Part shown: one piece after another, positions 1 to 64,000 of the stretch | How the letters are laid out: each line of letters opens with the position of its first letter | How positions within the stretch are numbered: position 1 is the stretch's first letter | Assembly (NCBI GenBank): GCA_016784385.1 | Contig: JADHUT010000003.1 | Coordinates: 2,923 to 66,922 of the forward strand | Source of the DNA: Candidatus Microgenomates bacterium | GTDB lineage: Bacteria; Patescibacteriota; Microgenomatia; UBA8517 | Reading direction: 5' to 3' | DNA length: 64,000 nucleotides | Notes under the pieces: model-generated | The model's input: only the letters and a program-made list of their open reading frames with translations | Database searches by the model: none | Told to the model about the DNA's origin: nothing | Made by a program: the position numbers and the translations under genes

Positions 1-385
1 TTAAATCAAATTTCTTTTTTAAATTAAAACTGATCACATCTTTGTTTACGACATTTCTACCTTTTTCATGCAAGTCTAAGATTGGATAGTTAGTACGTAT
101 ATAGTGCGACATTACATTGCCCACTTCTAAAATATCTTTATCTTTATATTTATCTAATATGTCTAGTGCAAGGGGTATTTCAACTACTCTTTCACCTGCT
201 ACGGTCCGATTGTACAGGTGATAAAAATATTTGTATTCTTTTTTATTAAAAGTGAATTTTTTGTGACCACGAAACAATTTGAAATACAAAAAACCCAATA
301 AATCTATAAGTGGTCGAAATATTCCCCCACCTCTAGAGAGTCTTAGTATTACCCAGTAAATCTTGTGTTTAAGTTTATTGTTCAT
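1..385 (-). CDS. Hypothetical protein whose 3' end runs off the window. It is not in the supplied ORF track because no stop codon lies inside the window.
   Basis: Manual reverse-complement translation from the ATG at 385..383 is open all the way to position 1. It reads MNNKLKHKIYWVILRLSRGGGIFRPLIDLLGFLYFKLFRGHKKF...ILEVGNVMSHYIRTNYPILDLHEKGRNVVNKDVISFNLKKKFDL. The start overlaps the 3' end of the fcl-like gene by 11 nt, like other gene junctions here. No family could be assigned. Confidence 0.35.
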   Translation of the reverse strand, partial: MNNKLKHKIYWVILRLSRGGGIFRPLIDLLGFLYFKLFRGHKKFTFNKKEYKYFYHLYNRTVAGERVVEIPLALDILDKYKDKDILEVGNVMSHYIRTNYPILDLHEKGRNVVNKDVISFNLKKKFDL

Positions 386-1304
386 TGAACCATTTTATAG
401 TTTCCGACAACCCTTCTTCAAACCCAACTTTCGATTTAAAACCAAATTCCTTGTAAGCTTTACTTGTATCCAACATCCTTCTCGGTTGCCCATTAGGTTT
501 TGTTTTGTCCCAAACAATTTCCCCCCCCAAACCAACTTTACTGCTAATTAATTTAACTAAATTCTTTATTGATATTTCTTTTCCGGATCCAATGTTTACA
601 GGATCTGACTTAGAATATTTCTTCGTTGCCAAAAAAATTGCTCTTGCCGCATCTTTAACATACAAAAATTCACGGGTCGCACTACCATCACCCCAAACAT
701 CCACTTTTTTTTGCCCTGAGTTATGTGCCTCAACAATTTTTTTTATTAGTGCTGGAATTACATGAGACCTTCCCTCATTAAAACTGTCTCCTGGGCCATA
801 TAAATTTACCGGAAGTAAATATATTGAATTAAACCCATACTGCTTCCTGTATGATTGGGATTGTACTAAAAGCATTTTTTTTGCCAATCCATAAGGAGCA
901 TTTGTACTTTCAGGATAACCTTTCCACAAGTCAGCTTCCTTAAATGGAATAGGTGTGTCTTTAGGGTAAGCACATACAGTTCCTAATGCCACAAATTTCT
1001 CAACTTTTGCTTTTCTAGCTTCTTCCATTAATTGAACGCCCATAATAAGGTTGTCGTAGAATAATTCTCCGGGTTTTTTGATATTTAAACCAATTCCTCC
1101 AACCATTGCAGCCAAATGTATCACTACATCCATACTACGAACAGCTCTTTTACAATCTTGGGCTTTTCTATAATCAAATTTGGATTTTTTGTATAAAAAT
1201 AAATTTTGCTTTGGAATTCCGTTTTTTATAAATTCCTCGACCACATATCTTCCCAAAAAACCATCACTCCCTGTTATTAATATCTTTTTATTTTTCAAGT
1301 TCAT
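375..1304 (-). CDS. fcl: GDP-L-fucose synthase (GDP-4-keto-6-deoxymannose 3,5-epimerase/4-reductase), an SDR-fold enzyme.
   Basis: N-terminal Rossmann motif [14 protein letters not shown]. Strong block similarity to E. coli Fcl: [30 protein letters not shown] versus [49 protein letters not shown], and [21 protein letters not shown]. Confidence 0.85.
   Translation of the reverse strand: [309 protein letters not shown]
521..528 (-). repeat. G8/C8 homopolymer inside the fcl coding sequence.
   Basis: ccccccccaa at 521-530 on the plus strand. On the coding strand GGT TTG GGG GGG GAA encodes ...GLGGE.... This is highly unusual in a genome of roughly 30% GC. Confidence 0.6.
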
Positions 1305-2275
1305 TCTAATGACTCCTTAACCAATATATCCTCAAAAGATTTTCTAGACCACTTGTCTTTTGTTTCTTTTTTACTAATAAAAATTTTTGCGTTATTTATA
1401 TATTGCTCGTGTTCATCTTTGCCCATGCTATTTAGGAATTCTATCAGGTTTTTGTGATTTTTAAATTTTGAAAAATCGACAAAAGTATTTAGAGGAATAT
1501 ATTTACCTATATTTGAGGGGCCCAAGTACACAGGGACACACCTGGCCACGAAACAATCAAATATTTTTTCTGTAATATATCCAGGGCTTGAAGAATTCTC
1601 AAAACATATGCAAAACTTGTATTTAGATAGTTTTTTGATTTTATCTCCTCTGTATTTACCTTTATAAGATTTTGAACTAATATCCCATCCTTTGCCGTAT
1701 AGGTCAAAATCGTCCTCAATATACTGAGACAATAAGTGGGCAATTTTATACCTTTGATCTTTTTGCCACAAAACAAACAGTTTATATAAAAATATAGATT
1801 TTTTGTTGCTGTTTATCATTACCAACAACTTTTTTTTAGAAAACGGTTTTTGTTTTACCACTTTTTTATCAATATCTTGTGGAAAGAAAAATTTCTTGTA
1901 TTTAGGATCTCTTTTGAAAAAGAATTTGTCATTCCAAGTGTAAATTTTTTTGAAAAATAAATGAAATAGTTTTATGTTATTTATAGGATTTGCAATAGGT
2001 GATTCGAAAGTAAATAAAATATTTTTCTTACGATTTTTAATCATTGTATATAGTGTTTTGAGCTCCCAGGGATAAGGTATGTCACAATAAAAGTAGTATT
2101 TAGGATTTTTAATCTTATCAATTGTATTAATTTCAATACCCTTTTCTTGCAATTTTCGCCTTAACCCATAGAAGGGGTTGTGTGAAACTTTGTGGTCAAA
2201 TATTTTATTCTCTAAAAACATTTTCCCATAATATGGCTTTATTGCTATCTCTATCTTTTTATTTATTCTTCTCAT
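1301..2275 (-). CDS. Alpha-1,3-fucosyltransferase, glycosyltransferase family 10.
   Basis: Carries the hallmark GT10 C-terminal motif FCICFENSSSPGYITEKIFDCFVARCVPVYLG (compare the FucT FxLxFENS...GYxTEK motif). Overlaps fcl by 4 nt and the upstream GT2 by 4 nt, so the three are probably translationally coupled. Confidence 0.7.
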   Translation of the reverse strand: MRRINKKIEIAIKPYYGKMFLENKIFDHKVSHNPFYGLRRKLQEKGIEINTIDKIKNPKYYFYCDIPYPWELKTLYTMIKNRKKNILFTFESPIANPINNIKLFHLFFKKIYTWNDKFFFKRDPKYKKFFFPQDIDKKVVKQKPFSKKKLLVMINSNKKSIFLYKLFVLWQKDQRYKIAHLLSQYIEDDFDLYGKGWDISSKSYKGKYRGDKIKKLSKYKFCICFENSSSPGYITEKIFDCFVARCVPVYLGPSNIGKYIPLNTFVDFSKFKNHKNLIEFLNSMGKDEHEQYINNAKIFISKKETKDKWSRKSFEDILVKESLE

Positions 2276-3096
2276 ATTATTCCCCTACTTCTAAAAAAAT
2301 CAAATATCGCAATTCTTGATTTTGCTGGCATCCAAAGTGTCACAAACTGGGCCAGGTTATAGACTACATCATATACTCTTGGGGTGTAACCATGTTTTTT
2401 TATTGCATTAAGCTTTATACTAAAGCCTAATTTTTCTAAATATTTTAAATCATATTTACTCAACGAATCAGGTAGTACTCTGTAACCAAGAAGATATTTA
2501 TCTATACTAGCAAAATTGTACTTACTGCCCAGTTTAAACCAAAGGTCTATATCTTCGCACGGAACTTTTTCTTCATCATAACCACCAAATTCTAAAACTG
2601 CACTCTTTTTAAACATAACAACAGGGTGGGCGAAGGGGCTATATTTAAACATGACTCTTTTCAAATCAGCAGATTTAGTTGGGTAATCTCGCTTTGAAAT
2701 TTTTTGATCATTCTCGTCAATAATTTCCATATTAGCGCCAACAATAGCCAACTTTTTTCTTTTAGAAAGTAGTTTATATTGAATTTTTAATCTTTCTGGC
2801 GAGGAAATGTCATCGGCATCCATTCTTGCTATAAAATCTGCTTTCGACAATTTGATACCTCTATTTAATGTTCCAGCAATATTAAGGTTTTTTTTATTTC
2901 TATACACTCTTATTCTGGAATCTTTTTTTGCATAGCTCCAGGCAATTTGTCCTGTTTTGTCATTGGAGCAATCATCTATTATTATTAATTCAAATTCGGA
3001 AAAGGTCTGTTGCAACATACTCTCAATCGCTTGCGCAATAAAGCTTTCAGCATTATGAGCAGGCATTACCACTGATATTAAAATCTTATTGGCCAT
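2272..3096 (-). CDS. Glycosyltransferase family 2.
   Basis: ISVVMPAHNAESFIAQAIESMLQQT...ELIIIDDCSNDKT, plus a DxD motif in RMDADDISSPERL. Confidence 0.8.
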   Translation of the reverse strand: MANKILISVVMPAHNAESFIAQAIESMLQQTFSEFELIIIDDCSNDKTGQIAWSYAKKDSRIRVYRNKKNLNIAGTLNRGIKLSKADFIARMDADDISSPERLKIQYKLLSKRKKLAIVGANMEIIDENDQKISKRDYPTKSADLKRVMFKYSPFAHPVVMFKKSAVLEFGGYDEEKVPCEDIDLWFKLGSKYNFASIDKYLLGYRVLPDSLSKYDLKYLEKLGFSIKLNAIKKHGYTPRVYDVVYNLAQFVTLWMPAKSRIAIFDFFRSRGII

Positions 3097-3923
3097 TGGT
3101 GTTGAAAGTGTAACTTATTAAAAAATATATATTTATACTTAAAAAAGAAAAAAAACAAAAGATGCTTTATTTTTGAAGTAAATATCATATTACTGTTGAA
3201 CATAATAAATCTAATATAAAAAACTAAATAATCAATGTTTTTCAAAAAAATTGGAAAACTAACGTCTTTTGAAATTTTGTCCAAAACTTTTCTTTTAAAA
3301 AAAGTGATCTCAGGTAAACAACTTATATCTTTAGCAATTTCTTCAATTCTGGAAAAAACAACTCCGTCAATTACCATATAGTGGTACAGCTTCAAATAAT
3401 TAGGACCATACAAGCAATTCAGCATAAAGTAAAAAGCATCCAACTCTTGATTTGTTACAGTAATTTTCTCGTTACCCTTGCCTATCTTCTGAACATATTT
3501 TAAAGTTTGTTGGTAGTTTAATATTTTCCTACCAGCCACTAAAATATCAGCTCTGGGTTCAATTTTGTTGTAGCCCTTTTTTGTACAAATATATTTGTAC
3601 TTACTCTCCTTAATATACAAAAAGCCCAACTTTTCTAGCTTCATAACGAATTTGACCACATCTTTCCTTTTTAAAACAAGATCAATGTCATTATCAACAA
3701 TTTCAGGAACATGTTTGAAGGTCTTAAAAAGAATAGGTAAAACTCCAATTTCTTTTGAAACCATTAATATAAGCGTTTTAGTTTTTGAGTATTTACTGTT
3801 TAGAGAATTACCAACAGAAACCACACTTTTAGAAAACTTATCATTTGTTCTATCAATATTTTTGGCATAAAAATAGGCCATGTTATTTTTCAACAAATAT
3901 TTGTAAAGTTTTTTTCTATTCAT
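3078..3923 (-). CDS. Hypothetical protein with a possible nucleotidyltransferase-fold signature and a low-complexity F/K-rich C-terminal tail.
   Basis: GVLPILFKTFKHVPEIVDNDIDLVLKRKD resembles the pol-beta-type NTase hG[GS]...D.D motif. The last ~55 codons cross the extremely AT-rich stretch 3100-3260, which looks like a spacer or promoter, without hitting a stop. Overlaps the tandem-Tmk gene by 8 nt and the downstream GT2 by 19 nt. Confidence 0.35.
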   Translation of the reverse strand: MNRKKLYKYLLKNNMAYFYAKNIDRTNDKFSKSVVSVGNSLNSKYSKTKTLILMVSKEIGVLPILFKTFKHVPEIVDNDIDLVLKRKDVVKFVMKLEKLGFLYIKESKYKYICTKKGYNKIEPRADILVAGRKILNYQQTLKYVQKIGKGNEKITVTNQELDAFYFMLNCLYGPNYLKLYHYMVIDGVVFSRIEEIAKDISCLPEITFFKRKVLDKISKDVSFPIFLKNIDYLVFYIRFIMFNSNMIFTSKIKHLLFFFFFKYKYIFFNKLHFQHQWPIRF

Positions 3924-5127
3924 ATATTTTTTTTACCAACGACTCCGTCAAATCTTTTTCATTTTTTCCATTAGCATCAAGTAAAAGTAAATTGTATTTC
4001 TTCGCCAAATGTTTATATTTTTTGTCGCAAAATTCAAAAAAGTCTATCGTATTTTCCGGCTTTCGCTTTTCTGCAACTTTAGGACTAATAGAAACTACAA
4101 CACCAATATCTGGACTCGATATCAAGTTACCAAAGATACTTGACCCGGAAATATTTAAGTACTTAAAGCTAACCAAGTAATCATATAGGTATCTATCCAG
4201 CAAAAGTATTCTATTTCCTCTAAACAACAATGAAACCAAGTATTGAATATATGAATCTGTAAAGTGAGCTAGTGCCCAAATAAAATTCTTTCCTTTTTTC
4301 TTGACCTTTTTAGTATTTTCCCTTGTTTTTTTATAATAGTTATCATCCAGAACAGGAGGTTTTATAATTTTTACTTTTTTCAAAAACTTAAAAATTACAT
4401 TGTCGTGGTAAAAATGAACAACTTTAGTTTTTATGTTCATTTTTTCGAGTAAATCAGAAAAATTTTTCACCAGTGTTGTCTTACCGGTACCATCTACTCC
4501 AGAAAACGAAATTGTTTTTACTTTATTTAATTTGAGAGCCAGCCTTATATAGAAAACAGATTGGGATAACCCAGCAACATAGATGTAACCCTTTTTGGTT
4601 AATTTTTTGTACTCATCAACTACACCTTTCAAAAATTTCTGGGGAGAGCTTGTCCAACCCTCTGATTTATAGTTTTTATTTCTTCTTATTATGTCTTTTT
4701 CATTTGCATCAACAAAAAATGAAAGTGTTGGCTTGGGGAAGTTTATATACAAAAAGTTAATAAATTTACTGTCAAGTTCTAAGTTTTTTCTAATTGTAAC
4801 TAAATAGTCAACCACATATCTATCTCTGATAATGATTTTATTTTTGAATATCTTTTGATAAAAAATATATTCAATCAAAAATTCTATGTATATAAATAAT
4901 GAATAAAAAAATGCGTAATAATTATTTGTACTTTTTCTGACCTTTTTATCCTCTACATATTGCGAAACATGTTTTTTTCCTAAAAGGAGCTTTGCTGCTT
5001 TTAGAAACAAAAAAGAATCTTCCTTTTTTACGCTAAGTTTTTTATTCTTTAGGACAGAATGTTTTAGTGACTTTCTTATCAAAGTAGTCTTACCAGAACC
5101 TGAACATCCTGAAAATGCAATTATCAT
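3916..5127 (-). CDS. Tandem-duplicated thymidylate-kinase-like P-loop kinase (two Tmk-like domains in one polypeptide).
   Basis: Two Walker-A motifs: IIAFSGCSGSGKTTLIRK in the N-terminal half and ISFSGVDGTGKTTLVKNF in the C-terminal half. Each is followed about 90 residues later by a Tmk-type DRY motif: IIIRDRYVVDYLVTI and LLLDRYLYDYLVSF. Confidence 0.6.
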   Translation of the reverse strand: MIIAFSGCSGSGKTTLIRKSLKHSVLKNKKLSVKKEDSFLFLKAAKLLLGKKHVSQYVEDKKVRKSTNNYYAFFYSLFIYIEFLIEYIFYQKIFKNKIIIRDRYVVDYLVTIRKNLELDSKFINFLYINFPKPTLSFFVDANEKDIIRRNKNYKSEGWTSSPQKFLKGVVDEYKKLTKKGYIYVAGLSQSVFYIRLALKLNKVKTISFSGVDGTGKTTLVKNFSDLLEKMNIKTKVVHFYHDNVIFKFLKKVKIIKPPVLDDNYYKKTRENTKKVKKKGKNFIWALAHFTDSYIQYLVSLLFRGNRILLLDRYLYDYLVSFKYLNISGSSIFGNLISSPDIGVVVSISPKVAEKRKPENTIDFFEFCDKKYKHLAKKYNLLLLDANGKNEKDLTESLVKKIYE

Positions 5128-5133
5128 AATAAT

Positions 5134-6267
5134 TTATTTCACTAATTTATTCATTTCGTTTTCAAACATTTTTGTAAAATCAAATTTTTCAGCCAATCTA
5201 ACAGCATTTTCTCTAGTTTCCTTATACATTTTCTTATTTGACATCAATTTTTTCAAACCATCATATAAACCTTCTTCATCCTCGTCCTTTACCACAAAAC
5301 CTGCTTTATATTTTTCTATATCTTTGGCAGTAGACACTATGTCATTCATAACAACTGGCAGCCCACATGCTAAATACTCCCTAACCTTCATTGAGTCACC
5401 AAATTCTGTCCAGGAATTAGTATTTGTGTAAAAAGCTAGCCCTATTGCACTTTTAGACAATATTTTTAAAACTTCACCATGTGGTTTTTTACCTAGAAAT
5501 ATTACGCTTTTTGATAATCCTAGTTTTTTAACCATTTTTTTAAGCGAGTTTTTATATCCACCTTCTCCGATAATGAGAAGTCTAGATTTTTTGAAATTCT
5601 TGTTAAGTTTTTTAAAGGTGTTAAAAATTAATTCATAATTTAGAGAGCTGGTTAAATTACTTACAATAACCAGGTCATGAATATTAATTTCTGAAACAGG
5701 AAATCTTTTTACTTTTTTAAACTCAGGTGTGTTGGGCAACAAAATATTTCTAACTTTTTCTACACCTTGCTTGTTTCGTAAATCTGTAATTTTTGACGAT
5801 ACATTCCATACATAATCAGAGTTCTTGATACAAAATCTATCAAACCAATGATACACCCAGTTTAATGCTTTATTATCAAAGCGTTTGTGAGCATAATCTG
5901 CAGTATAAAATACTGAATTTTTCACTAAACCAATTTTTTTGGATAAAACAGAGAAAAAACCATTAAATGGATCAATTCCTATGAAAACACTCGGCTTTTT
6001 ATCAATTTTAGAAAAAACAATGAAATTGATTGCATAATCCTGAATTCTATGTAGTAAAAATGGAATTTTTTTAAAACCGTAGTTTTTGTGTTTAACCACA
6101 CCACTAATATACTTCTCAACTATACTGTTATCTCCAAAATATAAAGGGTGTTTTATAAACACATACGAAATATTATTATCTTGTAAGTAAGTTTCAATCT
6201 CAGATCCAGTCCCATGAACTGGACTGCCATCTTTGTTAAAAACTGCATGACTTGCTATTACTATCAT
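5134..6267 (-). CDS. Glycosyltransferase family 4.
   Basis: C-terminal GT4 E-x7-E-like region REYLACGLPVVMNDIVSTAKDI, with a GT-B two-domain length of 377 aa. Confidence 0.75.
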   Translation of the reverse strand: MIVIASHAVFNKDGSPVHGTGSEIETYLQDNNISYVFIKHPLYFGDNSIVEKYISGVVKHKNYGFKKIPFLLHRIQDYAINFIVFSKIDKKPSVFIGIDPFNGFFSVLSKKIGLVKNSVFYTADYAHKRFDNKALNWVYHWFDRFCIKNSDYVWNVSSKITDLRNKQGVEKVRNILLPNTPEFKKVKRFPVSEINIHDLVIVSNLTSSLNYELIFNTFKKLNKNFKKSRLLIIGEGGYKNSLKKMVKKLGLSKSVIFLGKKPHGEVLKILSKSAIGLAFYTNTNSWTEFGDSMKVREYLACGLPVVMNDIVSTAKDIEKYKAGFVVKDEDEEGLYDGLKKLMSNKKMYKETRENAVRLAEKFDFTKMFENEMNKLVK

Positions 6268-6279
6268 TATTGTTATTTT

Positions 6280-7080
6280 CTACAAATTTTTTTCATACCA
6301 AGAAACTGTTTTTTTTAATCCTTCCTCAAACGTTGTTCGTGCTTCCCAATTAAGTAAGTTTTCAGACTGATAACTATCATGTTTTATGTTTTTTACTTTA
6401 TCCAAGTCTTCATCTTTATAAACGACATCAAATTCTCTGTCCATTATTTTTTTGAAAGTATCAACCACCTCCAATATCGACAATTCCGTGCCATACAACA
6501 AATCTAAATCTATGTTTTCTGAAACATCTAAGGCTTTATAAATTGCTGTGACTAAGTCATCTACAAACAAGAGGTCTCTCTTTACACTCCCATCGCCAAA
6601 AATATTAACTATACCCTTATCTTTTATGGACACATAAAACTGATAAACTAAACCCTTCTTGTTTTTGGGACCATATACATTAAATGGCCTTAGTATTATT
6701 GTCTTTTTAGCATGCTTTTCTCCCCAATTTTTCACCAGTTTTTCAGCCTGTAGTTTTGTTTGAGCGTAAATATCTGTTGGACTATCGTTATTGGCATGCA
6801 CAGCAAAGGTTGATAGAAATATAATCTTTTTAATATCACAACTAAGGGAACGATTCAATAAATCCTTTGTAAATTCTACATTTGAAGCAAATAATAGTTT
6901 TTCGGGAGGCAAAACTCTACCCGCCAAATGAACCAACACATACACATCTTTTAGAAATTTATCCAAGTCACCGCCTTCAATGAATACCTTGTGTGAAATC
7001 TTGTTTTTTTTAAGCCTACTTATGAAGTGGGAACCAATGAATCCGTCTGCACCCGTAACACCTATTTGCAATTCGCCCAT
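6280..7080 (-). CDS. NAD-dependent sugar epimerase/dehydratase-family protein (short SDR-fold).
   Basis: IGVTGADGFIGSHFISRL Rossmann motif and a YAQTK catalytic YxxxK motif. Confidence 0.7.
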   Translation of the reverse strand: MGELQIGVTGADGFIGSHFISRLKKNKISHKVFIEGGDLDKFLKDVYVLVHLAGRVLPPEKLLFASNVEFTKDLLNRSLSCDIKKIIFLSTFAVHANNDSPTDIYAQTKLQAEKLVKNWGEKHAKKTIILRPFNVYGPKNKKGLVYQFYVSIKDKGIVNIFGDGSVKRDLLFVDDLVTAIYKALDVSENIDLDLLYGTELSILEVVDTFKKIMDREFDVVYKDEDLDKVKNIKHDSYQSENLLNWEARTTFEEGLKKTVSWYEKNL

Positions 7081-7087
7081 ATATTTT

Positions 7088-8092
7088 TTATATCCATTTC
7101 TCTTTTTTAAGTATTTTTTCTAAATCGATTTTAGACAATCTATCTGTATTGTCGGAAGAATAACTATTCTTTGCACTCTTTCTATCAAAGCTCTTATATT
7201 TTTCCACTACTTTCTCAATTTCAATTTGAGGCAAAACTACAAAATAATTATCTTTTTGGACAGTTCTTGAGGATTCATAAGCACCTATTAGGGTTTCATG
7301 TAATTTTTCACCTGGTCTTATACCGATATTTTCGACATTTACTTTATCTTTTGAAAGATTATTACCCATTACATCCACAAGGTCAGAAATTGTGTGTGCG
7401 GGTGCTTTTCTGACAAAAACTTCACCACCTACCCCATCTTCAAGTGCTCTTAAAACCAAATCTACACTTTCAGACAAAGTCATTATGAATCTTGTCATGT
7501 TTGGATCAGTCACAGTTAATGGTTTTCCCTTTTCTATCAAAGACTTAAAAAGAGGAACAACTGAACCACGGGAACCCAACACATTTCCGTACCTAGTGGA
7601 AACAAAAACTGTTCTAGTTTTATCGTCATATAAATTAGCCGTAGTAATTAGTCTTTCTTGAAGTGCTTTTGCCATACCATAAGCATTTACTGGTTCTACT
7701 GCCTTGTCGGTTGAGAGCGCAACAACTTTTTCAACATTTTCGTCTTTTGCAGCTTCAATAATGTTCTGGGCTCCAACAACATTAGTCTTAATTCCCTCCC
7801 AAACGTTATATTCAACCTCTGTAATCCATTTTAGTGCAGCTGCATGAATTACCACATCCACACCCCTCATAACTTGTCTAACGCTCCTGTAATCCCTTAT
7901 ATCTCCCAATACAAATCTAAGTTTTTTGTTGTTTTTGTGGGAAAGCCTCATTTCACCCTGCTTATCTTCGTCTCTACTAAATATTATTACTTCAGAAGGG
8001 CCAAGTTTTAGTATTTCATCAACAAACATTTGACCAAATGAACCAGTACCTCCAGTAACCAATATCTTTTTACCACTAATTGCTTCTGACAT
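7088..8092 (-). CDS. UDP-GlcNAc 4,6-dehydratase-like polysaccharide biosynthesis protein of the CapD/PseB/FlaA1 family.
   Basis: ILVTGGTGSFGQMFVDEIL, a YGMAK YxxxK motif, and a length of 334 aa typical of the soluble PseB-type enzymes. Confidence 0.7.
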   Translation of the reverse strand: MSEAISGKKILVTGGTGSFGQMFVDEILKLGPSEVIIFSRDEDKQGEMRLSHKNNKKLRFVLGDIRDYRSVRQVMRGVDVVIHAAALKWITEVEYNVWEGIKTNVVGAQNIIEAAKDENVEKVVALSTDKAVEPVNAYGMAKALQERLITTANLYDDKTRTVFVSTRYGNVLGSRGSVVPLFKSLIEKGKPLTVTDPNMTRFIMTLSESVDLVLRALEDGVGGEVFVRKAPAHTISDLVDVMGNNLSKDKVNVENIGIRPGEKLHETLIGAYESSRTVQKDNYFVVLPQIEIEKVVEKYKSFDRKSAKNSYSSDNTDRLSKIDLEKILKKEKWI

Positions 8093-8189
8093 AGGTTAAT
8101 TATAACAGAGTAACCAGTACTCACAAAACACAATTTGTCTATTTTACACTTACGACCTCGTGTTATAGAGCTTTAAAAGACGAGAAGAT

Positions 8190-9020
8190 TTACTTTCCAA
8201 TATTCCCTTTTATGTATCCCGCAACCACACCGAACATTTCTATTGCCTTCACAAAAAACATTCCCAAAGATAAAAAGGGATGTGATATCAACTTTTTCCA
8301 TTTCCGGAAAAAAACCGGTCTCAAAAACAAATTTCCCTGCTTAATTGCCATTTCTGGATGCTTTTTAAGGTATACTCCTGCCTTTAGTGAGTAATAAAAT
8401 TTCTTCTTCGCTCTTTTAAATGGAGAGAACTTTTTTTCATTGTGGTGTATAAAACTTTTAACTCTTCCAATTTTTAATCCATCTTTTTTCATTCTGAGGG
8501 GAAGGTCGTAGTCTTCTGGACCAGTTATGTTTTTGTCATAACCCCCAAACTTCAAAAAAACATCTCTTCTGAAAAACCTTGCGGCTTCTATGGATTCTTC
8601 TCCTACATAGAATTCTCTCTCAAAAACTTTGAACTTTGTCCAAAAACCAGTTCCAAACGACTTTTCTGGAACAATAAGTCCCGCTAAATTTTTGTCCTTT
8701 TTAAATTTATTAACACAATCTTTTAAGACACTTGCCTCAAGCTTCATGTCTGCATCAAGAATAATAACGTACTCACCTTTTGAATTTTTTACACCAAAAT
8801 TTCTTTGTATAGATCGTTCTGGACCTTTATTAAAAGTTTTTGCTTTGTATTTTTTAACGATTTCAACAGTTTTATCGGTCGAATTATTGTCAACTAATAT
8901 GATTTCAAAGTTGGAAAAAGTTTGACTTATTAAGCTTTTTAATAATGTTTCAATAACTTCTTCTTCATTCTTGGTGGTTATTACTACAGAAACCAATGGC
9001 TTACTCATATTTCTTGTCAA
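8190..9020 (-). CDS. Glycosyltransferase family 2.
   Basis: VSVVITTKNEEEVIETLLKSLISQT...EIILVDNNSTDKT and a DxD motif in ILDADMKL. Confidence 0.75.
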   Translation of the reverse strand: MTRNMSKPLVSVVITTKNEEEVIETLLKSLISQTFSNFEIILVDNNSTDKTVEIVKKYKAKTFNKGPERSIQRNFGVKNSKGEYVIILDADMKLEASVLKDCVNKFKKDKNLAGLIVPEKSFGTGFWTKFKVFEREFYVGEESIEAARFFRRDVFLKFGGYDKNITGPEDYDLPLRMKKDGLKIGRVKSFIHHNEKKFSPFKRAKKKFYYSLKAGVYLKKHPEMAIKQGNLFLRPVFFRKWKKLISHPFLSLGMFFVKAIEMFGVVAGYIKGNIGK

Positions 9021-9057
9021 ATGATACCATAAAGACTATAATCCTCGATATCTCAAG

Positions 9058-9555
9058 ATGAGCATATTAAATAAAAAAATAAGTGTATTTGTTCTACTGT
9101 TTGTTTTTCTTGTTTCTTTCTCGTCAAATGCTTATGCAAAATCACCAAAAGAATATCATCTAATCCCTCAAAAAACTCTCCCAGGCTCAACTTCGTACAA
9201 CCTAAAACGAGTTAAAGAAAAAGTACTAATGGCACTTTCTTTAACTAGTAAATCGAAATTTGAATATGGACAAATATTGGTCGCCAAGAGAATGTCTGAG
9301 CTGGTAAGTATTGTGGAAAATAAAAATATAAACCAAATACCAAACTCGTCCCAAAGGTTTGCTTACCAAGCTGGACTACTTGCAGAAGCTCACGAAAAGC
9401 TAAAAGATAAAAGAATGGACCAAGTGGTAACACAGTTTACAAATCACAAAAAAACTCTTTCAGACCTGAGAGACAACTACCCTTCTAATTCGGCACATTG
9501 GCTGTATATGCAACAAGACATTGACACCCTAGATATACTTATAGACAAGTTATAA
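9058..9555 (+). CDS. Small secreted protein with a signal peptide, function unknown.
   Basis: N-terminal hydrophobic signal ISVFVLLFVFLVSFSSNAYA followed by a K/E-rich helical region. Transcribed divergently from the upstream GT2. Confidence 0.5.
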   Translation: MSILNKKISVFVLLFVFLVSFSSNAYAKSPKEYHLIPQKTLPGSTSYNLKRVKEKVLMALSLTSKSKFEYGQILVAKRMSELVSIVENKNINQIPNSSQRFAYQAGLLAEAHEKLKDKRMDQVVTQFTNHKKTLSDLRDNYPSNSAHWLYMQQDIDTLDILIDKL

Positions 9556-9565
9556 ACTAATTCAT

Positions 9566-10495
9566 ATGAAAAAGGTTGATATATCGTTCGTAATACCAGC
9601 AAAAGACGAGCAAAAAAATGTTTCTCTTTTATATAAGGAGTTAACATTTGTTTTAAGAAAGATTGGAAAAAGTTATGAAATAATTTTTGTCGATGATGGA
9701 AGTTCCGACAGAACCTATGGCGAAATTAATTCGCTCATAAAGAAAGATTCAAAAGTTAAAGTTATAAAGCATCGTGGGAACTGGGGAAAATCCATAGCTC
9801 TACAAAACGGATTCATAGCCTCTAGTGGTGAAATTATAATAACCATGGACGCAGACCTTCAAGATAATCCGAGAGACATACCAAAGTTTATTGAAAAAAT
9901 AGAAAAAGGTTTTGATTTGGTCGTTGGGTGGAAAAAGAAAAGATACGATCCGATGACAAAAACGCTCCCTTCAAAAATAGGCAACTTTTTAACAAGATTG
10001 TTCACAAAAGTATCTGTACATGATTTGAATTGTGGTTTTAAAGCATACAAGCGTAGTGTGGTTGAAAACTTGAACCTTTATGGAGAAATGTACAAATACA
10101 TACCCGTTCTAGCCGAAAAGCAAAACTTCAAGGTTGGGGAAGTAATAATTAATCACAGAAAAAGAAAGTACGGAAAAAGTAAATTTGGATGGGAAAGAAA
10201 CCTAAAAGGACTTTTGGACCTAATAACAGTTGTCTTTCTGACCGGGTATTTGAGAAAGCCTGGTCATTTTTTTGGAACACTAGGGGCTTTCTCGTTTTTA
10301 TCAGGTTTTTTTATTGGCCTTTACATAACATTTCTAAGGATAACTACTGGTGGCATAGAATATCGATATCCCCTGCTTTTTTTGGGTGTTCTTTTAATGG
10401 TAATTGGGGTCCAATTTGTTTCAACAGGGCTACTTGCAGAAACAATAATTTACTCTTCTAAAAAAATCGATTATAAATCGAGCATCGAACAATAA
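9566..10495 (+). CDS. Polyprenol-phosphate sugar synthase (GT2, GtrB/DPM1/ArnC-like) with a C-terminal two-helix membrane anchor.
   Basis: ISFVIPAKDEQKNV...EIIFVDDGSSDRT, a DxD motif in MDADLQDNP, and the C-terminal TM pair HFFGTLGAFSFLSGFFIGLYITFL ... LLFLGVLLMVIGVQFVSTGLLAE typical of GtrB-like enzymes. Confidence 0.75.
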   Translation: MKKVDISFVIPAKDEQKNVSLLYKELTFVLRKIGKSYEIIFVDDGSSDRTYGEINSLIKKDSKVKVIKHRGNWGKSIALQNGFIASSGEIIITMDADLQDNPRDIPKFIEKIEKGFDLVVGWKKKRYDPMTKTLPSKIGNFLTRLFTKVSVHDLNCGFKAYKRSVVENLNLYGEMYKYIPVLAEKQNFKVGEVIINHRKRKYGKSKFGWERNLKGLLDLITVVFLTGYLRKPGHFFGTLGAFSFLSGFFIGLYITFLRITTGGIEYRYPLLFLGVLLMVIGVQFVSTGLLAETIIYSSKKIDYKSSIEQ

Positions 10496-12697
10496 CTACT
10501 TGAGGGGATCCAATCCCTTAATCTCAATTTGTGGAGATTTAACTAAACATGAGTTCTCAGACCTCGGTTCTACTGTTATATAACGAGCCTTTCTTGCTGG
10601 AAACAAAAAAATAAATGTATCCTCATCAAATATCGGGGAAACCGGTGGAACCTGTGCTACCATTGGATCTGCTTCATAATCCCACACAACACCGTCTAGT
10701 GATGTAGCAACATGGCCGCCAGATATTGGATCACAACCAAAAGCAGAATGTTCAACTTTCAAACTAGTTACAAATATTTCCTCACCTATGTCAATCTGAA
10801 GGCTGTTTTCTAAATAATTCACATTTTTTGCATAAAACACTTTTTCTTTTTCATAGCCTTTTTTTGTATGCTCCAAATCATTTTTCCAAATTTTAAGAAG
10901 AGGGACACCATCAACTTGTGCCACATAAACTGGTTCAAGATAGGTTTCCATATACTGAAAGCTGTACCATTTTCTAGGAAACCATTCAAAATCCATCTCC
11001 ATCTCATATTCACCCTCTCTATTTGTCCCGCTCCAATGCCCGTTGAAAAACTTTATATCTGCCCTTAGTTTTTGTCTTGGAACATTACCCATTGTTGCTA
11101 TTGCAAGTCCCAATTTCGCATTTGGCTCCGCATTTTCATTCAACCACTCAACACCTTGTAAATACACATTCCCATAAGTGTTGCCCCAGTATGGAATATT
11201 TCTTTCCCTAGCACCTCTGATTCCCCCAATTAACTGATTAAAATACACATTTTGGTTTGGATGGATTCTGACCATCTCAAACACAACAAAGAATAAAGAC
11301 AATAATATCAAGGTTTTTATTAAAATTTCAGCAAATACTTTCTTTCTAAAAAACTTTCTAGTTAATTGAATTAGCCATAAAGCACCAATCCCAGATAAAA
11401 TTGCCATTGGGGGGACATATTCCATTATCTGTCTTACTCCTCCATAAATTGTGGTGTTTGGCCAAGAAACCCTTAGAATTGGTATTATTATCCAAAGTAG
11501 TACTAAGAAAGAAAAATCATCTCCCCTGAATACTTTAATTGTGGATTTTATAAATCCAAAAAAGGTCAACACTAAAACAGGTATTGGGGTTGTATATATT
11601 ATCCAGACAACAGGATAAGTATTCCAACCATTTTTGAGATATGAAGCCATTTCTCCAGGCGTACCGACACCAATTTGCTTGTAAAAACCGAAAATTTTGT
11701 CAATATTTGACCACGTATTTTCCCACAAAAAAGGCCATAGACTGAAAAACACGCCAAATGCCAAAAGTGGAACAAATAAAGTTACCATCCAAATCAATGT
11801 ATTTTTTCTTAAATATATAAATTTACTATTTTTTGTTTTTCTGGAAATTAATTCTTTAACAAAATAAAACAAAAACCACGGACCAATTATGAGAGGTAAA
11901 AACAAAGTGTTAAATTTCACTCCAGTTGCAAGACCTAAAAACAATGAAGAGGATAATATATACAAAACTTTTCTTTTTGTAATTCCTAAATAGAGAAAAA
12001 TTATTGTCAAACCATAAAAAGAAGCCAGCATGGGGTCCTTTATATTAAAGTGGGATTCTGAAAAAAATAAAGGGTATGAGGAAATTACAAAAGATGCCAC
12101 AACAGAAGCAAAAATACCAAATTTTTTGTAAACAAGAAGTGCTACTGCCAGAACTATTAGAAATGCCGACAATACCTCAGCTAAGTGATGAGATTCCAAA
12201 TCCCCCATTATTCCAAGTCTTTGATAAAACACGTCATTTGTTAGTGCTGCCAAAATCCCACCTACAGGAGGATGCCCCTCATCAAGTTTTTTGAAATCAC
12301 TGTACGGATATGTATCAAACTGAAAAAAACTTCTTCTGGTCTTTTTATCTTTTTGCAATTCATCAATAGCCTCTTGATACACAGGAGCACTATCATCTGA
12401 TTCCAAAATATCTGCAATACCACTTGGAGAAAGATAACAATTTCTTTTTATCCACTTAGGACAATCTGTGCTTAATCTTGGATATGCCTCTAAATCTGAA
12501 TAATCTTCATTACCAGTTGTCAAAAAATGAAAATAGGCTTGTCCTCTCATGAAATGAATAGGTTCATCCCAATTGAAACCATAATCTCCAAGAGTAGCAA
12601 TCCCTACCACTAAAAAAATAATAGGAACAAGTAGAATCATCCAAATCTTAGAAACTTTAATTATGAATTTACTTAACTTCATATATCCCAATAACAC
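10496..12697 (-). CDS. Large polytopic GT-C-like membrane protein with a C-terminal discoidin (F5/8 type C, galactose-binding-like) domain. The true start is probably an internal Met, for example MKLSKF.
   Basis: The N-terminal half has about 12 predicted TM helices with a DE-type first loop (YGFNWDEPIHFMRGQAYFHF). The C-terminal ~130 aa are beta-rich and end ...GVVWDYEADPMVAQ...ARYITVEPRSENSCLV, which is discoidin-like. The longest ORF overlaps the upstream MTase by 29 nt. Confidence 0.55.
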   Translation of the reverse strand: MLLGYMKLSKFIIKVSKIWMILLVPIIFLVVGIATLGDYGFNWDEPIHFMRGQAYFHFLTTGNEDYSDLEAYPRLSTDCPKWIKRNCYLSPSGIADILESDDSAPVYQEAIDELQKDKKTRRSFFQFDTYPYSDFKKLDEGHPPVGGILAALTNDVFYQRLGIMGDLESHHLAEVLSAFLIVLAVALLVYKKFGIFASVVASFVISSYPLFFSESHFNIKDPMLASFYGLTIIFLYLGITKRKVLYILSSSLFLGLATGVKFNTLFLPLIIGPWFLFYFVKELISRKTKNSKFIYLRKNTLIWMVTLFVPLLAFGVFFSLWPFLWENTWSNIDKIFGFYKQIGVGTPGEMASYLKNGWNTYPVVWIIYTTPIPVLVLTFFGFIKSTIKVFRGDDFSFLVLLWIIIPILRVSWPNTTIYGGVRQIMEYVPPMAILSGIGALWLIQLTRKFFRKKVFAEILIKTLILLSLFFVVFEMVRIHPNQNVYFNQLIGGIRGARERNIPYWGNTYGNVYLQGVEWLNENAEPNAKLGLAIATMGNVPRQKLRADIKFFNGHWSGTNREGEYEMEMDFEWFPRKWYSFQYMETYLEPVYVAQVDGVPLLKIWKNDLEHTKKGYEKEKVFYAKNVNYLENSLQIDIGEEIFVTSLKVEHSAFGCDPISGGHVATSLDGVVWDYEADPMVAQVPPVSPIFDEDTFIFLFPARKARYITVEPRSENSCLVKSPQIEIKGLDPLK

Positions 12698-13316
12698 TAA
12701 GCATGTCCAACTTCTTCATTTTCTCCTTAAATCCCAAATTAACTAGTTTTTTGAAAAACGACTTCTCCGTGCGTAACCAATGTTTCATGAAGTCAATTTC
12801 TTTCAAGTAAGAATCCCTTCTATTTTTAAGAAGTGGTATATATTTTCCAATGGACCATTCACAAAGCTTGTCGTAGATATTTCTAACCAAAGAATTGTGT
12901 GGCTCAATGAAGCACAATCTACCCTTTGGTTTTAATACTCTTTTTATTTCCAAAAGACTTTTTGAATAACCCATTAAATGATGAAACACTGAATCCACAA
13001 GCACCACGTCAAAACTATTATCCTTAAATGGCAGCTTTTCAGCTGAAGCTTTGTAAAACTTTATCTTTGGATTAATACTTTTTGCATTTTTAACAAGTTT
13101 ACTTGATATATCAACACCAACTATATTTTTAACTCCTTTTTTTACAAGAATAGAAGTGTTCAAACCATCTCCACACCCAAGATCTAGTACTTTTTGTTTC
13201 TTTCCAATTTTAAATACGGAAAGCCTTTCTTCTCTTTTTCCGAGGTTTCTACGTGTTTTAACACATGCCATTTCCCATTCTTTGGTTTGTTTAGGTAAAT
13301 TGGTTGTTTTTTTCAT
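12669..13316 (-). CDS. Class I SAM-dependent methyltransferase.
   Basis: Motif I VLDLGCGDGLNTSILVKKG. Confidence 0.7.
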   Translation of the reverse strand: MKKTTNLPKQTKEWEMACVKTRRNLGKREERLSVFKIGKKQKVLDLGCGDGLNTSILVKKGVKNIVGVDISSKLVKNAKSINPKIKFYKASAEKLPFKDNSFDVVLVDSVFHHLMGYSKSLLEIKRVLKPKGRLCFIEPHNSLVRNIYDKLCEWSIGKYIPLLKNRRDSYLKEIDFMKHWLRTEKSFFKKLVNLGFKEKMKKLDMLSVIGIYEVK

Positions 13317-13398
13317 ATTAAACTCAATAAGAAAACAGTTTACATTATGTTCACTAAAAGAGCTATTATAATTGAATTATTTACAGGAAATAATTAAT

Positions 13399-14100
13399 TT
13401 ATGCTATATAGTTTTTTTCAATCTGGCTTAATAAATAATTGGGGATATTTTTGGGCTCACCCACTTGTGTTTGAACCTCTGGAGGTAATTTTTCAAAAAT
13501 CTCTTGCTCGACCATAAACCCAAGTTCTCTTTCTTTGTCCCAATATTGTCCTCCCAATCTGGCTGTTAAAGCCTTATCCTTATTTAAGTCCTGTCTTTTT
13601 TCCTCAACTTCATCAATTCGTTTTTCAAGTTCAACAACTCCGGTATCGCTTACTATGTCGTCAACATAAAACTGAAGGCGTTCCATAAAAGTAGAGTCCT
13701 CTTTAACCAAAGCTTTTTCGATAAAATCAGGACCAGTGGCATCCATCAGTTTCTGATCCGGCTTAACACTTTTTAATAATTTTTCGGCAAGAGATTTTTC
13801 TGTTTCATTAAAATTGCCAGGTTTAATTTTGAGCCTCTTCTCCCAATCATGGCACGCTGCTACATTTTTCAATGTATTTTTATCTTCAGTTGGTAATTTC
13901 AAAAGATCTGTAAGTTTGTCAACTACTGCCACCTGAACTAAACAATGTTCAGCCACATTTCTCCATTTATCTTTTTTGGAAAGTTTTCCACCTCTAAAAA
14001 GTAATCTCATTCCTGGATAAACGGACCATGCTAAACCTTGAAAGTAATTAGTTCTACCTATTTCTTTCGCAGACTTGGTTTCAGCTTGGGTTTCAGCCAT
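13399..14100 (-). CDS. HD-domain phosphohydrolase-like protein.
   Basis: NVAEHCLVQVAVV (H) ... AACHDWEKR (HD) spacing, and by eye a somewhat higher GC content than its neighbours. Confidence 0.5.
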   Translation of the reverse strand: MAETQAETKSAKEIGRTNYFQGLAWSVYPGMRLLFRGGKLSKKDKWRNVAEHCLVQVAVVDKLTDLLKLPTEDKNTLKNVAACHDWEKRLKIKPGNFNETEKSLAEKLLKSVKPDQKLMDATGPDFIEKALVKEDSTFMERLQFYVDDIVSDTGVVELEKRIDEVEEKRQDLNKDKALTARLGGQYWDKERELGFMVEQEIFEKLPPEVQTQVGEPKNIPNYLLSQIEKNYIA

Positions 14101-14237
14101 TGTTAATGAGAATCATATCAATTATAGATATTAATCACAACAATACACGAAGTTCTTGTCTAAATTCCTCCCACGTTCATTGACGCATAGCCATATTAGT
14201 TATATCATTTGAAACAATATAAAATATAAATAAAGAT
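14101..14237 (+). promoter_or_regulatory. Divergent intergenic region, probably holding the promoter for the plus-strand cupin/aminotransferase/GT4/MTase operon (and the minus-strand HD gene).
   Basis: At 137 bp it is the largest clean intergenic gap in the window and sits at a strand switch. It contains a TTGACG ... TATATC/TATAAAAT-like -35/-10 candidate, ttgacgcatagccatattagttatatcatt, upstream of 14238. Confidence 0.3.
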
Positions 14238-14639
14238 ATGATAACTGAAACCATTAAAGACGGAAAAAAAGTGTTAGCAATAATAATTAAGGGTAATACT
14301 GTAAGAAAATACCAATTCTTCTCGCCCGAAAACTTTCCACTTCAAATTGGTGCAGTAGGTAAAAAAAGTGGAGACAAGATACGGGCTCACTTGCACAATG
14401 AACCACTAAGAACTGTTAGAACAACACAGGAGTTTTTATATATAGAAAAAGGGAAAGTAAGGGTCTCCATTTATAACGATAGTGGAAAAGTCATTGCAAA
14501 AAGAGTACTAAAACAAGGTGACAAAATACTTTCTGCTGCGGGTGGACATGGATTTGAAATACTTGAAGACACAGTATTTTTTGAAGTCAAACAAGGACCA
14601 TACCCAGGTTATGATAAAGCCAAAACCTATCTTGAATAA
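14238..14639 (+). CDS. Cupin-fold protein, possibly an FdtA/WxcM-like sugar 3,4-ketoisomerase.
   Basis: 133 aa beta-rich protein with His pairs (AHLHNEP, GGHGFE) in a cupin arrangement. It sits immediately upstream of a DegT aminotransferase, as FdtA-FdtB pairs do. Confidence 0.4.
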   Translation: MITETIKDGKKVLAIIIKGNTVRKYQFFSPENFPLQIGAVGKKSGDKIRAHLHNEPLRTVRTTQEFLYIEKGKVRVSIYNDSGKVIAKRVLKQGDKILSAAGGHGFEILEDTVFFEVKQGPYPGYDKAKTYLE

Positions 14640-14644
14640 CACAA

Positions 14645-15766
14645 ATGATTCCAGTAAATGAACCACACATTTCCAAAAACGCCCTAAAATATGTTTCCGA
14701 CTGCGTAAAGACTGGATGGATTTCTTCATCTGGTAAATATATAAAAGAATTTGAAAAAAAGTTTGCAAAATTTATTGGGGTAAAGCACGCAATTACAACA
14801 ACAAGTGGAACGACAGCACTGCACCTAGCCCTTGTCTCTTTAGGTATTAAAAAAGGTGACGAAGTAATAATACCATCACATACAATGATGGCGTCTGCAG
14901 CAGCAGTTATCTACACCGGGGCTACTCCAGTTTTTGTTGATGTACAACGAGATACATGGAATATGGAAGTAAAAAAAATTGAAAAACTAATTTCTAAAAA
15001 AACTAAAGCTATAATGCCAGTACACATTTATGGATTACCGGTCGACATGGATCCTGTAATGGCTTTAGCAAAAAAATACAACTTATATGTAATTGAAGAT
15101 GCGGCAGAAAGCTTGGGGGCAAAATACAACAAAAAAATGACAGGATCAATTGGAGACGTTGGCTGCTTTAGTTTTTATGCAAATAAAATCATTACAACAG
15201 GAGAGGGGGGAATGGTGGTAACCAATAGTGATAAATTGGCAGGAGTTGCAAGAGAGCTTAAAGATCTTGCACACTCACCAAAACGTCGTTTTTTACACAA
15301 CAAAATTGGATACAACTACAGAATGACCAATATGCAAGCAGCTTTGGGAGTTGCCCAACTTGAGGAAGTAAAAAAATATATAGAGAAAAAGAAATGGATG
15401 GCTTCGGAATATAACAAAAAACTGTCAAAAATTGAAGGAATATCATTACCAACAGAATCAAAAAAATCAACCAATGTTTATTGGATGTATGCCATATTAA
15501 TTGAAGATAGTTTTGGAATAAAAAGAGATGAATTTATGAAAAGATTATTTGAAAAAGGGGTTGATACAAGAACTTTTTTCATCTCAATGCACACTCAGCC
15601 CGCAATAACAAAGTTAGGTTTTGGTAAACATGCCAAATGTTCAATATCGGAAGAGATAGAACAAAAAGGTTTATACTTACCATCGGGACTTGCAATAACA
15701 AAAAAACAAATAAATACAGTTTGCAAAGCTATATATGAAATCAAAAAAGAAATTTCAAAAAAATAA
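14645..15766 (+). CDS. PLP-dependent sugar aminotransferase of the DegT/DnrJ/EryC1/ArnB family.
   Basis: N-terminal EPHISKNALKYVSDCVKTGWISSSGKYIKEFEKKFAKFIG and the active-site lysine region FSFYANKIITTGEGGMV. Confidence 0.85.
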   Translation: MIPVNEPHISKNALKYVSDCVKTGWISSSGKYIKEFEKKFAKFIGVKHAITTTSGTTALHLALVSLGIKKGDEVIIPSHTMMASAAAVIYTGATPVFVDVQRDTWNMEVKKIEKLISKKTKAIMPVHIYGLPVDMDPVMALAKKYNLYVIEDAAESLGAKYNKKMTGSIGDVGCFSFYANKIITTGEGGMVVTNSDKLAGVARELKDLAHSPKRRFLHNKIGYNYRMTNMQAALGVAQLEEVKKYIEKKKWMASEYNKKLSKIEGISLPTESKKSTNVYWMYAILIEDSFGIKRDEFMKRLFEKGVDTRTFFISMHTQPAITKLGFGKHAKCSISEEIEQKGLYLPSGLAITKKQINTVCKAIYEIKKEISKK

Positions 15767-17012
15767 ACTTCCTGTATTTCTTATTAGTGGAAAGTCGCCA
15801 GTAACTAAACCAGGAGGTTACGCCGCCTACTCTCATAATTTAGCAAAGGTATTTATCAAGTTGGGGCATAAAGTTTACATAATTGCCCAAGGGGACAAAA
15901 ATAATATAACTAAAACTAAAATTGGAGATGAACACTTAGTAAACTCGAGCTTAATAGACAAGTTGCCATTTTTCAAATCACTAGAACTAGCCGCTCTTCC
16001 TTTTTTTTCGTATTTGTTTGTAAAGGAAATTGAAAAAATTATAGTAAAGAACAAAATTGATAAATTTATTGTTTGGGGTGCTGGACCATGGTCATATGCT
16101 GGCGTCTCTATAAAAAACAAATTTAAAAACAGAGTTAAATTTATAGTGAGTTACTTCACTACATTTCCTCATGAAATGAGGGGGTCGTACAATGCAATTA
16201 ATGTCGCCGACTATGGTTTTGTTACCAAATTAAAATACTTTGTAGTTTTAAATGTTGTTGCAAAAATGTACGCAAGGCTTGAAAACTCAATTGTGCACAC
16301 CTGCGACATTGTTGCTTGTCATTACAATTCTACAAAAAAGATATTAAAAAAAGAATTTTCCCTACCTAATAAAAAAATGAATAAAATTGCCTACTATGTT
16401 GAAATTTTTCAAAGAAATGACAAAAAAACAAAAGAGGATTTAAAACTTGAAAAGAGTTTATCCAAAGTTTTTAAAACAAAAAAAACTCTTGTCATAATAT
16501 GCAGACAAGACCCAAGAAAAGGAATCAATTTTCTATTAAGAGCTTTTAAAACTGTTAGAGAAAAAACAGACAATATTAAACTAATAATGGTTGGTTCAGG
16601 GTCCATGTTCAAGTCAAATCAAAAACTTGCAAAAAAACTTGGTATAAGCAGTGACGTCATTTTTACCGGGTTTGTGTCTGACTTTAAAACTATACTCAAA
16701 AAATCTGATGTGTTTGTTTTCCCAGCAGTTGAGGAAGGAAGTGGTTCTCTTTCAATCTTAGAAGCCATGAAGGAAGGTAAGGCAATAATCACCACTAAAT
16801 GTGATGGAATACCAGAAGACATTGTAAATAGAAAAGATGGTATTTTGGTTCCAATGTTGGATGAACACTCTTTATCAGATGCAATTCTGGAGGTCATTAA
16901 TAACCCAAAATTAATTAAAAAGCTTGGAAACAATGCAAAAAAAGCATATATCTCAAAATTTAGTTTTGATTACATGAAGAAAGATGTTGAGAAACTACTC
17001 TCCACCATATGA
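15735..17012 (+). CDS. Glycosyltransferase family 4. The start may be a downstream Met, because the longest ORF overlaps the aminotransferase by 32 nt.
   Basis: GT4 C-terminal motif EAMKEGKAIITTKCDGIPEDIV. Confidence 0.7.
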   Translation: MKSKKKFQKNKLPVFLISGKSPVTKPGGYAAYSHNLAKVFIKLGHKVYIIAQGDKNNITKTKIGDEHLVNSSLIDKLPFFKSLELAALPFFSYLFVKEIEKIIVKNKIDKFIVWGAGPWSYAGVSIKNKFKNRVKFIVSYFTTFPHEMRGSYNAINVADYGFVTKLKYFVVLNVVAKMYARLENSIVHTCDIVACHYNSTKKILKKEFSLPNKKMNKIAYYVEIFQRNDKKTKEDLKLEKSLSKVFKTKKTLVIICRQDPRKGINFLLRAFKTVREKTDNIKLIMVGSGSMFKSNQKLAKKLGISSDVIFTGFVSDFKTILKKSDVFVFPAVEEGSGSLSILEAMKEGKAIITTKCDGIPEDIVNRKDGILVPMLDEHSLSDAILEVINNPKLIKKLGNNAKKAYISKFSFDYMKKDVEKLLSTI

Positions 17013-17773
17013 AAAAGGTACAAAGTCTGGGAAACTCGTCTTATTCAATTTCTCACAAAAGTGTTTTAATAAAAAAAGACAGGGAAAGAGTGGGTGGACA
17101 ACTCGTAGCAATACTCCAAGATCATTTTGGGAAAAAATCTTTTAAAAACTTAAAAACCTTAGATGTAGGTTGTTCTGGTGGTACTATAACAAATTTGATA
17201 TCAAACTACACAGGAAAAATGGTGGGTATTGACATAGATGAACATGCTATAAAACAAGCGTCACTGAGCTATGGAAACAAAAAAAATCTTTCCTTTAAAC
17301 ATACAATAGGTATAAATATTCCATACACTGATAAATCTTTTGACTTGGTAGTTTGCAATCAAGTCTACTCGTATACAACCAAACCAAATGGATTAATAAG
17401 TGAAATATACAGAGTTTTAAAACAAGGTGGCACTTGCTTGTTCACTGGTGATAATCTACTTAGACCAATTGAACCTCTATATAAACTCCCACTAATTCGC
17501 TGGCTACCCAATAGAGTGGTTAAACATATTTTGAAAAAAAGAGGTTATAAAAATATTTATATAGGTAAATATAAAACATATTGGGGATTAGTTAAAATGT
17601 GCAGAATATTCACCATTAAGGATTACACAACAAAAGTTTTAAAGAATCCAAAAAAATATAAATTTTCAAAATTATATAAATACGAGAAATTACTCAAAAG
17701 AACTCCAAAACCAATATTTAAATTGTTTGAGCCACTATTCCCAACATTTGTATTTATACTGGAAAAGAGATAG
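17009..17773 (+). CDS. Class I SAM-dependent methyltransferase.
   Basis: TLDVGCSGGTITNLI motif I. Overlaps the preceding GT4 stop by 4 nt. Confidence 0.65.
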   Translation: MKKVQSLGNSSYSISHKSVLIKKDRERVGGQLVAILQDHFGKKSFKNLKTLDVGCSGGTITNLISNYTGKMVGIDIDEHAIKQASLSYGNKKNLSFKHTIGINIPYTDKSFDLVVCNQVYSYTTKPNGLISEIYRVLKQGGTCLFTGDNLLRPIEPLYKLPLIRWLPNRVVKHILKKRGYKNIYIGKYKTYWGLVKMCRIFTIKDYTTKVLKNPKKYKFSKLYKYEKLLKRTPKPIFKLFEPLFPTFVFILEKR

Positions 17774-17775
17774 TT

Positions 17776-18888
17776 TTAATTTGCAGTATCATTCACAAGA
17801 TCTAAGCTTAACTTTCTTGATTTTTCCCAGTTAAATTTTTTGCTCCACTCAACTGCACCTCTCTGCAAAAAGGAATACATGTTCCCTTTTTTAAGAATTC
17901 TTTGTACTGCTTCTGCCAAATCTTCAGGGGAGTTAGTTTTAACTATTATGCCACTACTATTATCTTTGACAGAATCCACAAGCCCAGCTGAATTATACGC
18001 AACAACAGGGGTTTTTACTGAATTAGCCTCAATATTTACAAGTCCCCAACCTTCCCGAATTGATGGATTAATCAAAATATGGGACCTTGCCAAAAGCTCG
18101 AACTTTTTTGGCTCGTCAACAAACCCCCAAAATTTTATTTCTTCCGTCAAACCAAGCTTTTTTACTCTTTGTTCTAATTCTTTTTTGTATTTCAAACTAG
18201 TTTTTCCAACAATCCAGAATTTATATTTACCGGTTTTGCTTAAAATGGAAAAACATTTCAAAGCGTCTTCCACACCTTTGTCTTTACTTACTGCCCCTAA
18301 AAAGATAATTGTATTAACTTTTTCTTTTTTAACATTAACCTTCTCTAAAAGTACCCCATGAGGAACAACTGTTATTTTTTCCTTTGAAATTCCATATTTA
18401 ATTAAATCTAATTTTGCAGAATTAGAACCAGTCATAAACAAGCTTTTTTTATAAAACTGAAAAATTAATGGTTCACCCAAATAACCAATAACGCCTATGA
18501 TATGGTTAATTGGCCAAGGGAGCTGGTTTACAAACCATACTTCTTTTGCAACCTCCTGAATTAGAGCAATTTTTTTCGTTTTTACATACAGTGGGGTAAA
18601 AAATGGAATACCATGAAATTGATCAATAACCAAATCAAAATCAGGATGTTTTTTAAAAATATACCAATGAAATGCCGCAAAATGTACACCCCAATATTGA
18701 ATACTTTTTCTTATTATATTAATTCCATCAACCACTTCTTCTGATTTTGCTTTTGGATAACTCGATGTAAAAAGGGTAACTTTGTGACCAGCCTCTACCC
18801 ACCCTTTTGCATGTTCGTGCACCACCTGCTCAGCACCCCCCGCGTTAGGATGTTTTGGCCCTCTCCAGCCCAATATTAATATATTCAT
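17776..18888 (-). CDS. Glycosyltransferase family 4.
   Basis: N-terminal GWRGPKHPNAGGAEQVVHEHAKGWVEAGHKVTLFT and C-terminal NIEANSVKTPVVAYNSAGLVDSV. Confidence 0.75.
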   Translation of the reverse strand: MNILILGWRGPKHPNAGGAEQVVHEHAKGWVEAGHKVTLFTSSYPKAKSEEVVDGINIIRKSIQYWGVHFAAFHWYIFKKHPDFDLVIDQFHGIPFFTPLYVKTKKIALIQEVAKEVWFVNQLPWPINHIIGVIGYLGEPLIFQFYKKSLFMTGSNSAKLDLIKYGISKEKITVVPHGVLLEKVNVKKEKVNTIIFLGAVSKDKGVEDALKCFSILSKTGKYKFWIVGKTSLKYKKELEQRVKKLGLTEEIKFWGFVDEPKKFELLARSHILINPSIREGWGLVNIEANSVKTPVVAYNSAGLVDSVKDNSSGIIVKTNSPEDLAEAVQRILKKGNMYSFLQRGAVEWSKKFNWEKSRKLSLDLVNDTAN

Positions 18889-18894
18889 ACTTTT

Positions 18895-20751
18895 TTACTC
18901 GACCTCCCAAATTTCAGCATTAGCATTAGAAAAAATCCTCTTAACTCCTAGGTCACCTGGTGAAAAAGGAATTTTTTCAGAATACTCCTCAAATTTTACC
19001 AGATAAACATACTTTGCCTTAGTTTTTTGTAAGTATTTCTTAGCATTTGGTCTTTCCTTAGCAGAAAAAACTGAGGAATTGTATACTATTGTGTGCCCAG
19101 AATACTTTTTAACGTAACTTCTCAAGTTTGCAAATGATATTGGTTTTATATCTGTGTGCCAAGCACATTGTAAACATTCATTGTCATAAACCATTACTTT
19201 TCCGCCAGGTAAAGACTTAAGAAAAAGGAGTGCATAAATCTCACCTTTTGGAATTAGGTATTCCACTTTATTGAAATGTTCCCATCCTTTTCCAGTTAAA
19301 AGTTTTAATATTGCCTTTTTTGTTTTGAAAAAATGGACAGCCTCAGACGAAAAACCTTTTACAATATCACCTTCCGGGTGATTAAAATTTATCTGGACAA
19401 AACCAATCTTAACATCGTCTCCACTATGTTCAATATCAACCAACGGATTATTACGTAATTTAGTGGGAACTTTTATATTTTCGCCTTTTATCAAAAAATA
19501 TTCATTTTTTGTTTCTATTTCAACGTCCCCAGGCAATATCCATACATCTTCAGGGTTTTCTATTGTGTCAATTACCGAAGGTATATTTATAGATAAATTA
19601 AATTCATAATTTGGGGATGAGTAGTATGGATCTGTGTCATTTTGACCATAAACTCTAATATCTTTTATTTCGATTGCATCTTTTTTCTCATCATATATAT
19701 AAAATAATCTATAAATAAAACTCGTAAACCAATGGGAAGATTTACCTGATTGCAAGAAATCTCTTGAATCAATTTTGCTTGGGGGGTCTATTTTTGGATA
19801 TTTATCACTATACCGCTTGTAAAAATCCGACATTGTAATAGCTTCAACCCCGCCATTAATAAACTCTGCAACTACCTCAATCTGATTTTGAAATTCACCA
19901 GAATAACCACCAGCATCCAGATCTGACTCAAGCCCTACTGTAATTTGGTTAAAATCATTATTTTCATTGTTGAGATATGTGTCCAGCAATTTATTAAAGT
20001 ATCCTGTGTCCAATTTATTGGAGAGAACCAAGTAGTCTTGAGTGCTGAAAAGGCTACTTTCGTACCCATTCAAAGGATCCCTTGATGCCCATTGTATATT
20101 AACCATGTCCAACTTAGTATCCTCACTTGAAGCTGGCACAGCTGGGTGAAATTTGCTTGGATAATACGGTATTTGCCAAGGTTGACCCCAAAGTTGGTAA
20201 TTATCAGTTGAAAATTGATCAGCACATACAAGATTTGCTGTTACGTTGTACTTTTGCTTTATATATGACAGAGAAAAACCGTCTGTCCACCATGACCCTA
20301 CTGAGTTTGGGTAGTAACCAAAATTTTCCTTAAATTTTTCGAAAACACCGTCTATTAGTATCATTCTTTCTACTTTTGTATATCCAGAAAGAAATATGCT
20401 GTTTGAGTGATGCCAAGACCCACTGTCGTGATACTCTACACCCACACTATCGGAAAATGATGGAGTAACCTCTAAAAATAAGCCAAACTCTTGGAATTCA
20501 TCCATTTGAAGTATTTCTTGCACAACTTCTTCATTGTCTAATGCGTCGTAAGTTAATAGCCATGTGGCGGGTAAGTTATGTTTTTTTATAACAGAGTATT
20601 GGTTCCTAATACTTTCGGTCAAGTCTGGTGTATACCTTGAAACCCTGACTGGATTAACAATAGTAATAAATTTATTACTATCCTGTGCATAAACACTTGG
20701 AGAAAAGACGAAAAATAAAAATAAAATTGTTAAAATAAATATTTTCTTCAT
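18895..20751 (-). CDS. Large secreted protein of about 618 aa, possibly carbohydrate-active, family unassigned. The start is refined to the Met that forms an ATGA overlap with the upstream GT2 stop.
   Basis: From the ATG at 20751..20749 the protein begins MKKIFILTILFLFFVFSPSVYAQDS, a signal peptide. The N-terminal region is rich in aromatic/Trp residues (WWTDGF, WGQPWQIPYYP), typical of glycan-binding or processing folds. Confidence 0.45.
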   Translation of the reverse strand: MKKIFILTILFLFFVFSPSVYAQDSNKFITIVNPVRVSRYTPDLTESIRNQYSVIKKHNLPATWLLTYDALDNEEVVQEILQMDEFQEFGLFLEVTPSFSDSVGVEYHDSGSWHHSNSIFLSGYTKVERMILIDGVFEKFKENFGYYPNSVGSWWTDGFSLSYIKQKYNVTANLVCADQFSTDNYQLWGQPWQIPYYPSKFHPAVPASSEDTKLDMVNIQWASRDPLNGYESSLFSTQDYLVLSNKLDTGYFNKLLDTYLNNENNDFNQITVGLESDLDAGGYSGEFQNQIEVVAEFINGGVEAITMSDFYKRYSDKYPKIDPPSKIDSRDFLQSGKSSHWFTSFIYRLFYIYDEKKDAIEIKDIRVYGQNDTDPYYSSPNYEFNLSINIPSVIDTIENPEDVWILPGDVEIETKNEYFLIKGENIKVPTKLRNNPLVDIEHSGDDVKIGFVQINFNHPEGDIVKGFSSEAVHFFKTKKAILKLLTGKGWEHFNKVEYLIPKGEIYALLFLKSLPGGKVMVYDNECLQCAWHTDIKPISFANLRSYVKKYSGHTIVYNSSVFSAKERPNAKKYLQKTKAKYVYLVKFEEYSEKIPFSPGDLGVKRIFSNANAEIWEVE

Positions 20752-21536
20752 CAATAGATCCAATTTGTGTTGTTTTTGGTATCGTAGTAGTGAAGAATTT
20801 TCAGTCTGTAAAAAACAGCCAATGTATCCCATGCCATCCAAAGGCTTGTACTCCATTTAATTGCACTTGATGAAGCGTTAAAAACAACTTCAATGGGACC
20901 TTCATAAATCCTTTTAAATCCCAAATACCTTGCAACTGCAAGCATTTCTATGTCCATCGCATAAGTTTTTACAAGAAGTCTTGGGAGAATTTTTTCAACT
21001 ACTTCTCTTCTAAAGATTTTTATACCACTTTGAGTATCTTTAAGGTCAAGTCCAAAAAGAATTTTAACAACGACGTGGTAGCCAAAACTCAATATCTTTC
21101 TGGTAAGTGGGTAATTTACCCTTGAAACTGGGTGTTTTTTACTTCCTACAATGATATCTGCATTGTACCAATCCATGTGAGCCATGAGCATCATAATTCC
21201 TTTTGGGGAAATATCCATACCAGCATCTAAAAAAGATACCAGATCTCCTTTTGCCTTACTCATTCCATATCGCACTGCATACCCTTTTCCTTGATTTTGC
21301 TTATACCCATAAATCTTAAGTTTGTTTGATTTTATTTGCTTTACTTTCGCGAATGTTCCATCAAGTTTTCCATCCACTACACAAATTACCTCAAAATCAA
21401 TATTTGCTAGGCCAGCTTGAAGCGTTTTGACAATACTTTCTATATCTTTTTTAATTGTTCTTTCTTGTTTAAAGGCAGGCACAATAACCGAAAGAAGTTT
21501 TGGAGTTCTTGATTTTGTTTCTAAACCTTTATTCAT
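20751..21536 (-). CDS. Glycosyltransferase family 2. The start is placed at MNKG to avoid overlap with the flippase; the longest ORF reaches 21599.
   Basis: LSVIVPAFKQERTIKKDIESIV...EVICVVDGKLDGT and FLDAGMDIS. Confidence 0.7.
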   Translation of the reverse strand: MNKGLETKSRTPKLLSVIVPAFKQERTIKKDIESIVKTLQAGLANIDFEVICVVDGKLDGTFAKVKQIKSNKLKIYGYKQNQGKGYAVRYGMSKAKGDLVSFLDAGMDISPKGIMMLMAHMDWYNADIIVGSKKHPVSRVNYPLTRKILSFGYHVVVKILFGLDLKDTQSGIKIFRREVVEKILPRLLVKTYAMDIEMLAVARYLGFKRIYEGPIEVVFNASSSAIKWSTSLWMAWDTLAVFYRLKILHYYDTKNNTNWIY

Positions 21537-22803
21537 TGTTTTTTGTTTCATAAACCAAATTGTAACCTGTATATGTGGCCAAACAAATAAACATTGCAAA
21601 AGTTACACACAACGATATCTGTATTACTTGGGTAATACTACCATGGTAAAGCCAGATAAGCCCCACCTGAGCCAAGGCTGCCAGAAGAGGCACAAAGACT
21701 ATTCTTACCTTGCCTATTGAGAGGAAGAAGTTTACAAGTAGATTAGACAGAGTATAGAAAAGCATGAATGCTCCCATCCACACCAGATCAGTTTTTGCTG
21801 ATAGATAATCTTTTCCATATAAAACTCCAATTGCCAATTCTGGGAATAACCAATAAAAAGCAGTAATTACAAGAGCAATTGAAGCAGTAATCAGTAAAGA
21901 CGCTAAAAATATTTTTGAGTAACTTTGGTTACTTGCTCTTCTTTTAGAAACAACTGGGAACATGGTAGATGTAACAGGAGAAGTTGCAAAAAATATAATT
22001 TTACCGAGGGTTGAAATTGCTGCATAGATTCCAGCCGAAAAAGGGTCTAAGAAATGCTTAACTAACACTACATCGATAGTAAAAATAGAAGTAAATGCTA
22101 ATGATTGCAACAAAACCGGTCCTGAATATTTCAAAAAAGGCTTAAGATCTACATCTTTGGTCTTTCCTGGTTTAATATGTTTTTTAATAAATTTCTGACT
22201 ATAAAAATATGCCAGTATCGCGCCTATTACAATAGCAAGCATAACACCAAAAACCGACCATCCTAGTAAAATTAAACCAACACCTATTAAAAGTTTGGCT
22301 AGTGACGATATTAAAGCTGGTATTACAAAACCTAGAAACTTCAAAAATCCCTGTGAAGTAGACTGGTTAACCAATGTGACCAATGAAAAAAACAGTACCG
22401 GCGCAATAAGAGCTACAGACGACACATTTTCAATATGTAAAAACCTAGAAATTGAAGGTGACATAACAAACATTAGAACTGCTAATACAATTGCCAACTT
22501 AAATATTAATTTTTTTATAGAGGTGTAAACAGAATAAAGTTCTGAATTTTTCGCGCTCGATACAAATTTGACTATCGAAACACTTGCTGAGGATGGAATA
22601 ATACTCACCAGATACATGATGGAATACAAACTAGCCAAAACTCCATAATTCACAGGCCCCAGCATCCTACCCATTACAAGATGGTAAACATAGTTAATTC
22701 CATTTGCTCCCATGTTTCCTACAAACATAATCACACTTCCTGAAAATAAAGGATGTTTAATTACTTTTAAAGTGTGATGTTTTATTCTATTCATGCTATC
22801 CAA
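21529..22803 (-). CDS. MOP-superfamily flippase-like polysaccharide biosynthesis protein (Wzx-like).
   Basis: 424 aa with about 12 hydrophobic helices. N-terminal VIMFVGNMGANGINYVYHLVMGRMLGPVNYGVLASLYSIMYLVSII is typical of polysaccharide_synt-type flippases. Confidence 0.55.
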   Translation of the reverse strand: MDSMNRIKHHTLKVIKHPLFSGSVIMFVGNMGANGINYVYHLVMGRMLGPVNYGVLASLYSIMYLVSIIPSSASVSIVKFVSSAKNSELYSVYTSIKKLIFKLAIVLAVLMFVMSPSISRFLHIENVSSVALIAPVLFFSLVTLVNQSTSQGFLKFLGFVIPALISSLAKLLIGVGLILLGWSVFGVMLAIVIGAILAYFYSQKFIKKHIKPGKTKDVDLKPFLKYSGPVLLQSLAFTSIFTIDVVLVKHFLDPFSAGIYAAISTLGKIIFFATSPVTSTMFPVVSKRRASNQSYSKIFLASLLITASIALVITAFYWLFPELAIGVLYGKDYLSAKTDLVWMGAFMLFYTLSNLLVNFFLSIGKVRIVFVPLLAALAQVGLIWLYHGSITQVIQISLCVTFAMFICLATYTGYNLVYETKNNE

Positions 22804-23945
22804 TAACCCCTCAAAAATAAGCTAGTGTTAATCATAAGCCAGAGACCAGATAAAATAAAGTAAATGGATTTAGTTAATTTTGATTGTTTTTCCAAGAGTA
22901 CTGCCATCACTATAAATGCAGGAAAAATTACCACCAAATACCTAGGCACTGATGAAAAACTACCTTGTGCAGATGGAACTAAAAATCCAAACAGAATGTA
23001 AACTACGTAAGACCAACGAATTTTTTTGATATATGCATATATTGGCAAGATTACAAATAAAATTGCAGTTGTAACCTCCAAAAGAGTAGTTTGCAAACTA
23101 TATAAATGCACCTTTCCTAAAAAAATAATTTTTACATATCTAAAAAATACCTGAGGCAATAGAATTATTCCCTTTTGATGTTGTTCTCCCACTATTGTTT
23201 GAAGATTATAAAAAGCTAGCGGATCTGCATAGTTTTTCCAACTAAACAACATATAGGTAAAAAGTCCAAAAGCAGAAACACCAAGAAGGTAGACTTTTTC
23301 TTTGACAAACTTTTTTAAATCTAATTTTCTCTGCATAATATCCACTAAAATCATCATAAGTACAAAGACACCATAAATACGTGTTGCTGTCATTAGAATG
23401 CCAACCAAACCACTCAGGAGGTATTTATCTTTACGATATAAATAGTATGTTAAAAGAGAAGTAAGTAAGAACAAGCTTTCTGTATAAACTGCTCCAAAAT
23501 AGAAGCTTGTCGGAAATACCAAAAGTGAAATTAAAGCCAGTTTTGCAATTTTTTCGGAATAATCAAGCCTTACTACTTTCCAAAAAATAAAAAGTGCTCC
23601 TAAAAATGATAAATTAGAAACAATAAGTCCTGTCCATATACTTTGAGGTAACCCAACTCCAAATGGTAGCGAGAAAAATTTAATTAAGAAAGGGTACGCA
23701 GGAAAAAACGCTTGTTGTAGATTTTTATATCCATAAATTGCAATCGAAGTATAGTGCTCCCCATCAAAGTTCGCCCAACCCCAAAATAATGGATTTTTAG
23801 AATAATTTTGTACTCTTCCTGCCAAAAAGTTGTCACTAAAGAGTGGTAGATAATTAACCGCCACAACAGCTGCAATGAAGACCAAAACTCTCCACACTAA
23901 AAAACTTTTTAGAATAAAGAGGAAGTTAGATTTTTGCATATACAT
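22791..23945 (-). CDS. PIG-V/GT76-like GT-C mannosyltransferase membrane protein.
   Basis: WANFDGEHYTSIAIYGYKNLQQAFFPAYPF matches the PIG-V family W..WD..HY..IA..GY...AFFP.YP signature, and the protein is multi-TM. Confidence 0.5.
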   Translation of the reverse strand: MYMQKSNFLFILKSFLVWRVLVFIAAVVAVNYLPLFSDNFLAGRVQNYSKNPLFWGWANFDGEHYTSIAIYGYKNLQQAFFPAYPFLIKFFSLPFGVGLPQSIWTGLIVSNLSFLGALFIFWKVVRLDYSEKIAKLALISLLVFPTSFYFGAVYTESLFLLTSLLTYYLYRKDKYLLSGLVGILMTATRIYGVFVLMMILVDIMQRKLDLKKFVKEKVYLLGVSAFGLFTYMLFSWKNYADPLAFYNLQTIVGEQHQKGIILLPQVFFRYVKIIFLGKVHLYSLQTTLLEVTTAILFVILPIYAYIKKIRWSYVVYILFGFLVPSAQGSFSSVPRYLVVIFPAFIVMAVLLEKQSKLTKSIYFILSGLWLMINTSLFLRGYWIA

Positions 23946-24894
23946 CCAAGGTTTCTTTTGCAGTTTTTTCCCATGTGTACACTCGTGGCAACTTGATGTT
24001 TTTGTTTGGATTGGTTATTCCTTTTGCCATATCTTTTGGGTCGTTTGGATCAACATAATCTAAGTCGGCACCAAGTATTTCAACCAGAGCTTGGGTTTTT
24101 GTAGCAACCAAAGGTGTACCGCAAGCCACAGCCTCAATAGCTGGCAGACCAAACCCTTCATACAAAGAAGGTTGTATATAGACTGCAGCTAAATTATACA
24201 AATCATTCATTTCTTCATCACTCGCGTAACCGTAACGTACAACATCTTTGAAATCAACGTCTCTAAGGTGGGAAAGCTCCGGATGGCCCGTATCCATTTT
24301 TTCTACTTCTGTTGCATGTTTTCCTGCAATAACTAAAGGTATCTTGGCTATCTTACAAGCTTTAATTAAATTGGGAATATTTTTGTTATAATTAACATCC
24401 CCAGTGTACAAAGCAAATTTACTTGGTAATTTGTAATTTTTTGTAACTTTAGTCTTTCTGAATACCTTTTTAGGTGCAAGATAAACTACATGTACCTTTT
24501 TTGGATCAAAACTAAGTAATCTACAAATATCTTTTTTTGATGTCTCTGAAATTGTAATAATTTCATCAATACTTTTTTTGACTTTACCAACGTTATTGAA
24601 ATAATTTAGTTTTCCCCTAATTCCTGGCGGATAGTGGCTTGGGTATATAAGCGGAATAAGGTCATGAATAGTTAAAATCCACTTTTGACCAACTGGCTTA
24701 GTCAGGGGAAAAATTGCTTCTTCGAAAGGTTTAAAATATGTAAAATGTACAATATCAGCAGCTTTTTTTCTTTTAACAATCTTCAGTCTCTTGTCTTTTA
24801 ACTTCTCAAGTGCCTTAAGGAGTTCAGTTGTGTGAACCCCAATTCCTCGCACATTGTGGCCTGAGTCTCTCCCATTTTCAAAAAATACCTTCAT
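23926..24894 (-). CDS. Glycosyltransferase family 4.
   Basis: EGFGLPAIEAVACGTPLVATKTQALVEIL. Confidence 0.75.
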   Translation of the reverse strand: MKVFFENGRDSGHNVRGIGVHTTELLKALEKLKDKRLKIVKRKKAADIVHFTYFKPFEEAIFPLTKPVGQKWILTIHDLIPLIYPSHYPPGIRGKLNYFNNVGKVKKSIDEIITISETSKKDICRLLSFDPKKVHVVYLAPKKVFRKTKVTKNYKLPSKFALYTGDVNYNKNIPNLIKACKIAKIPLVIAGKHATEVEKMDTGHPELSHLRDVDFKDVVRYGYASDEEMNDLYNLAAVYIQPSLYEGFGLPAIEAVACGTPLVATKTQALVEILGADLDYVDPNDPKDMAKGITNPNKNIKLPRVYTWEKTAKETLDVYAKI

Positions 24895-24916
24895 TGAGTT
24901 TAATTATACCAACAAA

Positions 24917-25636
24917 TCAAGATTTACTCTCATTTCCATATCCTTCGGGGTAAAGAGGGTATTCATCACTCCTGGAGGGAGAGTTCGTAATTTGCATAAC
25001 TTTATCAATAACTTCATCAACATTTAAATATTTTTTTCCATTTTGTTCAAGTTTTTTTCTGTAAATTAGCCCTCCTGTACCAAAATCTGTCATAACTGAA
25101 CCAAGAGTGAGCAACACAAAGTCCACTCCCCTTCCTTTGAATTCTTTCGAAAGTGTCAAAGACATTCCTCTAAGTGCAAACTTGGAAGTACAGTATGCAA
25201 CCCTGTTTTTACTAGGATATATCCCCATTCCAGAACCAAAAGAAAGCACCATAGCGTCCTCTGATTTTTTAAAAAGAGGGAGTAGTCCCTTTGAAAACAT
25301 AAATACTGAATTTAAATTAATGTCCATTGAAGCTCTCCACTCAGAGAGAGTTAAATCTTCAAGTTTTTTATAAATTCCTATTCCTGCTACATTAAACAGA
25401 TAATCAATTTTTTTATGTTTTGAGGTAATGTCGGATATAACATTTTGAATGTCTTTTTGGTTGGTAAAATCAGCTTTATAAAAAAAGTGTCTATTCCCAT
25501 CCAACATGTGAGTTAATCGCCCAAGCAAGTCCCTTTCTCTTTCTACTAAAATACAAGTTACGCCTTGTTTTTCTAAAGCCTCCACAAGATAAGACCCCAT
25601 TGCACCACCTGCACCTGTAATTACTGCTGTTTTCAT
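24917..25636 (-). CDS. Short-chain dehydrogenase/reductase (SDR).
   Basis: AVITGAGGAMGSYL (TGxxxGxG) and a YCTSK YxxxK motif. Confidence 0.75.
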   Translation of the reverse strand: MKTAVITGAGGAMGSYLVEALEKQGVTCILVERERDLLGRLTHMLDGNRHFFYKADFTNQKDIQNVISDITSKHKKIDYLFNVAGIGIYKKLEDLTLSEWRASMDINLNSVFMFSKGLLPLFKKSEDAMVLSFGSGMGIYPSKNRVAYCTSKFALRGMSLTLSKEFKGRGVDFVLLTLGSVMTDFGTGGLIYRKKLEQNGKKYLNVDEVIDKVMQITNSPSRSDEYPLYPEGYGNESKS

Positions 25637-25643
25637 ACTATTT

Positions 25644-27176
25644 TTAGTCTACATTACTTCCGATCACTTCGGCAATATTTTTGAAGCCTTTACGTACGAA
25701 CATTTCATTTAAACCTTCATTTATTTGAGAAATAAGCTGAGGTCCTTCAAAAATCATACCTGTTATAAGCTGCACCAGTGTTGCACCGCTTTCAAATTTA
25801 GCCCAGGCATCCTCTACACTAAACACTCCACCACAACCAATTATTGTTAATTTATCCCCGTAGTTTTTATATGCAAGTTTGATTAACTCATTTGATCTTT
25901 TCTGTGTTGGTTTACCTGAAAGCTTGCCTACTTTGTATTTTTTACGTTCATCTTTATGAACACTTTTGTCCTTTGTGTTTGTCTGCAAGTTTCCAAGTAT
26001 TACCCCTGCAATTTTGTGCTTACAAATTTCTGCAAGCATATTTTTAGTATGTCTATTAGTTTGATCTATTGGCATTTTTATAAATATGGGTTTTTTAAGC
26101 CTTAGTTTATCTGTAGCTAGTAGTAATTTTTTTAAGTTAGCCAAAGGATAGAAACTAACACTCCCATGAATTAGATTTGGACAACTAATATTTAATTCAT
26201 AATAAGAAGAATTTATTTTGTTTTTTTCAAAAGTCTTGAATGCAGAAACAATATCAACAATTGAACTATCAACAGTCTTTAAGATCTTTGAATTAGTTCT
26301 TCCTATGGAAATACCTACTGGGTAACCAAACTTCAATTTAGACAGTCTTTCTGAAATTATGCCTGCACCTAAGCTTTTAAAGCCCTTATTTACCATTAAG
26401 GAAGCTGACTTAGGAAGTCTGCCTAGTCGAGGCTTAGGATTTCCCTCATAGCTTCCGTTTGTCACTGTTCCCACTGTTCCAAAGCCAAAACCGATGTAGG
26501 GAAGCACTTGTGTAAGCCTCCCTTCATAATCAAAGCCAGCAGCTAATCCTATAGGGGTTGAAAAATTGATATCCTTTATTTTTTGTCTTAACCTTGGAAA
26601 CTTTTTGACATGAATTTTTCTAAAAATTGCGACAACCACTTTGTTTTTAAATATTTTCTCTCCCAATAAAACCATGTTAATGTGTGCTACCTCAGGATCT
26701 ATCAAAAATAAAATTGGCTTTGCAATATATTTATAAAAATACCCTCCTAAATCCAAAATCAATGTTTTGCTTTCTTTTCTAAAAAACCAAAAAGAAAAAC
26801 CAAAAATTAAAAACGAAACCAATGCTGAAAGAAGACAATACAAACAAAAAAGTCCTATTAAAAACGCTTGCACATAAATCAAATATGAAGAAAACAAAAC
26901 CCCAAAGAGAGTAGTCACTAGCAATAAGCTAGTAAATAGTTTGTTTTTCTTCATAAGAAGAAAAAATAAAAATACATAGTAAAACATTCCCAAAAGCGCC
27001 AAGGGCATACCTGCTATTTGAGAATACTTTGAAGATGTAACAGCCAAACAGTTTATTAGTGGGCTTACAGGGCACCCAACAGAAGACAATGTGTCGTATT
27101 CATATGTCAAAAATACAGAATCAGAAAATCCAACTATAATTAATATAAATAAAATCCAAAAACCATACTTTCTCAT
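25644..27176 (-). CDS. pyrD: Fusion of an N-terminal VKOR (vitamin K epoxide reductase-like) membrane domain to a class-2 dihydroorotate dehydrogenase.
   Basis: The N-terminal ~130 aa have 4-5 TM helices with the VKOR cysteine pattern (SVGCPVSPLINCLAV ... FCLYCLL). After that comes LFLIDPEVAHINMV (compare E. coli PyrD LFQLDPERAHEF), then GLAAGFDYEG, GFGFGTVGTVT, NPKPRLGRL, LNISCPNL, FIKMPID, GVILGNLQTN, GKLSGKPTQ, and IIGCGGVFSVEDAWAKFESGATLVQLITGMIFEGPQLI. Confidence 0.75.
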   Translation of the reverse strand: MRKYGFWILFILIIVGFSDSVFLTYEYDTLSSVGCPVSPLINCLAVTSSKYSQIAGMPLALLGMFYYVFLFFLLMKKNKLFTSLLLVTTLFGVLFSSYLIYVQAFLIGLFCLYCLLSALVSFLIFGFSFWFFRKESKTLILDLGGYFYKYIAKPILFLIDPEVAHINMVLLGEKIFKNKVVVAIFRKIHVKKFPRLRQKIKDINFSTPIGLAAGFDYEGRLTQVLPYIGFGFGTVGTVTNGSYEGNPKPRLGRLPKSASLMVNKGFKSLGAGIISERLSKLKFGYPVGISIGRTNSKILKTVDSSIVDIVSAFKTFEKNKINSSYYELNISCPNLIHGSVSFYPLANLKKLLLATDKLRLKKPIFIKMPIDQTNRHTKNMLAEICKHKIAGVILGNLQTNTKDKSVHKDERKKYKVGKLSGKPTQKRSNELIKLAYKNYGDKLTIIGCGGVFSVEDAWAKFESGATLVQLITGMIFEGPQLISQINEGLNEMFVRKGFKNIAEVIGSNVD

Positions 27177-27200
27177 TGGAGTATTGTAGCAGGTATTATA

Positions 27201-27458
27201 CTACCTATAAATGTTTTTTCTGTGGCCAACCTTAACGATACGCAGAACGTCTCTGTCTAGATCAAATATTATTCTGTATTCACCAACCCGAAATCTATAT
27301 TGACCTATTTCAAATTTAGTTAAAGGTTCGGCAAAACTTGTAATATGCTCATTTGCACAGTAAAAATCTAACTTCACTATTATTCTTACTTGTATTTTTC
27401 TGTCTAATTTTAAAAATTCTTTTGAAGATTTTGAGGTAAACCTATATTTATACATCAA
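27201..27458 (-). CDS. RelE/ParE-family type II toxin.
   Basis: 85 aa and basic, ending ...GEYRIIFDLDRDVLRIVKVGHRKNIYR, the typical RelE/ParE C-terminus. Lies immediately downstream of a small acidic antitoxin-like gene with a 9-nt gap. Confidence 0.55.
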   Translation of the reverse strand: MMYKYRFTSKSSKEFLKLDRKIQVRIIVKLDFYCANEHITSFAEPLTKFEIGQYRFRVGEYRIIFDLDRDVLRIVKVGHRKNIYR

Positions 27459-27466
27459 GATTAATC

Positions 27467-27757
27467 TTACTCTATTCCCAACATCTTTTTCATCTGCCCA
27501 GAACTCACATCGTCAGACTTTGGAGATTTTCTTGATTTTTCTATTGATTTTAAATAATTTGGACTAGATAAAGCCTCCAAATCTTCAACCAGAGAACCCC
27601 AAAGGTTATTTGGAATTAAAACACCAAGTGGTTTTTGATTTCTCATCACTCTTACAAATTTGCCATTTTTACCAGCTCGGGTAAACAACTTAGTTATACC
27701 GGCCTGTGCTTCTTGGACACTAGCAAAATCTTCCATTAATATTAATTGTGGTGACAT
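27467..27757 (-). CDS. Phd/YefM-like antitoxin.
   Basis: 96 aa. The N-terminal region FASVQEAQAGITKLFTRAGKNGKFVRVMRNQKPLGVLIP resembles the Phd/YefM fold, and the C-terminus is acidic and flexible. Sits upstream of the RelE-like gene in the classic antitoxin-then-toxin order. Confidence 0.5.
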   Translation of the reverse strand: MSPQLILMEDFASVQEAQAGITKLFTRAGKNGKFVRVMRNQKPLGVLIPNNLWGSLVEDLEALSSPNYLKSIEKSRKSPKSDDVSSGQMKKMLGIE

Positions 27758-27799
27758 TATTACAGAATTATAACAGAATTATGACAGAGTTGTCAATAA

Positions 27800-28264
27800 T
27801 CACACCTTCCACATTCTTTCTTCATCTTTCTCTGACATATTCTCATCAAACATTTTAATATCAGTTAACTTTATTTTGTGGAGTTTTGATTTCCATACTT
27901 TTGAAAAAGTTTTAAACGTTAAAGGGGGTACGTCTAAATGTCTTTTGTTCCATGCAATAATCACTTCTTTTACTTCAGTAATTGAATTTATTTTTGTGGC
28001 CAGTCCCCGAGCTTGAAAACCAACCTTTTTGTCTGAAGCTTTTTGTCTACTGTCTGCAATAGTTATGGAAACTTTTGGGTTTTTGGCAATATTTTTACAA
28101 TGTATCGTATTTGGTGATCCCAAAAAATAAAAATTAAATTCTTCATCAAATAAATAATATACAGATGCAGCCCAAGGTTCTTTGTAATAAGTTCCCAGAG
28201 ACATTAGCTTGTAGTTTTTTAAATAATTCAAAACTTCCTTTTTGTGTTTGCTTGTTAATTTCAT
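27800..28264 (-). CDS. PNPOx-like FMN-binding split-barrel protein (pyridoxamine 5'-phosphate oxidase family).
   Basis: 154 aa with LMSLGTYYKEPWAASVYYLFDEEFNFYFLGSPNTIHCKNIAKNPKVSITI, the typical PNPOx-like N-terminal pattern. Confidence 0.45.
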   Translation of the reverse strand: MKLTSKHKKEVLNYLKNYKLMSLGTYYKEPWAASVYYLFDEEFNFYFLGSPNTIHCKNIAKNPKVSITIADSRQKASDKKVGFQARGLATKINSITEVKEVIIAWNKRHLDVPPLTFKTFSKVWKSKLHKIKLTDIKMFDENMSEKDEERMWKV

Positions 28265-28267
28265 GGG

Positions 28268-29152
28268 CTAATTATACTTACTAGTCATATATTTCCAATA
28301 CCCAACAGGGAAATGAAGGGCACTAAAAAAACTCCAAAGAAATCCAGCAACGCCGTCGAGAACTCCCTTGTGTCTGAAATATAGAATTACAAATGTATAT
28401 ATTGGTTTGTAAACTGTGTATATCAAGAAACTCCAGATATTCTTTCTTGTTTTGTCTTTCTTTAGTTCTTGTGCTTTTAAATCAGTGTAGCGATTCATTC
28501 TAGCAAAATATCTTGTAAGTGTTGGGGAATCGTAATGCAGTAAATCATTTTCCAACCATCCTACTTTTCCATCAAGTTTGATTTGTTCATGCACACTAAG
28601 TTGCGGAAACTTGGCGTATCCATTTTTTACTAGTCTTATTACCCCGTCAGGGTAAACTCCTGCGTGTATTAGTGGCTTACCTAAAAACATATTTGCTCTT
28701 GGGAGAAAATATCCAACTACTTCTCCACTCTCCGTACCAATTGCTCCATCGCGCTGTTGTATTAGTTCCTGATGACGTTTAAAAAGTTTAGCTTTTCTTG
28801 AATTATTTACTTTTGGTGGTATCTTGTTTACTACTGCCAGGATTTCTCTTCCTAGTTTGGCAGTTACAACCTCGTCTGCATCAAGTTGCAGTATCCATTC
28901 CCCACTGGCTTTGTCTAGCGCCTTTTGTTTTGTGATATGAAAAATATTGTGGTGTGGTTCTAAAAATACTTTTGCCCCGTGACTTTTTGCTCTCTCAACA
29001 GTTTTGTCTGTTGAGTGCTCGTCCACAACAATTATCTCATCTGCGATATCGCTCACTGATTCCAAACATCTTTTTATGTTTTCTTCTTCATTCCGGGTTG
29101 CCAGTACTACAGACAACATGGGTTTATTTTTATTTGATTTATTCTTTGTCAT
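28268..29152 (-). CDS. Glycosyltransferase family 2.
   Basis: LSVVLATRNEEENIKRCLESV...EIIVVDEHSTDKT and a DxD motif in QLDADEVV. Confidence 0.75.
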   Translation of the reverse strand: MTKNKSNKNKPMLSVVLATRNEEENIKRCLESVSDIADEIIVVDEHSTDKTVERAKSHGAKVFLEPHHNIFHITKQKALDKASGEWILQLDADEVVTAKLGREILAVVNKIPPKVNNSRKAKLFKRHQELIQQRDGAIGTESGEVVGYFLPRANMFLGKPLIHAGVYPDGVIRLVKNGYAKFPQLSVHEQIKLDGKVGWLENDLLHYDSPTLTRYFARMNRYTDLKAQELKKDKTRKNIWSFLIYTVYKPIYTFVILYFRHKGVLDGVAGFLWSFFSALHFPVGYWKYMTSKYN

Positions 29153-30786
29153 TAATATTTTGGTAATAACAGATAAAATGCATTTGACCCGTTTGGATAT
29201 TTTACCAGTTTAGCAACCTCAAAGTTAGGTTTATGAAAAAGTCCATCGTATACACTAGGATTTACTACATACAGTACTCCATCAGCAGGCTGACTTTGAT
29301 ACTGGTCCCAATCAAACCTATATATACCAAAGGATGATACCAAGTTAGATGGACGGCTTTCAGTTTGGTTGTATTTAACTGTTTCTAAATACTCGGGTAG
29401 TGGTACTTTGAGATAATAAAGATAGAAAATGTAAGGTTGCATGAAAGCATCAGTCATATACACTCGATACAACACCTCTTCATTTTTTGTAAACTCAACA
29501 ATTTCTTTCATTCCATATACCCACTCTATTGCATATTTCTCTGCATACTCACCATAATAACTTTTCAAATAATTTCTGAAGGGGATTATCATTGCTAAAA
29601 CAATTAAAACAGAACTCAATACTCGGGCGTATTTATTTTTAAAAAGTGTGATTAACACAAACGCCCCATATGCAATAATTAGAGTCCAGCTTCCTGTCAA
29701 AAACATCGCCCTTGCTGCATGAGGCATATCACTACTAACCGCTCCCGGAAGTGGAGCAAGGAGTATCCATGCAATCAAAACCAGCATTTGTTTGTTTTTT
29801 TTAACCAACAACCTCCATAAAATTGCCAATAGTCCAACTATCAACAACGGCAAGTCTAACCAATAAAAAGTACCCACACTTTGGATTGAATGGCGAGGGT
29901 TTGAATCTCCTGAAATAAACAAAAACTCAGATTGAAAGTATTTTTTGTAACGACCAAATACGATCTCTGACATCCCAGACATTTCATTACTAGTTTTTTT
30001 ATAAATAGAAGTCTCTTCAATCTCATTTTTTGGAATTTGATTTTGCTTCAACCTCTCACCTCCCAATAACTGGGGTTTTATAAACAGTAGGCTTATAAAA
30101 AAAGCATAAATTGCCAGTCCACAAAAAAACTGTTTTTTGCTTTTAAGTAGTTTTTTAATATTAATAGTAGCCAAAAGAAGCACCAATGGTGGAGTTACAA
30201 CCTTTGCACTTTGATAAGTCAGCAAATCTATGCCAAAAAGTAAAAACGAAATCCAAATATAATTTTTTCCTTTGCTTCTCAATCCTTTGTAAAAAAGAAA
30301 GGTCCCTGCAAGAAAGAAAAATATCGCAAAGTTAAGCTCATGGTTAAATCTAGAAAACTGGATGTTGTAAGGAGATATTGCTAGAAAAAAACTTGCCAGC
30401 AGCCCCACTTTATCACTTTTAAATATCTCCCTTGCCAAAAAAAATATTGCGATTACATTCAGCACTCCAAAAAAAGCAGCAGAAGCCCTAGTTGCATAAT
30501 CATTAAGGCCAAATAGTCCTACAAAGGGAGCTGTCAGGTAAACATGTACAGGATTTTTGTCATCACCAAAAGACTTGAAAGTAATGGGGAGAGTTTTACC
30601 CCACTCATCTTTACCCCAATGAATAATAGTGTAAGCATTATAGCCAACTGATGCTTCATCCCATGTAATTGATGGTGGGTATTTATCCAACTGAACAAAC
30701 CTCGTCAGGATAGAAATCAATACTATTACGCCAAGCATTATATTGACTATCTTTTTACTACGCAGTAGCAAGCTTTGCTTATTCAT
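29152..30786 (-). CDS. ArnT/PMT-like (GT39/GT83-type) GT-C glycosyltransferase, copy 4 of a four-gene tandem array.
   Basis: ITWDEASVGYNAYTIIHWGKDEWGKTLPITFKSFGDDKNPVHVYLTAPF, the DE-loop signature of ArnT/PMT, with more than 10 TM helices. Shares a 1-nt start/stop overlap with its neighbours. Confidence 0.7.
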   Translation of the reverse strand: MNKQSLLLRSKKIVNIMLGVIVLISILTRFVQLDKYPPSITWDEASVGYNAYTIIHWGKDEWGKTLPITFKSFGDDKNPVHVYLTAPFVGLFGLNDYATRASAAFFGVLNVIAIFFLAREIFKSDKVGLLASFFLAISPYNIQFSRFNHELNFAIFFFLAGTFLFYKGLRSKGKNYIWISFLLFGIDLLTYQSAKVVTPPLVLLLATINIKKLLKSKKQFFCGLAIYAFFISLLFIKPQLLGGERLKQNQIPKNEIEETSIYKKTSNEMSGMSEIVFGRYKKYFQSEFLFISGDSNPRHSIQSVGTFYWLDLPLLIVGLLAILWRLLVKKNKQMLVLIAWILLAPLPGAVSSDMPHAARAMFLTGSWTLIIAYGAFVLITLFKNKYARVLSSVLIVLAMIIPFRNYLKSYYGEYAEKYAIEWVYGMKEIVEFTKNEEVLYRVYMTDAFMQPYIFYLYYLKVPLPEYLETVKYNQTESRPSNLVSSFGIYRFDWDQYQSQPADGVLYVVNPSVYDGLFHKPNFEVAKLVKYPNGSNAFYLLLPKY

Positions 30787-32186
30787 TAGAAATTTTCACA
30801 ACTCTTTGGAAAAGTATAATTTCCAAATGATGCCACAGTAGAAAAACCCCAATCTGAAACATCATTCAATACCTTCGTGCTTATAAAGTCATTGGAATTA
30901 ACCCTATTGTAAAACAATGCAAAAATGTAGGGTTGTGCATATTCATCACTCACACAACCTCCTTCACTACTCTCAAAAATTTGCTTGTACTCAGATTGCC
31001 AAGCACTTGAAGACAAATCATTATAAATAGTTCCAAATTTATAAAAATATCCTTCGAAAGATAATAAATACAAAGCAATAACAACCACCATTACTAACCT
31101 TTTTTGACTTTTAAAGCGCTTAAGCAAAAAATAAATACCCATCGCAGAAATTGTAACCAACACAGGAGACAAAAATATTACCCTCAGTGCATGTGGACTC
31201 TCTCTTGTAATGGCTGCAGGTATTGGAGCTAAAATTAAAGCTATTAAAATATACAAAATTTTAAAGTCTTTTCTTTTAAATATATAAATCAACCCCAGCA
31301 ATATAAACACACTGTCCAATAAATAAAGTTGTGGACTACCCGGCACTTGGCTTCTGGGGTTTGTGTCTCCATTAACAAACAAAAAGTCTGGGGAATAATT
31401 TTTGAAATAATTACTTACTAAATTTTTGGTTGTCCCCACAGTTTGTAGCCTACTAAGGCCGGAATCTTGAGAGTACAACTTATAAATTGGAATCAAACTT
31501 GCCAGTATCAAGAACGCAGAAAACAGCAGTAACAACAGTTCATTTTTTTTACTTTTCTTTTTTCTAGTTGAAAATGCAAAACTAATTAAAATTGGACCCA
31601 GAAACAGCGGAGTTAATATTCGAAAACTATTATAACTGTATGATGACGCCAGAAAAAAAATAACTGAAGGGATAATCAACCATTTTTTATGGTCTGATTG
31701 CAGCCAGAAAAATATTGCCCAAAGAAAAAAGGCCAGTCCTGCAACTGCTTCATAACCAGTTCTTGAAAATATTAAAAACCAAGGAGTAATGGTAAACAAA
31801 AACGAAGAAAGAAGAGAAATTGTTTTACTTTTGGTTAAGTTCATTACAAGCAAATAAAGTCCCAGTACTGAGAAAAATCCATAAATAACTGAGGGAAGTC
31901 TCACCGCAAAAGCAGTTAAACCAAAAATAGCTTCCGAAACCACAACTGAATAAACATAAACAGGAAGCTTAAACTCTCCAAAGGCTCTAAAGTGAAGTGG
32001 TAATACCTCACCCCACTCATCTTTACCAGTAGTTAAAACTGAATAGGCATTATAGCCAATGGAGGCTTCATCCCAATACAAGGATCCTGGAATCTCACTG
32101 ATTCTAAATAACCTTGAGAATAAAAACAACGAAAGTATTAAAATCAAAACAAAATTAGGTCTCAAAAAACTGATTATTTTCTTCAT
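30786..32186 (-). CDS. ArnT/PMT-like GT-C glycosyltransferase, copy 3 of the tandem array.
   Basis: LYWDEASIGYNAYSVLTTGKDEWGEVLPLHFRAFGEFKLPVYVY, a paralog of its neighbours. Confidence 0.7.
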   Translation of the reverse strand: MKKIISFLRPNFVLILILSLFLFSRLFRISEIPGSLYWDEASIGYNAYSVLTTGKDEWGEVLPLHFRAFGEFKLPVYVYSVVVSEAIFGLTAFAVRLPSVIYGFFSVLGLYLLVMNLTKSKTISLLSSFLFTITPWFLIFSRTGYEAVAGLAFFLWAIFFWLQSDHKKWLIIPSVIFFLASSYSYNSFRILTPLFLGPILISFAFSTRKKKSKKNELLLLLFSAFLILASLIPIYKLYSQDSGLSRLQTVGTTKNLVSNYFKNYSPDFLFVNGDTNPRSQVPGSPQLYLLDSVFILLGLIYIFKRKDFKILYILIALILAPIPAAITRESPHALRVIFLSPVLVTISAMGIYFLLKRFKSQKRLVMVVVIALYLLSFEGYFYKFGTIYNDLSSSAWQSEYKQIFESSEGGCVSDEYAQPYIFALFYNRVNSNDFISTKVLNDVSDWGFSTVASFGNYTFPKSCENF

Positions 32187-33919
32187 TGATTATCAACTAT
32201 CTCAAATGCCCCGTCCCCATTTAAGAAATTTACTCTTTCCAACACCTCTACATATTCAGGAAAATCTCCAGGTTTACCTATGAACAAAATCTTTTTATCA
32301 GAATTATCTTTTACAATATCATCATACTTTGATCCTTCATCCCCTAGATCTGGAAAATAATATTTATCAAACCGCAACACTCTCACCCAGTCATATGTTT
32401 CAAATCTTTCTAAATTAGAAATACTTTGGAACTTGGCAGGATCATACGCAAGATTAAAAAGTGTAAAAATATGCGGCTCCCCATAGCTCCTTGTAAAAGT
32501 AACTAGATCATATTTATCTTGGTTGTCTTTTATATACCCAACAACCTGTTTATTGCCATACTGCCAATCGCGTGAATAGCTGATTGGGTATTTAACAAAC
32601 AAACTGTTTAGGAAAATGTAGAAATTGACAGCAAACAAGACTGAACCAACAACCAATGTATTTTTAATTAATTTTTTACCAGCAATGCCGGCCAGGCTTT
32701 GCTTATTCTTTACATTTTTTGCAAAATAATATATACCAACTGCCGTCAATATTTGGTAAACAGGTACTGCAATCAGGGTTCTAAGAGCATTTGGAATACT
32801 GTCATTAGTCATTGAAACTGGAATGAAAGCTATCAGTAACCAAGGTAGTAGAATTTTCAAACTACTACTTTTTTTCTTCAGAAGTATATATAAACCATAT
32901 AACAAAAATGGAGCTTGGAACCAATAAAGCTCACCAACACCTTGAACATGGTGTTGTTTGTGGCCAGCACCGTCAACAAACAAAAAGTTTGGAGTAAAGT
33001 GTGTTAAATAATTTTTTGAAAAATAGAAAGTATTGTATGTATACCTATTGTTAATTAACTTATTTATGACAAATGGAAGTTTTGAATTATTTCTTCTCTC
33101 CTCTATTCTAGGAATTAGCCCTGCATCATCGGTAATGCTAACTAATTTATATCTAGCACTTGCTTCCCCTGAAAGAACAAATGGAATCAATGGGGCCATC
33201 AAAATTATCATCAACACTCCCGATATTAATGACCATTTTTTGTGTTTCCAAAAAAACTTTCTGTAAAAAATTGCAACTACCAAAAGAAACAATGGTGTAA
33301 ACACTCTGGCACTATTGTAAGTATAAATAGAAATAGCAAAAGGAATCATCGACAAAACAATCCATTTCAACTGTTTACCCCTACCTTTCAATCCCTTAAC
33401 CCAAAACCACAACCCCATCAGTATCCAAAACAACGAGAAAGACGATTCAAAAGAACCTCTTGTCAGTTGTATATGCCAAGGAGAAATTGCTAGTAAGAAT
33501 GCGGCCATCAAAGAAATCTTTTCTCTTTCTTTCCTCGATATTATTTTCAATTCCTTTTTAGGGAGGTTATTCAACATCTCTAAAAGCAGAAAATACAAAA
33601 GAAGAACTGACAGGGTTCCGTAAACCACAGGAGTAATCCTGACCCCAAACTCATTTAATCCAAATATAGCAATGCCAGGGATTGACCCGTATATTTGAGC
33701 AGGGAGTTTGTATTCTCCAAAGGATCTGAAATGTAGTGGCATAAACATTCCCCATTCATCTTTCCCGGTTTTTAAAATTGAGTATGCATTATATGCAATT
33801 GAGGTTTCATCCCAATTGAGAGATGGTGGAATTGAGGTAACTTTATAAACTCTCAAAAAAAAGCTTAAAGAAATGATTGCTAATAAAAAAAATTTAGTTA
33901 TTTTCGTGCTCATTATCAT
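32183..33919 (-). CDS. ArnT/PMT-like GT-C glycosyltransferase, copy 2 of the tandem array.
   Basis: LNWDETSIAYNAYSILKTGKDEWGMFMPLHFRSFGEYKLPAQIY. Overlaps its neighbours by 4 nt. Confidence 0.7.
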   Translation of the reverse strand: MIMSTKITKFFLLAIISLSFFLRVYKVTSIPPSLNWDETSIAYNAYSILKTGKDEWGMFMPLHFRSFGEYKLPAQIYGSIPGIAIFGLNEFGVRITPVVYGTLSVLLLYFLLLEMLNNLPKKELKIISRKEREKISLMAAFLLAISPWHIQLTRGSFESSFSLFWILMGLWFWVKGLKGRGKQLKWIVLSMIPFAISIYTYNSARVFTPLFLLVVAIFYRKFFWKHKKWSLISGVLMIILMAPLIPFVLSGEASARYKLVSITDDAGLIPRIEERRNNSKLPFVINKLINNRYTYNTFYFSKNYLTHFTPNFLFVDGAGHKQHHVQGVGELYWFQAPFLLYGLYILLKKKSSSLKILLPWLLIAFIPVSMTNDSIPNALRTLIAVPVYQILTAVGIYYFAKNVKNKQSLAGIAGKKLIKNTLVVGSVLFAVNFYIFLNSLFVKYPISYSRDWQYGNKQVVGYIKDNQDKYDLVTFTRSYGEPHIFTLFNLAYDPAKFQSISNLERFETYDWVRVLRFDKYYFPDLGDEGSKYDDIVKDNSDKKILFIGKPGDFPEYVEVLERVNFLNGDGAFEIVDNQ

Positions 33920-35418
33920 TCAATAATCAAAGTGTTTTTATCCTGCTGCATATTTTCAATATCGTCAGTAATAATTACATTACCATAAGTTTTTGGGAAG
34001 TAACCATATTGGGAAATAACCTCAACAGGATCAATACCTGCATATACTGGAAAACCATATTCTATGTTGTCAATTTTTGTAGACAAAACAACAGTTTCGT
34101 AGTTGTTTTTTTGTTCTAATGCCTCAAGAGTTGTTTCATATGCTCCCTTTGACCAAAAGCCGGCAAACTTATTAGGTGCTAAAAAGTAAACTGCAGACAA
34201 AACAAAAATAAGCTGAATTCCAATCAAACCAGCTGAAATCAAAACCATTTTTTTATTTAATTTTGAGAATGCATATGCAGTAATTAAGATAAAAGGTGGA
34301 ATCATAAAAGCATTTCGAAGTCCGTGGGTTTGACCTAAAAACATTGTGGCCAGTGGAACTATTAGAATCCATTTAACTAAAAACAAAAACTTATTTTTAT
34401 CATTTTTGAAGATTAAATATAGTCCTGCAAACAGAAGTGGTAATTCAACTAAATAAAACATTCCCCATTCTCCTGGATTGTGTCGTGGATTTCTATCACC
34501 CCTAAGATATAAAAAATCGAGAGAAATATTCTCCATGTAATTATCCAAAAGTAGCCGGGAGTAATTGAGTGGCTTGTTATAAAATATTGGCCTGATTAGC
34601 TCAGGTAATGTGGACATTTCTCTTTCACTATTCACTTTTTGAATAATACTTTCCTTAGTGGCTGAATCTGAAAAGATGTTAAGTCTTAAAAACCTCTCCT
34701 CACTTGTTCCTTTTAGGGTTTCATTAACAGATAACCCACCAAAAATTGCCAATATAACTACGGAAATAATAAATAATTTGTTTTTTAAAATTTTTATGTA
34801 ATTAGTCTTTGTTGTTGATCCACTAAAAAACAAAAGGACTAAAAAGATAAATGGTAGGGTCAGTTTAAAAGTTGGATAGGTAAATATTGCCAAACCCCAC
34901 GCAATTGCCATTGGGATATATTTTTTGTACAAGAACATAACTACTCCAAAAGTAGCTAAAAACAATGCGAAATGTGCTTCAAACCCCCCTCTACTTAAAT
35001 AAATGTCCCAAAGTGAAATTGATGTCAAAAAAGATGCAATTAACCCCACTTTCTCACCAAATAACTTCCTGCCCAGAAAATACATCAACACAATCATCCC
35101 CAGACCTGAAATAATCGATAAACCCCTAACTCCCCAAGCTGTTGGCCCAAAAAGAGCTACAAAAGGAATCGAGCCATATACATAACCAGGAGGCCTTCCT
35201 GCTCCCATCTTAAAGGTAACGGGCAAACTTTCTCCTGTTTGGTCCTTACCTGTCTTTAAAAGTGAATAGGCGTCGTAAACTATTGTTAATTCATCACCAT
35301 AAAGAGGCATTGAGTTTAATTTATAAGCGGAGCTTGCAAGGTCTGCGACCTTATAGACTCTGAGCACAAGTCCCAATACAAGAATGCTCAGAATTAATAG
35401 TATAGATTTTCTTCTCAT
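33916..35418 (-). CDS. ArnT/PMT-like GT-C glycosyltransferase, copy 1 of the tandem array.
   Basis: YGDELTIVYDAYSLLKTGKDQTGESLPVTFKMGAGRPPGYVY. It is the first gene of the four-gene operon. Confidence 0.65.
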   Translation of the reverse strand: MRRKSILLILSILVLGLVLRVYKVADLASSAYKLNSMPLYGDELTIVYDAYSLLKTGKDQTGESLPVTFKMGAGRPPGYVYGSIPFVALFGPTAWGVRGLSIISGLGMIVLMYFLGRKLFGEKVGLIASFLTSISLWDIYLSRGGFEAHFALFLATFGVVMFLYKKYIPMAIAWGLAIFTYPTFKLTLPFIFLVLLFFSGSTTKTNYIKILKNKLFIISVVILAIFGGLSVNETLKGTSEERFLRLNIFSDSATKESIIQKVNSEREMSTLPELIRPIFYNKPLNYSRLLLDNYMENISLDFLYLRGDRNPRHNPGEWGMFYLVELPLLFAGLYLIFKNDKNKFLFLVKWILIVPLATMFLGQTHGLRNAFMIPPFILITAYAFSKLNKKMVLISAGLIGIQLIFVLSAVYFLAPNKFAGFWSKGAYETTLEALEQKNNYETVVLSTKIDNIEYGFPVYAGIDPVEVISQYGYFPKTYGNVIITDDIENMQQDKNTLIIE

Positions 35419-35442
35419 GTATTAATTGTATATAATTTAATC

Positions 35443-37281
35443 ATGGAAAGCATATTGATGGGTTCTATTGTTGGTTTTACTACCCTAACTCTGCTTTCCT
35501 ACATACTAATTGTACTAAATATTCCTGCACTAATCATACCAATCACTATTTTAATTATTTTTTTTGGGTTTAAACCTTTCGTTAAGAGAGTCAAAAACTT
35601 AAAATTTACTCTCAATAAAAAAACTATTTTAGTATTACTAGTCTTCACGCTCGGAATATTAGGACAACTTGCAGTAATTTCCCCTTCTGGAGTATTTCAA
35701 AGCGGGGATCTGCTCTTTTGGAGTGCCCACGGCCACGATGGCATGTGGCACATAGCTCTGATGGAGGAAATGAAAAAAGGTTGGCCACTTTCAAATCCAA
35801 TATTCGCAGGAGAAAAGCTGGTTAACTACCACTTTTTCTCGGACCTTCTTCCTGCAATGGTGTCTAAATTCACCCCCCTAACCAACTTGAACCTGTATTT
35901 TAGAATTTTTCCATTTTTTTATTCACTATTTTTAGGAGCATCAGCTTTCTTTTTGACAAAAAAGATCACAAAAAGTTTCCCAGCTTCCATTTGGGCAACA
36001 ATTTTCACCTACTTTGCAGGTAGTTTTGGATTTATATTAACCTACATCAAAAATAAAACTATTGGTGGAGAAAGCATCTTCTGGGCAACACAACCACAAA
36101 GCTCCAGTGGTAATCCTCCACAAATAATTTCAAACTTCTTGTTTCTATCTGCAATTTACTTTGTATATGTTTATTTAGGACAAAAACAAAAAAGAAGCAA
36201 AGTAATTAATTTTTTGATTTGTGTCGTCCTTCTGGGGACTATTTCATCTTTTAAAATATACGGCGGAGTAGTTCTTCTGGGATCACTTGCTCTTATTGGA
36301 ACCTGGCGTCTAGTCAAAGATAGGGATCCTAAACTATTTGTACTATCTTTAATCAGTGGAATTTTGGCACTTATTCTTTACTTACCAAATACTTCCAACT
36401 CCACATCATTTTTAATATATAAGCCTTGGTGGTACATACGAACAATGATAGTAGAGCCCTCCAGACTTAACCTCCTAGATTGGGAGTTGAGAAGGCAAAC
36501 TTATATTTATGAACACAATTGGAAAAGAGTGGTTTGGCTAGAAGGAATGGGATTTATTATATTTTTCTTTGGGAACTTAGGTATGAGATTTTTAGGGCTC
36601 TGGGAATTTGTAAAATCAAAAGCAATTTTTAAGGTCTCCATAGTTCTTTCATTAGTACTCCCCCTTATATTTTTGCAAAAAGGAGTTGCAAGTAACACTA
36701 GTCAATTTTTGCAGTATTTTGTACTTATGTTTGGAATACTGGCAGGGGTTGCTGTATCTAAAATTACCAAACCTAAAAGATTTAAGTTTTTAATCCCCAT
36801 CATTATTGTATTGATGATTCCGACCCAGGTTGGACTACTCAATGAATTTTATTCAAGACCTGCATTTGCTAAGGTCTCTTCTGAAGAATTAACCGCACTT
36901 GAGTTTGTAAAACAAAACACAAGTGAAGATTCTATAATTCTTACACCACCATACAATCAATATTTAAATCTTGGGAGTGTTACACCAAATATTTGGGATT
37001 GGTTTGATACCAGTTATGTTTCAGCACTAACTTCCCGTCACACATTCTTTGACGATTACGAACAGGTTGACATCATGGGGTACGACTATAGACTAAGACT
37101 AGAAGTTAAAAAAATCATCTTTGAAAGTGAAGATGTTGAAATTGTCAAAAAAGCATTTGATTCTACAAACGCTAGTATATTATATTTTCCCAAAGAAACA
37201 CCTCCGCAAATTGATCCAGGATTACTTAACTTGACCAAAACTTTTGAAAATGAAATTATAGAAGTCTGGAAAACAAATTAG
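35443..37281 (+). CDS. Large polytopic membrane protein of 612 aa, unassigned GT-C-like family; a paralog of the gene at 54666..56435.
   Basis: Shares a conserved loop with 54666..56435: SGDLLFWSAHGHDGMWHIALMEEMKKGWPLSNPIFAGEKLVNYHFFSDLL versus GFWGPNGHDGIWHIALAKSFSRTLTLDNPVFAGEVLKNYHLGFDLL. About 13 TM helices precede a C-terminal soluble domain of about 150 aa. Confidence 0.5.
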   Translation: MESILMGSIVGFTTLTLLSYILIVLNIPALIIPITILIIFFGFKPFVKRVKNLKFTLNKKTILVLLVFTLGILGQLAVISPSGVFQSGDLLFWSAHGHDGMWHIALMEEMKKGWPLSNPIFAGEKLVNYHFFSDLLPAMVSKFTPLTNLNLYFRIFPFFYSLFLGASAFFLTKKITKSFPASIWATIFTYFAGSFGFILTYIKNKTIGGESIFWATQPQSSSGNPPQIISNFLFLSAIYFVYVYLGQKQKRSKVINFLICVVLLGTISSFKIYGGVVLLGSLALIGTWRLVKDRDPKLFVLSLISGILALILYLPNTSNSTSFLIYKPWWYIRTMIVEPSRLNLLDWELRRQTYIYEHNWKRVVWLEGMGFIIFFFGNLGMRFLGLWEFVKSKAIFKVSIVLSLVLPLIFLQKGVASNTSQFLQYFVLMFGILAGVAVSKITKPKRFKFLIPIIIVLMIPTQVGLLNEFYSRPAFAKVSSEELTALEFVKQNTSEDSIILTPPYNQYLNLGSVTPNIWDWFDTSYVSALTSRHTFFDDYEQVDIMGYDYRLRLEVKKIIFESEDVEIVKKAFDSTNASILYFPKETPPQIDPGLLNLTKTFENEIIEVWKTN

Positions 37282-37831
37282 AATATACTCTCTTTACAAT
37301 TTCCCATTTTGTACTTGGTTTATGGAAGGTGACAAGTGGAACTCCACCCTCTTTAGTTTCCTCACCGTAAGTGTAGTTTAATACTTCACCTGTGGGTTCA
37401 ATTATAAATACTTCAATAGTCTCACCTAGCCCTGAATCTGGAGATGAAAGGGTGAAGTTGTATTTTACGTCTGCAGAATCATTAATTGGTTCAAACACAA
37501 ATTTAACAAAATCTCCATCTTCAATATTTTTACCACTCAACAGAGAAGTTCTCAATAAAGTATTGTTTTCATCATAAAGATTGAGAATAATTTCTTTTTT
37601 ATTTTTCAAGTTTGGATTTCTAATAGAAGTTGCAACTGCAGTTAGGTTCTTCTCTCTTGAAACAAACTCTTGTTTTATATCTCTTTCCTTATAAATTGAA
37701 AGTCTTATATCATATTTGTAACCGGGCTGAACCCCTGACGGAGTCATATTAATAGTAGAAGCCATTAGTGCAGGAAAAACAAAAATTACAAATAATATAA
37801 ATGTTGTTGTAAACCAAATTAATTTTTTCAT
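37256..37831 (-). CDS. Small secreted protein, function unknown.
   Basis: The signal/TM segment LIWFTTTFILFVIFVFPALMAS is followed by a beta-rich region with N-x-T/S sequons. Its 3' end overlaps the convergent 35443..37281 gene by 26 nt. Confidence 0.4.
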   Translation of the reverse strand: MKKLIWFTTTFILFVIFVFPALMASTINMTPSGVQPGYKYDIRLSIYKERDIKQEFVSREKNLTAVATSIRNPNLKNKKEIILNLYDENNTLLRTSLLSGKNIEDGDFVKFVFEPINDSADVKYNFTLSSPDSGLGETIEVFIIEPTGEVLNYTYGEETKEGGVPLVTFHKPSTKWEIVKRVYSNLFSRLL

Positions 37832-37848
37832 TTTATAATGTTTTTTAT

Positions 37849-39078
37849 CTAATCCTTTTTCTCAGACAATAGTTTATATGAAATTACACCAGCACCACCT
37901 GCAAACAAAGTATGTAATATGCTTTGAAAGTTATATGGATCATAGAACTTTTCCATTACAGCAAAAGGGGTTGGGAGTAAATCATACCAAGTTGTATAAA
38001 TCCTAAATAGTGAAATTGTCATGTTTCTATCTTCATACAAAAGTGGAATTGCAAGTGCAAGCATACAAAGAAGAACCACAGGCCAGGTCAATTTACTGTT
38101 TTTAACAATTAGTATCAACAAAAATGGTGCTATCCAAAGCAGCCATGAGATATGAAAGTGGGAGAATGAAAAAATAATTAATAAAAACACTACCCAATAA
38201 TTAAATAGGTTAATGTCCTTTTTGTGTAGCCATACAGAGAAAAACAAAGCGGAAAGAATCAGCAGTCCCATCATGATTGACTCACCGAATCCAACTAATA
38301 TGCCTGGGTTAAATATTCTTGTAGTAAGACCAGATACCAGGGCTGACTGAACAAAAGCTGTAGACCAAAATGGAACTATCGTCAAAAATAGTATAAACAA
38401 AGGAATCAACACTGAAAGAATCTTTTGTTTGGTGTTTTTTGCTTTCAAAAAAATGAAAGGCAAGAAAATTAAAGGATATGCTTTAAAACAAGCTGCAAGT
38501 CCCAGAAATACTAATGCACTAAGCAGTTTCTTTCTTTTTAGAAAGAGAAAAGCTACTAGTGTTAAAAATACACTATAAATATCAATGTTGGAAAATGCGT
38601 AAATTAAAATTATTGTAAATGGGTTAAATAACCAGAAAGTAAAAGCTTTTTCTTTGTCTTTTTCATCCTTAAAAAATTTAAGCAACAAAAATGCAATTGC
38701 AATATCCACAACCAACAAAGGAAATTTCAAAAAAATCAGGTACCAAAAGATGTTTGGGTCTGTAACTGATGTGACAGAGTCTGCATTTGCTAGCCAGTTA
38801 TCCAAACCTTGCCCCAAAAGAGGTGAAACAATTGCTTGGTATCCTCCAACCACAAAGTAGGACAATGGAAAATATACAAATTCTTCCTTTAAAGGAAGGC
38901 TCATTCTATTTTCAATTAAATAAGGGTAAATATTAACTACCCCTTTTTTCAAAAAAGAGGATTGGAAGTTGAATGTTTTGATATCTGGGTGATACAAAAA
39001 TCCAGAGACCAACAACCTCAAGACAATTGCTAAAAACAATATTTTAAGTCTGCCCTTTTTAAATATACCTTCCTTCAT
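37849..39078 (-). CDS. Polytopic membrane protein, a putative GT-C-like (DUF2029/GT87-type) glycosyltransferase; a paralog of 39078..40337.
   Basis: 409 aa with about 11 TM helices. N-terminal YHPDIKTFNFQSSFLKKG compares with YHSDVVPFDFAGRVL in the neighbour. The two genes share a 1-nt start/stop overlap. Confidence 0.45.
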   Translation of the reverse strand: MKEGIFKKGRLKILFLAIVLRLLVSGFLYHPDIKTFNFQSSFLKKGVVNIYPYLIENRMSLPLKEEFVYFPLSYFVVGGYQAIVSPLLGQGLDNWLANADSVTSVTDPNIFWYLIFLKFPLLVVDIAIAFLLLKFFKDEKDKEKAFTFWLFNPFTIILIYAFSNIDIYSVFLTLVAFLFLKRKKLLSALVFLGLAACFKAYPLIFLPFIFLKAKNTKQKILSVLIPLFILFLTIVPFWSTAFVQSALVSGLTTRIFNPGILVGFGESIMMGLLILSALFFSVWLHKKDINLFNYWVVFLLIIFSFSHFHISWLLWIAPFLLILIVKNSKLTWPVVLLCMLALAIPLLYEDRNMTISLFRIYTTWYDLLPTPFAVMEKFYDPYNFQSILHTLFAGGAGVISYKLLSEKKD

Positions 39079-40337
39079 TAAATACTCTCCGATCTTTTAG
39101 AAAAATGATAGTAAACATAATACAAACTGACCCCGACAAAAATAGTATGAAAAATACTTCTCAATGTATTTATATCTGGATTCATTCCCATTAGTTGCCA
39201 CACCCCAGGAAGGCCATAAAGCGCAGGATTAATAGGAGAGAACAACCAGACAGTTAACCCTGGGTCAAAGAAAGTAATGAGAGCTATAAAGCTAAGTAGT
39301 GACACTGCCACAAGAGGCCAGTGCTTGAAATTTGATTTAACCAGGTCTATCACAAAAAATGGCATAATCCACAAAAACCATTGAGGGTGGTAGTGGGTAA
39401 AAGTAAAAAATATAAGCATCATAACAAAAAATCTTTTCCACAAATTTTCGGCAGAACTATTCCTGTAAAGAAACACAAGATAGAAAAACATAACTACTGC
39501 TAGAAAAAGTATTATTGATTCTCCTCCAGAGATAGGAATTTGAGCATATAGACTCTTCGTAGTCTGACCAGCCAAAAGTGCAGTTCTTCTAAAGCCAGCG
39601 GAGCCAATAAAAGGAAATGCTGCCACAGCGTAAGTCAATGTTCCTACAGCTACTATTTTAATCCTGCTCCACCAATCTTTCTTAAGAAGGGCCAATGGAA
39701 CAACAAACAAAAGTGGGAAGATTTTAAAAGCAGCTCCCAAACCAAGAAGCATTGCACTTGGCAACAAACTTACATCCTTCTTGTCTCTTTTTTTAAGTAC
39801 AAGAGCTAGTGCTGCTACTGTCAAAAATGTCGGTATTATGTCGAACTGCCCCAACATGTAGGTTGCATACAAATTAACAGGATTAAACAGCCAAAGTCCG
39901 AACGCCCATATCTTTTTCTTCCTGTCTTTGAAAAATGACATCAAAAGAAAAGCGGTAGCAATATCAAAAATAAAATAAGGAAGCTTTAGAAGCAATAATA
40001 GTAAATTTAGTTGAATGTTGCCCAATGTTGAGGGAAAATCAAGAAGAAAATTGTCATGTACTTGCGGGTTTACCATCCAAGTGGTTAATAGAGATGCTCC
40101 ACCAAGGAAAAAATATGTTAGGGGTGGATAATTAAATAAATTTCTAGGGTAAACTCCTAAATAAGGGTGATCTTCAGGGAGTTCCCATAAATAATCATAA
40201 AAAGTGGTGATTTTAGTTTCAGTTAACACTCTCCCTGCAAAATCAAAAGGTACTACATCAGAATGATATGTTGTAAAAGAGAGAAGTACCCGCAAGAGTA
40301 CCGCAATAATTAAAATTTTAGATATTACTTTTTTCAT
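39078..40337 (-). CDS. Polytopic membrane protein, a putative GT-C-like glycosyltransferase; a paralog of 37849..39078.
   Basis: 419 aa and multi-TM, with an architecture similar to its downstream neighbour. Confidence 0.45.
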   Translation of the reverse strand: MKKVISKILIIAVLLRVLLSFTTYHSDVVPFDFAGRVLTETKITTFYDYLWELPEDHPYLGVYPRNLFNYPPLTYFFLGGASLLTTWMVNPQVHDNFLLDFPSTLGNIQLNLLLLLLKLPYFIFDIATAFLLMSFFKDRKKKIWAFGLWLFNPVNLYATYMLGQFDIIPTFLTVAALALVLKKRDKKDVSLLPSAMLLGLGAAFKIFPLLFVVPLALLKKDWWSRIKIVAVGTLTYAVAAFPFIGSAGFRRTALLAGQTTKSLYAQIPISGGESIILFLAVVMFFYLVFLYRNSSAENLWKRFFVMMLIFFTFTHYHPQWFLWIMPFFVIDLVKSNFKHWPLVAVSLLSFIALITFFDPGLTVWLFSPINPALYGLPGVWQLMGMNPDINTLRSIFHTIFVGVSLYYVYYHFSKRSESI

Positions 40338-40339
40338 TT

Positions 40340-42025
40340 TTAATCGCTTTTAAACAAATCTTCTTTAGATAGTATTACTATACAAGCTCCAAGTGACATT
40401 ACCGATACAATGTCTAGCAAGAGTCTCATTGTCGACTCACGATACTCAACCTCTACTACGTGCGTTCCAGCTGGAACAGTAATTGTAATTTGACCGAATG
40501 GCTTACCCGCAATAATTTCTGTACGTTTACCATCAATTTTGGCCACCCAGCCTGGATACATATATTTTGTGTAATATAGTTCAAATTCATACTCACTGTC
40601 AGTAATTATTTTAGCATCCAAAGCGCTTTTTTCCTCAATCCTCAAGATTGCGGCTGAATCCGTATATGCTCTTTTGTAAAGCTTGTCTGGTCTTTTTTGG
40701 GTGGCCTTAGGCAGTCTTAAATATTCTTCAGATGTTTGCTTGTAAGCATCACTTGCAGTACCTTTTGGAATATATCTATTTATGTAGTAAGCATCTTCTC
40801 TTCCTAGATATTCGCTGGTTTTGAAGTATTTAAAATTAAGTAGTATTGAAAATAAAATTACAAAAAAAGAGATCAATACTGAAAAATTCTTTTTGTTTTT
40901 GAACAACTTTGCAAATACAAGCAAAAATAAAGGACTAGCAAAGCATATCATCACCAAAAATCTCCAAGGGAATTGAAAATAGGGTAAAAGCGGCAAGTTT
41001 TCCCACAAAAAAGCAGACCTGTGGTTCATCATAAAAATACTTGCAAAAAATATCACTGTTCCCCAAAGCAAAAATATTTTTTCTTCTAATGAAAAGATTT
41101 TGTACTTTTTCACAAAAATGATACTACCTAGAAGTACCACTGCTAATCCAGTAAAACCCATATAAAAAGACATTGTGTCGTAAGGGCCTGGGACTGATGC
41201 TCCGTAACCAAAATAAGGAGTTATGAATTGTCTCAAAGTGGGGAAGTGGTTATAGAAATTAAAAACTGTGTCATATTGCATTAACCGACTTTCCAAAATA
41301 GCCGGAAACCAAAAATATATCGAGGTGAGTAGTCCCGATAAAAGTCCCCAAAAACTTCTACTAATTGCCTCTTTTTTATCTTTAGAAATCCATATAATTC
41401 TTGCTACAACAAAAATAAGTAAAAATGGCATGAACATATATGCCATAATATTGTGCGACAGAACAAGTGCAGCGGTTGAAAGCCCTGCAATTCCTACCCA
41501 TTTAAAAGATTTCTCGTTACTTGTTAATTTTATGAAAGAAAGAGTAATTAGCGGGAGGAAAACAAAAGCAACTATCTCCCCTATCGTTCCCCTAACGAAA
41601 ATTTCCAAAGCTCGGTACGGAGCATATACATATAGTACTGCACCTGCCAAAGACATCTCTCTAGCCATAAATTGCCTGAGCAGCTTGTACATAAAATACA
41701 TTGAAAATGGAATTGATAGACCAAAAACAATCTTCACACTACCAACTAATGAAAAACCAATTAAATGAAAAGCTTCTGCTATATAAAATGGCAGTGGATA
41801 TACAAAACTGAAAAGTGGATAACCAAATCCAAAACTAAGATCAGGTACATACCTTGGTGGGAACTGCAGCATCTTAACTACTCTGTCCATCTCAAAAAGC
41901 CATCCTATGTGTAAGTCATCAGAAACTCCGAAGTAACCATCAACAAATAAATACCTCACAGCAGGAATAGATAAAAGCAATATTATAAAATACAAATATT
42001 TCTTTACAAAATTCACTTTTTTCAT
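40340..42025 (-). CDS. YfhO/COG5617-like polytopic membrane protein (putative GT-C glycosyltransferase), copy 3 of a three-gene paralog array.
   Basis: GYFGVSDDLHIGWLFEMDRVVKMLQFPPRYVPDLSFGFGYPLFSFVYPLPFY is conserved with the two upstream paralogs. The C-terminal beta-rich domain ends in a final TM helix. Confidence 0.5.
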   Translation of the reverse strand: MKKVNFVKKYLYFIILLLSIPAVRYLFVDGYFGVSDDLHIGWLFEMDRVVKMLQFPPRYVPDLSFGFGYPLFSFVYPLPFYIAEAFHLIGFSLVGSVKIVFGLSIPFSMYFMYKLLRQFMAREMSLAGAVLYVYAPYRALEIFVRGTIGEIVAFVFLPLITLSFIKLTSNEKSFKWVGIAGLSTAALVLSHNIMAYMFMPFLLIFVVARIIWISKDKKEAISRSFWGLLSGLLTSIYFWFPAILESRLMQYDTVFNFYNHFPTLRQFITPYFGYGASVPGPYDTMSFYMGFTGLAVVLLGSIIFVKKYKIFSLEEKIFLLWGTVIFFASIFMMNHRSAFLWENLPLLPYFQFPWRFLVMICFASPLFLLVFAKLFKNKKNFSVLISFFVILFSILLNFKYFKTSEYLGREDAYYINRYIPKGTASDAYKQTSEEYLRLPKATQKRPDKLYKRAYTDSAAILRIEEKSALDAKIITDSEYEFELYYTKYMYPGWVAKIDGKRTEIIAGKPFGQITITVPAGTHVVEVEYRESTMRLLLDIVSVMSLGACIVILSKEDLFKSD

Positions 42026-42053
42026 AAAATGGTTATTCTATTTTGGTTATTCT
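42017..42053 (-). promoter_or_regulatory. Conserved leader element at the start of 40340..42025. It contains a direct repeat AGAATAACC-N5-AGAATAACC immediately 5' of the ATG.
   Basis: The 35-nt string ttttcataaaatggttattctattttggttattct recurs at 60181..60215 with one mismatch. On the coding strand it reads AGAATAACCAAAATAGAATAACCATTTTATGAAAA. Confidence 0.4.
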
Positions 42054-42061
42054 AATTTTTA

Positions 42062-43777
42062 TCATTGCCATTCTTTTTTTCTTTTAAGTAGTCCTATAAA
42101 CCATCCTATGCTGACAATTGTTATTATATTAGAAATTGTTCTCAATGGTGTATTTTTAAATCTTCCTTCTATTTTGTAGTCACCTTTGTCTAGTGTTACA
42201 GAAATTCTCCCCAATAAATTATCATGTGTTGAGGGGTAACTCTTGCCATCCACTTTAACTTCCCAATTGGGAAAATAGTAAACAGGTATGTGTATCTCTG
42301 ATAATTCACTTACCTCTGCCTTAAATTCCCATCTATTAGAACGGTTTTTAAAGTCAACAACACTTGCCTCCCCTGAAATGACAAGTGGAGCCTCAGGTGC
42401 TGCTTCTCTTGGCTCTAGAGCAGTTTTAGGTAGGTAATCTAGTATTGCACCGCGTCTTTGTTGTTCCCACAGCTCTCCTGTCAATTTTTGTTTGCTGGTA
42501 ACATCAAAAAACTCACGAGGTTTAAAGTAACTCCAATTTAAAATCACTGTAGATACAATCACTATGATTGCAAAAATCTTTTGCCATTTTTTCTTTACAG
42601 AAAATATGACAAATCCACCCAATATGGATGCAGAAAAAACAGTAAGAGATAAAAACCGCCAGGGAAATTGAAAAAATTGTAGTATTCTAAAGCTCTCCCA
42701 AACAAATGTAGATTTATTGTGTGTCATTAGTACAGAAACTATGAATGTCCCCACAATTCCAACCACTAAAACTTTTGTAGACTTTCTAATTTTGGATGTA
42801 AATATTGTCCTGGAAAAAAATAGTGAAACGGCTGAAAATCCTACCAACAACCAGTATGGCCAACCCACTTGAAAAGACATACCTCCTTCTGGGCCTGGTA
42901 TTGAAGTTCCATAACCCCACGCCCGATCAAAAAAGAGTTGCTTGATACTTATAAAATTAGCTCTGTAATCCAATTCAAACCTAGTTAAGCTTTCAGTTTG
43001 GACCAATTCTTTTTCAAAAAAAGCAGGAAAAACAAAAAAAGATGACAAACCAATAGCCAGAAGAGTAGAGATAACAATAATTTTTACACTTTTCCATTTG
43101 GTTGCAAATAGCCAGTAAATTATCCACACTATTAAAATCGGCAAAAATATAACAGTCATTATATTGTGTGTAATAAGGAAGAAAAACAAGGTGAGAGTAG
43201 AATAAAAGAAAATATTCTTTTCTCCTGGTTTCGTAATCAACTTTAGAAAAAAGTAAAAGACAAAAGGAATTAGCGCCAAGCCCATACTCTCAGACAAAGC
43301 CCCTCGAACGTAAATATCTAGTGCTTTATATGGTGCAAAAAGATAAAGTATGGCTGCTGTAATCCCTGCATATTTTCCCCAAAGTTCAGACACTAAAAAG
43401 TACATACCAAAACTCCCCCCCACTAAAGCAATTAAGAAAAGGAGTTTCGATGCTGCCAAAAAGCCCATAAAATAGCTCAATATTGCTCCTAAATAGTAAG
43501 GGAAGACTCCATAAAAGTTAAAAAGCGGATAGCCGTTCCCCCACCCCATGCTCGAAACCCATCTACAGGGAATTTGACCATCGGCAAAACACTTTCTCAT
43601 TTCAAAAATCCTAATTACTTGCAAATCATCTTGGTGAGAAAAATAACCCCCTCGCAACAGTGGCCAAGCAACAGAAAGACCTAAAATTGTAATCAAAACT
43701 AATTCCCAATGCTTACCAACAAAGTTGACCAAACTACGTTTATTTAATAATTTTTTAATGCTTTGCAGTTTATTCAT
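42062..43777 (-). CDS. YfhO/COG5617-like polytopic membrane protein, copy 2 of the array.
   Basis: GGYFSHQDDLQVIRIFEMRKCFADGQIPCRWVSSMGWGNGYPLFNFYGVFPYY. It contains a G7 homopolymer in the coding sequence (43415-43421). Confidence 0.5.
   Translation of the reverse strand: MNKLQSIKKLLNKRSLVNFVGKHWELVLITILGLSVAWPLLRGGYFSHQDDLQVIRIFEMRKCFADGQIPCRWVSSMGWGNGYPLFNFYGVFPYYLGAILSYFMGFLAASKLLFLIALVGGSFGMYFLVSELWGKYAGITAAILYLFAPYKALDIYVRGALSESMGLALIPFVFYFFLKLITKPGEKNIFFYSTLTLFFFLITHNIMTVIFLPILIVWIIYWLFATKWKSVKIIVISTLLAIGLSSFFVFPAFFEKELVQTESLTRFELDYRANFISIKQLFFDRAWGYGTSIPGPEGGMSFQVGWPYWLLVGFSAVSLFFSRTIFTSKIRKSTKVLVVGIVGTFIVSVLMTHNKSTFVWESFRILQFFQFPWRFLSLTVFSASILGGFVIFSVKKKWQKIFAIIVIVSTVILNWSYFKPREFFDVTSKQKLTGELWEQQRRGAILDYLPKTALEPREAAPEAPLVISGEASVVDFKNRSNRWEFKAEVSELSEIHIPVYYFPNWEVKVDGKSYPSTHDNLLGRISVTLDKGDYKIEGRFKNTPLRTISNIITIVSIGWFIGLLKRKKEWQ
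43415..43421 (-). repeat. G7/C7 homopolymer inside the YfhO-like GT-C gene 42062..43777.
   Basis: aactcccccccactaaag. The coding strand encodes ...ALVGGSFGMY... Confidence 0.55.
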
Positions 43778-45477
43778 TTCTCTCTTTTCTTTAAATGCTC
43801 ATTTTTAGATATCAACCACACCAATATTATTATACTAGCTACTGTTATCAAGTTCCCAATTGACCTCACTGGAGTGTTTGTTAATTTGGCTTCAACACTG
43901 TGTTCCCCTTTTGGCAGTTTGAAAGTAATTAAGCCGTAACAAAACTCCTCACCTCTACAATCATCATTGTAATGATCCACCACTTCTCCATCAACACTTA
44001 CCTGCATACCAGGGAAGTCGTAAAGGGGTAGACGGATGGTTGCATCTTCAGATACCTTGATTATTCCGTTTTGAAAATTACTACCCTTTTTATACTCAAC
44101 CACCTGTACACTGCCGTCCATTATTTCAGGCAATAGTGGAGCTTCTGTAATTGGAGGGAACTCTGCATAAATTGGCAAATAATCAAAAATGCTTATTGTC
44201 ATTTGCTTTTGCCATGAAATTCCAGAAAACTTGTCCGCATCGGTTATATCAAGCCAGTCTTTTGGAACAAAGAAACCAATGTTTAAAATAATTGCCGACA
44301 AAATTAATACTCCCCCCAAGGCGTACTTAATCTTTTTAGAAAAATGTACTGCAAGTCCTCCCAAAAGAGATAGTAAAAATATACTGACTGACAAAAATCT
44401 CCAAGGAAATTGTAACCACCAAAGAGCGGGTATTTGGGCCCATATGAAACTTGATTTCATATGAATCATAAACAAAACTAGTAGTTCGAGTCCTCCTAAA
44501 ATGAGTATTAAATTTATTAGTTTTTTCTCCTTTTTATTCTTTTTGTAATTAAATATTCCCAAAACTACAGCCACTATTCCAACTATCCACTGAATAAGTC
44601 CTGTTGAAAGATTTAAAAGTTCATCGGGAAACCCAGATGATCCATAACCCCACTCTCTGGAAATAAATAGTTTATACAAACTTACAAAATGAGCTCTATA
44701 ATCAAAATAACCTGACAAAATAGAATCTATATGGGTGAATTTAGCCTCAAATAAAACCGGAAGAGTGAAAAAAGCAGCTAATCCAACTCCAAATAATCCA
44801 AATAATCCAATCCTCAGCAATAATCTAATCTTTTTTTCTACAACAGCCCAATAAATAGCCCAGACAATTGCAACTGGTGCAAAAATCAAAGTCATTAAAT
44901 TGTGTGTCAAAAGAAGTAGAGACAAAAAAACTGAAAACCAAATAAAGTATTTCTTTTTTTCAGTTTTTATTAATTTGTACAAAGCCCATAAAATTACCGG
45001 AAACAAAGGTAGTGCCCAAAATTCACTCATAGCACCTCTAACATAAACCTCCACTGCTTTGTAGGGAACGTAAGTGTATAAAACTGAAGAAACAAAACCA
45101 GGCCAAGAGCCAAGAAGCGATTCAACAAGTACAAACATTGCTAAAGCGGAAAATATGTAGCCTGCTACAAACAAAATTTTTACGACATCTATGTATTGAA
45201 AACCAACTCTGTGCAATACTGCACCAACATAATATACAGAAGGAGGATAGAAGTTGAACTGTGGATAACCATACCCATAACCCGCATCAGGAACCCAACG
45301 ACAAGGAATTTGGACGTCTCTGAAACATTTATCCATCTGTTGAATCCTAAAAGCTTGTAAATCATCTTGCATTGAGTAGTATCCAGGACGAAGTAAATTC
45401 CAGGTTACTGGAATCGTAAATATAATCACCAAAACTATCCAAACAAGCCTTTGTCTATTTTTGAATACTTTTTTCAT
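43774..45477 (-). CDS. YfhO/COG5617-like polytopic membrane protein, copy 1 of the array.
   Basis: GYYSMQDDLQAFRIQQMDKCFRDVQIPCRWVPDAGYGYGYPQFNFYPPSVYY. Overlaps copy 2 by 4 nt. Confidence 0.5.
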   Translation of the reverse strand: MKKVFKNRQRLVWIVLVIIFTIPVTWNLLRPGYYSMQDDLQAFRIQQMDKCFRDVQIPCRWVPDAGYGYGYPQFNFYPPSVYYVGAVLHRVGFQYIDVVKILFVAGYIFSALAMFVLVESLLGSWPGFVSSVLYTYVPYKAVEVYVRGAMSEFWALPLFPVILWALYKLIKTEKKKYFIWFSVFLSLLLLTHNLMTLIFAPVAIVWAIYWAVVEKKIRLLLRIGLFGLFGVGLAAFFTLPVLFEAKFTHIDSILSGYFDYRAHFVSLYKLFISREWGYGSSGFPDELLNLSTGLIQWIVGIVAVVLGIFNYKKNKKEKKLINLILILGGLELLVLFMIHMKSSFIWAQIPALWWLQFPWRFLSVSIFLLSLLGGLAVHFSKKIKYALGGVLILSAIILNIGFFVPKDWLDITDADKFSGISWQKQMTISIFDYLPIYAEFPPITEAPLLPEIMDGSVQVVEYKKGSNFQNGIIKVSEDATIRLPLYDFPGMQVSVDGEVVDHYNDDCRGEEFCYGLITFKLPKGEHSVEAKLTNTPVRSIGNLITVASIIILVWLISKNEHLKKREK

Positions 45478-45518
45478 ATAACAGCAATTATATATATTCT
45501 ACAACAAAAAAAGGTCTT

Positions 45519-46334
45519 TTATGCCGAAGGTAAGAAGTTTTTGGAAGTTGAAATTGTTTTTCCAGTCTCTTTTTCTAACTTTTCTCTAGCTTCTCCTGCA
45601 ATTCTGCCTCCACGCTTTGAGGTTTGTTTATTTTTTTCAAATCCTTGCGGATGTTCTGTTTTAGTGATTTCAGTTGTTGCGGCCTCCCCTAATTGCGAAA
45701 AGAGAAGCTCTAAATCGTTCATGTGATCTCTTAAGTTTTGTCTTTTTAACCCTTTCAGCTTTTTATATTCAGATGGTGTTACTCCAAATGTTGCTTTTGA
45801 AATTTCAGCAGTCAATATCGCATATTCGACAGGTTTCTTTACACCGTGAGTATACCACTCATCAGTTAGCTCCTCACGAATGGCGATTCCGCGCATTCTT
45901 CTTTCAATCCAAGAACCTGGATATCCTTTTGCTTTATAAATTGCTCTTGCCCTTTTTTGTGCCAATTCAGGATCTTCAATTTCTTCTATTCGTTCATAAC
46001 CGACTTTTGCAAGCCATCTTTTAAGTGGTTCTGCTTTAGATGAGGGAATTGATTGAATTATTCGGAACATACCTTCTGTGTTTGCACAATTTATTTTCTG
46101 TGTTCCTCCTGCAGTCTTAATTGAAAGGGGGGCGGCAATTTGCCCCCACCCTTCTGAAAGATCTGAATCACGACGACGCATATCTTTTATATAACCAGAA
46201 GGTTGAGTAGAATCTGTTAAAACAGAGATAATATCAACTATTACAAACCACCATTCATTTTTGTGAATAACCTTCCTAATTTTCTTTTGTCTGAAGATCG
46301 CTATTTTAGTATTTTCAGGTTCTGTGGTTGTCAT
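45519..46334 (-). CDS. DinD-like (DNA-damage-inducible protein D family) protein with an N-terminal Bro-N-like domain.
   Basis: The N-terminal IAIFRQKKIRKVIHKNEWWFVIVDIISVL resembles Bro-N. The C-terminal KGLKRQNLRDHMNDLELLFSQLGEAATTE...GGRIAGEAREKLEKETGK parallels E. coli DinD KGLKKNQKILDHMGSTELAANLFRATQTEE...VGRKVRQTIQELGG. By eye the gene is GC-richer than its neighbours. Confidence 0.55.
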   Translation of the reverse strand: MTTTEPENTKIAIFRQKKIRKVIHKNEWWFVIVDIISVLTDSTQPSGYIKDMRRRDSDLSEGWGQIAAPLSIKTAGGTQKINCANTEGMFRIIQSIPSSKAEPLKRWLAKVGYERIEEIEDPELAQKRARAIYKAKGYPGSWIERRMRGIAIREELTDEWYTHGVKKPVEYAILTAEISKATFGVTPSEYKKLKGLKRQNLRDHMNDLELLFSQLGEAATTEITKTEHPQGFEKNKQTSKRGGRIAGEAREKLEKETGKTISTSKNFLPSA

Positions 46335-46365
46335 TAATTAACAATATCCCAAACACACCCCGAAG

Positions 46366-47187
46366 TCAACTTGTTAATTTTTGCCATTTTTGGCCTGACC
46401 AAATTATGGCGTTTATTATGTAGTGCTTGACCAAACCATGGTAAATCTTGCTTGAAGGAATTAATCTCTTCCACCTCTCACTTTCATCTGCAAGTTTTTT
46501 GAAAGTTGCCCCGTGATAATGCATTATCACTGACTCTGGCAAATAATAAACCTTCAGGCCCTTTTTCCAGGTTTGTCTGCAATAATCAATATCCTCAAAA
46601 TATGCAAAATACCTCTCATCCAATATTCCCACTCTTTTTCTGGCCTTCGGAGTAATCAAAAATACTGCTCCCACAACAGAATCCACCTCTGTAGGATTTT
46701 TTCCTTTGGGAGCAAATTTATCAAACAGGCCCTTACTACCTAAATAATATTCTTTAATTGCATTTGTAATTGTTGGGAAATTAAAACAACTATTTTGAAG
46801 CGTCCCGTCCATATTAAGAAGCTTACTTCCAACAACTCCTGCATCAGGAGTTTTTTTGGCGAAATCTACTAAACTTTGAAGAGAGTTTTTGTAAACTACG
46901 GTATCGTTATTCAAAAGTAAAACATACTCTCCTTTTGATTTTTTTATTCCCTGGTTATTCGCTTTGCCGTAACCGGTATTGCTGTCATTAAAAATTGCAG
47001 TGAAATTGCTATATTTTTTGTCAAAACGCTTTAACATTTCATCTGATCCGTCATCTGATCCGTTGTCTGTGACAAAAACTTCAAATGAAACTTTTGGTTT
47101 GTGCTTGAAAATCGACTCAATGCACTCTTTTGTTAAATCGACAGTGTTCATGTTGACTATGACAATTGAGAGGGTTATTTTTTTCAT
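46366..47187 (-). CDS. Glycosyltransferase family 2.
   Basis: LSIVIVNMNTVDLTKECIESIFKH...EVFVTDNGSDDGS. Confidence 0.75.
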   Translation of the reverse strand: MKKITLSIVIVNMNTVDLTKECIESIFKHKPKVSFEVFVTDNGSDDGSDEMLKRFDKKYSNFTAIFNDSNTGYGKANNQGIKKSKGEYVLLLNNDTVVYKNSLQSLVDFAKKTPDAGVVGSKLLNMDGTLQNSCFNFPTITNAIKEYYLGSKGLFDKFAPKGKNPTEVDSVVGAVFLITPKARKRVGILDERYFAYFEDIDYCRQTWKKGLKVYYLPESVIMHYHGATFKKLADESERWKRLIPSSKIYHGLVKHYIINAIIWSGQKWQKLTS

Positions 47188-47203
47188 CTATACATTTATA
47201 AAA

Positions 47204-48118
47204 TTAAGAATATTTGGAAAATATTGTTTCATCAGATACTGTAGATTCTTTTATCTCCTTTGCCCTAGATCTACGCATGTCTTTATATCTCATTAAGGCC
47301 ATCAAGATTATTCTCAAATACCCAGGGTGACTAATTGTTCTTTTTACAAGTGACACCATATGTTTTTTCATCAAATTGTTGCTTGTCAAGTTTTTCCAAA
47401 CAAATAATAAGTGGTTTCGCTCTTGAATCTTTTTAACCTTACCTTGATTCATTTTTTTTATTGTTGCAGAGAGATTTGGACTCACGAAAGCAAAAGGGTC
47501 CCACATAAGTTCATATCCCCTCTTTAAAGCCTTATATGAAACATCCACATCTTCCCAATAAAATGGTGAAAGCACTTTTTCATCCATTCCACCAACCTTC
47601 ATCCACAAATTTTTGCTATATAAGGCTCCACCTGCATTTACAAAAAATGTTTTGTGGACTTTTATATCTTCCTTTCCTCGACCATGCACAATATATCCAT
47701 TTTCAAAATTACCAGTAGCCCATCCACTTCCCTTTTCGTGAAACGATACTCCGAAAAGATTATTGTTCCCGGCAAATAGTTTCAGGGGATTTTTTAATAT
47801 ATCTATTGATATGGAAACATCATTGTTTAGCAGACATAGTAAATTACCTTTTGAATGTCTTACACCAGTATTGATGGCAGCTGAAAAACCTCTATTTGAA
47901 CTATGTTTTATTAATTTAACTTCTGGGAAATTCTTCTTTATTACCTCAATACTAGAGTCAGTCGAACCATCATCTACAATTATTACTTCAACTATTTTAT
48001 TAACTGAATTTTTATAAGCTTTTAATACAGAGGGTAAATTTTTCGACAGAAGTGTTTCACCGTTTAAATTCGGAATAATAACACTTACACTTGAATTTTT
48101 ACCAGATTTACTTCCCAT
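47204..48118 (-). CDS. Glycosyltransferase family 2.
   Basis: VSVIIPNLNGETLLSKNLPSVLKA...EVIIVDDGSTDSS. Confidence 0.7.
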   Translation of the reverse strand: MGSKSGKNSSVSVIIPNLNGETLLSKNLPSVLKAYKNSVNKIVEVIIVDDGSTDSSIEVIKKNFPEVKLIKHSSNRGFSAAINTGVRHSKGNLLCLLNNDVSISIDILKNPLKLFAGNNNLFGVSFHEKGSGWATGNFENGYIVHGRGKEDIKVHKTFFVNAGGALYSKNLWMKVGGMDEKVLSPFYWEDVDVSYKALKRGYELMWDPFAFVSPNLSATIKKMNQGKVKKIQERNHLLFVWKNLTSNNLMKKHMVSLVKRTISHPGYLRIILMALMRYKDMRRSRAKEIKESTVSDETIFSKYS

Positions 48119-48260
48119 TGCCTTTACATTTTACAATATATGTAATTCTATATGTTGGCCAAAAGTTCATTATCCTCAATATTGGTAAAAAGAAAAGTAA
48201 TTTATGATAAATATTAGTCAATAATTTTTTCTCACTAAAACCAAGAAACAACATATATAC

Positions 48261-48872
48261 TCAAAGAAAAATATTTGTATTTAACTTTTTTTGAAAAGAC
48301 ACATTTTGTCCTTTTTTTATTCCACTCGAAATTATATATTTTTCAATCTCCGAAGGAGAGGGTAAACCGTATTCAATGTGTTCATTTAAAAAAGGAAGCT
48401 CTTTTTTGTGAGTAAATTTATAGTATTTATACAATATACGATCCACAACCTCTGAATCTTTACCTGAAGGAAAAGTGATATATGCCCTATCTTTAGCTAC
48501 GCGTATCATTTCCGAAATAGCCTTTTTTCTGTCTTCGGGCAATAAGTGTTCAACCATGTCAACACTAACAACTACATCAAAAGATTCGTTCTCGAAGGGA
48601 AGATCAACAACCGATGCCTTTATTACTTTAAATTTCTCGTTTTTCCCATTCTCGATATCTGTTCCAACTAAATTGAAGCCATTACCCATATACACATTTA
48701 TACCGTAATCACCTGATCCAATATCTAAAATCTTTGACCCTTTCTTAAAAGATGACTTAATATCATCCACTATGGGTAAATATCTCAGAGCAATTGAAAT
48801 ATCCCAATTTGGATATTTTTTTTGCAGCCACTTGTCAAAATTCCTGTTTAATTTCTTGTATTTATTTATCAT
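48261..48872 (-). CDS. Class I SAM-dependent methyltransferase.
   Basis: ILDIGSGDYGINVYM motif I and an acidic post-I region in FDVVVSVDMVEHL. Confidence 0.65.
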   Translation of the reverse strand: MINKYKKLNRNFDKWLQKKYPNWDISIALRYLPIVDDIKSSFKKGSKILDIGSGDYGINVYMGNGFNLVGTDIENGKNEKFKVIKASVVDLPFENESFDVVVSVDMVEHLLPEDRKKAISEMIRVAKDRAYITFPSGKDSEVVDRILYKYYKFTHKKELPFLNEHIEYGLPSPSEIEKYIISSGIKKGQNVSFQKKLNTNIFL

Positions 48873-49528
48873 TTATTCCTAACTTTCACCAAATGTAGCA
48901 TACCTAAGATAAATTTTTTATCTACTTCGATCTTAAAACCTGCTTTTTTACAAATCTCGATTAAATAATTGTCTCTGTAAGTTTGAATGTGTGTATCTCT
49001 CCACACCCACCCCCGGGGATGGAAATGCAGCCACAACCACCAAACAACATTAAATAAATTACTGTCAGACGGAACAAGAAATACGCCGTACCCATTCTTT
49101 TTCATCATTCTTTTAACATTTTTCAATACTTTAACCGGATCTTTGACGTGTTCTAAAACTTCCATAATATATACAGCATCAAAAGTATTGTCGTTATATT
49201 TGAGCTCATGAGCATCTCCGACCTTGAACTGCATTGCCTTATTTTTTTTCCAATGATTTTTAGCCCAATCAATGGACGACTTTAAAACATCTATGCCAAT
49301 ATACTTTTTTGATTTGGTAATTTCATATATTTTTTTTGAAAAGACACCGTCTGCACATCCAATATCTAAAACTGTTTCGGCTCGCTCACTCAACTTTTGA
49401 ACTTCATCAAATCTTCTCCTGTGCCAATAGCGTTGTAGGGGGTCTATTTTTAAAGACTGAAAATACCAATTTGGAGGAACTTGCTCATGCATTTCTTCAG
49501 CTGTTTTATTTTCCGGAGTTTTCATCAT
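48869..49528 (-). CDS. Class I SAM-dependent methyltransferase.
   Basis: VLDIGCADGVFSKKIYE motif I and FDAVYIMEVLEHV. Confidence 0.7.
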   Translation of the reverse strand: MMKTPENKTAEEMHEQVPPNWYFQSLKIDPLQRYWHRRRFDEVQKLSERAETVLDIGCADGVFSKKIYEITKSKKYIGIDVLKSSIDWAKNHWKKNKAMQFKVGDAHELKYNDNTFDAVYIMEVLEHVKDPVKVLKNVKRMMKKNGYGVFLVPSDSNLFNVVWWLWLHFHPRGWVWRDTHIQTYRDNYLIEICKKAGFKIEVDKKFILGMLHLVKVRNK

Positions 49529-51072
49529 TTCAAAAGAGTTCTCGATTGTACCACTATTTCACCAAATGATTTTTCTTCCAAAAGCATTGTATCGACATCT
49601 TCCTCACCAATTGCAATTGGAAGGTACATGGCAGGAATACCTGCCATTGGTTCCAAAATTAAAAAGGATTGTTTAAGTGGGGTTTCTACTCTTTCTAAAC
49701 TATCAAGTTGCCCTACCTGATCTTTTCCGTGCCACAATGGAACATAACCATACTGGTTCATCCCATACCAGTTATATAAATATGTCCAAACTATATTAAT
49801 CCAAAGTGGAGATGTTAGAGTGTTTATACTGAACGGTTCTCCATCAGTAATTTCATAAGTGTAGTCAATGGCAGCTTTTTGTTTACTTATGATCATACTT
49901 TTTTGAATTGCAAACAAAGTTGAACCAGATTTGTTTTGAGAAAAAACAAAAAACAAATTACCATATACCATAATTAATATGAAAAGAATCGCTAGAAATT
50001 TAGATTTGTTGACATATAATTTATAAATATAAAAAGCTAAAATCAACGATACCGCAGGACCGATTCCAACCATTAGAAAAGGTGTTGAAATTCCCCCAAC
50101 ACTAACCACAGTGATATGAGAAAAAAGCCAGATAGCCAAAAATGCTGGGTACTTATCTTTTTTAAAGTTTAGTAGTGAATAAACACCAAGAACAATTATT
50201 AAGGCTCCACCAATACCAATATTTCCCGGGAAAGTATTAAGTGCAAAAACGCGGCCTATTTGATTTAGATAAAGAACTAAATAATCTCCAACTGATTTAG
50301 TATATGCCAAATTACCCCCACTGGTTGTGGCAAGTGACTTAAATGCTGAAATACTACCAAAACCAAACTTAAATTCACATAAAATCAAACTAAAGACAGA
50401 AGCTGTCAATACCGCCAAAAAAGTTATTATTTGTTTCTTGGAAATATTCTTTTTGTGGATATAAAGCCAGATTAATATGGGAATTGCATGATACAGAAGA
50501 AATATCTCTGCTTGAACAGATAGTCCAAAACCAATTGCTGTTAAAACAGGCCCAACCCACACTTCGCTTTTTGAGCTTCGCGGGGTAAACCACAACCACA
50601 ATCCCAAATATAGTAGTGGAACCGTCCAAATCGCAATAGTTGGATTTGACACCCAAGTTGCATATTGTGTTGACTCAAACGAAACAGCAAACAAAAGAGC
50701 AGATAGTACCCCCAACCAAGGCTTTTTGAAGGCTGTGTTGGCAATTGCAAAAACTATAAAAACAGCCAATGAATTAAGAAATGCTATCCAATAACCAATA
50801 GCTATTGGGCTGCCCTTGGCCAAAAAACTAATTGGGGCAAGTAAGTAATAGTAAAATACTCCATGGAAAAGACCAGGAGTGGAGCTAGGTGGCCCTTGTA
50901 TTTTGATATTACCAGACAATATTTGCTTAACTACTAAAAAATCTCTTGCTTGGTCGTAATAAAAACTCAAAGAATCAAATTTCAAAAACCATATTCTTAA
51001 TACAAATGCAAAAATAAAGATTATAAAAAGTAAGACATATATGGGCTTGTCCTTTTTATTATTCTTTTTCAT
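49525..51072 (-). CDS. Polytopic GT-C-like membrane protein (ArnT-related family); a paralog of 60209..61729.
   Basis: YYDQARDFLVVKQILSGNIKIQGPPSSTPGLFHGVFYYYLLAP compares with YFDQGRDALAIWNLWHKADIFLLGPTTGIAGIFRGPFYYYLIAPFY in the paralog. Has more than 10 TM helices. Confidence 0.5.
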   Translation of the reverse strand: MKKNNKKDKPIYVLLFIIFIFAFVLRIWFLKFDSLSFYYDQARDFLVVKQILSGNIKIQGPPSSTPGLFHGVFYYYLLAPISFLAKGSPIAIGYWIAFLNSLAVFIVFAIANTAFKKPWLGVLSALLFAVSFESTQYATWVSNPTIAIWTVPLLYLGLWLWFTPRSSKSEVWVGPVLTAIGFGLSVQAEIFLLYHAIPILIWLYIHKKNISKKQIITFLAVLTASVFSLILCEFKFGFGSISAFKSLATTSGGNLAYTKSVGDYLVLYLNQIGRVFALNTFPGNIGIGGALIIVLGVYSLLNFKKDKYPAFLAIWLFSHITVVSVGGISTPFLMVGIGPAVSLILAFYIYKLYVNKSKFLAILFILIMVYGNLFFVFSQNKSGSTLFAIQKSMIISKQKAAIDYTYEITDGEPFSINTLTSPLWINIVWTYLYNWYGMNQYGYVPLWHGKDQVGQLDSLERVETPLKQSFLILEPMAGIPAMYLPIAIGEEDVDTMLLEEKSFGEIVVQSRTLLK

Positions 51073-52112
51073 TTGTTTTTAAATATATCTTTTAATTTTT
51101 CTTCAAATTCACCATATGAATAAACTTGGCTTTTTTGTTTAGCCATTTTTGTTGCATGATTAAACAATTTATAATCAGAATCAACTTCTTTTGTAATACT
51201 CACTAAATCTGATAAAGCTTCAAATAAAAATCCGCTTTCTTTGTCATCAATAATTTCCCTATGACCTCCACCACTATAAACAATAGGGACTACACCTGCC
51301 GCCATTGCTTCAACTAAGGTGATACCAAAATGTTCCATCTTATCCGGGTTTTTGTTTTCATCTACACCGTACCCTGCTGCTGACCAAAAATATTTGGCTT
51401 TTCCATATAGCTGTAAAAGAGTTTGATAATCTGGACTTTGAAGAAACTCAACATTCAAACCTTTAGCCTCTTTTTTCAGCTCATCCAAGTAACCACCAAC
51501 CCCAACTTCAACACCCCCGGCAAGAACCAGTTTCCAATCTTTATACTTCTCATCCATTGTCAATTTTTTGAAAGACTCAATTAAATATCGTTGACCTTTA
51601 TTCTGTACTAAATTTGAAAATCTACCTACATATAATATTAAATTCTCTTTTCTTTTAGGTTTGATTTTAGCTACATCCACAGGAGGGTAAACGACAACAC
51701 TTTCAACTCCATATTCCCTATCTATGATCCTTTTAGTAAAATTGGAATTGCAAATTATCTTTTCAATTCTGAAAAGCTTCATTTTGTTCAGCAAAGATTT
51801 ACCATTAACACCATGGAAAGGAACTTGAAAATGTAAAAAATTCCTTTTTGCCCTAAGAGTTGGAATACTTCCATCACTTACCCAAAAACAAACATCATAA
51901 TTCTCTCCCCTATTTATTTCATTCACAATTTTTATCGATTTGGGCAATGTCATACCAAATCTGTTTGATAATCTTTGTAAAATACTTTTCTCTTTCCAAG
52001 CAATATCAACTTCATATCCCATACCAGCCAATACTATGGCAACCGATAAAGTATATCGCTCTCCTCCACCTAAAGTATCTAAATAAGGGTTTTTGATAGC
52101 TGCTTTTCCCAT
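51069..52112 (-). CDS. Glycosyltransferase family 4.
   Basis: FGITLVEAMAAGVVPIVYSGGGHREII. Confidence 0.7.
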   Translation of the reverse strand: MGKAAIKNPYLDTLGGGERYTLSVAIVLAGMGYEVDIAWKEKSILQRLSNRFGMTLPKSIKIVNEINRGENYDVCFWVSDGSIPTLRAKRNFLHFQVPFHGVNGKSLLNKMKLFRIEKIICNSNFTKRIIDREYGVESVVVYPPVDVAKIKPKRKENLILYVGRFSNLVQNKGQRYLIESFKKLTMDEKYKDWKLVLAGGVEVGVGGYLDELKKEAKGLNVEFLQSPDYQTLLQLYGKAKYFWSAAGYGVDENKNPDKMEHFGITLVEAMAAGVVPIVYSGGGHREIIDDKESGFLFEALSDLVSITKEVDSDYKLFNHATKMAKQKSQVYSYGEFEEKLKDIFKNK

Positions 52113-52798
52113 AATTTTGAATAACTAATCAATCTGCTAAACACTTGATACATTGCGTAAATAATTCCCTCTACACCATCTAAAAAAGAAAGCTGTTTGA
52201 CAAACCTTAACCAAAATTCGCGCAGTCCCGCTGAAAAAAATCTGAAAATATTCATTTTTGGGTGATTTGCTTTAATCATCTCTTCAGCTTCAAGTTCTGA
52301 CCATTTGTTTGTTTTTTTTATCATTTCAGAAATACTGCTATTTTTGTGATGGGTAATAGGATTTTTCAGATGCTCAAGGAAACCTTTATATGAAGGTTCT
52401 TCATGCAATCTACCTGTCCATTTTGAAAAGTTTGATCTATTAAAAAGTCTTTTTTGATAGTCAGGAAACTGCCCTCCGTGCTTGAATTCTTTCCCAAAGA
52501 TTATGTTTTTTCTAGGAATAGCAAAACAACCTACTTTCCCACTATTCTTTTTTATAACACTCATTATCTCTTCCATTAAGGCAACACTAACTTCCTCATC
52601 TGTGTCTATATATAAAATCCAATCCCCGCTAGCTTCTTTGAACCCTTCATTTCTCCAGTCAGCAAAACTCCCTTTTATATCATCTGTTTTTACTTTAATT
52701 ATTTCATTTGTCCAAGAAAGAGAATTTATGCACTTTCGGTACAAACCTTTGTCAAACTTCCCACCAACTAAAACAATTGCATTTATCGATGTTTCCAT
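52079..52798 (-). CDS. Small GT2-like (GT-A fold) glycosyltransferase.
   Basis: AIVLVGGKFDKGLYRKCINSL ... DxD motif in YIDTDEEVS. At 239 aa it is like the short LPS-core beta-glycosyltransferases. Confidence 0.45.
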   Translation of the reverse strand: METSINAIVLVGGKFDKGLYRKCINSLSWTNEIIKVKTDDIKGSFADWRNEGFKEASGDWILYIDTDEEVSVALMEEIMSVIKKNSGKVGCFAIPRKNIIFGKEFKHGGQFPDYQKRLFNRSNFSKWTGRLHEEPSYKGFLEHLKNPITHHKNSSISEMIKKTNKWSELEAEEMIKANHPKMNIFRFFSAGLREFWLRFVKQLSFLDGVEGIIYAMYQVFSRLISYSKLWEKQLSKTLI

Positions 52799-53754
52799 TG
52801 CCCCATTCCATGCCTTCCTAAAAGGGCATCAATGGCTCCCCATCTTTGCCACTTTCTACCTTTAAAAACCAACCTGATAGTGTCTCTCAAAACTGCAAAT
52901 TTGGTTCTGGGTCGTGCGTATCTAAAAGCAAAAAACAATCTGTTCCTGGTCAGAAAATAATCATTTGTAGGGCTCCCAGATCCTCCAGTTGATGCGGAAA
53001 CCTTGTGCCACATGCAAGTATCTGGTACATAATACGTTTCAAACCCAACCTTTTTTGCTTTCATTGAAAAATCTGGATCCTCCCAGTAGAGAAAAAATGT
53101 AGGGTCAAGCAGTCCAACCTGGCCAATCACTTCCCGTTTTATAAGAAGTGTTGCCCCATTTGCAAAGTCGGTTGGTTCTGCTTTGTCATATTGGCCCACA
53201 TCCACCTCATCGACACCTCTGTGTGGAGAATAAATATTGTCCCAATCCAATATTCCCCCTGCATACCAAATGACCTTACCTAACTCACTCTTTTTATACC
53301 TATTTTTAACACCATTTGGTGTCAAGATTTTCTTATGAAATTCATACCCTTTGGCAAAATACATTTTTGGGGAAGCAATACCCACCTTTGGATTTTTTTC
53401 CATAAATGAAACCATTTTTGTTACCATGTCAGGAGGAACGATTACATCGTTATTAAGAAGCATTACATAATCCGCTCCTCTTTTTAGTGCATCAACAATT
53501 CCCACATTATTACCACCTGCATAACCTAAATTTGCCCCACTTTGAATAAATTTGTAACCCATATTTGGTAATTTGTAATTTTTCAAAGCTTCCTCGGTTC
53601 CATCAGAAGAATCATTATCAACCACAATACACTCTAAATCCAAATTTCCAGATTTAAGGACAGAAATATCTCCCAACTCTTCTTTTGTCATCTTAAGAGC
53701 GTTTGTTGTGAGTATTATTATTGAAACTTTAATTTTCTTTTTAGTTTTAGCCAT
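52783..53754 (-). CDS. Glycosyltransferase family 2 (rhamnosyltransferase-like subgroup).
   Basis: VSIIILTTNALKMT...ECIVVDNDSSDGT. Confidence 0.75.
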   Translation of the reverse strand: MAKTKKKIKVSIIILTTNALKMTKEELGDISVLKSGNLDLECIVVDNDSSDGTEEALKNYKLPNMGYKFIQSGANLGYAGGNNVGIVDALKRGADYVMLLNNDVIVPPDMVTKMVSFMEKNPKVGIASPKMYFAKGYEFHKKILTPNGVKNRYKKSELGKVIWYAGGILDWDNIYSPHRGVDEVDVGQYDKAEPTDFANGATLLIKREVIGQVGLLDPTFFLYWEDPDFSMKAKKVGFETYYVPDTCMWHKVSASTGGSGSPTNDYFLTRNRLFFAFRYARPRTKFAVLRDTIRLVFKGRKWQRWGAIDALLGRHGMGQWKHR

Positions 53755-54638
53755 ATTTTATTTAGTGTTTTTGATTTTTTGATTTTACTCTCAAGTAACC
53801 ACCACATAAACTGTTTTGAACTTTTATCAAACTCTTCTTCCACCTGACCAATTGAAAGTTTTCTTTTGGCAAATTTGTCTCTTTGCCAAATTTTTAGATA
53901 AATAACCAATTCCGAAAATGCCTGAAGAAGTGAGAGTGAAAGACCATGAAGACCATCTTTGTATCCTTCTTGGGCAAAAAATCGGGTTAGAAATTGTGAA
54001 GTAGGTTTGCTTATAACTTGTCTCCAAGAAAATTTTACCCCTTCTTTTTTTAAATGTTTGGCCTGAATAGTGGTATAACGATTCATGCGGGTTATGTATT
54101 CTTCCAAAGAAGAATAATGGTTGTGAACTATTGCTAAATCTCTCTCTGAAGGTAAATCAAACCCAACTCCAGTCGTTACTGGAATAGAGTGAATTACTTC
54201 ATTCCAGGATACAGTTCCTTTTTTAAAAAAACGAATGTTGTAATCAGGCCACCAACCAGTATGGCCCATCCATTTACCAAAAATAATATTTTTACGAGGA
54301 ATTCTAAAAAAATTTGGAGTTATTCCTTCTTTGTAAGATTTAATTTGTTTCTTTAAATATAGTTTTAGTGCTTTTGGGATCCATTCATCGGCATCCAATA
54401 CAAATACCCAGTTGTGTTTGCATTTTTCAATTCCGAAGTTTCTTGCAGGTTCAACATAACCCATTCTTTTGTGGTTGTAAACTATGGCCCCCGCATTCTT
54501 TGCAATTTCAACCGTTTTGTCAGTTGAATTCATATCAACAACAATTATTTCATTTGCAAAACCAGACAAAGAAGAAATGGCCTTAGGAAGTCTCTTTTCT
54601 TCATTAAGAGTATTAATTACAACAGAAATCTTGGCCAT
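53718..54638 (-). CDS. Glycosyltransferase family 2.
   Basis: ISVVINTLNEEKRLPKAISSL...EIIVVDMNSTDKT and a DxD motif in VLDADEWIP. Confidence 0.75.
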   Translation of the reverse strand: MAKISVVINTLNEEKRLPKAISSLSGFANEIIVVDMNSTDKTVEIAKNAGAIVYNHKRMGYVEPARNFGIEKCKHNWVFVLDADEWIPKALKLYLKKQIKSYKEGITPNFFRIPRKNIIFGKWMGHTGWWPDYNIRFFKKGTVSWNEVIHSIPVTTGVGFDLPSERDLAIVHNHYSSLEEYITRMNRYTTIQAKHLKKEGVKFSWRQVISKPTSQFLTRFFAQEGYKDGLHGLSLSLLQAFSELVIYLKIWQRDKFAKRKLSIGQVEEEFDKSSKQFMWWLLESKIKKSKTLNKIWLKLKRKLKFQ

Positions 54639-54665
54639 GGGTTAATTTTAGCAAAAAAGAGGAAA

Positions 54666-56435
54666 CTATTCGACTCTATATACAGAAACAACCAAATTTC
54701 CATATATTTTCTCTAAACCCAATTGTTTTGTGCCTAATTTTAGCTCTTCTCCTGGAAGTGGTGAGATGGACCTAACAAGATACAAATATCTAATCTTATT
54801 ATTTTCTAAAAAGTCCCTACCTTTCTGTTCATCTAAATTTGAAATAAATTCCAATACTTCTTCTCTTCTGTCTTGCCAATCATACCCTAAAATATTTGCG
54901 TTAACTTCATCTTCCAAAAATACTTCTTTGTCAGAATAGGCCGACACATAACTAGTTGATTCATACAGATACATTGGTCGTGGTGCATATGCCGCAGCTT
55001 GCCTAGATTTATATTTGTCAAAAGGATATGTTAATACCACACCTCCGGGTTGTTCGGACAAAAACTCAAGTGCTTCGTACTCATCGCTACTTATCTTTGA
55101 GGGTGGAGTAGATGGCAAGTAATGGACAAGGGTGGCCACAACTCCATAAAAGGCTAATAACAAAACAAGCAGTGTTGTTGTTATTTTCATAACCGGTTTG
55201 ACCTTTTTAATAATTTGGCTTGTTGATATCCCGGCAAAAAAGCAAAAAATGAAAAGAAAATAGTAGAAAAACTGAATTGTGTTCCAAGGTGTGCCACTTT
55301 GTACAAAAAACATGGGGATTATTACTGCAGCTATCATAATTGATATTAAAAATACCAAAAACTCATCGAGTTTTATCTTTTTACAAATTACCTTTAAAAG
55401 ATAATAAAAACCAATAATTCTAGCTCCCATATTCCCGACCAAAAAGATTACAAATGCTACGCCGTATGTGGGTACTGACTTCAACCATATTTTGCCCATT
55501 TTATAGGTAGTCATTGCTGAATAAAATCTCTCCCAACCTAGTCGATCAGAGTAAGACATCATTGTTTCTAGAAACCAAAAAGGCTGCCATACCAAAACTC
55601 CACCAGACAACCTATTGAAAGGCAAAAAGACCAAAAGTGAAATCAAAAGGGAGTAAAAGAAAGTTTGTAAGATATAAGTTTTTTTAGATTTAATATACAA
55701 ATAAATTCCAGAAACAAACAAACCTCCTAGTACTAATATCCCCGCATAAACCTTTACTTGGATAAGAAGACCAAACAACAAGGAAGAGATAATAAGATTT
55801 CTGAGATTTTGACTCTTTTTATATTTCAACAAAAACACAAGACCCGCCAGGATAAATATCAACGAAAGAGCAAATGGAGGATTGACCAGTGTTGACATAG
55901 CCTGCTGAGACCAAAACATTGATTCGCCACTTACAATTCCATCACGTAAAAGCGTAATCACAAACCCAAACCCAGAACCAAAATAAACAAAAACCAGTGT
56001 CCAAAAAATCTCCCTTCTTGATCTTTTCCAAAGGTTCATAAATACATACACCAACCAACCAATGAGAATAGAAAAAATGACTGGTAAGATTTGAAAATAC
56101 AATGTATTTATTGGAATACTTGTAAGCTTATGAATCGTGGCCATTAATAAATCAAACCCTAAGTGATAGTTTTTTAAAACTTCACCAGCAAAAACTGGGT
56201 TATCCAACGTCAACGTCCTTGAAAAGGACTTTGCTAGGGCGATGTGCCAAATACCATCATGACCGTTAGGACCCCAGAAACCTAACCCAAAATCATACCC
56301 AATTCCACTTTTTACCATCACCAAACTCCACGCGAGTGATCCTACCAATATTGCAAGGTAAAGACTTTTATTTTTTGAAAAATGCTGAGAAAGTATTTTT
56401 AACATCTTCAATAAACCCGAGGCCGTAAAGGGCAA
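54666..56435 (-). CDS. Large polytopic membrane protein; a paralog of 35443..37281. The true start is probably an internal Met.
   Basis: Carries the conserved HDGIWHIAL...NPVFAGEVLKNYH loop shared with the paralog. The longest ORF overlaps the upstream flippase by 68 nt. Confidence 0.5.
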   Translation of the reverse strand: MPFTASGLLKMLKILSQHFSKNKSLYLAILVGSLAWSLVMVKSGIGYDFGLGFWGPNGHDGIWHIALAKSFSRTLTLDNPVFAGEVLKNYHLGFDLLMATIHKLTSIPINTLYFQILPVIFSILIGWLVYVFMNLWKRSRREIFWTLVFVYFGSGFGFVITLLRDGIVSGESMFWSQQAMSTLVNPPFALSLIFILAGLVFLLKYKKSQNLRNLIISSLLFGLLIQVKVYAGILVLGGLFVSGIYLYIKSKKTYILQTFFYSLLISLLVFLPFNRLSGGVLVWQPFWFLETMMSYSDRLGWERFYSAMTTYKMGKIWLKSVPTYGVAFVIFLVGNMGARIIGFYYLLKVICKKIKLDEFLVFLISIMIAAVIIPMFFVQSGTPWNTIQFFYYFLFIFCFFAGISTSQIIKKVKPVMKITTTLLVLLLAFYGVVATLVHYLPSTPPSKISSDEYEALEFLSEQPGGVVLTYPFDKYKSRQAAAYAPRPMYLYESTSYVSAYSDKEVFLEDEVNANILGYDWQDRREEVLEFISNLDEQKGRDFLENNKIRYLYLVRSISPLPGEELKLGTKQLGLEKIYGNLVVSVYRVE

Positions 56436-57849
56436 AAATAACTGACAAGTAAATTATTGCTCCAGTAGCTACCAAAATCCACACACTTCCCAAGGAGGCA
56501 GGTAGTGCCCTTCTCAAAAATATAAGAGGTAACATCATAACAAATGCCGCCAACAGTGGCTTTAACACAGATTCCATTAGTGAAAAATCAACAAATTTTC
56601 TTGCTACAAAAATGGCTACAATTGAAGAAAGTCCCACAATACTATACCCTGCAGCAGCACCGTTAACCCCGTATTTAAGGGCCATATATGGAATAAATAT
56701 CCACGAGAGAACTGTCCACATGATCATTAAACCAAATGTAATTTTGATTTTTCCAATTGCATTTAAAGTATTAGTTAGCTGGGTTGTAACTGCTGCAAAA
56801 ATTGAGTTAACAGATATGAATGCCAAAGGAATAAGAGCTGGCACCCATTTTTCATATCGCGGAATAATGGCTACAATTACTGGAGCAACCATCAACAAAC
56901 CAACCACACTTGGGAAAACCAAAAAACATATAAAAAAGATTGATCTTGTTAGTGATCTTTTTAAATGTTCTTTTTCATCCTGCATACGGGAAAATGCCGG
57001 GAATGTTACTTTAATAACATGGTCCATGAAAAACCTCAGAGGTGCTTGTCCCCACTTTTGAGCCCAACCAAGAAGGCCAATACCAGCAGGCCCCAAAACA
57101 CTTCCCAACACAACAGTCATTCCGTCATCTTTTAGTGTTGCAAGAAGTGTATTTGCTTGATATGGGATTCCAAAAGAAAGTAAATCTTTGAACGATTTTT
57201 TGTTAAATGAAATGGCTGGTTTCCACGGCTTCAAAAAATACATTGCCACAAGCCCTACTACTCCACGAGCTAGAACTGCTATTGTAAAGCTAGTTATACC
57301 AAAACCTTTCCAGGCCAGTATCACTGCCACTAAATTGTAAACCAAGTTTTCCAATACTTGAGGAATGACCAATTTACCAAACTCCAAGTCCCTCTCCATC
57401 AAAATTGATGGAATGGTTTTCAGAGATGAAAGAAAAAGTGAAATGGCAAGAGCAAAAAGCAAGTATTTCCCCCCAACAGATAGTGAATAATGAGAAACTA
57501 TCAAAGGAGACACTGATAATAATATTGCCAGAATGAGTATGACTAAAATTGTCTGTACTGTAAAAGTGGTTTTAAGATCAGCATTGGTCAATTTTTCCCT
57601 TTTCTGTATAAGTGCAGCAGCAAGACCCACATCACTAAAATATGCCAAAAAGTTAACTACTGCAGAAACTATCCAAAAAACACCAAACTCAACAGGAGAC
57701 AAAAAAACAGTTAAAAAACCAGTCGCAACCAAAGAAAGAACAGAAAGCAAAAAGGTTCTTCCAGTTAAAACAGCAACTCCTTTAACTGCTCTTTTTTTAA
57801 CAGTATCAAGAGAAATTTCAGTAGTTGGATCTAAATGTTCTTCTTCCAC
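56368..57849 (-). CDS. Wzx-like oligosaccharide flippase (MOP superfamily, polysaccharide biosynthesis protein).
   Basis: 493 aa with about 14 TM helices. N-terminal KRAVKGVAVLTGRTFLLSVLSLVATGFLTVFLSPVEFGVFWIVSAVVNFLAYFSDVGLAAALIQ is typical of Wzx/RfbX. Confidence 0.65.
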   Translation of the reverse strand: MEEEHLDPTTEISLDTVKKRAVKGVAVLTGRTFLLSVLSLVATGFLTVFLSPVEFGVFWIVSAVVNFLAYFSDVGLAAALIQKREKLTNADLKTTFTVQTILVILILAILLSVSPLIVSHYSLSVGGKYLLFALAISLFLSSLKTIPSILMERDLEFGKLVIPQVLENLVYNLVAVILAWKGFGITSFTIAVLARGVVGLVAMYFLKPWKPAISFNKKSFKDLLSFGIPYQANTLLATLKDDGMTVVLGSVLGPAGIGLLGWAQKWGQAPLRFFMDHVIKVTFPAFSRMQDEKEHLKRSLTRSIFFICFLVFPSVVGLLMVAPVIVAIIPRYEKWVPALIPLAFISVNSIFAAVTTQLTNTLNAIGKIKITFGLMIMWTVLSWIFIPYMALKYGVNGAAAGYSIVGLSSIVAIFVARKFVDFSLMESVLKPLLAAFVMMLPLIFLRRALPASLGSVWILVATGAIIYLSVIFALYGLGFIEDVKNTFSAFFKK

Positions 57850-57875
57850 TTCCTAAATTGTAACACTTTACAGGC

Positions 57876-59429
57876 CTATTTTATTAATTCAAAAAAGAAG
57901 AGTTCTTCAAATGGGCCGTATTGCGCGAATTGTTTTGAATCAGTAAGTCTGAGTGCTTTAGGGTAACTTGCAATTAACTTGTACCCTTGTTTTTCAGGAT
58001 CACCTTTAAACCTTGATTTATTTATAACCAAATAAGTTTTATTGCCTGCTTCTTTTGCTTCCATTAAACTATTTGGTACATCTTCTATGATGACTCCAAC
58101 ACCAATCACAATTATTTTTGAAATATCATTAACATAAATTTGAAGACCATCTGGCAAAGTTCCAAAATAACCTTCAGTTCCAACCACAATTTGTGTGTCT
58201 GGGTCTTTTATATGTTCCGCTCTTATGTAATCTGCAACTTGTTTTATTCCTTGCCCCGCAGTCCATTCTTCCAAATATCCTGAACGCTCCCCTCTTGGCA
58301 GATTAGCACTCTCTGGATTTGTTAATAAATGATAGTCAAATATCAAAGCTTGAACAGCAAATATCGCAATAACTACTAGGGCAGCCTTTTTGAAAAGTTT
58401 ATTTCGTTGAAGCAAAAACATCCCAGAAAGTATAAAAAGATATGGTAGAGTAAAAAATATATATCTTGCTGTAAAAGCTCTAGCAAGTTCTGCTTGTATA
58501 ATAACTGGTGCAAAAAACCAAAGAGAAACAACTAAAGTCTCCTTGAAATGTTTTTTGAATCCAAAAAACATCCCAAAAAGAAGTATTGGAATTATCATAA
58601 ATGGACCCATGGTCCAAAGCCACACAACAAAATCTTTAAGATACGGAATTAACGGGTCAAAAGGATTTGTCCAAATATGGCTTATTGGTAAAACATAATC
58701 TTTAGTTCTTGAAGTAAGTAAAGCAAAATTAGGACCCAATCTTTGGATGTTGTACATAAAATAAGCGAGCACATAACTCACAAGAGATAGTACTCCCAAC
58801 TTCAGAAATTGCATACCAAACTTTTTTTTGTTTTTTGGCCAAGATGTAAGTAACCAAAATGAAGGAAGAAGAAGTGCACTAAATATTGCAGATGATTTGG
58901 TTAGTGTAGCAAACCCCAGACAAAACCCTGTTATTAGAGCGAAATCTAATCTTTTGTATTTAACAGTCAAATATCCAAATACAGCCACCCAAACTCCAAA
59001 CATTGAAAGCATTGAATCCACAAGTGCCATACGATCAAAAAAAACAGTAAAGGGAGATATGCTATACAAAAGAGCTGAAAACAAGGAAACTACTTTATTT
59101 TTAAAGAGCAAATATGAAAGAGTAAAAATACCAAACATTGTTCCAAGTCCTGTAAAAACAGATACAAGCCGGCCTATAAATAATGGGTCTGAAAAATGTT
59201 TTATTAAAAACATCAATACCCACATATAAAAAGGTTGTTTGCCATCAGACAAAGGTAGAAACCGCAGTGTTGGTTCCCAGGCCATTACTTGAGCCCACCT
59301 GACATAAATAGCTTCATCTACAAACACGGGCAATATAGTAAGATTGTAAACACGAAGAAACAAACCAAGAAGAAATACTCCAACTATTCCAAGCCCCAAC
59401 CACTTCCACTTTCTTATATGTTTCTTCAT
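57876..59429 (-). CDS. ArnT/PMT-like (GT83/GT39-type) GT-C glycosyltransferase.
   Basis: LRVYNLTILPVFVDEAIYVRWAQVMAWEP is the DE first-loop motif. Has more than 10 TM helices. Overlaps the upstream polyprenol-P sugar synthase gene by 4 nt. Confidence 0.65.
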   Translation of the reverse strand: MKKHIRKWKWLGLGIVGVFLLGLFLRVYNLTILPVFVDEAIYVRWAQVMAWEPTLRFLPLSDGKQPFYMWVLMFLIKHFSDPLFIGRLVSVFTGLGTMFGIFTLSYLLFKNKVVSLFSALLYSISPFTVFFDRMALVDSMLSMFGVWVAVFGYLTVKYKRLDFALITGFCLGFATLTKSSAIFSALLLPSFWLLTSWPKNKKKFGMQFLKLGVLSLVSYVLAYFMYNIQRLGPNFALLTSRTKDYVLPISHIWTNPFDPLIPYLKDFVVWLWTMGPFMIIPILLFGMFFGFKKHFKETLVVSLWFFAPVIIQAELARAFTARYIFFTLPYLFILSGMFLLQRNKLFKKAALVVIAIFAVQALIFDYHLLTNPESANLPRGERSGYLEEWTAGQGIKQVADYIRAEHIKDPDTQIVVGTEGYFGTLPDGLQIYVNDISKIIVIGVGVIIEDVPNSLMEAKEAGNKTYLVINKSRFKGDPEKQGYKLIASYPKALRLTDSKQFAQYGPFEELFFFELIK

Positions 59430-60187
59430 TTATACATTCCTTTTAAAGCATTAAGCCTTACTTTCATCAAATCCCGTAGTCCCTCCCAAGAATCTTTAAT
59501 TGGGTTTACCTTTGTTCCTTCTTTATGGTGCCAATCAACATCAACTTCAGTTACTTTCAATCCCAATTTTCTTGCAACATATAGAATTTCTAAGTCAAAT
59601 CCAGCAGAAACCGAAGCTCCTTGTGTTGCTGTAGTTGCACTAAACACTTTCAATTTTCCAAAAATTTTCTTTGCTGCGTCTTTTTTGAAAGCTTTGAAGC
59701 CACACTGAGTATCCTTAAATGGAAGCCTTAATAGTAAATATCTCAGTACTGAAAATCCATATGCCATTACTTTACGAATTACAGGTGCCCCCTCTCTACC
59801 ACTTCTTGCCCCAATTACTACATCAAAGTCCTCGTCGATAATTTTAGGTAGTATCTTTTTTACTTGATCAATTGGTGTTGCCTGATCCGTGTCAGAAAAA
59901 ATAATTACATCCCCTTTGGCTTTTAACATCCCTGCAATTACCGTTGCCCCTTTCCCTCTATGGGGTTGTTTCATCAAAGTAATTTTGCTTTTACCTTCTG
60001 TGTATCTAGTTACCAACTCTGCTGTTTTGTCATTTGAGCCATCATCAACAACGATAATTTCCCATGTGTAATCTTGTTTACGCAAGTATCCATAGACGCT
60101 TTGTAATACTCCAGTCCGAAGATTGTATTCTTCGTTATATGCAGGTATTACTACACTTAAAAATATATTATTGCTATTTTTTTTCAT
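59426..60187 (-). CDS. Polyprenol-phosphate sugar synthase (GT2, DPM1/ArnC/GtrB-like).
   Basis: LSVVIPAYNEEYNL...EIIVVDDGSNDKT, FSDTDQATP, and GARSGREGAPVIRKVMAYGFSVLRYLLLRLPFKDTQCGFKAFKK. Confidence 0.8.
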   Translation of the reverse strand: MKKNSNNIFLSVVIPAYNEEYNLRTGVLQSVYGYLRKQDYTWEIIVVDDGSNDKTAELVTRYTEGKSKITLMKQPHRGKGATVIAGMLKAKGDVIIFSDTDQATPIDQVKKILPKIIDEDFDVVIGARSGREGAPVIRKVMAYGFSVLRYLLLRLPFKDTQCGFKAFKKDAAKKIFGKLKVFSATTATQGASVSAGFDLEILYVARKLGLKVTEVDVDWHHKEGTKVNPIKDSWEGLRDLMKVRLNALKGMYK

Positions 60188-60215
60188 AAAATGGTTATTC
60201 TATTTTAGTTATTCT
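60181..60215 (-). promoter_or_regulatory. Second copy of the conserved leader element, at the start of 59426..60187. It spans the stop codon of the upstream gene.
   Basis: ttttcataaaatggttattctattttagttattct. The coding strand reads AGAATAACTAAAATAGAATAACCATTTTATGAAAA. Confidence 0.4.
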
Positions 60216-61729
60216 TTATCTAAAAATCTTTCTCTTCTTTGCACTGTCACACCACCAAAACGAGTACTCTCAACTACTTCCCCTATTGTCTTTTGTCTTT
60301 CTAACCATTCTGTTAGTCTCTCTGACTCATCTGGCTCTCCCTCATACAAAGTATACAGAACTGAAACCTGATTTTCCTCTTCTGTAACCCCTTTCCATAA
60401 AAACAAGTAATCATACGAATATGAAATTACAGGAGGAACATAAACATCTATGTTAAATTCTCTGCCTTCACTATCTTTTTTCACCCAATCCACAGCTTGC
60501 AACTCTGTCTTTAAGGCAATGCTTCCAGGTCCATCTACCTTGTCTCTTAATTTAAAGTTTAAAAAATCAAAGTTGTTAATTAAAAAAAGATACACGAAAA
60601 ATAAAACCAATATTTTACCCAACCACTTTTTCTTCCAAATCTCCCCTAGTCCTATTGAGAATAAAAGCAAAAAGATCATATAATAACCTGTTAAATAGTA
60701 ATCATAGAAATTGCCTTGGTTTCCTTGAAAAAATACTAATCCTACCGACATGCAACCAAGGAGGAGAAGTAATATTTTAACACCTTGTAGTTTTATTAAC
60801 TTATTGAAGTAATAAACTATTAGTGTCAGAACTATTCCAAAAACAAACATTTCCCTTTGCCATCTTCCATGAAAAACCAATCTAGTGAAAACTCTTTTGT
60901 ATGTATCAATTTTTTCAAAAACATGTTTCCAAGTTGTTAATCCGAAACTATGATCATCTATGAAAAACTTTTTTATATTCTCAAAAATCAAGAAATCATT
61001 TTTAAAATCAAAGATAATTAAAGGTGCAATTGTAAGAAAAAACAAACCAATAGAAATTAACAACTGCCTTTTATTTGGAAAATTCTTTCTTTGCCAAATT
61101 GCAAAGATTGCCACCGCTACAAAATAAAATACCTCAGAAGCAGAACCAAAACTAAACAGAGAAAGTCCAAGTACTAATGATATTCCATACCAAGCTTTCT
61201 TTTTTCCTTCTGTAACAAGCAACATAAACAAAACCAGCAACATAGATAAAAGAAGCATTGGTGTGGGGTTACTAAGCCAACGAGAAGCCATAACAATGTT
61301 AAATGAAAAAGATGTTATATAAGCTGCAATGATACCCGCCGCATCACTATGAATTTTTCTGCCCAGAAAAAAAGCTAAAAAACTGGCTGCAACAGTAGTG
61401 AGAGAGAGAAACACCGAGGGCCAAACCGGATTTCCTCCACCAATTAAATAAAATGGGGCAATTAAATAATAATAAAATGGACCTCTAAAAATTCCAGCAA
61501 TTCCTGTAGTTGGACCTAGTAAAAATATATCTGCCTTGTGCCATAGATTCCAAATAGCCAATGCATCTCTTCCTTGGTCGAAATAAAATCCTAAGGTATT
61601 GCCTATATTATAAACTCTCAAAAACAAACCAGCTAAAAGTATTACTGCAAGCAATAAAATGGTGGGGGTTAAAATTTTACTGATTTTTTTGCGAGCAACA
61701 AACATTTTACGAAATATTTTCATCAACAA
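60209..61729 (-). CDS. Polytopic GT-C-like membrane protein; a paralog of 49525..51072.
   Basis: See the conserved block listed under 49525..51072. Has more than 11 TM helices. Confidence 0.5.
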   Translation of the reverse strand: MLMKIFRKMFVARKKISKILTPTILLLAVILLAGLFLRVYNIGNTLGFYFDQGRDALAIWNLWHKADIFLLGPTTGIAGIFRGPFYYYLIAPFYLIGGGNPVWPSVFLSLTTVAASFLAFFLGRKIHSDAAGIIAAYITSFSFNIVMASRWLSNPTPMLLLSMLLVLFMLLVTEGKKKAWYGISLVLGLSLFSFGSASEVFYFVAVAIFAIWQRKNFPNKRQLLISIGLFFLTIAPLIIFDFKNDFLIFENIKKFFIDDHSFGLTTWKHVFEKIDTYKRVFTRLVFHGRWQREMFVFGIVLTLIVYYFNKLIKLQGVKILLLLLGCMSVGLVFFQGNQGNFYDYYLTGYYMIFLLLFSIGLGEIWKKKWLGKILVLFFVYLFLINNFDFLNFKLRDKVDGPGSIALKTELQAVDWVKKDSEGREFNIDVYVPPVISYSYDYLFLWKGVTEEENQVSVLYTLYEGEPDESERLTEWLERQKTIGEVVESTRFGGVTVQRRERFLDKE

Positions 61730-62708
61730 CCTTTCTTACAGTTGAAAGAAGTTTTTCAACTGCCTCGTCAAAAGAAAGTCCTTCAATTTTAGCGCCTGAT
61801 GCAAAGACATGACCTCCTCCTCCGAGTTCAAGTGCAATCTTTGATGTATCAAAACCAGACCTGGACCTTAAACTTATAGCCAAACTTTTTGGCTCCGTTT
61901 CCAATGCAATAAATCCGAAATCAGTACCTTCTATAACTTGCGCAAACATGGAAGCAGCCGACTCTTTTGCCATTGAAGGTTTGTCTAACTTTGAGTAAAT
62001 CTCATACGGAATAGCAGACCATACAAATCTATTTTTTTTATCTACCTGGATCCTTGACAGAACTTTTGCGTAAAATTTAAGAAGTTCAATCGGTTCACTT
62101 CTATAAATTCTTTGGATAGCCATGTCTTTGTCTGCCCCCAACTTCATTAGCTCACTTACTATACGAAAAGTATTTTCATCCGCCCCAGGATATCTAAAAG
62201 CTCCCGTATCTCCTACTATCCCAGCTATCAGACACGTAGCAACATCTTTATTTACTTCCATCCCCCAATCCTCAATCAACATATAAAGTAACTGCCCGAC
62301 AGAGGTAGTTTGATCATCTACTAAATTTATATCTGCATAGTTTGTGTTTGTTATGTGGTGATCAATTGCAATTGTTTTAATCTTAGGTATAGAACTTTCT
62401 CTTTTGTTTGACACCATATCCCAACTTGAAGAATCGAGAGTTATTAATAAATCAAATTTTGTAAAATCAAATTTTGAAAAATCTACATCTTTTTTAATTT
62501 TGTCGAATCCAGAAAGATAGTTTACATTTTCAAAAAGTTCTTTACTCGGGCAAATTACTTCGACCTGTTTACTCATATCCACAAGTAATCCTCTAAGAGC
62601 AAGTGCACTTCCTATAGAATCAGGGTCTGGATTTCTGTGACAGTTAAGTAAAATTTTGTCAGCTTTTTCAATTTCCTCCAAAATTTGCTTTGATTGTTTG
62701 TAATTCAT
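61707..62708 (-). CDS. nrnA: DHH-family phosphoesterase, an NrnA-like bifunctional oligoribonuclease/pAp phosphatase.
   Basis: LLNCHRNPDPDSIGSALAL (motif I/II), AIDHHITN (DHH motif), and a C-terminal DHHA1-like GGGHVFASGAK. Confidence 0.7.
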   Translation of the reverse strand: MNYKQSKQILEEIEKADKILLNCHRNPDPDSIGSALALRGLLVDMSKQVEVICPSKELFENVNYLSGFDKIKKDVDFSKFDFTKFDLLITLDSSSWDMVSNKRESSIPKIKTIAIDHHITNTNYADINLVDDQTTSVGQLLYMLIEDWGMEVNKDVATCLIAGIVGDTGAFRYPGADENTFRIVSELMKLGADKDMAIQRIYRSEPIELLKFYAKVLSRIQVDKKNRFVWSAIPYEIYSKLDKPSMAKESAASMFAQVIEGTDFGFIALETEPKSLAISLRSRSGFDTSKIALELGGGGHVFASGAKIEGLSFDEAVEKLLSTVRKVVDENIS

Positions 62709-62713
62709 GTATT

Positions 62714-64000
62714 TTAGTTTACTGCCTTACTGTGTACTAGTTTGTATATTGTAACACCCATAACTTCCCAAGTACTTTCAATATCACTCCACCCAAAGTT
62801 TGCAACTTCTGCCTTTGCAGAATGTGTTGGGTCACACTCCTCTTTCAGTTTCTCACATACTACAAATAATTGATCAGAGATTGTATCTTTGGCCCAAATG
62901 TCAGCGTGTAGGATACTTTGACCATTTTTTTCCAAAAAATAACCATAACCATCCTCATAATTACGTTCTGCTAAAACAGCTAAGTTAAAGGCTTCTCCAT
63001 TCGACTCAACTATAATCTTTTCTGATACCTGTTGTGCTCTTTGCATTTGCCTGTTTGGTGGATATTGCAGAGGGTTGTTTATTAAATTAGTGTATATAAC
63101 AAAACCAAAGGCTAAGGCTAAAACAACCTTACCTATTTTACTCAAATTTTCTGAAATTCCATCTATGAAACCGCCAAGAAAAAGAAACGGAGGAACAAAT
63201 AAAAATCCTAGGTAATGGTCATGCAAACTTTGGTTATACAACCCCAATCCAATTAACCCGACTACCATCCACAAAGTTAAGGTCATGAATCCTGAAGCTT
63301 CGTTTTGGTGAAGTCTCTTCCTGCCCAACAAAAGAAGTATTGACGGAATTGAAACTACTGCCACTATTGCTTTACCCAACCCCTCCATTCTTCCTGCCAA
63401 CAGTCTTGTTGAAATATTATTTAGTATGCCGGGCAACTTTGAAACCGAATCCCACAATCCAACTGAAACTGTTGATCTCTCAGTAAAAAATGTTTTCATG
63501 GCGTTATAGTTCATCCAGCCATGTCTAATATCGAAAATTAAAAGTGGGGACATTAAAAACAAAAATGCTATCAATGAAAACATTGAAACCTTAATAAATC
63601 TAGTTATAGGAGCTTTGTCGTCAATTTCTTGAGACTTTGCAGAAGATGTCAAGAAAGTCATTGCCCAAAAAATTGCCACAACTGGCATTAAAATCAATCC
63701 TAAGTAGTGAGATTGCAATACAAAAGCAGATGAGATTGCACTCACCAAAACCCAATTATATTGATCTTTTTTCCATGCTCTCCAAATAGAATACACACAC
63801 AGAAGGGAGAAAAATGGCATTATATTAGGATTCCATGAAGAACGAGAAAAAATAATTGTTGTTGGTGCGATTGCATACAGTGTGGCAGCAATTGTTCCAG
63901 CTAATTTAGAAAACCATTCTCTACCAACCCAATAAACAAAAGCAATTGTTAATATCCCAACAATTGCTACCTGAACAGACATACCAACTGGTGAAAAATT
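62714..64000 (-). CDS. ArnT-like GT-C membrane glycosyltransferase whose 5' end probably extends beyond the window.
   Basis: Multi-TM, with ...YAIAPTTIIFSRSSWNPNIMPFFSLLCVYSIWRAWKK typical of the ArnT core. The frame stays open upstream of the first in-window Met at 63982, through 64000. Confidence 0.5.
   Translation of the reverse strand, partial: NFSPVGMSVQVAIVGILTIAFVYWVGREWFSKLAGTIAATLYAIAPTTIIFSRSSWNPNIMPFFSLLCVYSIWRAWKKDQYNWVLVSAISSAFVLQSHYLGLILMPVVAIFWAMTFLTSSAKSQEIDDKAPITRFIKVSMFSLIAFLFLMSPLLIFDIRHGWMNYNAMKTFFTERSTVSVGLWDSVSKLPGILNNISTRLLAGRMEGLGKAIVAVVSIPSILLLLGRKRLHQNEASGFMTLTLWMVVGLIGLGLYNQSLHDHYLGFLFVPPFLFLGGFIDGISENLSKIGKVVLALAFGFVIYTNLINNPLQYPPNRQMQRAQQVSEKIIVESNGEAFNLAVLAERNYEDGYGYFLEKNGQSILHADIWAKDTISDQLFVVCEKLKEECDPTHSAKAEVANFGWSDIESTWEVMGVTIYKLVHSKAVN

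What the first reader, a model, noticed from the sequence alone, without database searches (positions are those of the whole stretch)
3078..5127. Tandem-duplicated thymidylate-kinase-like protein coupled to a nucleotidyltransferase-like gene inside a glycan operon
The 403-aa protein at 3916-5127 contains two complete Tmk-like modules, each with a P-loop and a DRY motif (SGCSGSGKTT...RDRYVVDY and GVDGTGKTT...LDRYLYDY). It overlaps by 8 nt the start of a 281-aa gene with an NTase-like hG..DxD signature (VDNDIDLVL). A kinase plus nucleotidyltransferase is the generic recipe for activating a sugar-phosphate to an NDP-sugar. P-loop Tmk-fold kinases are not known sugar kinases, however, so this could be a non-canonical route to a new nucleotide-activated donor. 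It could instead be a nucleotide-modifying or defence-type module (Tmk-like and NTase pairs occur in phage defence and toxin systems) that has been inserted here. The NTase-like ORF also reads through 160 bp of near-pure A/T (3100-3260) without a stop. That gives an F/K-rich tail, which is statistically surprising.
Basis: partly seen in the sequence, partly recalled or inferred. Interest (0 to 1): 0.55.

Follow-up and report, generated by a model that had tools for sequence, protein, structure and literature searches.

The report
Conserved kinase–nucleotidyltransferase module in glycan operons
Two overlapping genes in a candidate-phyla-radiation bacterium encode a doubled thymidylate-kinase-like protein and a small nucleotidyltransferase-fold enzyme; the pair recurs, often fused into one protein, inside sugar-polymer gene clusters of many bacteria and an archaeon, so it is probably an undescribed step in decorating cell-surface glycans.

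Summary
The 403-aa ORF (3916-5127, minus strand) is a real tandem duplication of a Tmk-fold P-loop module, and both catalytic motif sets are conserved. The 281-aa ORF (3078-3923, minus strand) overlaps it by 8 nt and has a minimal Pol-beta-type nucleotidyltransferase fold. It is a divergent relative of Pfam PF14907. The A/T-rich 3' end (84% A+T) encodes a conserved C-terminal helix and is not an artefact.

The pair is not an inserted defence module. It keeps the same place between glycosyltransferase genes from Microgenomates to Saccharimonadales. It also occurs as fusions: Tmk-Tmk-NTase, Tmk-NTase, NTase-Tmk (Bacteroides, Algibacter, Myxococcota, Nitrospirota, an archaeon), GT4-NTase, and Tmk fused to a polytopic membrane protein.

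It is not a true dTMP kinase. The score is far below the equivalog cut-off and the dTMP-binding segment is not recognisable.

Function is inferred only. The most likely reading is a glycan-tailoring step: phosphorylation, then NTase-fold elaboration of the phosphate, as with lasso-peptide PsmK/PsmN.

No prior characterisation was found beyond one passing mention of the pairing.

The parts
3916..5127 (-). 403-aa tandem-duplicated Tmk-fold P-loop protein (covalent pseudo-dimer)
4528..5127 (-). Module 1 (aa 1-200): P-loop GCSGSGKT (nt 5086-5109), KxED motif (E36 invariant, D37 nearly so), DRY (D102 at nt 4822-4824), LID RNK (R149 invariant, N150/K151 nearly so)
   Evidence: Invariant and nearly invariant columns in 40 homologues. 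Paralogous to module 2.
3919..4527 (-). Module 2 (aa 201-403): P-loop GVDGTGKT (nt 4477-4500), HFYH (H238, F239 invariant, H241 nearly so), DSYIQY (D291, Q295), DRY (D311, R312), LID RKPE (R355 invariant, K356/E358 nearly so). This is the module closest to the single Tmk-like domain of the widespread NTase-Tmk fusions.
   Evidence: The fusion C-domain matches module 2 at E 1.1e-29 and module 1 at E 8.8e-23.
3078..3923 (-). 281-aa minimal Pol-beta-type nucleotidyltransferase-fold protein, a divergent PF14907 relative
3519..3746 (-). NTase catalytic core (aa 60-135): FKT (in place of hG[GS]), D79-x-D81, and E122-P-R124 on the third strand
   Evidence: Invariant columns F66 K67 E74 D79 D81 G100 E122 R124. 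E122 aligns with the Asp of the hxhDh strand in the fusion family.
3081..3239 (-). Conserved aromatic/basic C-terminal region (aa 229-281) encoded by the 84% A+T stretch
   Evidence: Conserved in 20 homologues. Open frame improbable by chance, 0.8%. Predicted helices 229-241 and 248-268. Not strongly amphipathic and not TM-like.
3916..3923 (-). 8-nt overlap (ATGAATAG) between the stop of the kinase gene and the start of the NTase gene, consistent with translational coupling
   Evidence: Homologous pairs also overlap, e.g. by 4 nt in L001/L002, and the two are fused in P0008.
2272..3096 (-). GT2 glycosyltransferase overlapping the NTase gene's 3' end by 19 nt; co-conserved partner in the closest relatives
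   Evidence: PF00535 E 8e-36. 55-58% identical orthologues sit directly next to the module in L003/L004/L007.
1301..2275 (-). GT10 (fucosyltransferase-family) glycosyltransferase, co-conserved downstream
   Evidence: PF00852 E 2.4e-19. About 40% identical orthologues in L003, L007 and L030.
5134..6267 (-). GT1/GT4-type glycosyltransferase immediately upstream
   Evidence: PF00534 E 3.9e-23. Orthologues at 32-38% identity next to the module in L009 and L003.
8190..9020 (-). Second GT2; its orthologues sit immediately upstream of the module in distant lineages
   Evidence: PF00535. 35-41% identical GT2 directly abutting the module in L001/L002 and L005, and 48-64% identical nearby in L008/L009.

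Best explanation
The two genes form one translationally coupled, evolutionarily conserved enzyme module of glycan-assembly operons.

The first protein is a covalent pseudo-dimer of two divergent thymidylate-kinase-fold P-loop phosphotransferase modules. Both keep the ATP-binding P-loop, the DR[YF] motif and a basic LID, and neither has a recognisable dTMP site. The second protein is a minimal Pol-beta-type nucleotidyltransferase-fold enzyme of the PF14907 lineage with an intact two-metal carboxylate triad (D79, D81, E122).

Shown: the folds, the conserved catalytic residues, the co-occurrence and repeated fusion of the two domains, and their fixed place among glycosyltransferase genes, with physical links to a GT4 and to a polytopic membrane protein.

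Inferred: the module acts at the cytoplasmic face of the membrane on the nascent, probably lipid-linked, glycan. A Tmk-fold module phosphorylates a hydroxyl using ATP. The NTase-fold enzyme then elaborates that phosphate using an NTP or NDP-linked donor. The result is a phosphodiester-linked decoration. This is the logic reported for the lasso-peptide pair PsmK (P-loop kinase) and PsmN (uncharacterised NTase-family protein), where Ser phosphorylation is followed by PsmN-dependent addition of hexose onto the phosphate.

The duplicated kinase is most simply a fused version of the homodimer that Tmk-fold kinases form, with the two halves since specialised.
For: Folds and active sites: (invariant residues).

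Pairing conserved across lineages:
- In Saccharimonadales, the 26%-identical kinase is followed, with a 4-nt overlap, by a PF14907 gene in a flippase-GT2-GT4-GT2 operon.
- L007 and L008 have adjacent pairs. L010 has a single Tmk-like gene plus an adjacent PF14907 gene scoring 51 bits against a cut-off of 31.2.

Rosetta-stone fusions:
- P0008, Tmk-Tmk-NTase, 706 aa, in a locus syntenic with the window.
- P0058, P0115, P0161 and P0182, Tmk-NTase.
- 16 genome loci with NTase-Tmk proteins of about 450 aa in Bacteroides rodentium, Parabacteroides, Algibacter, Myxococcota, Nitrospirota, Acidobacteria, Omnitrophota, Elusimicrobia and Candidatus Argoarchaeum. The N-domain is homologous to the window NTase at 95.3%, E 2.4e-8. 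The C-domain matches module 2 at E 1.1e-29.

Glycan and membrane links:
- The fusions checked in detail lie among GT2/GT4 genes.
- P0169 is a GT4-NTase fusion. The next gene encodes a Tmk-like domain (GMDGTGKS, DRF) fused to a protein with about 9 TM segments.
- Specific GT2 and GT10 partners are co-conserved.

Against: - No substrate, product or activity is known for any member. The order of the two reactions and the nature of the acceptor are inference.
- I could not obtain the PsmN sequence, so its membership of PF14907 and its homology to the window protein are untested. PsmK is an HPr-kinase-family protein, not Tmk-fold.
- The conserved C-terminal tail of the NTase is not clearly amphipathic (muH 0.26), so it gives no independent support for membrane association.
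- The window NTase itself scores only 11.9 bits against PF14907, where the cut-off is 31.2.
Confidence: 0.42

Rival explanations
1. This is the first reader's main idea: a soluble salvage-type activation route. A Tmk-fold module phosphorylates a free sugar or other small alcohol X to X-P. The second module may take it one step further. The NTase-fold enzyme then couples X-P to an NMP, giving a new NDP-X donor that the flanking glycosyltransferases use.
For: - The module is always next to GTs that would need a donor.
- In Bacteroidota loci an APH/choline-kinase-like gene lies two genes downstream of the fusion, as in lic-type pathways.
- The pairing is also seen next to PEP mutase, where a phosphonate must be activated.
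Against: - All well-studied sugar-1-P and alcohol-P nucleotidylyltransferases use Rossmann-like or HIGH folds, not the Pol-beta fold. Pol-beta-fold enzymes almost always use a hydroxyl, not a phosphate, as the nucleophile (own knowledge).
- The nearest solved structures, LnuA and ANT(2''), nucleotidylate hydroxyls of sugar-like acceptors.
- Fusion of the NTase to a GT4, and of the Tmk-like domain to a protein with about 9 TM segments, fits action on a membrane-bound acceptor better than cytosolic metabolite synthesis.
Confidence: 0.3
2. The NTase-fold protein works like LicD or FKRP. It transfers a phospho-alcohol or phosphonate from a CDP/NDP-linked donor to a glycan hydroxyl and releases NMP. 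The Tmk-fold modules are NMP(/NDP) kinases that remove and recycle the released nucleotide.
For: - LicD-family glycan phosphotransferases have an NTase fold (own knowledge), and one family member hits Pfam LicD at E 0.0017.
- Tmk-fold proteins are by ancestry NMP kinases.
- There is an association with a phosphonate (PEP mutase) cluster family.
Against: - The nucleotide-monophosphate-binding segment of Tmk is not recognisable in either module.
- No cytidylyltransferase gene to make the donor was seen in the annotated part of the window operon.
- Recycling enzymes are rarely fused to the transferase they serve, and here the fusion occurs in both orders.
Confidence: 0.1
3. This is the first reader's alternative: a toxin-antitoxin or anti-phage defence pair, with a MenT/AbiEii-like NTase toxin and a kinase partner, inserted into the glycan operon.
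Against: - PADLOC gives only P-loop noise for the kinase and a spurious Cas2 hit at E 0.012 for the NTase.
- The pair keeps the same position between orthologous GT genes in distant lineages.
- It is fused to a GT4 and to a polytopic membrane protein.
- No mobile-element genes were seen next to it among the neighbours annotated.
Confidence: 0.03
4. The 403-aa protein is simply the organism's housekeeping dTMP kinase, duplicated, perhaps supplying dTDP for dTDP-sugars. The downstream ORF is unrelated.
For: Best sequence and structure matches are thymidylate kinases.
Against: - TIGR00041 scores 48.6 bits for two modules together, against an equivalog cut-off of 83.25.
- The segment between the P-loop and DR[YF] that binds dTMP in Tmk does not align. 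It is replaced by family-specific motifs, KxED and HFYH...DSYIQY.
- The gene is linked to, and fused with, the NTase-fold protein and sits in glycan loci across phyla.
Confidence: 0.03

Closest known systems
Thymidylate kinase (Tmk; Pfam PF02223, NCBIfam TIGR00041)
   Different: It is a tandem duplication in one chain. It scores far below the equivalog cut-off, 48.6 against 83.25. The dTMP-binding segment is not recognisable. It is genetically coupled to an NTase-fold protein inside glycan loci, not to nucleotide metabolism genes.
PF14907 (NTP_transf_5, 'uncharacterised nucleotidyltransferase')
   Same: It has the minimal NTase fold and a DxD plus a third carboxylate. 19/20 family members hit the model weakly. 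The family profile reaches gathering-threshold PF14907 proteins, and 54/57 of its distant hits are PF14907. The C-terminal aromatic/basic helix motif is shared with PF14907-positive relatives.
   Different: The window protein itself scores 11.9 bits against a cut-off of 31.2. The glycine of the hG[GS]/lKG motif is replaced (FKT), and the third carboxylate is Glu rather than Asp. The close subfamily is small, 30 clusters at E<=1e-30 among 1.84 billion representatives.
PsmK/PsmN tailoring pair of the lasso peptide pseudomycoidin (PMC6993621)
   Different: PsmK belongs to the HPr-kinase family, not the Tmk fold. The substrate there is a ribosomal peptide, and no lasso genes occur here.
LicD / fukutin / FKRP glycan phosphotransferases
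   Same: They are NTase-fold enzymes in glycan loci that create phosphodiester-linked decorations (own knowledge). One family member hits Pfam LicD at E 0.0017.
Bifunctional kinase-nucleotidyltransferase activating enzymes (NadR, HldE, FKP, PAPS synthase)
   Different: Their nucleotidyltransferase domains use Rossmann/HIGH or sulfurylase folds, not the Pol-beta fold (own knowledge). They are soluble metabolic enzymes and are not fused to GTs or membrane proteins.
Small-molecule O-nucleotidyltransferases LnuA and ANT(2'')
   Different: Sequence identity is 10-15%. They are resistance enzymes with no kinase partner. The window protein has about 60 extra N-terminal residues (three helices) and about 110 extra C-terminal, largely helical residues.

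Membership tests
dTMP kinase (Tmk, TIGR00041 / PF02223) | P-loop GxxGxGK[ST] | tested here: met
   GCSGSGKT and GVDGTGKT are present. G7, G12, K13 and G210, G213, G215, K216 are invariant in 40 homologues.
dTMP kinase (Tmk, TIGR00041 / PF02223) | DR[YFH] motif after strand 3 and a basic LID | tested here: met
   D102 (R/K103) and D311-R312 are conserved, as are the LID residues R149-N-K and R355-K-P-E.
dTMP kinase (Tmk, TIGR00041 / PF02223) | Tmk fold | tested here: met
dTMP kinase (Tmk, TIGR00041 / PF02223) | Score above the curated equivalog cut-off (83.25 bits) | tested here: not met
   48.6 bits for the whole two-module protein. The Pfam domain-level cut-off of 27 is met at 41.9.
dTMP kinase (Tmk, TIGR00041 / PF02223) | Recognisable dTMP-binding segment between the P-loop and DR[YF] | tested here: not met
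   Alignments to solved Tmk cover only the P-loop, the DR[YF] strand and strand 4/LID. The intervening region carries family-specific invariants: E36 (with D37 nearly invariant), H238/F239, D291/Q295.
dTMP kinase (Tmk, TIGR00041 / PF02223) | dTMP + ATP -> dTDP activity | not testable with these tools
   Needs an enzyme assay or complementation.
PF14907 NTP_transf_5 | Score at or above the Pfam gathering threshold (31.2 bits) | tested here: not met
   The window protein scores 11.9 bits, E 0.16. 19/20 family members hit at E<=1, best 1.8e-6.
PF14907 NTP_transf_5 | Transitive homology to threshold-passing members | tested here: met
   The A1 profile hits the L010 partner (PF14907, 51.4 bits) at E 4e-19 and the L009 partner (35.8 bits) at E 3.6e-16. 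54/57 more distant profile hits are PF14907, best 1.3e-24.
PF14907 NTP_transf_5 | Pol-beta-type NTase fold with DxD plus a third carboxylate | tested here: met
PsmK/PsmN-type phosphorylate-then-elaborate tailoring pair | Kinase and uncharacterised NTase-family protein encoded together | tested here: met
   8-nt overlap here. Adjacency or fusion in more than 25 loci.
PsmK/PsmN-type phosphorylate-then-elaborate tailoring pair | NTase homologous to PsmN | tested here: inconclusive
The only link is a shared structural template, ANT(2'') 4xje.
PsmK/PsmN-type phosphorylate-then-elaborate tailoring pair | Kinase of the HPr-kinase family; peptide substrate with lasso cyclase genes | tested here: not met
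   The kinase is Tmk-fold. The neighbours are glycan genes, with no lasso genes seen.
LicD family | Consistent match to PF04991 | tested here: not met
Defence / toxin-antitoxin NTases (MenT, AbiEii, CBASS etc.) | Match to defence-system models and a defence-island or TA context | tested here: not met
   PADLOC gives no meaningful hit. The context is a conserved glycan operon. Structural similarity to MenT1 is at fold level only, 8% identity.
Bifunctional kinase-nucleotidyltransferase donor-activating enzymes (NadR/HldE/FKP type) | Nucleotidyltransferase of the Rossmann/HIGH or GlmU-like fold acting on a phosphate nucleophile | tested here: not met
   The NTase is Pol-beta-type. The kinase + NTase co-occurrence itself is met.

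The most novel reading that the evidence does not exclude
The Tmk-fold/PF14907 module is a previously unrecognised and phylogenetically broad glycan-modifying system, found in CPR bacteria, gut Bacteroidota, Myxococcota, Nitrospirota and archaea. Under this reading it performs chemistry not yet described for polysaccharides. One possibility is stepwise ATP-dependent phosphorylation of a glycan-linked or small phosphate/phosphonate, followed by Pol-beta-type transfer. That would give a phosphodiester-, pyrophosphate- or nucleotide-linked surface decoration made without the classical CDP-donor (LicC/LicD or TagF) machinery.
Probability: 0.3. Interest if true: 0.8.

Novelty: new variant of a known kind. 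Interest (0 to 1): 0.6.

Why it matters
Cell-surface glycans of CPR bacteria are essentially uncharted, and those of gut Bacteroidota shape host and phage interactions. This module is a conserved component of polysaccharide loci, repeatedly fused, that no family library names and that no searchable paper characterises. It therefore marks a missing enzymatic step.

If it installs phosphate-linked decorations by a kinase plus Pol-beta-NTase route, three things follow:
- It would add a new mechanism alongside the LicD-, TagF- and Stealth-type phosphotransferases.
- It would give PF14907, including lasso-peptide PsmN-type proteins, a general functional logic.
- It would explain the 'thymidylate kinase + PF14907' genes noted beside PEP mutase in a phosphonate cluster family.

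The fused versions in cultivable Bacteroides, Parabacteroides and Algibacter make the question directly testable by genetics and glycan analysis.

Tried and rejected
- NCBIfam: no family-level model for either protein or for the 450-aa fusions, only sub-threshold dTMP kinase hits.
- PADLOC: only P-loop noise and a spurious Cas2 hit, so the defence reading was rejected.
- The AlphaFold-database fold library was not available, so no annotated AFDB neighbours could be consulted.
- Literature searches: 'PF14907' gave one relevant paper. 'NTP_transf_5', 'Tmk-like', 'thymidylate kinase-like' + 'polysaccharide', and multi-term combinations gave nothing relevant. A jumbo-phage review offered only the NadR precedent.
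- I could not confirm from the literature that PsmN is a PF14907 member.
- Hydrophobic-moment test of the conserved C-terminal tail: muH 0.26, not TM-like. My idea that it is an amphipathic membrane anchor is therefore unsupported.
- Mis-joined assembly was rejected: about 50 homologues share the two-module architecture.
- A frameshifted tail was rejected: the tail is conserved in 20 homologues.
- Single-module relatives P0062 and P0055 sit in a different conserved context (TPR protein, GT1, STAS and unknowns next to purine genes) with no annotated PF14907 neighbour. They gave no clear functional clue.


Full report
**What is in the sequence.** On the minus strand, ORF 3916-5127 (403 aa) and ORF 3078-3923 (281 aa) exist exactly as described and share 8 nt, ATGAATAG. 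They lie in an unbroken run of minus-strand glycan genes:
- GT2 (8190-9020)
- a Polysacc_synt_2 4,6-dehydratase-type gene (7088-8092)
- an epimerase/reductase (6280-7080)
- GT1 (5134-6267)
- the two ORFs of interest
- GT2 (2272-3096, overlapping the 281-aa ORF by 19 nt)
- GT10 (1301-2275)
- an epimerase of the GDP-sugar type (375-1304)

The identical 403-aa protein is on record as a hypothetical protein of a Candidatus Microgenomates bacterium, which belongs to the CPR.

**The 403-aa protein is a true tandem duplication.**
- Pfam Thymidylate_kin matches in two stretches at E 1.1e-10.
- The two halves match each other by BLASTP (31% identity, E 4e-9) and as family profiles (99.8%, E 2.7e-28).
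- An AF2 model built on 40 homologues is confident (pLDDT 88.8, pTM 0.85).
- About 50 full-length homologues of 394-425 aa share the two-module architecture, so a mis-joined assembly is excluded.
- Both P-loops, both DR[YF] aspartates and a basic LID residue in each module are invariant. Both modules therefore look catalytically competent.

**It is not a bona fide dTMP kinase.** The equivalog model TIGR00041 scores 48.6 bits for the two modules together, against a cut-off of 83.25. The stretch between the P-loop and DR[YF], where Tmk binds dTMP, does not align to solved Tmk. That stretch carries family-specific invariants instead: E36, with D37 nearly invariant, in module 1, and H238/F239 and D291/Q295 in module 2.

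**The 281-aa protein has an NTase fold.**
- It has no above-threshold family match.
- It has about 20 close homologues with invariant D79, D81 and E122, plus F66, K67, E74, G100 and R124.
- 19 of 20 family members hit PF14907 weakly.
- The family profile hits PF14907 proteins that pass Pfam's threshold at E 4e-19 and 3.6e-16.
- In an exhaustive profile search of 1.84 billion representatives, 54 of 57 sampled distant hits are PF14907.

It is therefore a divergent offshoot of PF14907. The close subfamily is small, with 30 clusters at E<=1e-30.

**The start codon and the A/T-rich tail.** Invariant Y7, Y9 and N13 support the start at 3923. The public 267-aa gene call is truncated at the N-terminus. 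The stretch 3100-3260 is 84% A+T. Its 53 codons are open only in the coding frame, and only 0.8% of shuffles stay open. The encoded tail, FFFYxKYKYxxFNKLxFxHxW, is conserved in all homologues. Related motifs close the C-termini of threshold-passing PF14907 relatives. The read-through reflects selection and is not a sequencing artefact.

**The two proteins belong together.** The evidence is conserved adjacency plus fusion in several architectures.

Adjacency:
- The most distant full-length kinase homologue (26% identity, Saccharimonadales) is followed, with a 4-nt overlap, by a PF14907 gene in a flippase-GT2-GT4-GT2 operon.
- Reference-genome loci L007 and L008 have adjacent pairs. L010 has a single-module kinase plus a PF14907 gene.

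Fusions:
- P0008 (706 aa) is Tmk-Tmk-NTase, in a locus syntenic with the window: GT1, fusion, GT2, GT10.
- P0058, P0115, P0161 and P0182 are Tmk-NTase.
- Sixteen genomes carry NTase-Tmk proteins of about 450 aa: Bacteroides rodentium, Parabacteroides, Algibacter, Myxococcota, Nitrospirota, Acidobacteria, Omnitrophota, Elusimicrobia, Candidatus Argoarchaeum and others. Their N-domain is homologous to the window NTase (95.3%, E 2.4e-8). Their C-domain is closest to module 2 (E 1.1e-29).
- P0169 is a GT4-NTase fusion. The next gene encodes a Tmk-like domain (GMDGTGKS, DRF) fused to a protein with about nine TM segments.

Context:
- In every context examined for the pair or its fusions, the neighbours are glycosyltransferases and sugar-nucleotide-modifying enzymes.
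- Specific GT2 and GT10 partners are co-conserved.
- PADLOC finds nothing.

The 'inserted defence module' reading is therefore not supported.

**How it most likely works (inference).** Three catalytic centres are conserved and repeatedly fused. The module is tied to GTs and to a polytopic membrane protein. I therefore favour a tailoring role on the nascent glycan, with confidence about 0.4. In this reading, ATP-dependent phosphorylation by a Tmk-fold module comes first, and the NTase-fold enzyme then elaborates the phosphate to give a phosphodiester-linked decoration.

The precedent is pseudomycoidin. There PsmK phosphorylates a Ser, and PsmN is required to put hexose on that phosphate. PsmN is an uncharacterised NTase-family protein modelled on ANT(2'') 4xje, and it depends on its DxD (PMC6993621; PMC9266682). 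[quoted passage not shown] The pairing therefore also appears where a phosphorus-containing group must be activated or attached.

The duplicated kinase is most simply a covalent version of the Tmk-type homodimer with diverged halves. That the Tmk fold forms homodimers is from my own knowledge, and I could not inspect the packing in the model.

**Rivals.**
- A LicD-like transferase with NMP recycling (about 0.1), a toxin-antitoxin or defence pair (about 0.03) and a housekeeping Tmk (about 0.03) are less likely, for the reasons listed with each rival.

**Limits.**
- No activity, substrate or product is known.
- PsmN's homology to this family is untested.
- The tail is not clearly amphipathic.
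- The AFDB fold library was unavailable.

**Novelty.** Both folds are known, and PF14907 exists as an uncharacterised family. I found no description of the Tmk-fold/PF14907 module as a conserved, often fused component of polysaccharide loci, beyond the one-line remark above. I rate it a new variant of a known kind, namely kinase + NTase-fold tailoring/activation logic, with moderate-to-high interest. It is widespread, and it is testable in cultivable Bacteroidota.

Noticed in passing
window 25644-27176 (-): This 510-aa ORF fuses an N-terminal vitamin K epoxide reductase (VKOR, PF07884, E 2e-22) domain to a dihydroorotate dehydrogenase (PF01180, E 9e-54). That is an unusual pairing of a membrane quinone/thiol oxidoreductase with a pyrimidine-synthesis enzyme in a CPR genome.
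   Followed up: no
window 10496-12697, 29152-35418, 40340-42025, 57876-63982 (mostly - strand): At least nine paralogous PMT_2-type (GT-C, polyprenyl-phosphate-sugar-dependent) membrane glycosyltransferases occur here. There are also two PTPS_related/YfhO-like membrane proteins (42062-45477) and a Wzx-like flippase (56368-57849). Most of the 64-kb window is glycan machinery.
   Followed up: partly
window 3078-3923 (-) versus P0066: The public gene call for the NTase-like protein (267 aa) starts at Met15. It omits residues Y7, Y9 and N13, which are invariant in the family. The 281-aa start, which overlaps the kinase gene, is the better model.
   Followed up: yes
L015 7850-8755 and L013 6673-7584: In Bacteroides rodentium an APH/choline-kinase-like gene of about 300 aa (HGDFCPWN...IDWE) lies two genes downstream of the NTase-Tmk fusion. 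Pfam gives APH at E 3.6e-11 and Choline_kinase at E 2.8e-6. In Algibacter a gene of the same size with the same motif follows the fusion directly; it was recognised by motif only and was not scanned. This may be a third conserved member of the module in Bacteroidota.
   Followed up: partly
L013 75-2010: The Algibacter locus carries two further NTase-like genes upstream. One was confirmed as Polbeta/NTP_transf_2 (PF18765 E 4e-6). The other was recognised only by a DLDVF motif.
   Followed up: no
L001 10119-15514; L005 9319-11481; L029 9010-12174: Large polytopic membrane proteins of 555-1246 aa, with about 8-10 TM-like segments and no Pfam family, directly follow the module in several lineages. 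They are weakly related to each other. The L001 1246-aa protein also has a weak CBM_4_9-like region.
   Followed up: partly
P0052 (460 aa, metagenomic): A single Tmk-like module of this family is fused to a C-terminal class-I SAM methyltransferase domain. This is another fusion to a tailoring enzyme.
   Followed up: no
L027 and L028 (contexts of P0062, P0055): More distant single-module relatives of about 235 aa sit in a different conserved neighbourhood: a giant TPR protein, GT1, a STAS-domain protein and several unknowns next to purF/purL. No PF14907 gene is annotated there.
   Followed up: no
window 3078-5127 versus whole window: The two genes are lower in G+C (26.6% and 28.5%) than the window as a whole (33.7%). 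The operon 375-8092 averages 30.9%. This is typical of variable glycan loci but was not analysed further.
   Followed up: no
window 13399-14100, 18895-20856, 35443-37281, 49525-51072, 54666-56435: Five ORFs of 233-653 aa have no Pfam match at the thresholds used. They are embedded among the glycan genes.
   Followed up: no

Follow-up and report, generated by a model that had tools for sequence, protein, structure and literature searches.

In mycobacteria, lipomannan, lipoarabinomannan and arabinogalactan are assembled by PimE, MptA/B/C, EmbA/B/C and AftA-D, together with Ppm1 and DprE-derived lipid donors; the GT-C enzymes draw on polyprenyl-phosphate sugars and work in succession on one envelope glycoconjugate at the outer side of the membrane. 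The eukaryotic and archaeal N-glycan pathway combines ALG enzymes of the GT4 and GT2 families, an RFT1/Wzx-type flippase, DPM1/ALG5, the lumenal GT-C enzymes ALG3/9/12/6/8/10 and STT3/AglB. Where characterised, PimE/Mpt enzymes, PIG-V and YfhO have lipid or polymer acceptors, while a D-E motif in loop 1 is a typical feature of the PMT family.

The DNA analysed here (the window) is a stretch of 64,000 nt from Candidatus Microgenomates bacterium (GCA_016784385.1, contig JADHUT010000003.1, 2,923 to 66,922 of the forward strand). A description of this locus was not found in the searchable literature and, as a first-pass annotation had stated, no single described pathway has its composition.

GT-C-type membrane proteins of the window

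The first-pass annotation had counted 17 large multi-TM proteins with GT-C-like features, and coordinates, topology and families all agree with this count. The 17 ORFs lie where they had been placed, each is polytopic (7-11 TM segments, Kyte-Doolittle) and, by sequence or fold comparison, all are homologues of the GT-C superfamily. Of the 57 ORFs that reach 150 aa or more they account for 17, and they total 26,730 bp (41.8% of the window), a density far beyond what chance would give.

10496..12697, minus strand: PMT_2-type singleton, 733 aa (PF13231, 32.5 bits)
22791..23945, minus strand: PIG-V/GT76-like GT-C, 384 aa, 8 TM; homologues carry PF04188
29152..30786, minus strand: A1, PMT_2/PMT-type GT-C, 544 aa, at least 7 TM, loop-1 WDE (PF13231, 52.6 bits; PF02366, 37.5 bits)
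30786..32186, minus strand: A2, PMT_2-type GT-C, 466 aa, WDE motif (PF13231, 33.1 bits)
32183..33919, minus strand: A3, PMT_2-type GT-C, 578 aa, WDE motif (PF13231, 28.9 bits)
33916..35418, minus strand: A4, PMT_2-type GT-C, 500 aa, GDE motif variant (PF13231, 29 bits)
35443..37281, plus strand: B1, GT-C without a Pfam model, STT3/PglB/AglB-like fold, core gene of the lineage
37849..39078, minus strand: C1, GT87/MptA-B-like GT-C, 409 aa (33% identity to C2, E 3e-50)
39078..40337, minus strand: C2, GT87 (PimE/Mpt-type) GT-C, 419 aa (PF09594, 38.5 bits)
40340..42025, minus strand: D1, PMT_2/DUF6541-like GT-C, 561 aa, SDDL motif (PF13231, 27.6 bits)
42062..43777, minus strand: D2, PTPS_related (YfhO-like clan) GT-C, 571 aa, QDDLQ (PF10131, 51.3 bits)
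43774..45477, minus strand: D3, PTPS_related/YfhO-like GT-C, 567 aa, QDDLQ (38% identity to D2, E 8e-118)
49525..51072, minus strand: E1, distant PMT_2-like GT-C, 515 aa, YxDQxRD, 9 TM
54666..56435, minus strand: B2, paralogue of B1, 589 aa (29% identity, E 2e-78)
57876..59429, minus strand: PMT_2-type singleton, 517 aa, conserved VDE motif (PF13231, 41.8 bits)
60209..61729, minus strand: E2, PMT_2-type GT-C, 506 aa (PF13231, 38.8 bits)
62714..63982, minus strand: PMT_2-type singleton (PF13231, 32.2 bits from profile position 28; weak STT3 match)

Profile searches matched glycosyltransferase families (PMT_2, PMT, GT87 and PTPS_related), as had been anticipated, and Pfam transporter families gave no match among the 17 proteins. 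The PMT_2 profile exceeded its cut-off in nine of them (A1-A4, D1, E2 and the singletons at 10496, 57876 and 62714). C1 and C2 belong to GT87, C1 with a weak precomputed match to PF26314 (MptA_B). The D array had been called YfhO-like; this holds for D2 and D3 (in D3 both PF10131 and PF09586 match below threshold), but not for D1, which is PMT_2/DUF6541-like by Pfam. E1 shares 22% identity with E2 over 500 aa (E 3e-15). The protein at 22791 has no direct Pfam match and is assigned through homologues at 47-62% identity with PF04188 (PIG-V/Mannosyl_trans2), some of them with PF13231. A weak discoidin-like C-terminal domain is found in the protein at 10496 (PF00754, E 0.0055). The singleton at 62714 is a GT-C as proposed, of PMT_2 type, but not a complete ORF: its frame is open to base 64000, so the window end cuts its N-terminus.

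In each GT-C family the loop that follows TM1 retains an acidic motif, and the Lys/Arg-rich N-termini place this loop outside the membrane. A WDE first-loop motif had been attributed to all four A proteins; WDE(A/T)S(I/V)xYNAY is present in A1-A3, while A4 carries a GDE...YDAY variant whose GDE is invariant across its orthologues. WDE also occurs at residue 43 of the protein at 10496, and the HPD motif in loop 1 of C1 is invariant. The motifs said to be shared within the other groups are likewise present: GY(F/Y)xxxDDL(Q/H) and GYPxF(N/S)F in D1-D3, HDGxWHIAL and NPxFAGExLxNYH in B1 and B2, and YxDQxRD and FYYY in E1 and E2. The A array is tightly overlapped, as described, and the overlaps of 1-4 bp at gene junctions within the arrays suggest that the genes are expressed together.

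Partner genes and lineage-wide conservation

The following neighbouring genes bear on the function of the GT-Cs.

9566..10495, plus strand: GT2c, full-length ArnC/GtrB-type polyprenyl-phosphate glycosyltransferase (E 3e-43 to ArnC, residues 6-294)
18895..20856, minus strand: X18895, DUF3863-like domain protein, secreted or anchored; in other genomes this domain is fused to B2-like GT-Cs
21529..22803, minus strand: Wzx1, second MOP-family flippase (PF01943, 73.9 bits)
28268..29152, minus strand: GT2e, soluble GT2 at the head of the A array, position conserved (PF00535)
37256..37831, minus strand: X191, membrane-anchored beta-sandwich, CBM-like protein, conserved convergent neighbour of B1
51069..54638, minus strand: GT4e-GT2h-GT2i-GT2j, block of cytoplasmic glycosyltransferases (Pfam and synteny)
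56368..57849, minus strand: Wzx2, MOP-family lipid-linked oligosaccharide flippase (PF13440, 193 bits, 13 TM)
59426..60187, minus strand: GT2k, ArnC/DPM1-like catalytic domain, candidate polyprenyl-phosphate sugar synthase (phmmer)

GT2c ends in two TM helices (236-254 and 264-282), and GT2k matches ArnC (9bhc, E 1.4e-15) and Dol-P-Man synthase (5mlz, E 1.4e-13). The locus holds about 11 GT2, five GT4 and one GT10 gene, the two Wzx flippases, sugar dehydratase, epimerase and aminotransferase genes and five methyltransferases, a co-location which agrees with the earlier proposal of a dedicated surface-glycan system. Profile searches and the ORF survey found neither an initiating phosphoglycosyl transferase nor a Wzy-type polymerase in the window, nor was a GtrA/ArnEF-type small flippase gene found there; as the window is 96.5% coding, it has no space for the latter. 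Missing these three functions, the pathway that we draw is incomplete within the window.

The B family is closest in fold to the catalytic subunits of OST. B1 matches STT3, PglB and AglB best, and also AftA, AftB, AftD, PimE and EmbA, and it has an AglB-like C-terminal globular domain. B2 adjoins Wzx2 in 41 of 45 loci. Fusions of X18895-like and B2-like proteins account for 37 of the best 150 representatives, and one contig only carries a triple fusion of Wzx, X18895-like and B proteins; the X18895 profile matches PDB 3lm3 (E 6.7e-8), with DUF3863 matches in five of 12 members. The GT4e-GT2h-GT2i-GT2j block accompanies B2, Wzx2 and B1 in Daviesbacteria-type loci, GT2h adjoining GT4e in 32 of 36 loci.

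For each of A1-A4, B1, C1, C2 and D1-D3, a one-to-one orthologue is found in 20-33 of 34 Woesebacteria-type genomes, and the gene order is retained. Median identity to the orthologue is 45-66%, vs. about 30-38% to the next paralogue. Orthologues of A1 were found at 24 loci (median identity 45%), of A2 at 25, of A3 at 29 (66%, the highest conservation within the A array), of D1 at 25 (65%) and of D2 at 24. A4 adjoins B1 in 55 of the 61 loci having both genes, and GT2e adjoins A1 in 18 of 22. Among 54 species-level Microgenomates loci, the 21.8 kb comprising B1 and 10 kb on either side contain 5-13 GT-C genes (median 9). In Daviesbacteria-type loci the same GT-C families are rearranged, yet still clustered.

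Proposed assembly route and alternatives

Judging from gene content and synteny, we consider it reasonably likely that the locus encodes a lineage-conserved envelope-glycan assembly of Microgenomates (Woesebacteria-type), in which the 17 GT-Cs would be ancient steps, each retained individually, of one or a few glycosylation pathways outside the cytoplasm. At the inner membrane face, about 17 cytoplasmic GT2, GT4 and GT10 enzymes, together with enzymes that modify nucleotide sugars, would build lipid-linked oligosaccharides, which the two flippases, assigned by family, would bring to the outer face. GT2c and GT2k, by homology to ArnC/GtrB/DPM1-type enzymes, are predicted to place single sugars on polyprenyl phosphate. 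Outside the membrane, the A, C, D, E and singleton GT-Cs would use these lipid-phosphate sugars, each responsible for one fixed linkage on the growing glycan or on its acceptor, by analogy with mycobacterial lipomannan, lipoarabinomannan and arabinogalactan assembly and with ALG3/9/12/6/8/10 in the ER lumen. Finally, STT3-fold B1 and B2 may transfer or ligate the flipped glycan en bloc, a role suggested by the genomic ties of the B family to Wzx2, the DUF3863-like domain and the CBM-like anchored protein. The outcome is probably one complex cell-surface glycan built by an old, fixed gene set, and conserved synteny favours one or few fixed products. Sequential action on one product is what co-conservation and operon structure suggest, and parallel action on several acceptors would have the same appearance. 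Possible acceptors are an S-layer protein, a pilin, a lipoglycan and a wall polymer.

The first-pass annotation had instead seen a tandem expansion that generates many different surface glycans. On this model, duplicated paralogues would come to differ in their extracytoplasmic loops, the glycans displayed could change, and strains would differ in copy number. We regard this as quite improbable, and for the core arrays it is already largely refuted. Paralogues are only 22-38% identical (A2 30-32% to A1 and A3; D1 27-28% to D2 and D3), so the copies are ancient and none stems from recent duplication; each has a single orthologue at the same place lineage-wide, and contigs from several samples with an identical D2 protein have identical neighbours. 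Neither did the expected diversification of the loops appear: paralogue identity is 0.21-0.41 in TM-like columns and 0.27-0.40 in non-TM columns, and in orthologues loops are conserved as much as TM segments, or more. What speaks for it among the paralogues is limited to indels, which lie mainly in loops, and a drop in identity from the N- to the C-terminus, with the C-terminal thirds less conserved. Variation in copy number was seen at one slot, between A3 and A4, the sole one to gain or lose copies, where depending on the species 0-5 extra genes are found (PMT_2-like genes, GT2 genes and unassigned ORFs, mostly polytopic). In addition, C2 and a B2-like gene alternate between loci in the position after C1, and in two relatives a DUF2079 protein occupies the place of the gene at 22791.

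It is also unlikely, in our view, that the PMT_2 enzymes work in parallel in protein O-glycosylation, each moving a single sugar from polyprenyl phosphate to Ser/Thr of different secreted proteins (S-layer, pilins, adhesins) and not cooperating on one polymer. A1 exceeds the Pfam threshold for PMT, which the singleton at 57876 misses by 0.1 bit (22.6 vs. 22.7), the D-E motif is found in loop 1 of the A family and of the singletons at 10496 and 57876, GT2e and GT2j have the protein glycosyltransferases GmaR and SunS as closest solved structures, and ArnC/DPM1-type donor synthases are at hand. However, the GT87, PIG-V-like and PTPS_related/YfhO-like families act on lipids or polymers where characterised, the presence of two Wzx flippases together with about 17 cytoplasmic glycosyltransferases points to oligosaccharide building, and the window has no candidate Ser/Thr-rich substrate gene; a shared pathway is the better fit for four PMT_2 genes that are tightly coupled in translation and conserved jointly. 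We likewise hold it to be very improbable that some or many of the 17 are non-transferases (GT-C-fold scaffolds, polymerases, ligases or other membrane proteins) which inflate the number of steps. Several Pfam scores are barely over threshold (27-33 bits), and B1, B2, E1 and the protein at 22791 have no direct Pfam match; against this, the acidic residues of loop 1 show little or no variation in nine orthologue groups (A1-A4, C1, C2 and D1-D3) and in B1, transporter families are unmatched and the top fold matches are catalytic GT-Cs.

Comparison with described systems

B1 resembles Campylobacter PglB and archaeal AglB (GT66) in that its first outer loop conserves an acidic residue, and B2, adjoining a Wzx-type flippase, recalls PglB with PglK in the pgl locus. 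Unlike GT66 enzymes, the B proteins have no sequence-level match to STT3 (Pfam STT3 unmatched), B2 lacks a WWDYG-like motif, of which B1 has only a WDW variant, and B1 has two additional N-terminal TM helices; the DUF3863-like and CBM-like (X191) partners are not known from OST systems. With the N-glycan pathway the locus shares the joining of GT4/GT2 enzymes, MOP flippases, DPM1/ArnC-type synthases and multiple GT-Cs, along with the fold of B1 and its small AglB-type C-terminal domain, but its GT-Cs match no ALG family by sequence and nothing in it indicates Asn-linked products.

Compared with the three-component systems (GtrA/GtrB/GtrC, CsbB-GtcA-YfhO and ArnC-ArnEF-ArnT), the locus has no GtrA/ArnEF-type small flippase and sets 17 GT-Cs against just two recognisable donor synthases. 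Like them, it has GT2c end to end with the PMT_2 GT-C at 10496, DPM1-like GT2k between two PMT_2 GT-Cs, and a D array in YfhO-related families.

In mycobacteria the GT-C genes are dispersed across a genome of 4 Mb, whereas here 17 lie within 64 kb and the whole genome is put at about 1 Mb, from the size of two related Woesebacteria chromosome records (0.98 and 1.08 Mb). The organism, a member of the candidate phyla radiation, is not known to have an envelope of the mycolate type. Genes for phosphatidylinositol mannosides or arabinose donors did not turn up in the locus, and its families differ from the mycobacterial ones, with PTPS_related, PIG-V-like and B proteins. What it has in common with lipomannan, lipoarabinomannan and arabinogalactan assembly in mycobacteria and corynebacteria is the combination of multiple GT87 and ArnT/PMT_2-type GT-Cs with a DPM1-type GT2.

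Glycan genes and predicted donor supply of the window

The window comes from a 71.5-kb metagenome contig. Its G+C content is about 33%, 96.5% of it is coding, nearly all genes lie on the minus strand, and its proteins are annotated by NCBI as hypothetical proteins. Searches for RNA features in it returned neither tRNA genes nor Rfam families. It has 57 ORFs with a length of 150 aa or more, and their Pfam matches identify glycan-biosynthesis genes from one end to the other. The 17 genes for large membrane proteins which are the subject of this analysis occupy 26,730 bp, that is 41.8% of the sequence. Besides them, Pfam recognizes about 11 GT2 and 5 GT4 glycosyltransferases, one GT10 fucosyltransferase-like gene, three epimerase/dehydratase genes, one short-chain dehydrogenase, one DegT aminotransferase, five SAM methyltransferases and two flippases. 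The GT10 family is uncommon in bacteria.

Flippase and GT10 genes of the window (Pfam)
21529-22803, Wzx-type flippase (Wzx1)
56368-57849, Wzx-type flippase (Wzx2)
1301-2275, minus strand, GT10-family (alpha-1,3-fucosyltransferase-like) gene, where the window's GC content is lowest (0.29)

Judged by their similarities, two of the GT2 genes would be expected to supply the membrane enzymes with polyprenyl-phosphate sugars. GT2c (9566-10495) aligns with ArnC along its entire length (E 3e-43), has further matches to GtrB and to archaeal Dol-P-Man synthase, carries two C-terminal TM helices as is usual in that class, and abuts the PMT_2 gene at 10496. GT2k (59426-60187) has an ArnC/DPM1-like catalytic domain and is flanked by two PMT_2 genes. 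An initiating phosphoglycosyl transferase, a Wzy-type polymerase and a small GtrA/ArnEF-type flippase were not recognizable within the window, whose only sizeable gaps are taken up by a toxin-antitoxin pair and by a cupin-like ORF of 133 aa. These functions are either encoded outside the window or replaced by unrecognized proteins.

Several other genes lie within the locus. A 403-aa protein encoded at 3916-5127 (minus strand), among glycosyltransferase genes, consists of two P-loop kinase-like halves, the N-terminal part being thymidylate-kinase-like. The 133-aa ORF (14238-14639, plus strand) is located immediately upstream of the DegT aminotransferase gene and gives weak cupin-type matches; it could conceivably be a sugar ketoisomerase-like protein. 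In the single ORF at 25644-27176 (minus strand), a VKOR domain with 4 TM forms the N-terminal part and is joined to a dihydroorotate dehydrogenase domain; homologues occupy the same neighborhood in three loci from relatives. The toxin-antitoxin pair, inside the glycan locus at 27201-27757 (minus strand), comprises an 85-aa toxin of the ParE family (PF05016, E 1.6e-7) and an antitoxin of 96 aa that resembles Phd/YefM but stays below threshold, and is flanked by the VKOR fusion gene and a PNPOx-like gene.

Family assignment of the 17 membrane proteins

The 17 polytopic ORFs described in the first-pass annotation were all found at their positions, each with 7-11 TM segments predicted from hydropathy, a crude predictor inclined to undercount; GT-C proteins are expected to have 8-13 TM helices. 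They comprise A1-A4 (a PMT_2 array, 29152-35418), B1 (35443-37281, plus strand) and B2 (54666-56435), C1 and C2 (37849-40337), D1-D3 (40340-45477), E1 (49525-51072) and E2 (60209-61729), and four single genes named here by their lower coordinates (10496, 22791, 57876 and 62714); gene 62714 exists where it had been placed, but is cut by the window end. The proposed glycosyltransferase families were largely borne out by HMM searches: 11 proteins score above a Pfam gathering threshold, nine of them for PMT_2 (A1-A4, D1, E2, 10496, 57876 and 62714), C2 for GT87 (PF09594, 38.5 bits, cut-off 25) and D2 for PTPS_related (51.3 bits, cut-off 26.4). C1, D3, E1 and B2 were assigned by paralogy, through full-length BLASTP matches to annotated partners (E 3e-15 to 8e-118), and 22791 through its homologues, most of which, at 47-62% identity, carry PF04188 (PIG-V type) in a precomputed table, while the window protein itself does not match PF04188 even at E 10.

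C1 is placed in GT87 only through its similarity to C2 (33% identity) and through a weak match to MptA_B; D3 reaches 22.0 and 22.4 bits with the YfhO/PTPS_related models (PF09586 and PF10131), both below threshold; and D1 matches PMT_2, not PF09586 or PF10131. NCBIfam has no match for B1, B2, C1, E1, D3 or 22791, and a permissive Pfam scan of the same six proteins (E up to 10) added solely a weak GT87 match for C1. A phmmer search of PDB sequences with B1, 22791 and A1 gave no match.

Every family carries an acidic motif in the first loop: WDE, GDE or VDE in the A family, 10496 and 57876; HPD or HSD in C; SDDL or QDDLQ in D; HGHDG in B; and YxDQxRD in E. The motifs noted in the first pass were confirmed, A4 and D1 having slightly altered versions, and the acidic ones of A1-A4, C1, C2, D1-D3, B1 and 57876 are invariant or almost so among orthologues. 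The positively charged N-termini would place this loop outside the membrane. All 17 proteins can be classed as members of the GT-C superfamily of membrane glycosyltransferases, being polytopic, with an acidic residue in loop 1 and with similarity in sequence or fold to an established GT-C family. The ArnC/DPM1-type synthases and Wzx flippases in the same locus point indirectly to a possible use of polyprenyl-phosphate or -diphosphate sugar donors.

Gene order and divergence among relatives

We fetched 77 loci from species-representative genomes by alignment with B1, most of them titled Woesebacteria, Daviesbacteria, Microgenomates or Patescibacteria, and with two further loci added, ORFs were called in the resulting 79 and compared with the window proteins. 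In 34 Woesebacteria-type loci the order GT4d-SDR-GT2e-A1-A2-A3-(slot)-A4-B1-X191-C1-(C2 or a B2-like gene)-D1-D2-D3 is kept, where GT4d and GT2e are glycosyltransferases, X191 encodes a 191-aa protein (37256-37831, minus strand) and the slot is the gap between A3 and A4; precomputed gene calls for two relatives agree with this order. Of the 34 loci, 20-33 contain just one orthologue of a given window paralogue, at a median identity of 45-66%, the next-best paralogue being at about 30-38% (in the A family, orthology was judged by best versus second-best paralogue scores). Daviesbacteria-type loci hold the same families, reordered yet clustered, as in D2-D1-C2-D2-Wzx2-B2-B1-A4-GT2j-GT2h-GT4e-C2-A1-A3. 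Among the 54 loci of at least 21 kb, 5-13 GT-C genes (median 9) and additionally 0-3 unassigned polytopic proteins lie within ±10 kb of B1.

The array had been interpreted as a massive tandem expansion whose extracytoplasmic loops diversify. Protein identity to the nearest orthologues found is only 45-75%, which means saturated synonymous sites, and we therefore compared identity in TM-like and other columns instead of computing dN/dS. Between paralogues, identity is 0.21-0.41 in TM-like columns and 0.27-0.40 in the others, and the only differences between regions are indels and a slight fall in identity from the N to the C terminus; in orthologue alignments, conservation of non-TM positions equals or exceeds that of TM positions. 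Uniform divergence, which the first-pass annotation itself had opposed to its reading, is what the paralogue alignments of the core arrays display, and loop-specific diversification was rejected for these arrays. Nor does a recent expansion agree with paralogues that are only 22-38% identical within arrays and that have one-to-one orthologues in fixed order across Woesebacteria-type loci. Gene content varies at one point, the A3-A4 slot, where species differ in having 0-5 additional genes (PMT_2-like, GT2 and unassigned ORFs, most of them polytopic); the core arrays are fixed. As judged from these comparisons, the 17-gene set is neither a recent nor a diversifying expansion, and its dense paralogy therefore reflects ancient subfunctionalization plus one small variable module. 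As a methodological point, a dense paralogue array need not signal continuing diversification.

Some features of the loci deserve mention in their own right. A4 and B1 are divergent, and no more than 24 bp separate their start codons (35418-35443), so that the promoters of both genes must sit within coding sequence, and the convergent 3′ ends of B1 and X191 overlap by 26 bp (37256-37281). A Bro-N domain gene (45519-46334, minus strand) separates D3 from GT2f; Bro-N genes are typical of phages and mobile elements, and since GT2f directly follows D3 in five relatives, this gene looks like an insertion specific to this genome. In loci L007 (1-1368) and L008 (1-153) a DUF2079 membrane protein of 475-477 aa lies upstream of GT4d, where the 22791 gene is expected, which suggests that one membrane protein family may have been replaced by another. 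Twelve loci, of the Daviesbacteria type, contain additional ORFs, 750-826 aa long and predicted to have about 8-13 TM segments, that gave no BLAST match to any window protein and may represent a further unassigned membrane family of the cluster. Many species-representative MAGs with a Microgenomates-type locus are titled 'uncultured Gammaproteobacteria bacterium' (L009, L015, L016, L020, L022 and many others); L073 and L084 are also among the oddly titled loci, and one title reads 'Bathyarchaeia archaeon' and another 'Clostridia bacterium'. These titles are probably placeholders or wrong.

The B family and a possible route of glycan assembly

Within the set, B1 shows the strongest conservation: over their full length, the best 120 homologues listed share 63-75% identity with it, and none of these 120 carries a Pfam domain. 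A profile search of 1.84 billion representative proteins yielded 1,638 B-family members (869 at E up to 1e-30); the family counts about 1,600 clusters at 50% identity. The structural model of B1 has about 13 membrane helices, and B1 and B2 share the architecture of oligosaccharyltransferases (OST), a GT-C membrane domain followed by a C-terminal globular domain. In B1, Asp99 of HGHDG in the first outer loop is invariant and the motif IWDWFD of the C-terminal domain (residues 517-522, with W518-D519-W520) is near-invariant; B2 has MYLYES at the aligned place, without WDW. From these features, B1 and B2 look like OST-type GT-C enzymes and may work like them. Two marks of family GT66 are missing from their sequences: WWDYG is absent from the C-terminal domain of both proteins, and neither matches Pfam STT3 even at E 10, a profile search of PDB sequences with B1 giving chance-level matches and no OST.

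Gene neighbors and fusions link the B family to other proteins. Of the 45 loci with a Wzx2 homologue, 41 have B2 next to it; B1 adjoins A4 in 55 of 61 loci and X191 in 37 of 43. The confident model of X191 (pLDDT 87) shows a beta-sandwich between an N-terminal anchor and a C-terminal helix, and its low-rmsd matches are carbohydrate-binding modules (CBM). Among the best 150 representative B-family proteins, 37 are fusions of 850-1,640 aa in which a domain of about 400 aa, homologous (21-40% identity) to the product of X18895 (18895-20856, minus strand; itself without annotation), precedes a B2-like GT-C. This domain is related to DUF3863 and to the uncharacterized structure 3lm3 (profile E 6.7e-8). 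One singleton contig joins Wzx2-like, X18895-like and B-like parts in one ORF. Adjacency and fusion together suggest that Wzx flippase, B-type GT-C, DUF3863-like domain and CBM-like protein may act jointly on a flipped glycan.

We consider it more probable than not that the GT-C enzymes are, in general, steps in the assembly of an envelope glycan; for the role of any individual enzyme our confidence is far lower. Lipid-linked oligosaccharides would be assembled in the cytoplasm and exported by Wzx, the PMT_2, GT87, PTPS_related and PIG-V-like enzymes would extend the glycan stepwise outside from polyprenyl-phosphate sugars, and B1 and B2 would transfer or ligate it en bloc. In the main rival explanation, several PMT_2 enzymes may be protein O-glycosyltransferases that work side by side, each with different substrates; sequence data would look alike under this scheme and under sequential action. 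Against the PMT model (PF02366, cut-off 22.7 bits) A1 scores 37.5 and 57876 scores 22.6, and the remaining PMT_2 proteins give no match; a D-E motif is present in loop 1 of A1-A4, 10496 and 57876. PMT_2 also covers ArnT-like enzymes, and a match to it does not therefore fix the acceptor class.

A bolder proposal, which we regard as unlikely, is that B1 and B2 form an unrecognized bacterial family of STT3-fold OSTs or ligases, the locus being the counterpart, in the candidate phyla radiation (CPR), of the eukaryotic and archaeal lipid-linked oligosaccharide pathway. After cytoplasmic synthesis and flipping by Wzx, the glycan would be extended outside by about a dozen GT-C enzymes with polyprenyl-phosphate sugars, and B1 and B2, assisted by the DUF3863-like domain and the anchored CBM-like partner, would finish with en bloc transfer to surface proteins or a wall polymer. 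If true, it would give bacteria outside Actinobacteria their first pathway in which GT-C enzymes extensively elaborate a glycan after flipping, and this pathway would be essential to the Microgenomates envelope.

Every enzyme class in the locus is already known, and the finding is not categorically new. A full-text literature search returned no title or abstract describing a GT-C supercluster in Microgenomates or other CPR bacteria, which is not proof of absence. What is new is the extreme density and lineage-wide conservation of a GT-C cluster in a reduced genome, a GT-C family (B) without a Pfam model and with a modelled OST-like fold, and its three predicted partners, the Wzx flippase, the DUF3863-like domain and the CBM-like protein, which are open to heterologous testing. 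With genomes of about 1 Mb, Microgenomates are believed to rely on other cells and, to our knowledge, have never been cultured. The block of 17 GT-C genes, about 27 kb, is kept across Woesebacteria and Daviesbacteria, and because so large a conserved block is retained in a reduced genome, a complex surface glycan would be central to their biology, with possible roles in attachment, envelope integrity and protection from phage and host. For glycomics of enrichment cultures, the locus supplies a defined set of genes. For the stepwise assembly of an envelope glycan proposed here, the two closest analogues are the GT-C network that makes mycobacterial lipomannan, lipoarabinomannan and arabinogalactan, and the ER pathway for the N-glycan precursor.

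What the first reader, a model, noticed from the sequence alone, without database searches (positions are those of the whole stretch)
42017..42053. Identical 35-nt leader with an AGAATAACC direct repeat upstream of two unrelated genes
The 5' ends of 40340..42025 (YfhO-like GT-C) and 59426..60187 (polyprenol-P sugar synthase) carry the same 35 nt, spanning the start codon and the upstream leader, with one mismatch (copies at 42017-42053 and 60181-60215). The rest of the window shows no nucleotide-level repeats. The element reads AGAATAAC(C/T)-AAAAT-AGAATAACC-ATTTT-ATG-AAAA on the coding strand: two 9-mer direct repeats 14 bp apart, ending at the ATG. In both cases it overlaps the stop codon of the upstream gene. 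Conservation this tight in non-coding sequence of a fast-evolving AT-rich locus implies function. Candidates are a binding site for a dimeric or tandem regulator, a ribosome-recruitment/translational-coupling element in an organism without SD sequences, or a recombination site used to shuffle cassettes.
Basis: seen in the sequence. Interest (0 to 1): 0.5.

Follow-up and report, generated by a model that had tools for sequence, protein, structure and literature searches.

The report
Copy-pasted gene-start module in glycan locus
A 28-base block sits immediately before the start codon of two unrelated sugar-coat genes in this window, and before a third gene on a separate contig that probably belongs to the same uncultured bacterium; related species lack it at all three sites, and it most likely acts as a small copied promoter that gives each gene its own start, a known kind of event in an unusually compact form.

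Summary
The repeat is real. It is 37 nt with 36/37 identity, at 42017-42053 and 60179-60215, on the strand of the minus-strand genes. Its last 9 nt (ATGAAAAAA) are this genome's usual start context. The distinctive part is a 28-nt block of two 14-nt units, AGAATAAC(C/T)AAAAT and AGAATAACCATTTT.

A third copy lies outside the window, in contigs from the same samples at matching coverage. There a 23-nt unit that includes the ATG is repeated three times.

The nearest relatives have about 72-83% protein identity. They lack the block at all three orthologous junctions, where the genes abut or overlap. The block is therefore a recent lineage-specific insertion, not conserved non-coding sequence. One relative carries a related 42-nt in-frame insertion inside a neighbouring gene.

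Native first genes in this window have a -10 hexamer 6 or 9 nt before the start codon, and Shine-Dalgarno motifs are not enriched. The block supplies TAGAAT exactly 9 nt before the ATG.

Best reading (confidence about 0.45): a copied -10-plus-start module for leaderless or near-leaderless mRNA, which uncouples a gene from its operon. It resembles "putative mobile promoters" but is shorter than their criteria. Promoter activity and the copying mechanism are untested. No RNA structure, Rfam family, recombinase or rearrangement was found.

The parts
42017..42053 (-). Copy A of the 37-nt repeat: AGAATAACCAAAAT + AGAATAACCATTTT + ATGAAAAAA
   Evidence: (D13)
60179..60215 (-). Copy B of the 37-nt repeat: AGAATAACTAAAAT + AGAATAACCATTTT + ATGAAAAAA
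42026..42053 (-). Distinctive 28-nt block at A (two 14-nt units). It is lineage-specific relative to orthologous junctions in L019, L058 and L022
60188..60215 (-). Distinctive 28-nt block at B. It is a clean 28-nt insertion relative to relative L020, where the upstream stop overlaps the start (ATGA)
42035..42040 (-). -10-like hexamer TAGAAT, 9 nt before the ATG of gene A
   Evidence: the sequence
60197..60202 (-). -10-like hexamer TAGAAT, 9 nt before the ATG of gene B. The consensus scan pairs it with TTTAGA at 16 nt (9 of 12)
41996..42065 (-). Extended stretch of locus A that is also found at the third locus C (L010). It runs from ATGATAAAAATT upstream to ATGAAAAAAGTGAATTTTGTAAAGAAATAT in the first 10 codons
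42023..42025 (-). Start codon of gene A
60185..60187 (-). Start codon of gene B
42062..42064 (-). Stop codon (TGA) of the upstream 571-aa GT-C paralogue, 8 nt before the 37-mer
60209..60211 (-). Stop codon (TAA) of the upstream 506-aa PMT_2 gene. It was created inside the first 9-mer by the insertion
40340..42025 (-). Gene A: 561-aa GT-C-type membrane glycosyltransferase (weak PMT_2 hit), followed by GT87 and MptA_B-family genes
59426..60187 (-). Gene B: 253-aa GT2, labelled dolichyl-/polyprenyl-phosphate glycosyltransferase by some sources. It is followed by a PMT_2 gene and a flippase

Best explanation
The element is a recently copied cis-acting start module. It is a 28-nt block of two 14-nt units (AGAATAACC plus an A/T pentamer), and its proximal unit places a -10-type hexamer (TAGAAT) 9 nt in front of the ATG. 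In this organism Shine-Dalgarno motifs are not enriched, and first genes carry a -10 hexamer 6 or 9 nt from the start codon, which implies leaderless or near-leaderless mRNA.

Inserting this block between two tightly packed or overlapping genes would uncouple the downstream gene from the upstream one. It would also give the downstream gene its own transcription and translation start. The block was placed at three gene starts (A and B in the window, C on another contig). All of these contigs are occupied by cell-envelope glycan genes, which in the relatives lie together in one region. At locus C a 23-nt unit containing the ATG was then amplified to three tandem copies.

Shown here: the repeat itself, its absence in relatives, its exact placement at start codons, the third copy with its tandem array, and the native -10-to-ATG spacing classes.

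Inferred: promoter activity; the direction of copying for the flanks that A and C share (from A to C; no direction is shown for copy B, and the source of the 9-mer block itself is unknown); and the copying mechanism, which is probably illegitimate or micro-homology-templated recombination plus slippage.
For: Repeat and significance.

Third locus C. It carries AGAATAACC-AAAAT-[AGAATAACCATTTTATGAAAAAT]x3 and shares A's first codons. It occurs in the same ENA samples as the window's genes at matching coverage: 4.3x against 5.0x in ERZ24794671, and 2.8x against 3.0x in ERZ24794642.

Absence at orthologous junctions in relatives: locus C in L015, L016 and L017; locus A in L019, L022 and L058; locus B in L020 and L021. 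One search aligns all three. At B the insertion is exactly 28 nt and replaces an ATGA stop/start overlap.

Native architecture. Hexamers matching TATAAT at 5 of 6 or better sit 6 nt (6 genes, 0.35 expected) or 9 nt (6 genes including the two copies, 0.5 expected) before start codons. These -10 positions are conserved in relatives for the flippase gene and a GT2 gene. SD-like 4-mers are not enriched.

The consensus scan calls TTTAGA-16-TAGAAT at B. There is no competing RNA structure (z = -0.65 and +0.71) and no Rfam family.
Against: The promoter is weak by E. coli criteria. It has no TG extension, the -35 matches 4 of 6 at B and is not called at all at A, and promoter-like hits are not enriched over shuffles in these AT-rich regions.

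A 9-nt gap puts the expected transcription start 2-3 nt before the ATG rather than on it.

A promoter does not need 28 identical bases, and it does not explain the distal 9-mer.

The related 42-nt insertion in relative L020 lies inside a coding region. The copying process is therefore not restricted to gene starts, and some copies may have no function.

There are no transcript data, and only about 130 kb of this clade could be inspected, so the total copy number in the genome is unknown.
Confidence: 0.45

Rival explanations
1. Neutral by-product. A slippage-prone, low-complexity AT-rich patch was spread by ectopic templated repair or illegitimate recombination among similar A-rich gene starts (ATGAAAAAA...). 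It is tolerated but has no function.
For: The block is young and lineage-specific. It forms tandem arrays (14-nt and 23-nt periods). A relative carries a related insertion in frame inside a coding sequence, where it cannot be a gene-start signal. Copy C carries flanks specific to locus A, as expected from patch copying rather than from a defined element. Junctions show A-run and GAAT micro-homologies.
Against: All three copies in this species sit in the same orientation, and the proximal unit abuts the ATG in the same register. This is unlikely without targeting or selection. At B the insertion destroyed an ATGA overlap, which should lower expression of the downstream gene unless something compensates. 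The sequence is identical across at least 5 samples.
Confidence: 0.2
2. Operator for a DNA-binding regulator. The direct 9-mer repeats AGAATAACC (2, 2 and 4 copies) are bound by a tandem or dimeric factor that co-regulates the three glycan genes. This could work on top of a promoter role.
For: The 9-mers are exact direct repeats, more identical than a core promoter needs. The three targets all lie among envelope-glycan genes.
Against: Spacings of 14 and 23 bp do not keep a constant helical phase. No transcription-factor gene turned up in the 38 window ORFs put through Pfam; a Bro-N protein is the only candidate DNA-binding protein among them. The motif is absent from relatives, so a dedicated regulator would have to be new as well. 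The 9-mer overlaps the -10-like hexamer, so a bound factor would be a repressor.
Confidence: 0.15
3. Translation element. The block is an unstructured A/U-rich spacer that lets ribosomes start without a Shine-Dalgarno sequence, or restart after the upstream gene.
For: There is no SD enrichment. The start regions are unstructured. At locus C the upstream ATGs open an 8-codon reading frame whose UGA overlaps the next AUG, an arrangement that favours re-initiation.
Against: The ancestral junctions were already overlapping or only 2-16 nt apart, the best geometry for coupling, so the insertion worsens coupling. The distance from the upstream stop to the ATG differs between A (36 nt) and B (21 nt). 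There is no complementarity to a known rRNA site, although the 16S rRNA gene was not available.
Confidence: 0.1
4. Recombination or phase-variation site. The direct repeats would mediate deletion, amplification or cassette exchange of the 18-kb segment between A and B. Alternatively, the number of tandem units would switch expression on and off.
For: The copies are direct repeats on one strand, 18.2 kb apart, in a surface-glycan locus, with a 23-nt tandem array at C. Logan contigs break at the repeat.
Against: Gene order around A and B is collinear with relatives that lack the repeat. Every assembly that spans the array shows the same copy number (4 of 4 at C). The breaks at locus A (L006, L007) are explained by a 30-mer shared with locus C, equal to k-1 for k = 31 (the Logan k is from my recollection, not a tool result); the break at locus C (L012) is unexplained. 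The 23-nt unit cannot shift the frame of the last ATG. No recombinase was found among the 38 window ORFs put through Pfam.
Confidence: 0.05

Closest known systems
Putative mobile promoters (PMPs; Matus-Garcia, Nijveen & van Passel, NAR 2012, PMC3488235)
   Same: Near-identical sequence lies upstream of non-homologous genes in one genome, while the flanking genes do not align. PMPs are interpreted as re-use of a ready-made promoter. That paper proposes that pairs limited to one species arise by recombination-mediated duplication.
   Different: PMPs were defined as alignments of at least 50 nt within 100-nt promoter fragments. As I read the methods text those fragments span -150 to -50, but the legend of that paper's Figure 1 is ambiguous. 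Here the shared block is 28-37 nt (A and B) or about 50-59 nt (A and C). It abuts and includes the start codon, and it carries tandem 14-nt and 23-nt units. The original pipeline would not have detected it.
Leaderless-mRNA promoters (a -10 hexamer a few nt before the start codon, as described in Actinobacteria, Deinococcus and archaea; from my general knowledge)
   Same: A -10-like hexamer lies at a fixed short distance from the ATG, there is no SD, and the spacing matches native genes in this window.
   Different: The spacing is 9 nt rather than the 6-7 nt that would put the transcription start on the A of the ATG. Activity has not been measured. The module is a duplicated insertion, not an in-place evolved promoter.
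Small non-autonomous repeats that bring promoters or insert in frame (Correia elements in Neisseria, Rickettsia palindromic elements; from my general knowledge)
   Same: A short sequence family is found at non-orthologous sites in related genomes. It lies sometimes next to gene starts and once in frame inside a gene (L020).
   Different: There are no terminal inverted repeats and no target-site duplication. The size is 28-42 nt instead of about 100-150 nt. Only 4 sites are known. Copy C carries flanks specific to locus A, which argues for patch copying rather than transposition.
Phase-variable tandem repeats in promoters or 5' ends of surface-glycan genes (Haemophilus, Neisseria, Campylobacter; from my general knowledge)
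   Same: There are tandem repeats at the 5' ends of envelope-glycan genes.
   Different: The units are 14 and 23 nt long. No copy-number variation was seen in the assemblies available. Changing the unit number would not shift the reading frame of the last ATG.

Membership tests
Putative mobile promoter (PMP) | Homologous sequence upstream of non-homologous CDSs, with neither the upstream nor the downstream CDSs aligning | tested here: met
   Gene A (PMT_2-like GT-C) and gene B (GT2) are unrelated, as is the 92-aa protein at C. Local alignments stop at the element.
Putative mobile promoter (PMP) | Alignment of at least 50 nt at 80% identity or better within the promoter fragment | tested here: not met
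   A and B share 37 nt (28 nt distinctive). A and C share about 50 contiguous nt, of which 27-30 are coding. The criteria come from PMC3488235.
Sigma-70-type promoter for leaderless or short-leader mRNA | A -10 hexamer at the distance from the start codon used by native genes | tested here: met
   TAGAAT-N9-ATG. Native peaks are at 6 and 9 nt and are conserved in relatives.
Sigma-70-type promoter for leaderless or short-leader mRNA | A -35 element or a TG extension | tested here: inconclusive
   At B the scan finds TTTAGA at 16 nt (4 of 6). At A nothing is called. There is no TG extension.
Sigma-70-type promoter for leaderless or short-leader mRNA | A transcription start at or just before the ATG | not testable with these tools
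   No transcript data were available.
MITE or other small transposable element | Terminal inverted repeats and a target-site duplication | tested here: not met
   Only direct repeats are present. The clean 28-nt insertion at B has no flanking duplication.
MITE or other small transposable element | Many dispersed copies in a genome and in related genomes | tested here: inconclusive
   Three sites are known in this species and one in a relative. Scans of GTDB representative genomes and of IMG/VR gave only chance hits. The JGI scan gave only locus C. The organism's full genome was not available.
Phase-variable tandem repeat (contingency locus) | Unit number varies between or within strains | tested here: not met
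   Four assemblies spanning locus C all have 3 units. Loci A and B are identical in the assemblies shown, from several samples. Short-read assemblies could hide variation.
Site-specific recombination site (shufflon, integron attC or similar) | A recombinase nearby and rearranged or variable gene order at the sites | tested here: not met
   No recombinase was found among the 38 window ORFs put through Pfam. Gene order is collinear with relatives.
Shine-Dalgarno ribosome-binding site | A GGAGG-like motif 5-10 nt before the start codon | tested here: not met
   There is none in the element. SD motifs are not enriched in the window.
Known structured RNA (Rfam) | A match to a covariance model, or a stable fold | tested here: not met
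   Rfam gave no hit at E <= 1. Fold z-scores are -0.65 and +0.71.

The most novel reading that the evidence does not exclude
The AGAATAACC-plus-pentamer units could be a very small nomadic DNA module, with 14-nt and 23-nt units and no transposase or inverted repeats. An as yet unknown templated mechanism would copy it preferentially onto start codons of envelope-glycan genes in these reduced-genome bacteria, and occasionally in frame into genes. In that case it would be a start-codon-targeted mobile promoter that rewires operons in organisms without Shine-Dalgarno sequences.
Probability: 0.12. Interest if true: 0.7.

Novelty: new variant of a known kind. Interest (0 to 1): 0.4.

Why it matters
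If the block is an active promoter, it shows a simple route by which a bacterium with a small genome, no Shine-Dalgarno use and leaderless mRNAs can split an operon. It pastes about 28 bases carrying a -10 box directly onto a start codon. Here that happened at three genes for the cell-envelope glycan, the surface these episymbiotic-type bacteria present to hosts and phages. The finding also shows that promoter re-use can occur below the size limits of earlier surveys. If the block has no function, it is a small, well-dated example of ectopic patch copying and tandem amplification. In either case its identity reflects recency, not conservation.

Tried and rejected
- Exact scan of GTDB representative genomes for AATAGAATAACCATTTTATG: 0 hits. 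The organism and its close kin are not in that set.
- Gapped scan GAATAACCAAAAT-N1-10-GAATAACC in GTDB genomes: 35 hits, all unrelated coding repeats or conserved genes in other phyla.
- Similar scan of IMG/VR: 18 chance hits, so no phage origin.
- JGI metagenome scan: only locus C plus one GC-rich chance hit, L009.
- Rfam: nothing. RNA folding: no structure at A or B.
- Idea that Logan contig breaks show population variation in unit number: rejected for locus A. The break point there is the 30-mer shared between loci A and C, which is k-1 for k = 31 (the Logan k is from my recollection, not a tool result). The break at locus C (L012) is unexplained.
- Idea that the repeats are att sites of an inserted 18-kb island: rejected, because relatives without the repeats have the same gene order.
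- Idea that the unit derives from gene B's own first codons: similarity is only marginal.
- Fur-box and DnaA-box resemblance, checked by eye: not convincing.
- Literature search for leaderless mRNAs in the Candidate Phyla Radiation: nothing directly relevant.
- The source of the 9-mer itself, and the donor of the L020 insertion, could not be identified. L058 shows that organism's locus A lacks the element.
Full report
**1. The observation**

Read on the minus strand, the two gene starts are:
- Copy A: ...tggcaaTGAtaaaaatt-AGAATAACC-AAAAT-AGAATAACC-ATTTT-ATG-AAAAAA-gtgaat...
- Copy B: ...gatttttagataa-AGAATAACT-AAAAT-AGAATAACC-ATTTT-ATG-AAAAAA-aatagc...

The repeat finder lists them as a 37-nt pair, 97% identical, at 42017-42053 and 60179-60215 (family D13). 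A 31-nt pattern with up to 3 mismatches finds only these two sites, with none in 100 shuffles. The 9-mer AGAATAACC occurs 4 times in the window against 0.87 expected, and 3 of the 4 are here. No other repeat in the window exceeds about 80% identity; the rest are paralogous coding segments.

Two details in the finding are wrong or need qualifying.
- Only copy B overlaps the upstream stop codon (TAA 60209-60211). At copy A the stop (TGA 42062-42064) lies 8 nt before the repeat.
- ATGAAAAAA is the start of many genes in this window, so the distinctive shared part is the 28 nt before the ATG.

**2. Context**

The window matches an ENA metagenome contig (NODE_2489, 71.5 kb, analysis ERZ24794647) and identical contigs from several other samples. 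NCBI names the proteins "Candidatus Microgenomates bacterium", and the closest named relatives are Woesebacteria.

Most of the 38 ORFs put through Pfam, spread across the window, fall in envelope-glycan families. They include GT2, GT4, GT-C/PMT_2, GT87, flippases, epimerases and an aminotransferase. No recombinase, transposase or classical regulator was found in the ORFs scanned.

Gene A (40340-42025) is a GT-C-type membrane glycosyltransferase. Gene B (59426-60187) is a GT2 that some sources label as a dolichyl-/polyprenyl-phosphate glycosyltransferase.

**3. A third copy**

An exact scan of JGI metagenome contigs for the proximal 20-mer returned one relevant contig (L008 = JACKQG010216540.1). 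The same locus was recovered on four further contigs, three of them from the ENA study that yielded the window and the fourth a Logan contig (L012) that begins inside the array.

Coverage on these contigs matches that of the window's genes within the same samples. In ERZ24794671 it is 4.3x against 5.0x, and in ERZ24794642 it is 2.8x against 3.0x. In two relatives the orthologues of loci B and C lie on one contig about 18 kb apart. Locus C therefore very probably belongs to the same genome.

Locus C reads: stop of a CAP-domain gene, then ...cgagATGAAAATG-AGAATAACC-AAAAT-[AGAATAACC-ATTTT-ATGAAAAAT]x3-GTGAATTTTGTAAAAAAAATATCG.... The last ATG starts a 92-aa membrane protein. The four assemblies that span the array show the same three units.

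The earlier ATGs in the array each open an 8-codon frame (MKNRITIL). Its TGA overlaps the next ATG (read directly from the sequence).

A and C share more than A and B do. About 50 contiguous nt run from AAAATAGAATAACC through ATGAAAAA(A/T)GTGAATTTTGTAAA, with further similarity upstream (ATGA(T)AAAAT(T/G)AGAATAACC).

Two Logan contigs (L006, L007) begin exactly at the 30-mer that loci A and C share. That length is k-1 for k = 31 (the Logan k is from my recollection, not a tool result), which explains these two breaks without invoking population variation.

**4. The block is not conserved: it is a recent insertion**

I retrieved the orthologous junctions from the closest available relatives.

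- Locus C. In L015, L016 and L017 the small protein is 82%, 81% and 76% identical. The CAP gene stop is followed by only about 10-22 nt and then the ATG. There is no 9-mer, and the proteins are 85-89 aa long without the MKNVNFVK extension.
- Locus A. L019 (72% identity) has the 14-nt spacer AAATTATGAATTTT. The flanks TAAAAATT and ATTTTATG are shared with the window, but the two 9-mers are missing. L058 (71%) has a 2-nt gap. In L022 (75%) the genes overlap.
- Locus B. In L020 (83%) the upstream PMT_2 gene ends in an ATGA overlap with the GT2 start, and the alignment shows a clean 28-nt gap opposite the block. L021 (83%) has a different upstream gene and no block.

One relative organism is represented by L058, L020 and L015, all from the same run (SRR24953772). 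A second is probably represented by L019, L021 and L017, which come from sibling runs (SRR22388171 and SRR22388162). Each lacks the block at all three sites.

The N-terminus of gene A (MKKVNFVKKYLY) aligns with its orthologues (MEKIQKFIKKYLY), whereas the locus C protein has gained residues. For the flanks that A and C share, locus A is therefore the likelier donor and locus C the recipient. That is an inference.

**5. A related insertion in a relative**

In L020, the PMT_2 gene just downstream of the GT2 carries a 42-nt in-frame insertion: GTGAATAACCAAAATATGAATTTTAGAATAACCAAAATAAAT. It adds 14 residues that are absent from the window and L021 orthologues. It consists of two 23-nt units, GAATAACC-AAAAT-ATGA-ATTTT-A.

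The same sequence family therefore exists in a second species at a non-orthologous site. That organism's own loci A, B and C lack it, so the donor is unknown. This shows that the copying process is not confined to gene starts.

**6. How genes start in this organism**

- SD-like 4-mers at -20 to -5 occur in 8 of 57 genes, against 7.4 expected.
- Hexamers matching TATAAT at 5 of 6 or better (T1, A2 and T6 fixed) pile up 6 nt before the start (6 genes, 0.35 expected) and 9 nt before it (6 genes including the two copies, 0.5 expected).
- These positions are conserved in relatives. The flippase gene has TACAAT-N7-GTG in the window, TATAAT-N7-GTG in L020 and TACAAT-N7-GTG in L021. A GT2 gene has TAAAAT-N6-ATG in both the window and L021.

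First genes therefore appear to be transcribed as leaderless or near-leaderless mRNAs, and internal genes are packed or overlapping. The block supplies TAGAAT exactly 9 nt before the ATG at A, B and C. The consensus scan calls TTTAGA-16-TAGAAT at B but nothing at A, and such hits are not enriched over shuffles.

**7. Interpretation**

In an organism with this architecture, a gene inside an operon gains independent expression only if a -10 box lands right at its start codon. All three insertions do exactly that, in the same orientation and register. At B the insertion also destroyed an ATGA overlap, which should otherwise hurt expression of the downstream gene.

I therefore favour a copied -10-plus-start module, with confidence about 0.45. 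The identity of the copies reflects their youth.

Weak points:
- The -35 is poor and there is no TG extension.
- The 9-nt gap implies a 2-3-nt leader rather than a start on the ATG.
- The distal 9-mer is unexplained.
- The coding-region copy in L020 has no obvious role.
- There are no transcript data.

Rival readings and my confidence in each:
- Neutral patch copying plus slippage (0.2).
- An operator for an unknown regulator, possibly in addition to the promoter role (0.15).
- A translation spacer (0.1).
- A recombination or phase-variation site (0.05).

No RNA structure and no Rfam family were found.

**8. Comparison with what is known**

The closest described category is the "putative mobile promoter" (PMC3488235). 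These are near-identical upstream sequences in front of non-homologous genes. That paper proposes that pairs limited to one species arise by recombination-mediated duplication.

The present case works like one but fails the formal length criterion, and it lies closer to the start codon than the fragments surveyed there (as I read the methods; the figure legend is ambiguous). It lacks the inverted repeats and target duplications of MITE-like elements. It shows no unit-number variation of the kind seen at contingency loci.

I rate it a new variant of a known kind, with moderate interest (0.4). The main open points are whether the block is an active promoter, how many copies the genome holds, and how such a short patch is copied.

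Noticed in passing
window-wide; e.g. 7088..8092, 27800..28264, 33916..35418, 35443..37281, 53718..54638 (6 nt); 27467..27757, 43774..45477, 47204..48118 (9 nt): -10-like hexamers sit at two sharp distances (6 and 9 nt) from start codons, and SD motifs are not enriched. This implies widespread leaderless or near-leaderless mRNAs in this Microgenomates-type organism. The positions are conserved in relatives for the flippase gene and a GT2 gene.
   Followed up: partly
L020 11788-11829 (relative, run SRR24953772): A 42-nt in-frame insertion made of two 23-nt units of the same sequence family lies inside the PMT_2 gene downstream of the GT2 orthologue. It adds 14 residues after a transmembrane segment. 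Its donor is unknown.
   Followed up: partly
L010 about 1640-1716 (locus C, outside the window): Three tandem 23-nt units each contain an ATG. The upstream ATGs open 8-codon frames (MKNRITIL) whose TGA overlaps the next ATG.
   Followed up: partly
window 42005-42013 versus L018: A low-coverage strain contig (L018, 3x) differs from the window at only 2 of 2520 nt. Both differences lie in codons 5-7 of gene A, just after the element (GTGAtTTTTtTAAAG). This could be real variation or assembly noise next to a repeat.
   Followed up: no
window 45519..46334 (-): A Bro-N domain protein with its own promoter-like upstream sequence sits in the middle of the glycosyltransferase cluster. It is the only candidate DNA-binding protein among the ORFs scanned.
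   Followed up: no
window 27201..27757 (-) and 25644..27176 (-): A Phd/ParE-type toxin-antitoxin pair and a VKOR-dihydroorotate dehydrogenase fusion protein are embedded in the glycan locus.
   Followed up: no
window 29152..35418 and 40340..45477 (-): There are two runs of three tandem paralogous large membrane-protein genes, with 70-79% identical DNA patches (repeat families D1, D3, D7, D9). The 40340..45477 run is GT-C type by Pfam; the 29152..35418 run was not scanned.
   Followed up: no
window 41982-42009 (-): A promoter-like site, TTGTAA-16-TATAAT (10 of 12), lies inside the first codons of gene A, downstream of its ATG.
   Followed up: no
window 60160-60187 (-): Gene B's first codons (ATGAAAAAAAATAGCAATAATATATTTT) loosely resemble the 23-nt unit ATGAAAAATAGAATAACCATTTT. 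The score ties for top among 57 gene starts, so the significance is marginal.
   Followed up: partly
L006 and L007 position 1; L012 position 1: Logan contigs from independent runs break at the element. The breaks at locus A (L006, L007) fall exactly at the 30-mer shared with locus C. The break at locus C (L012) is unexplained.
   Followed up: partly
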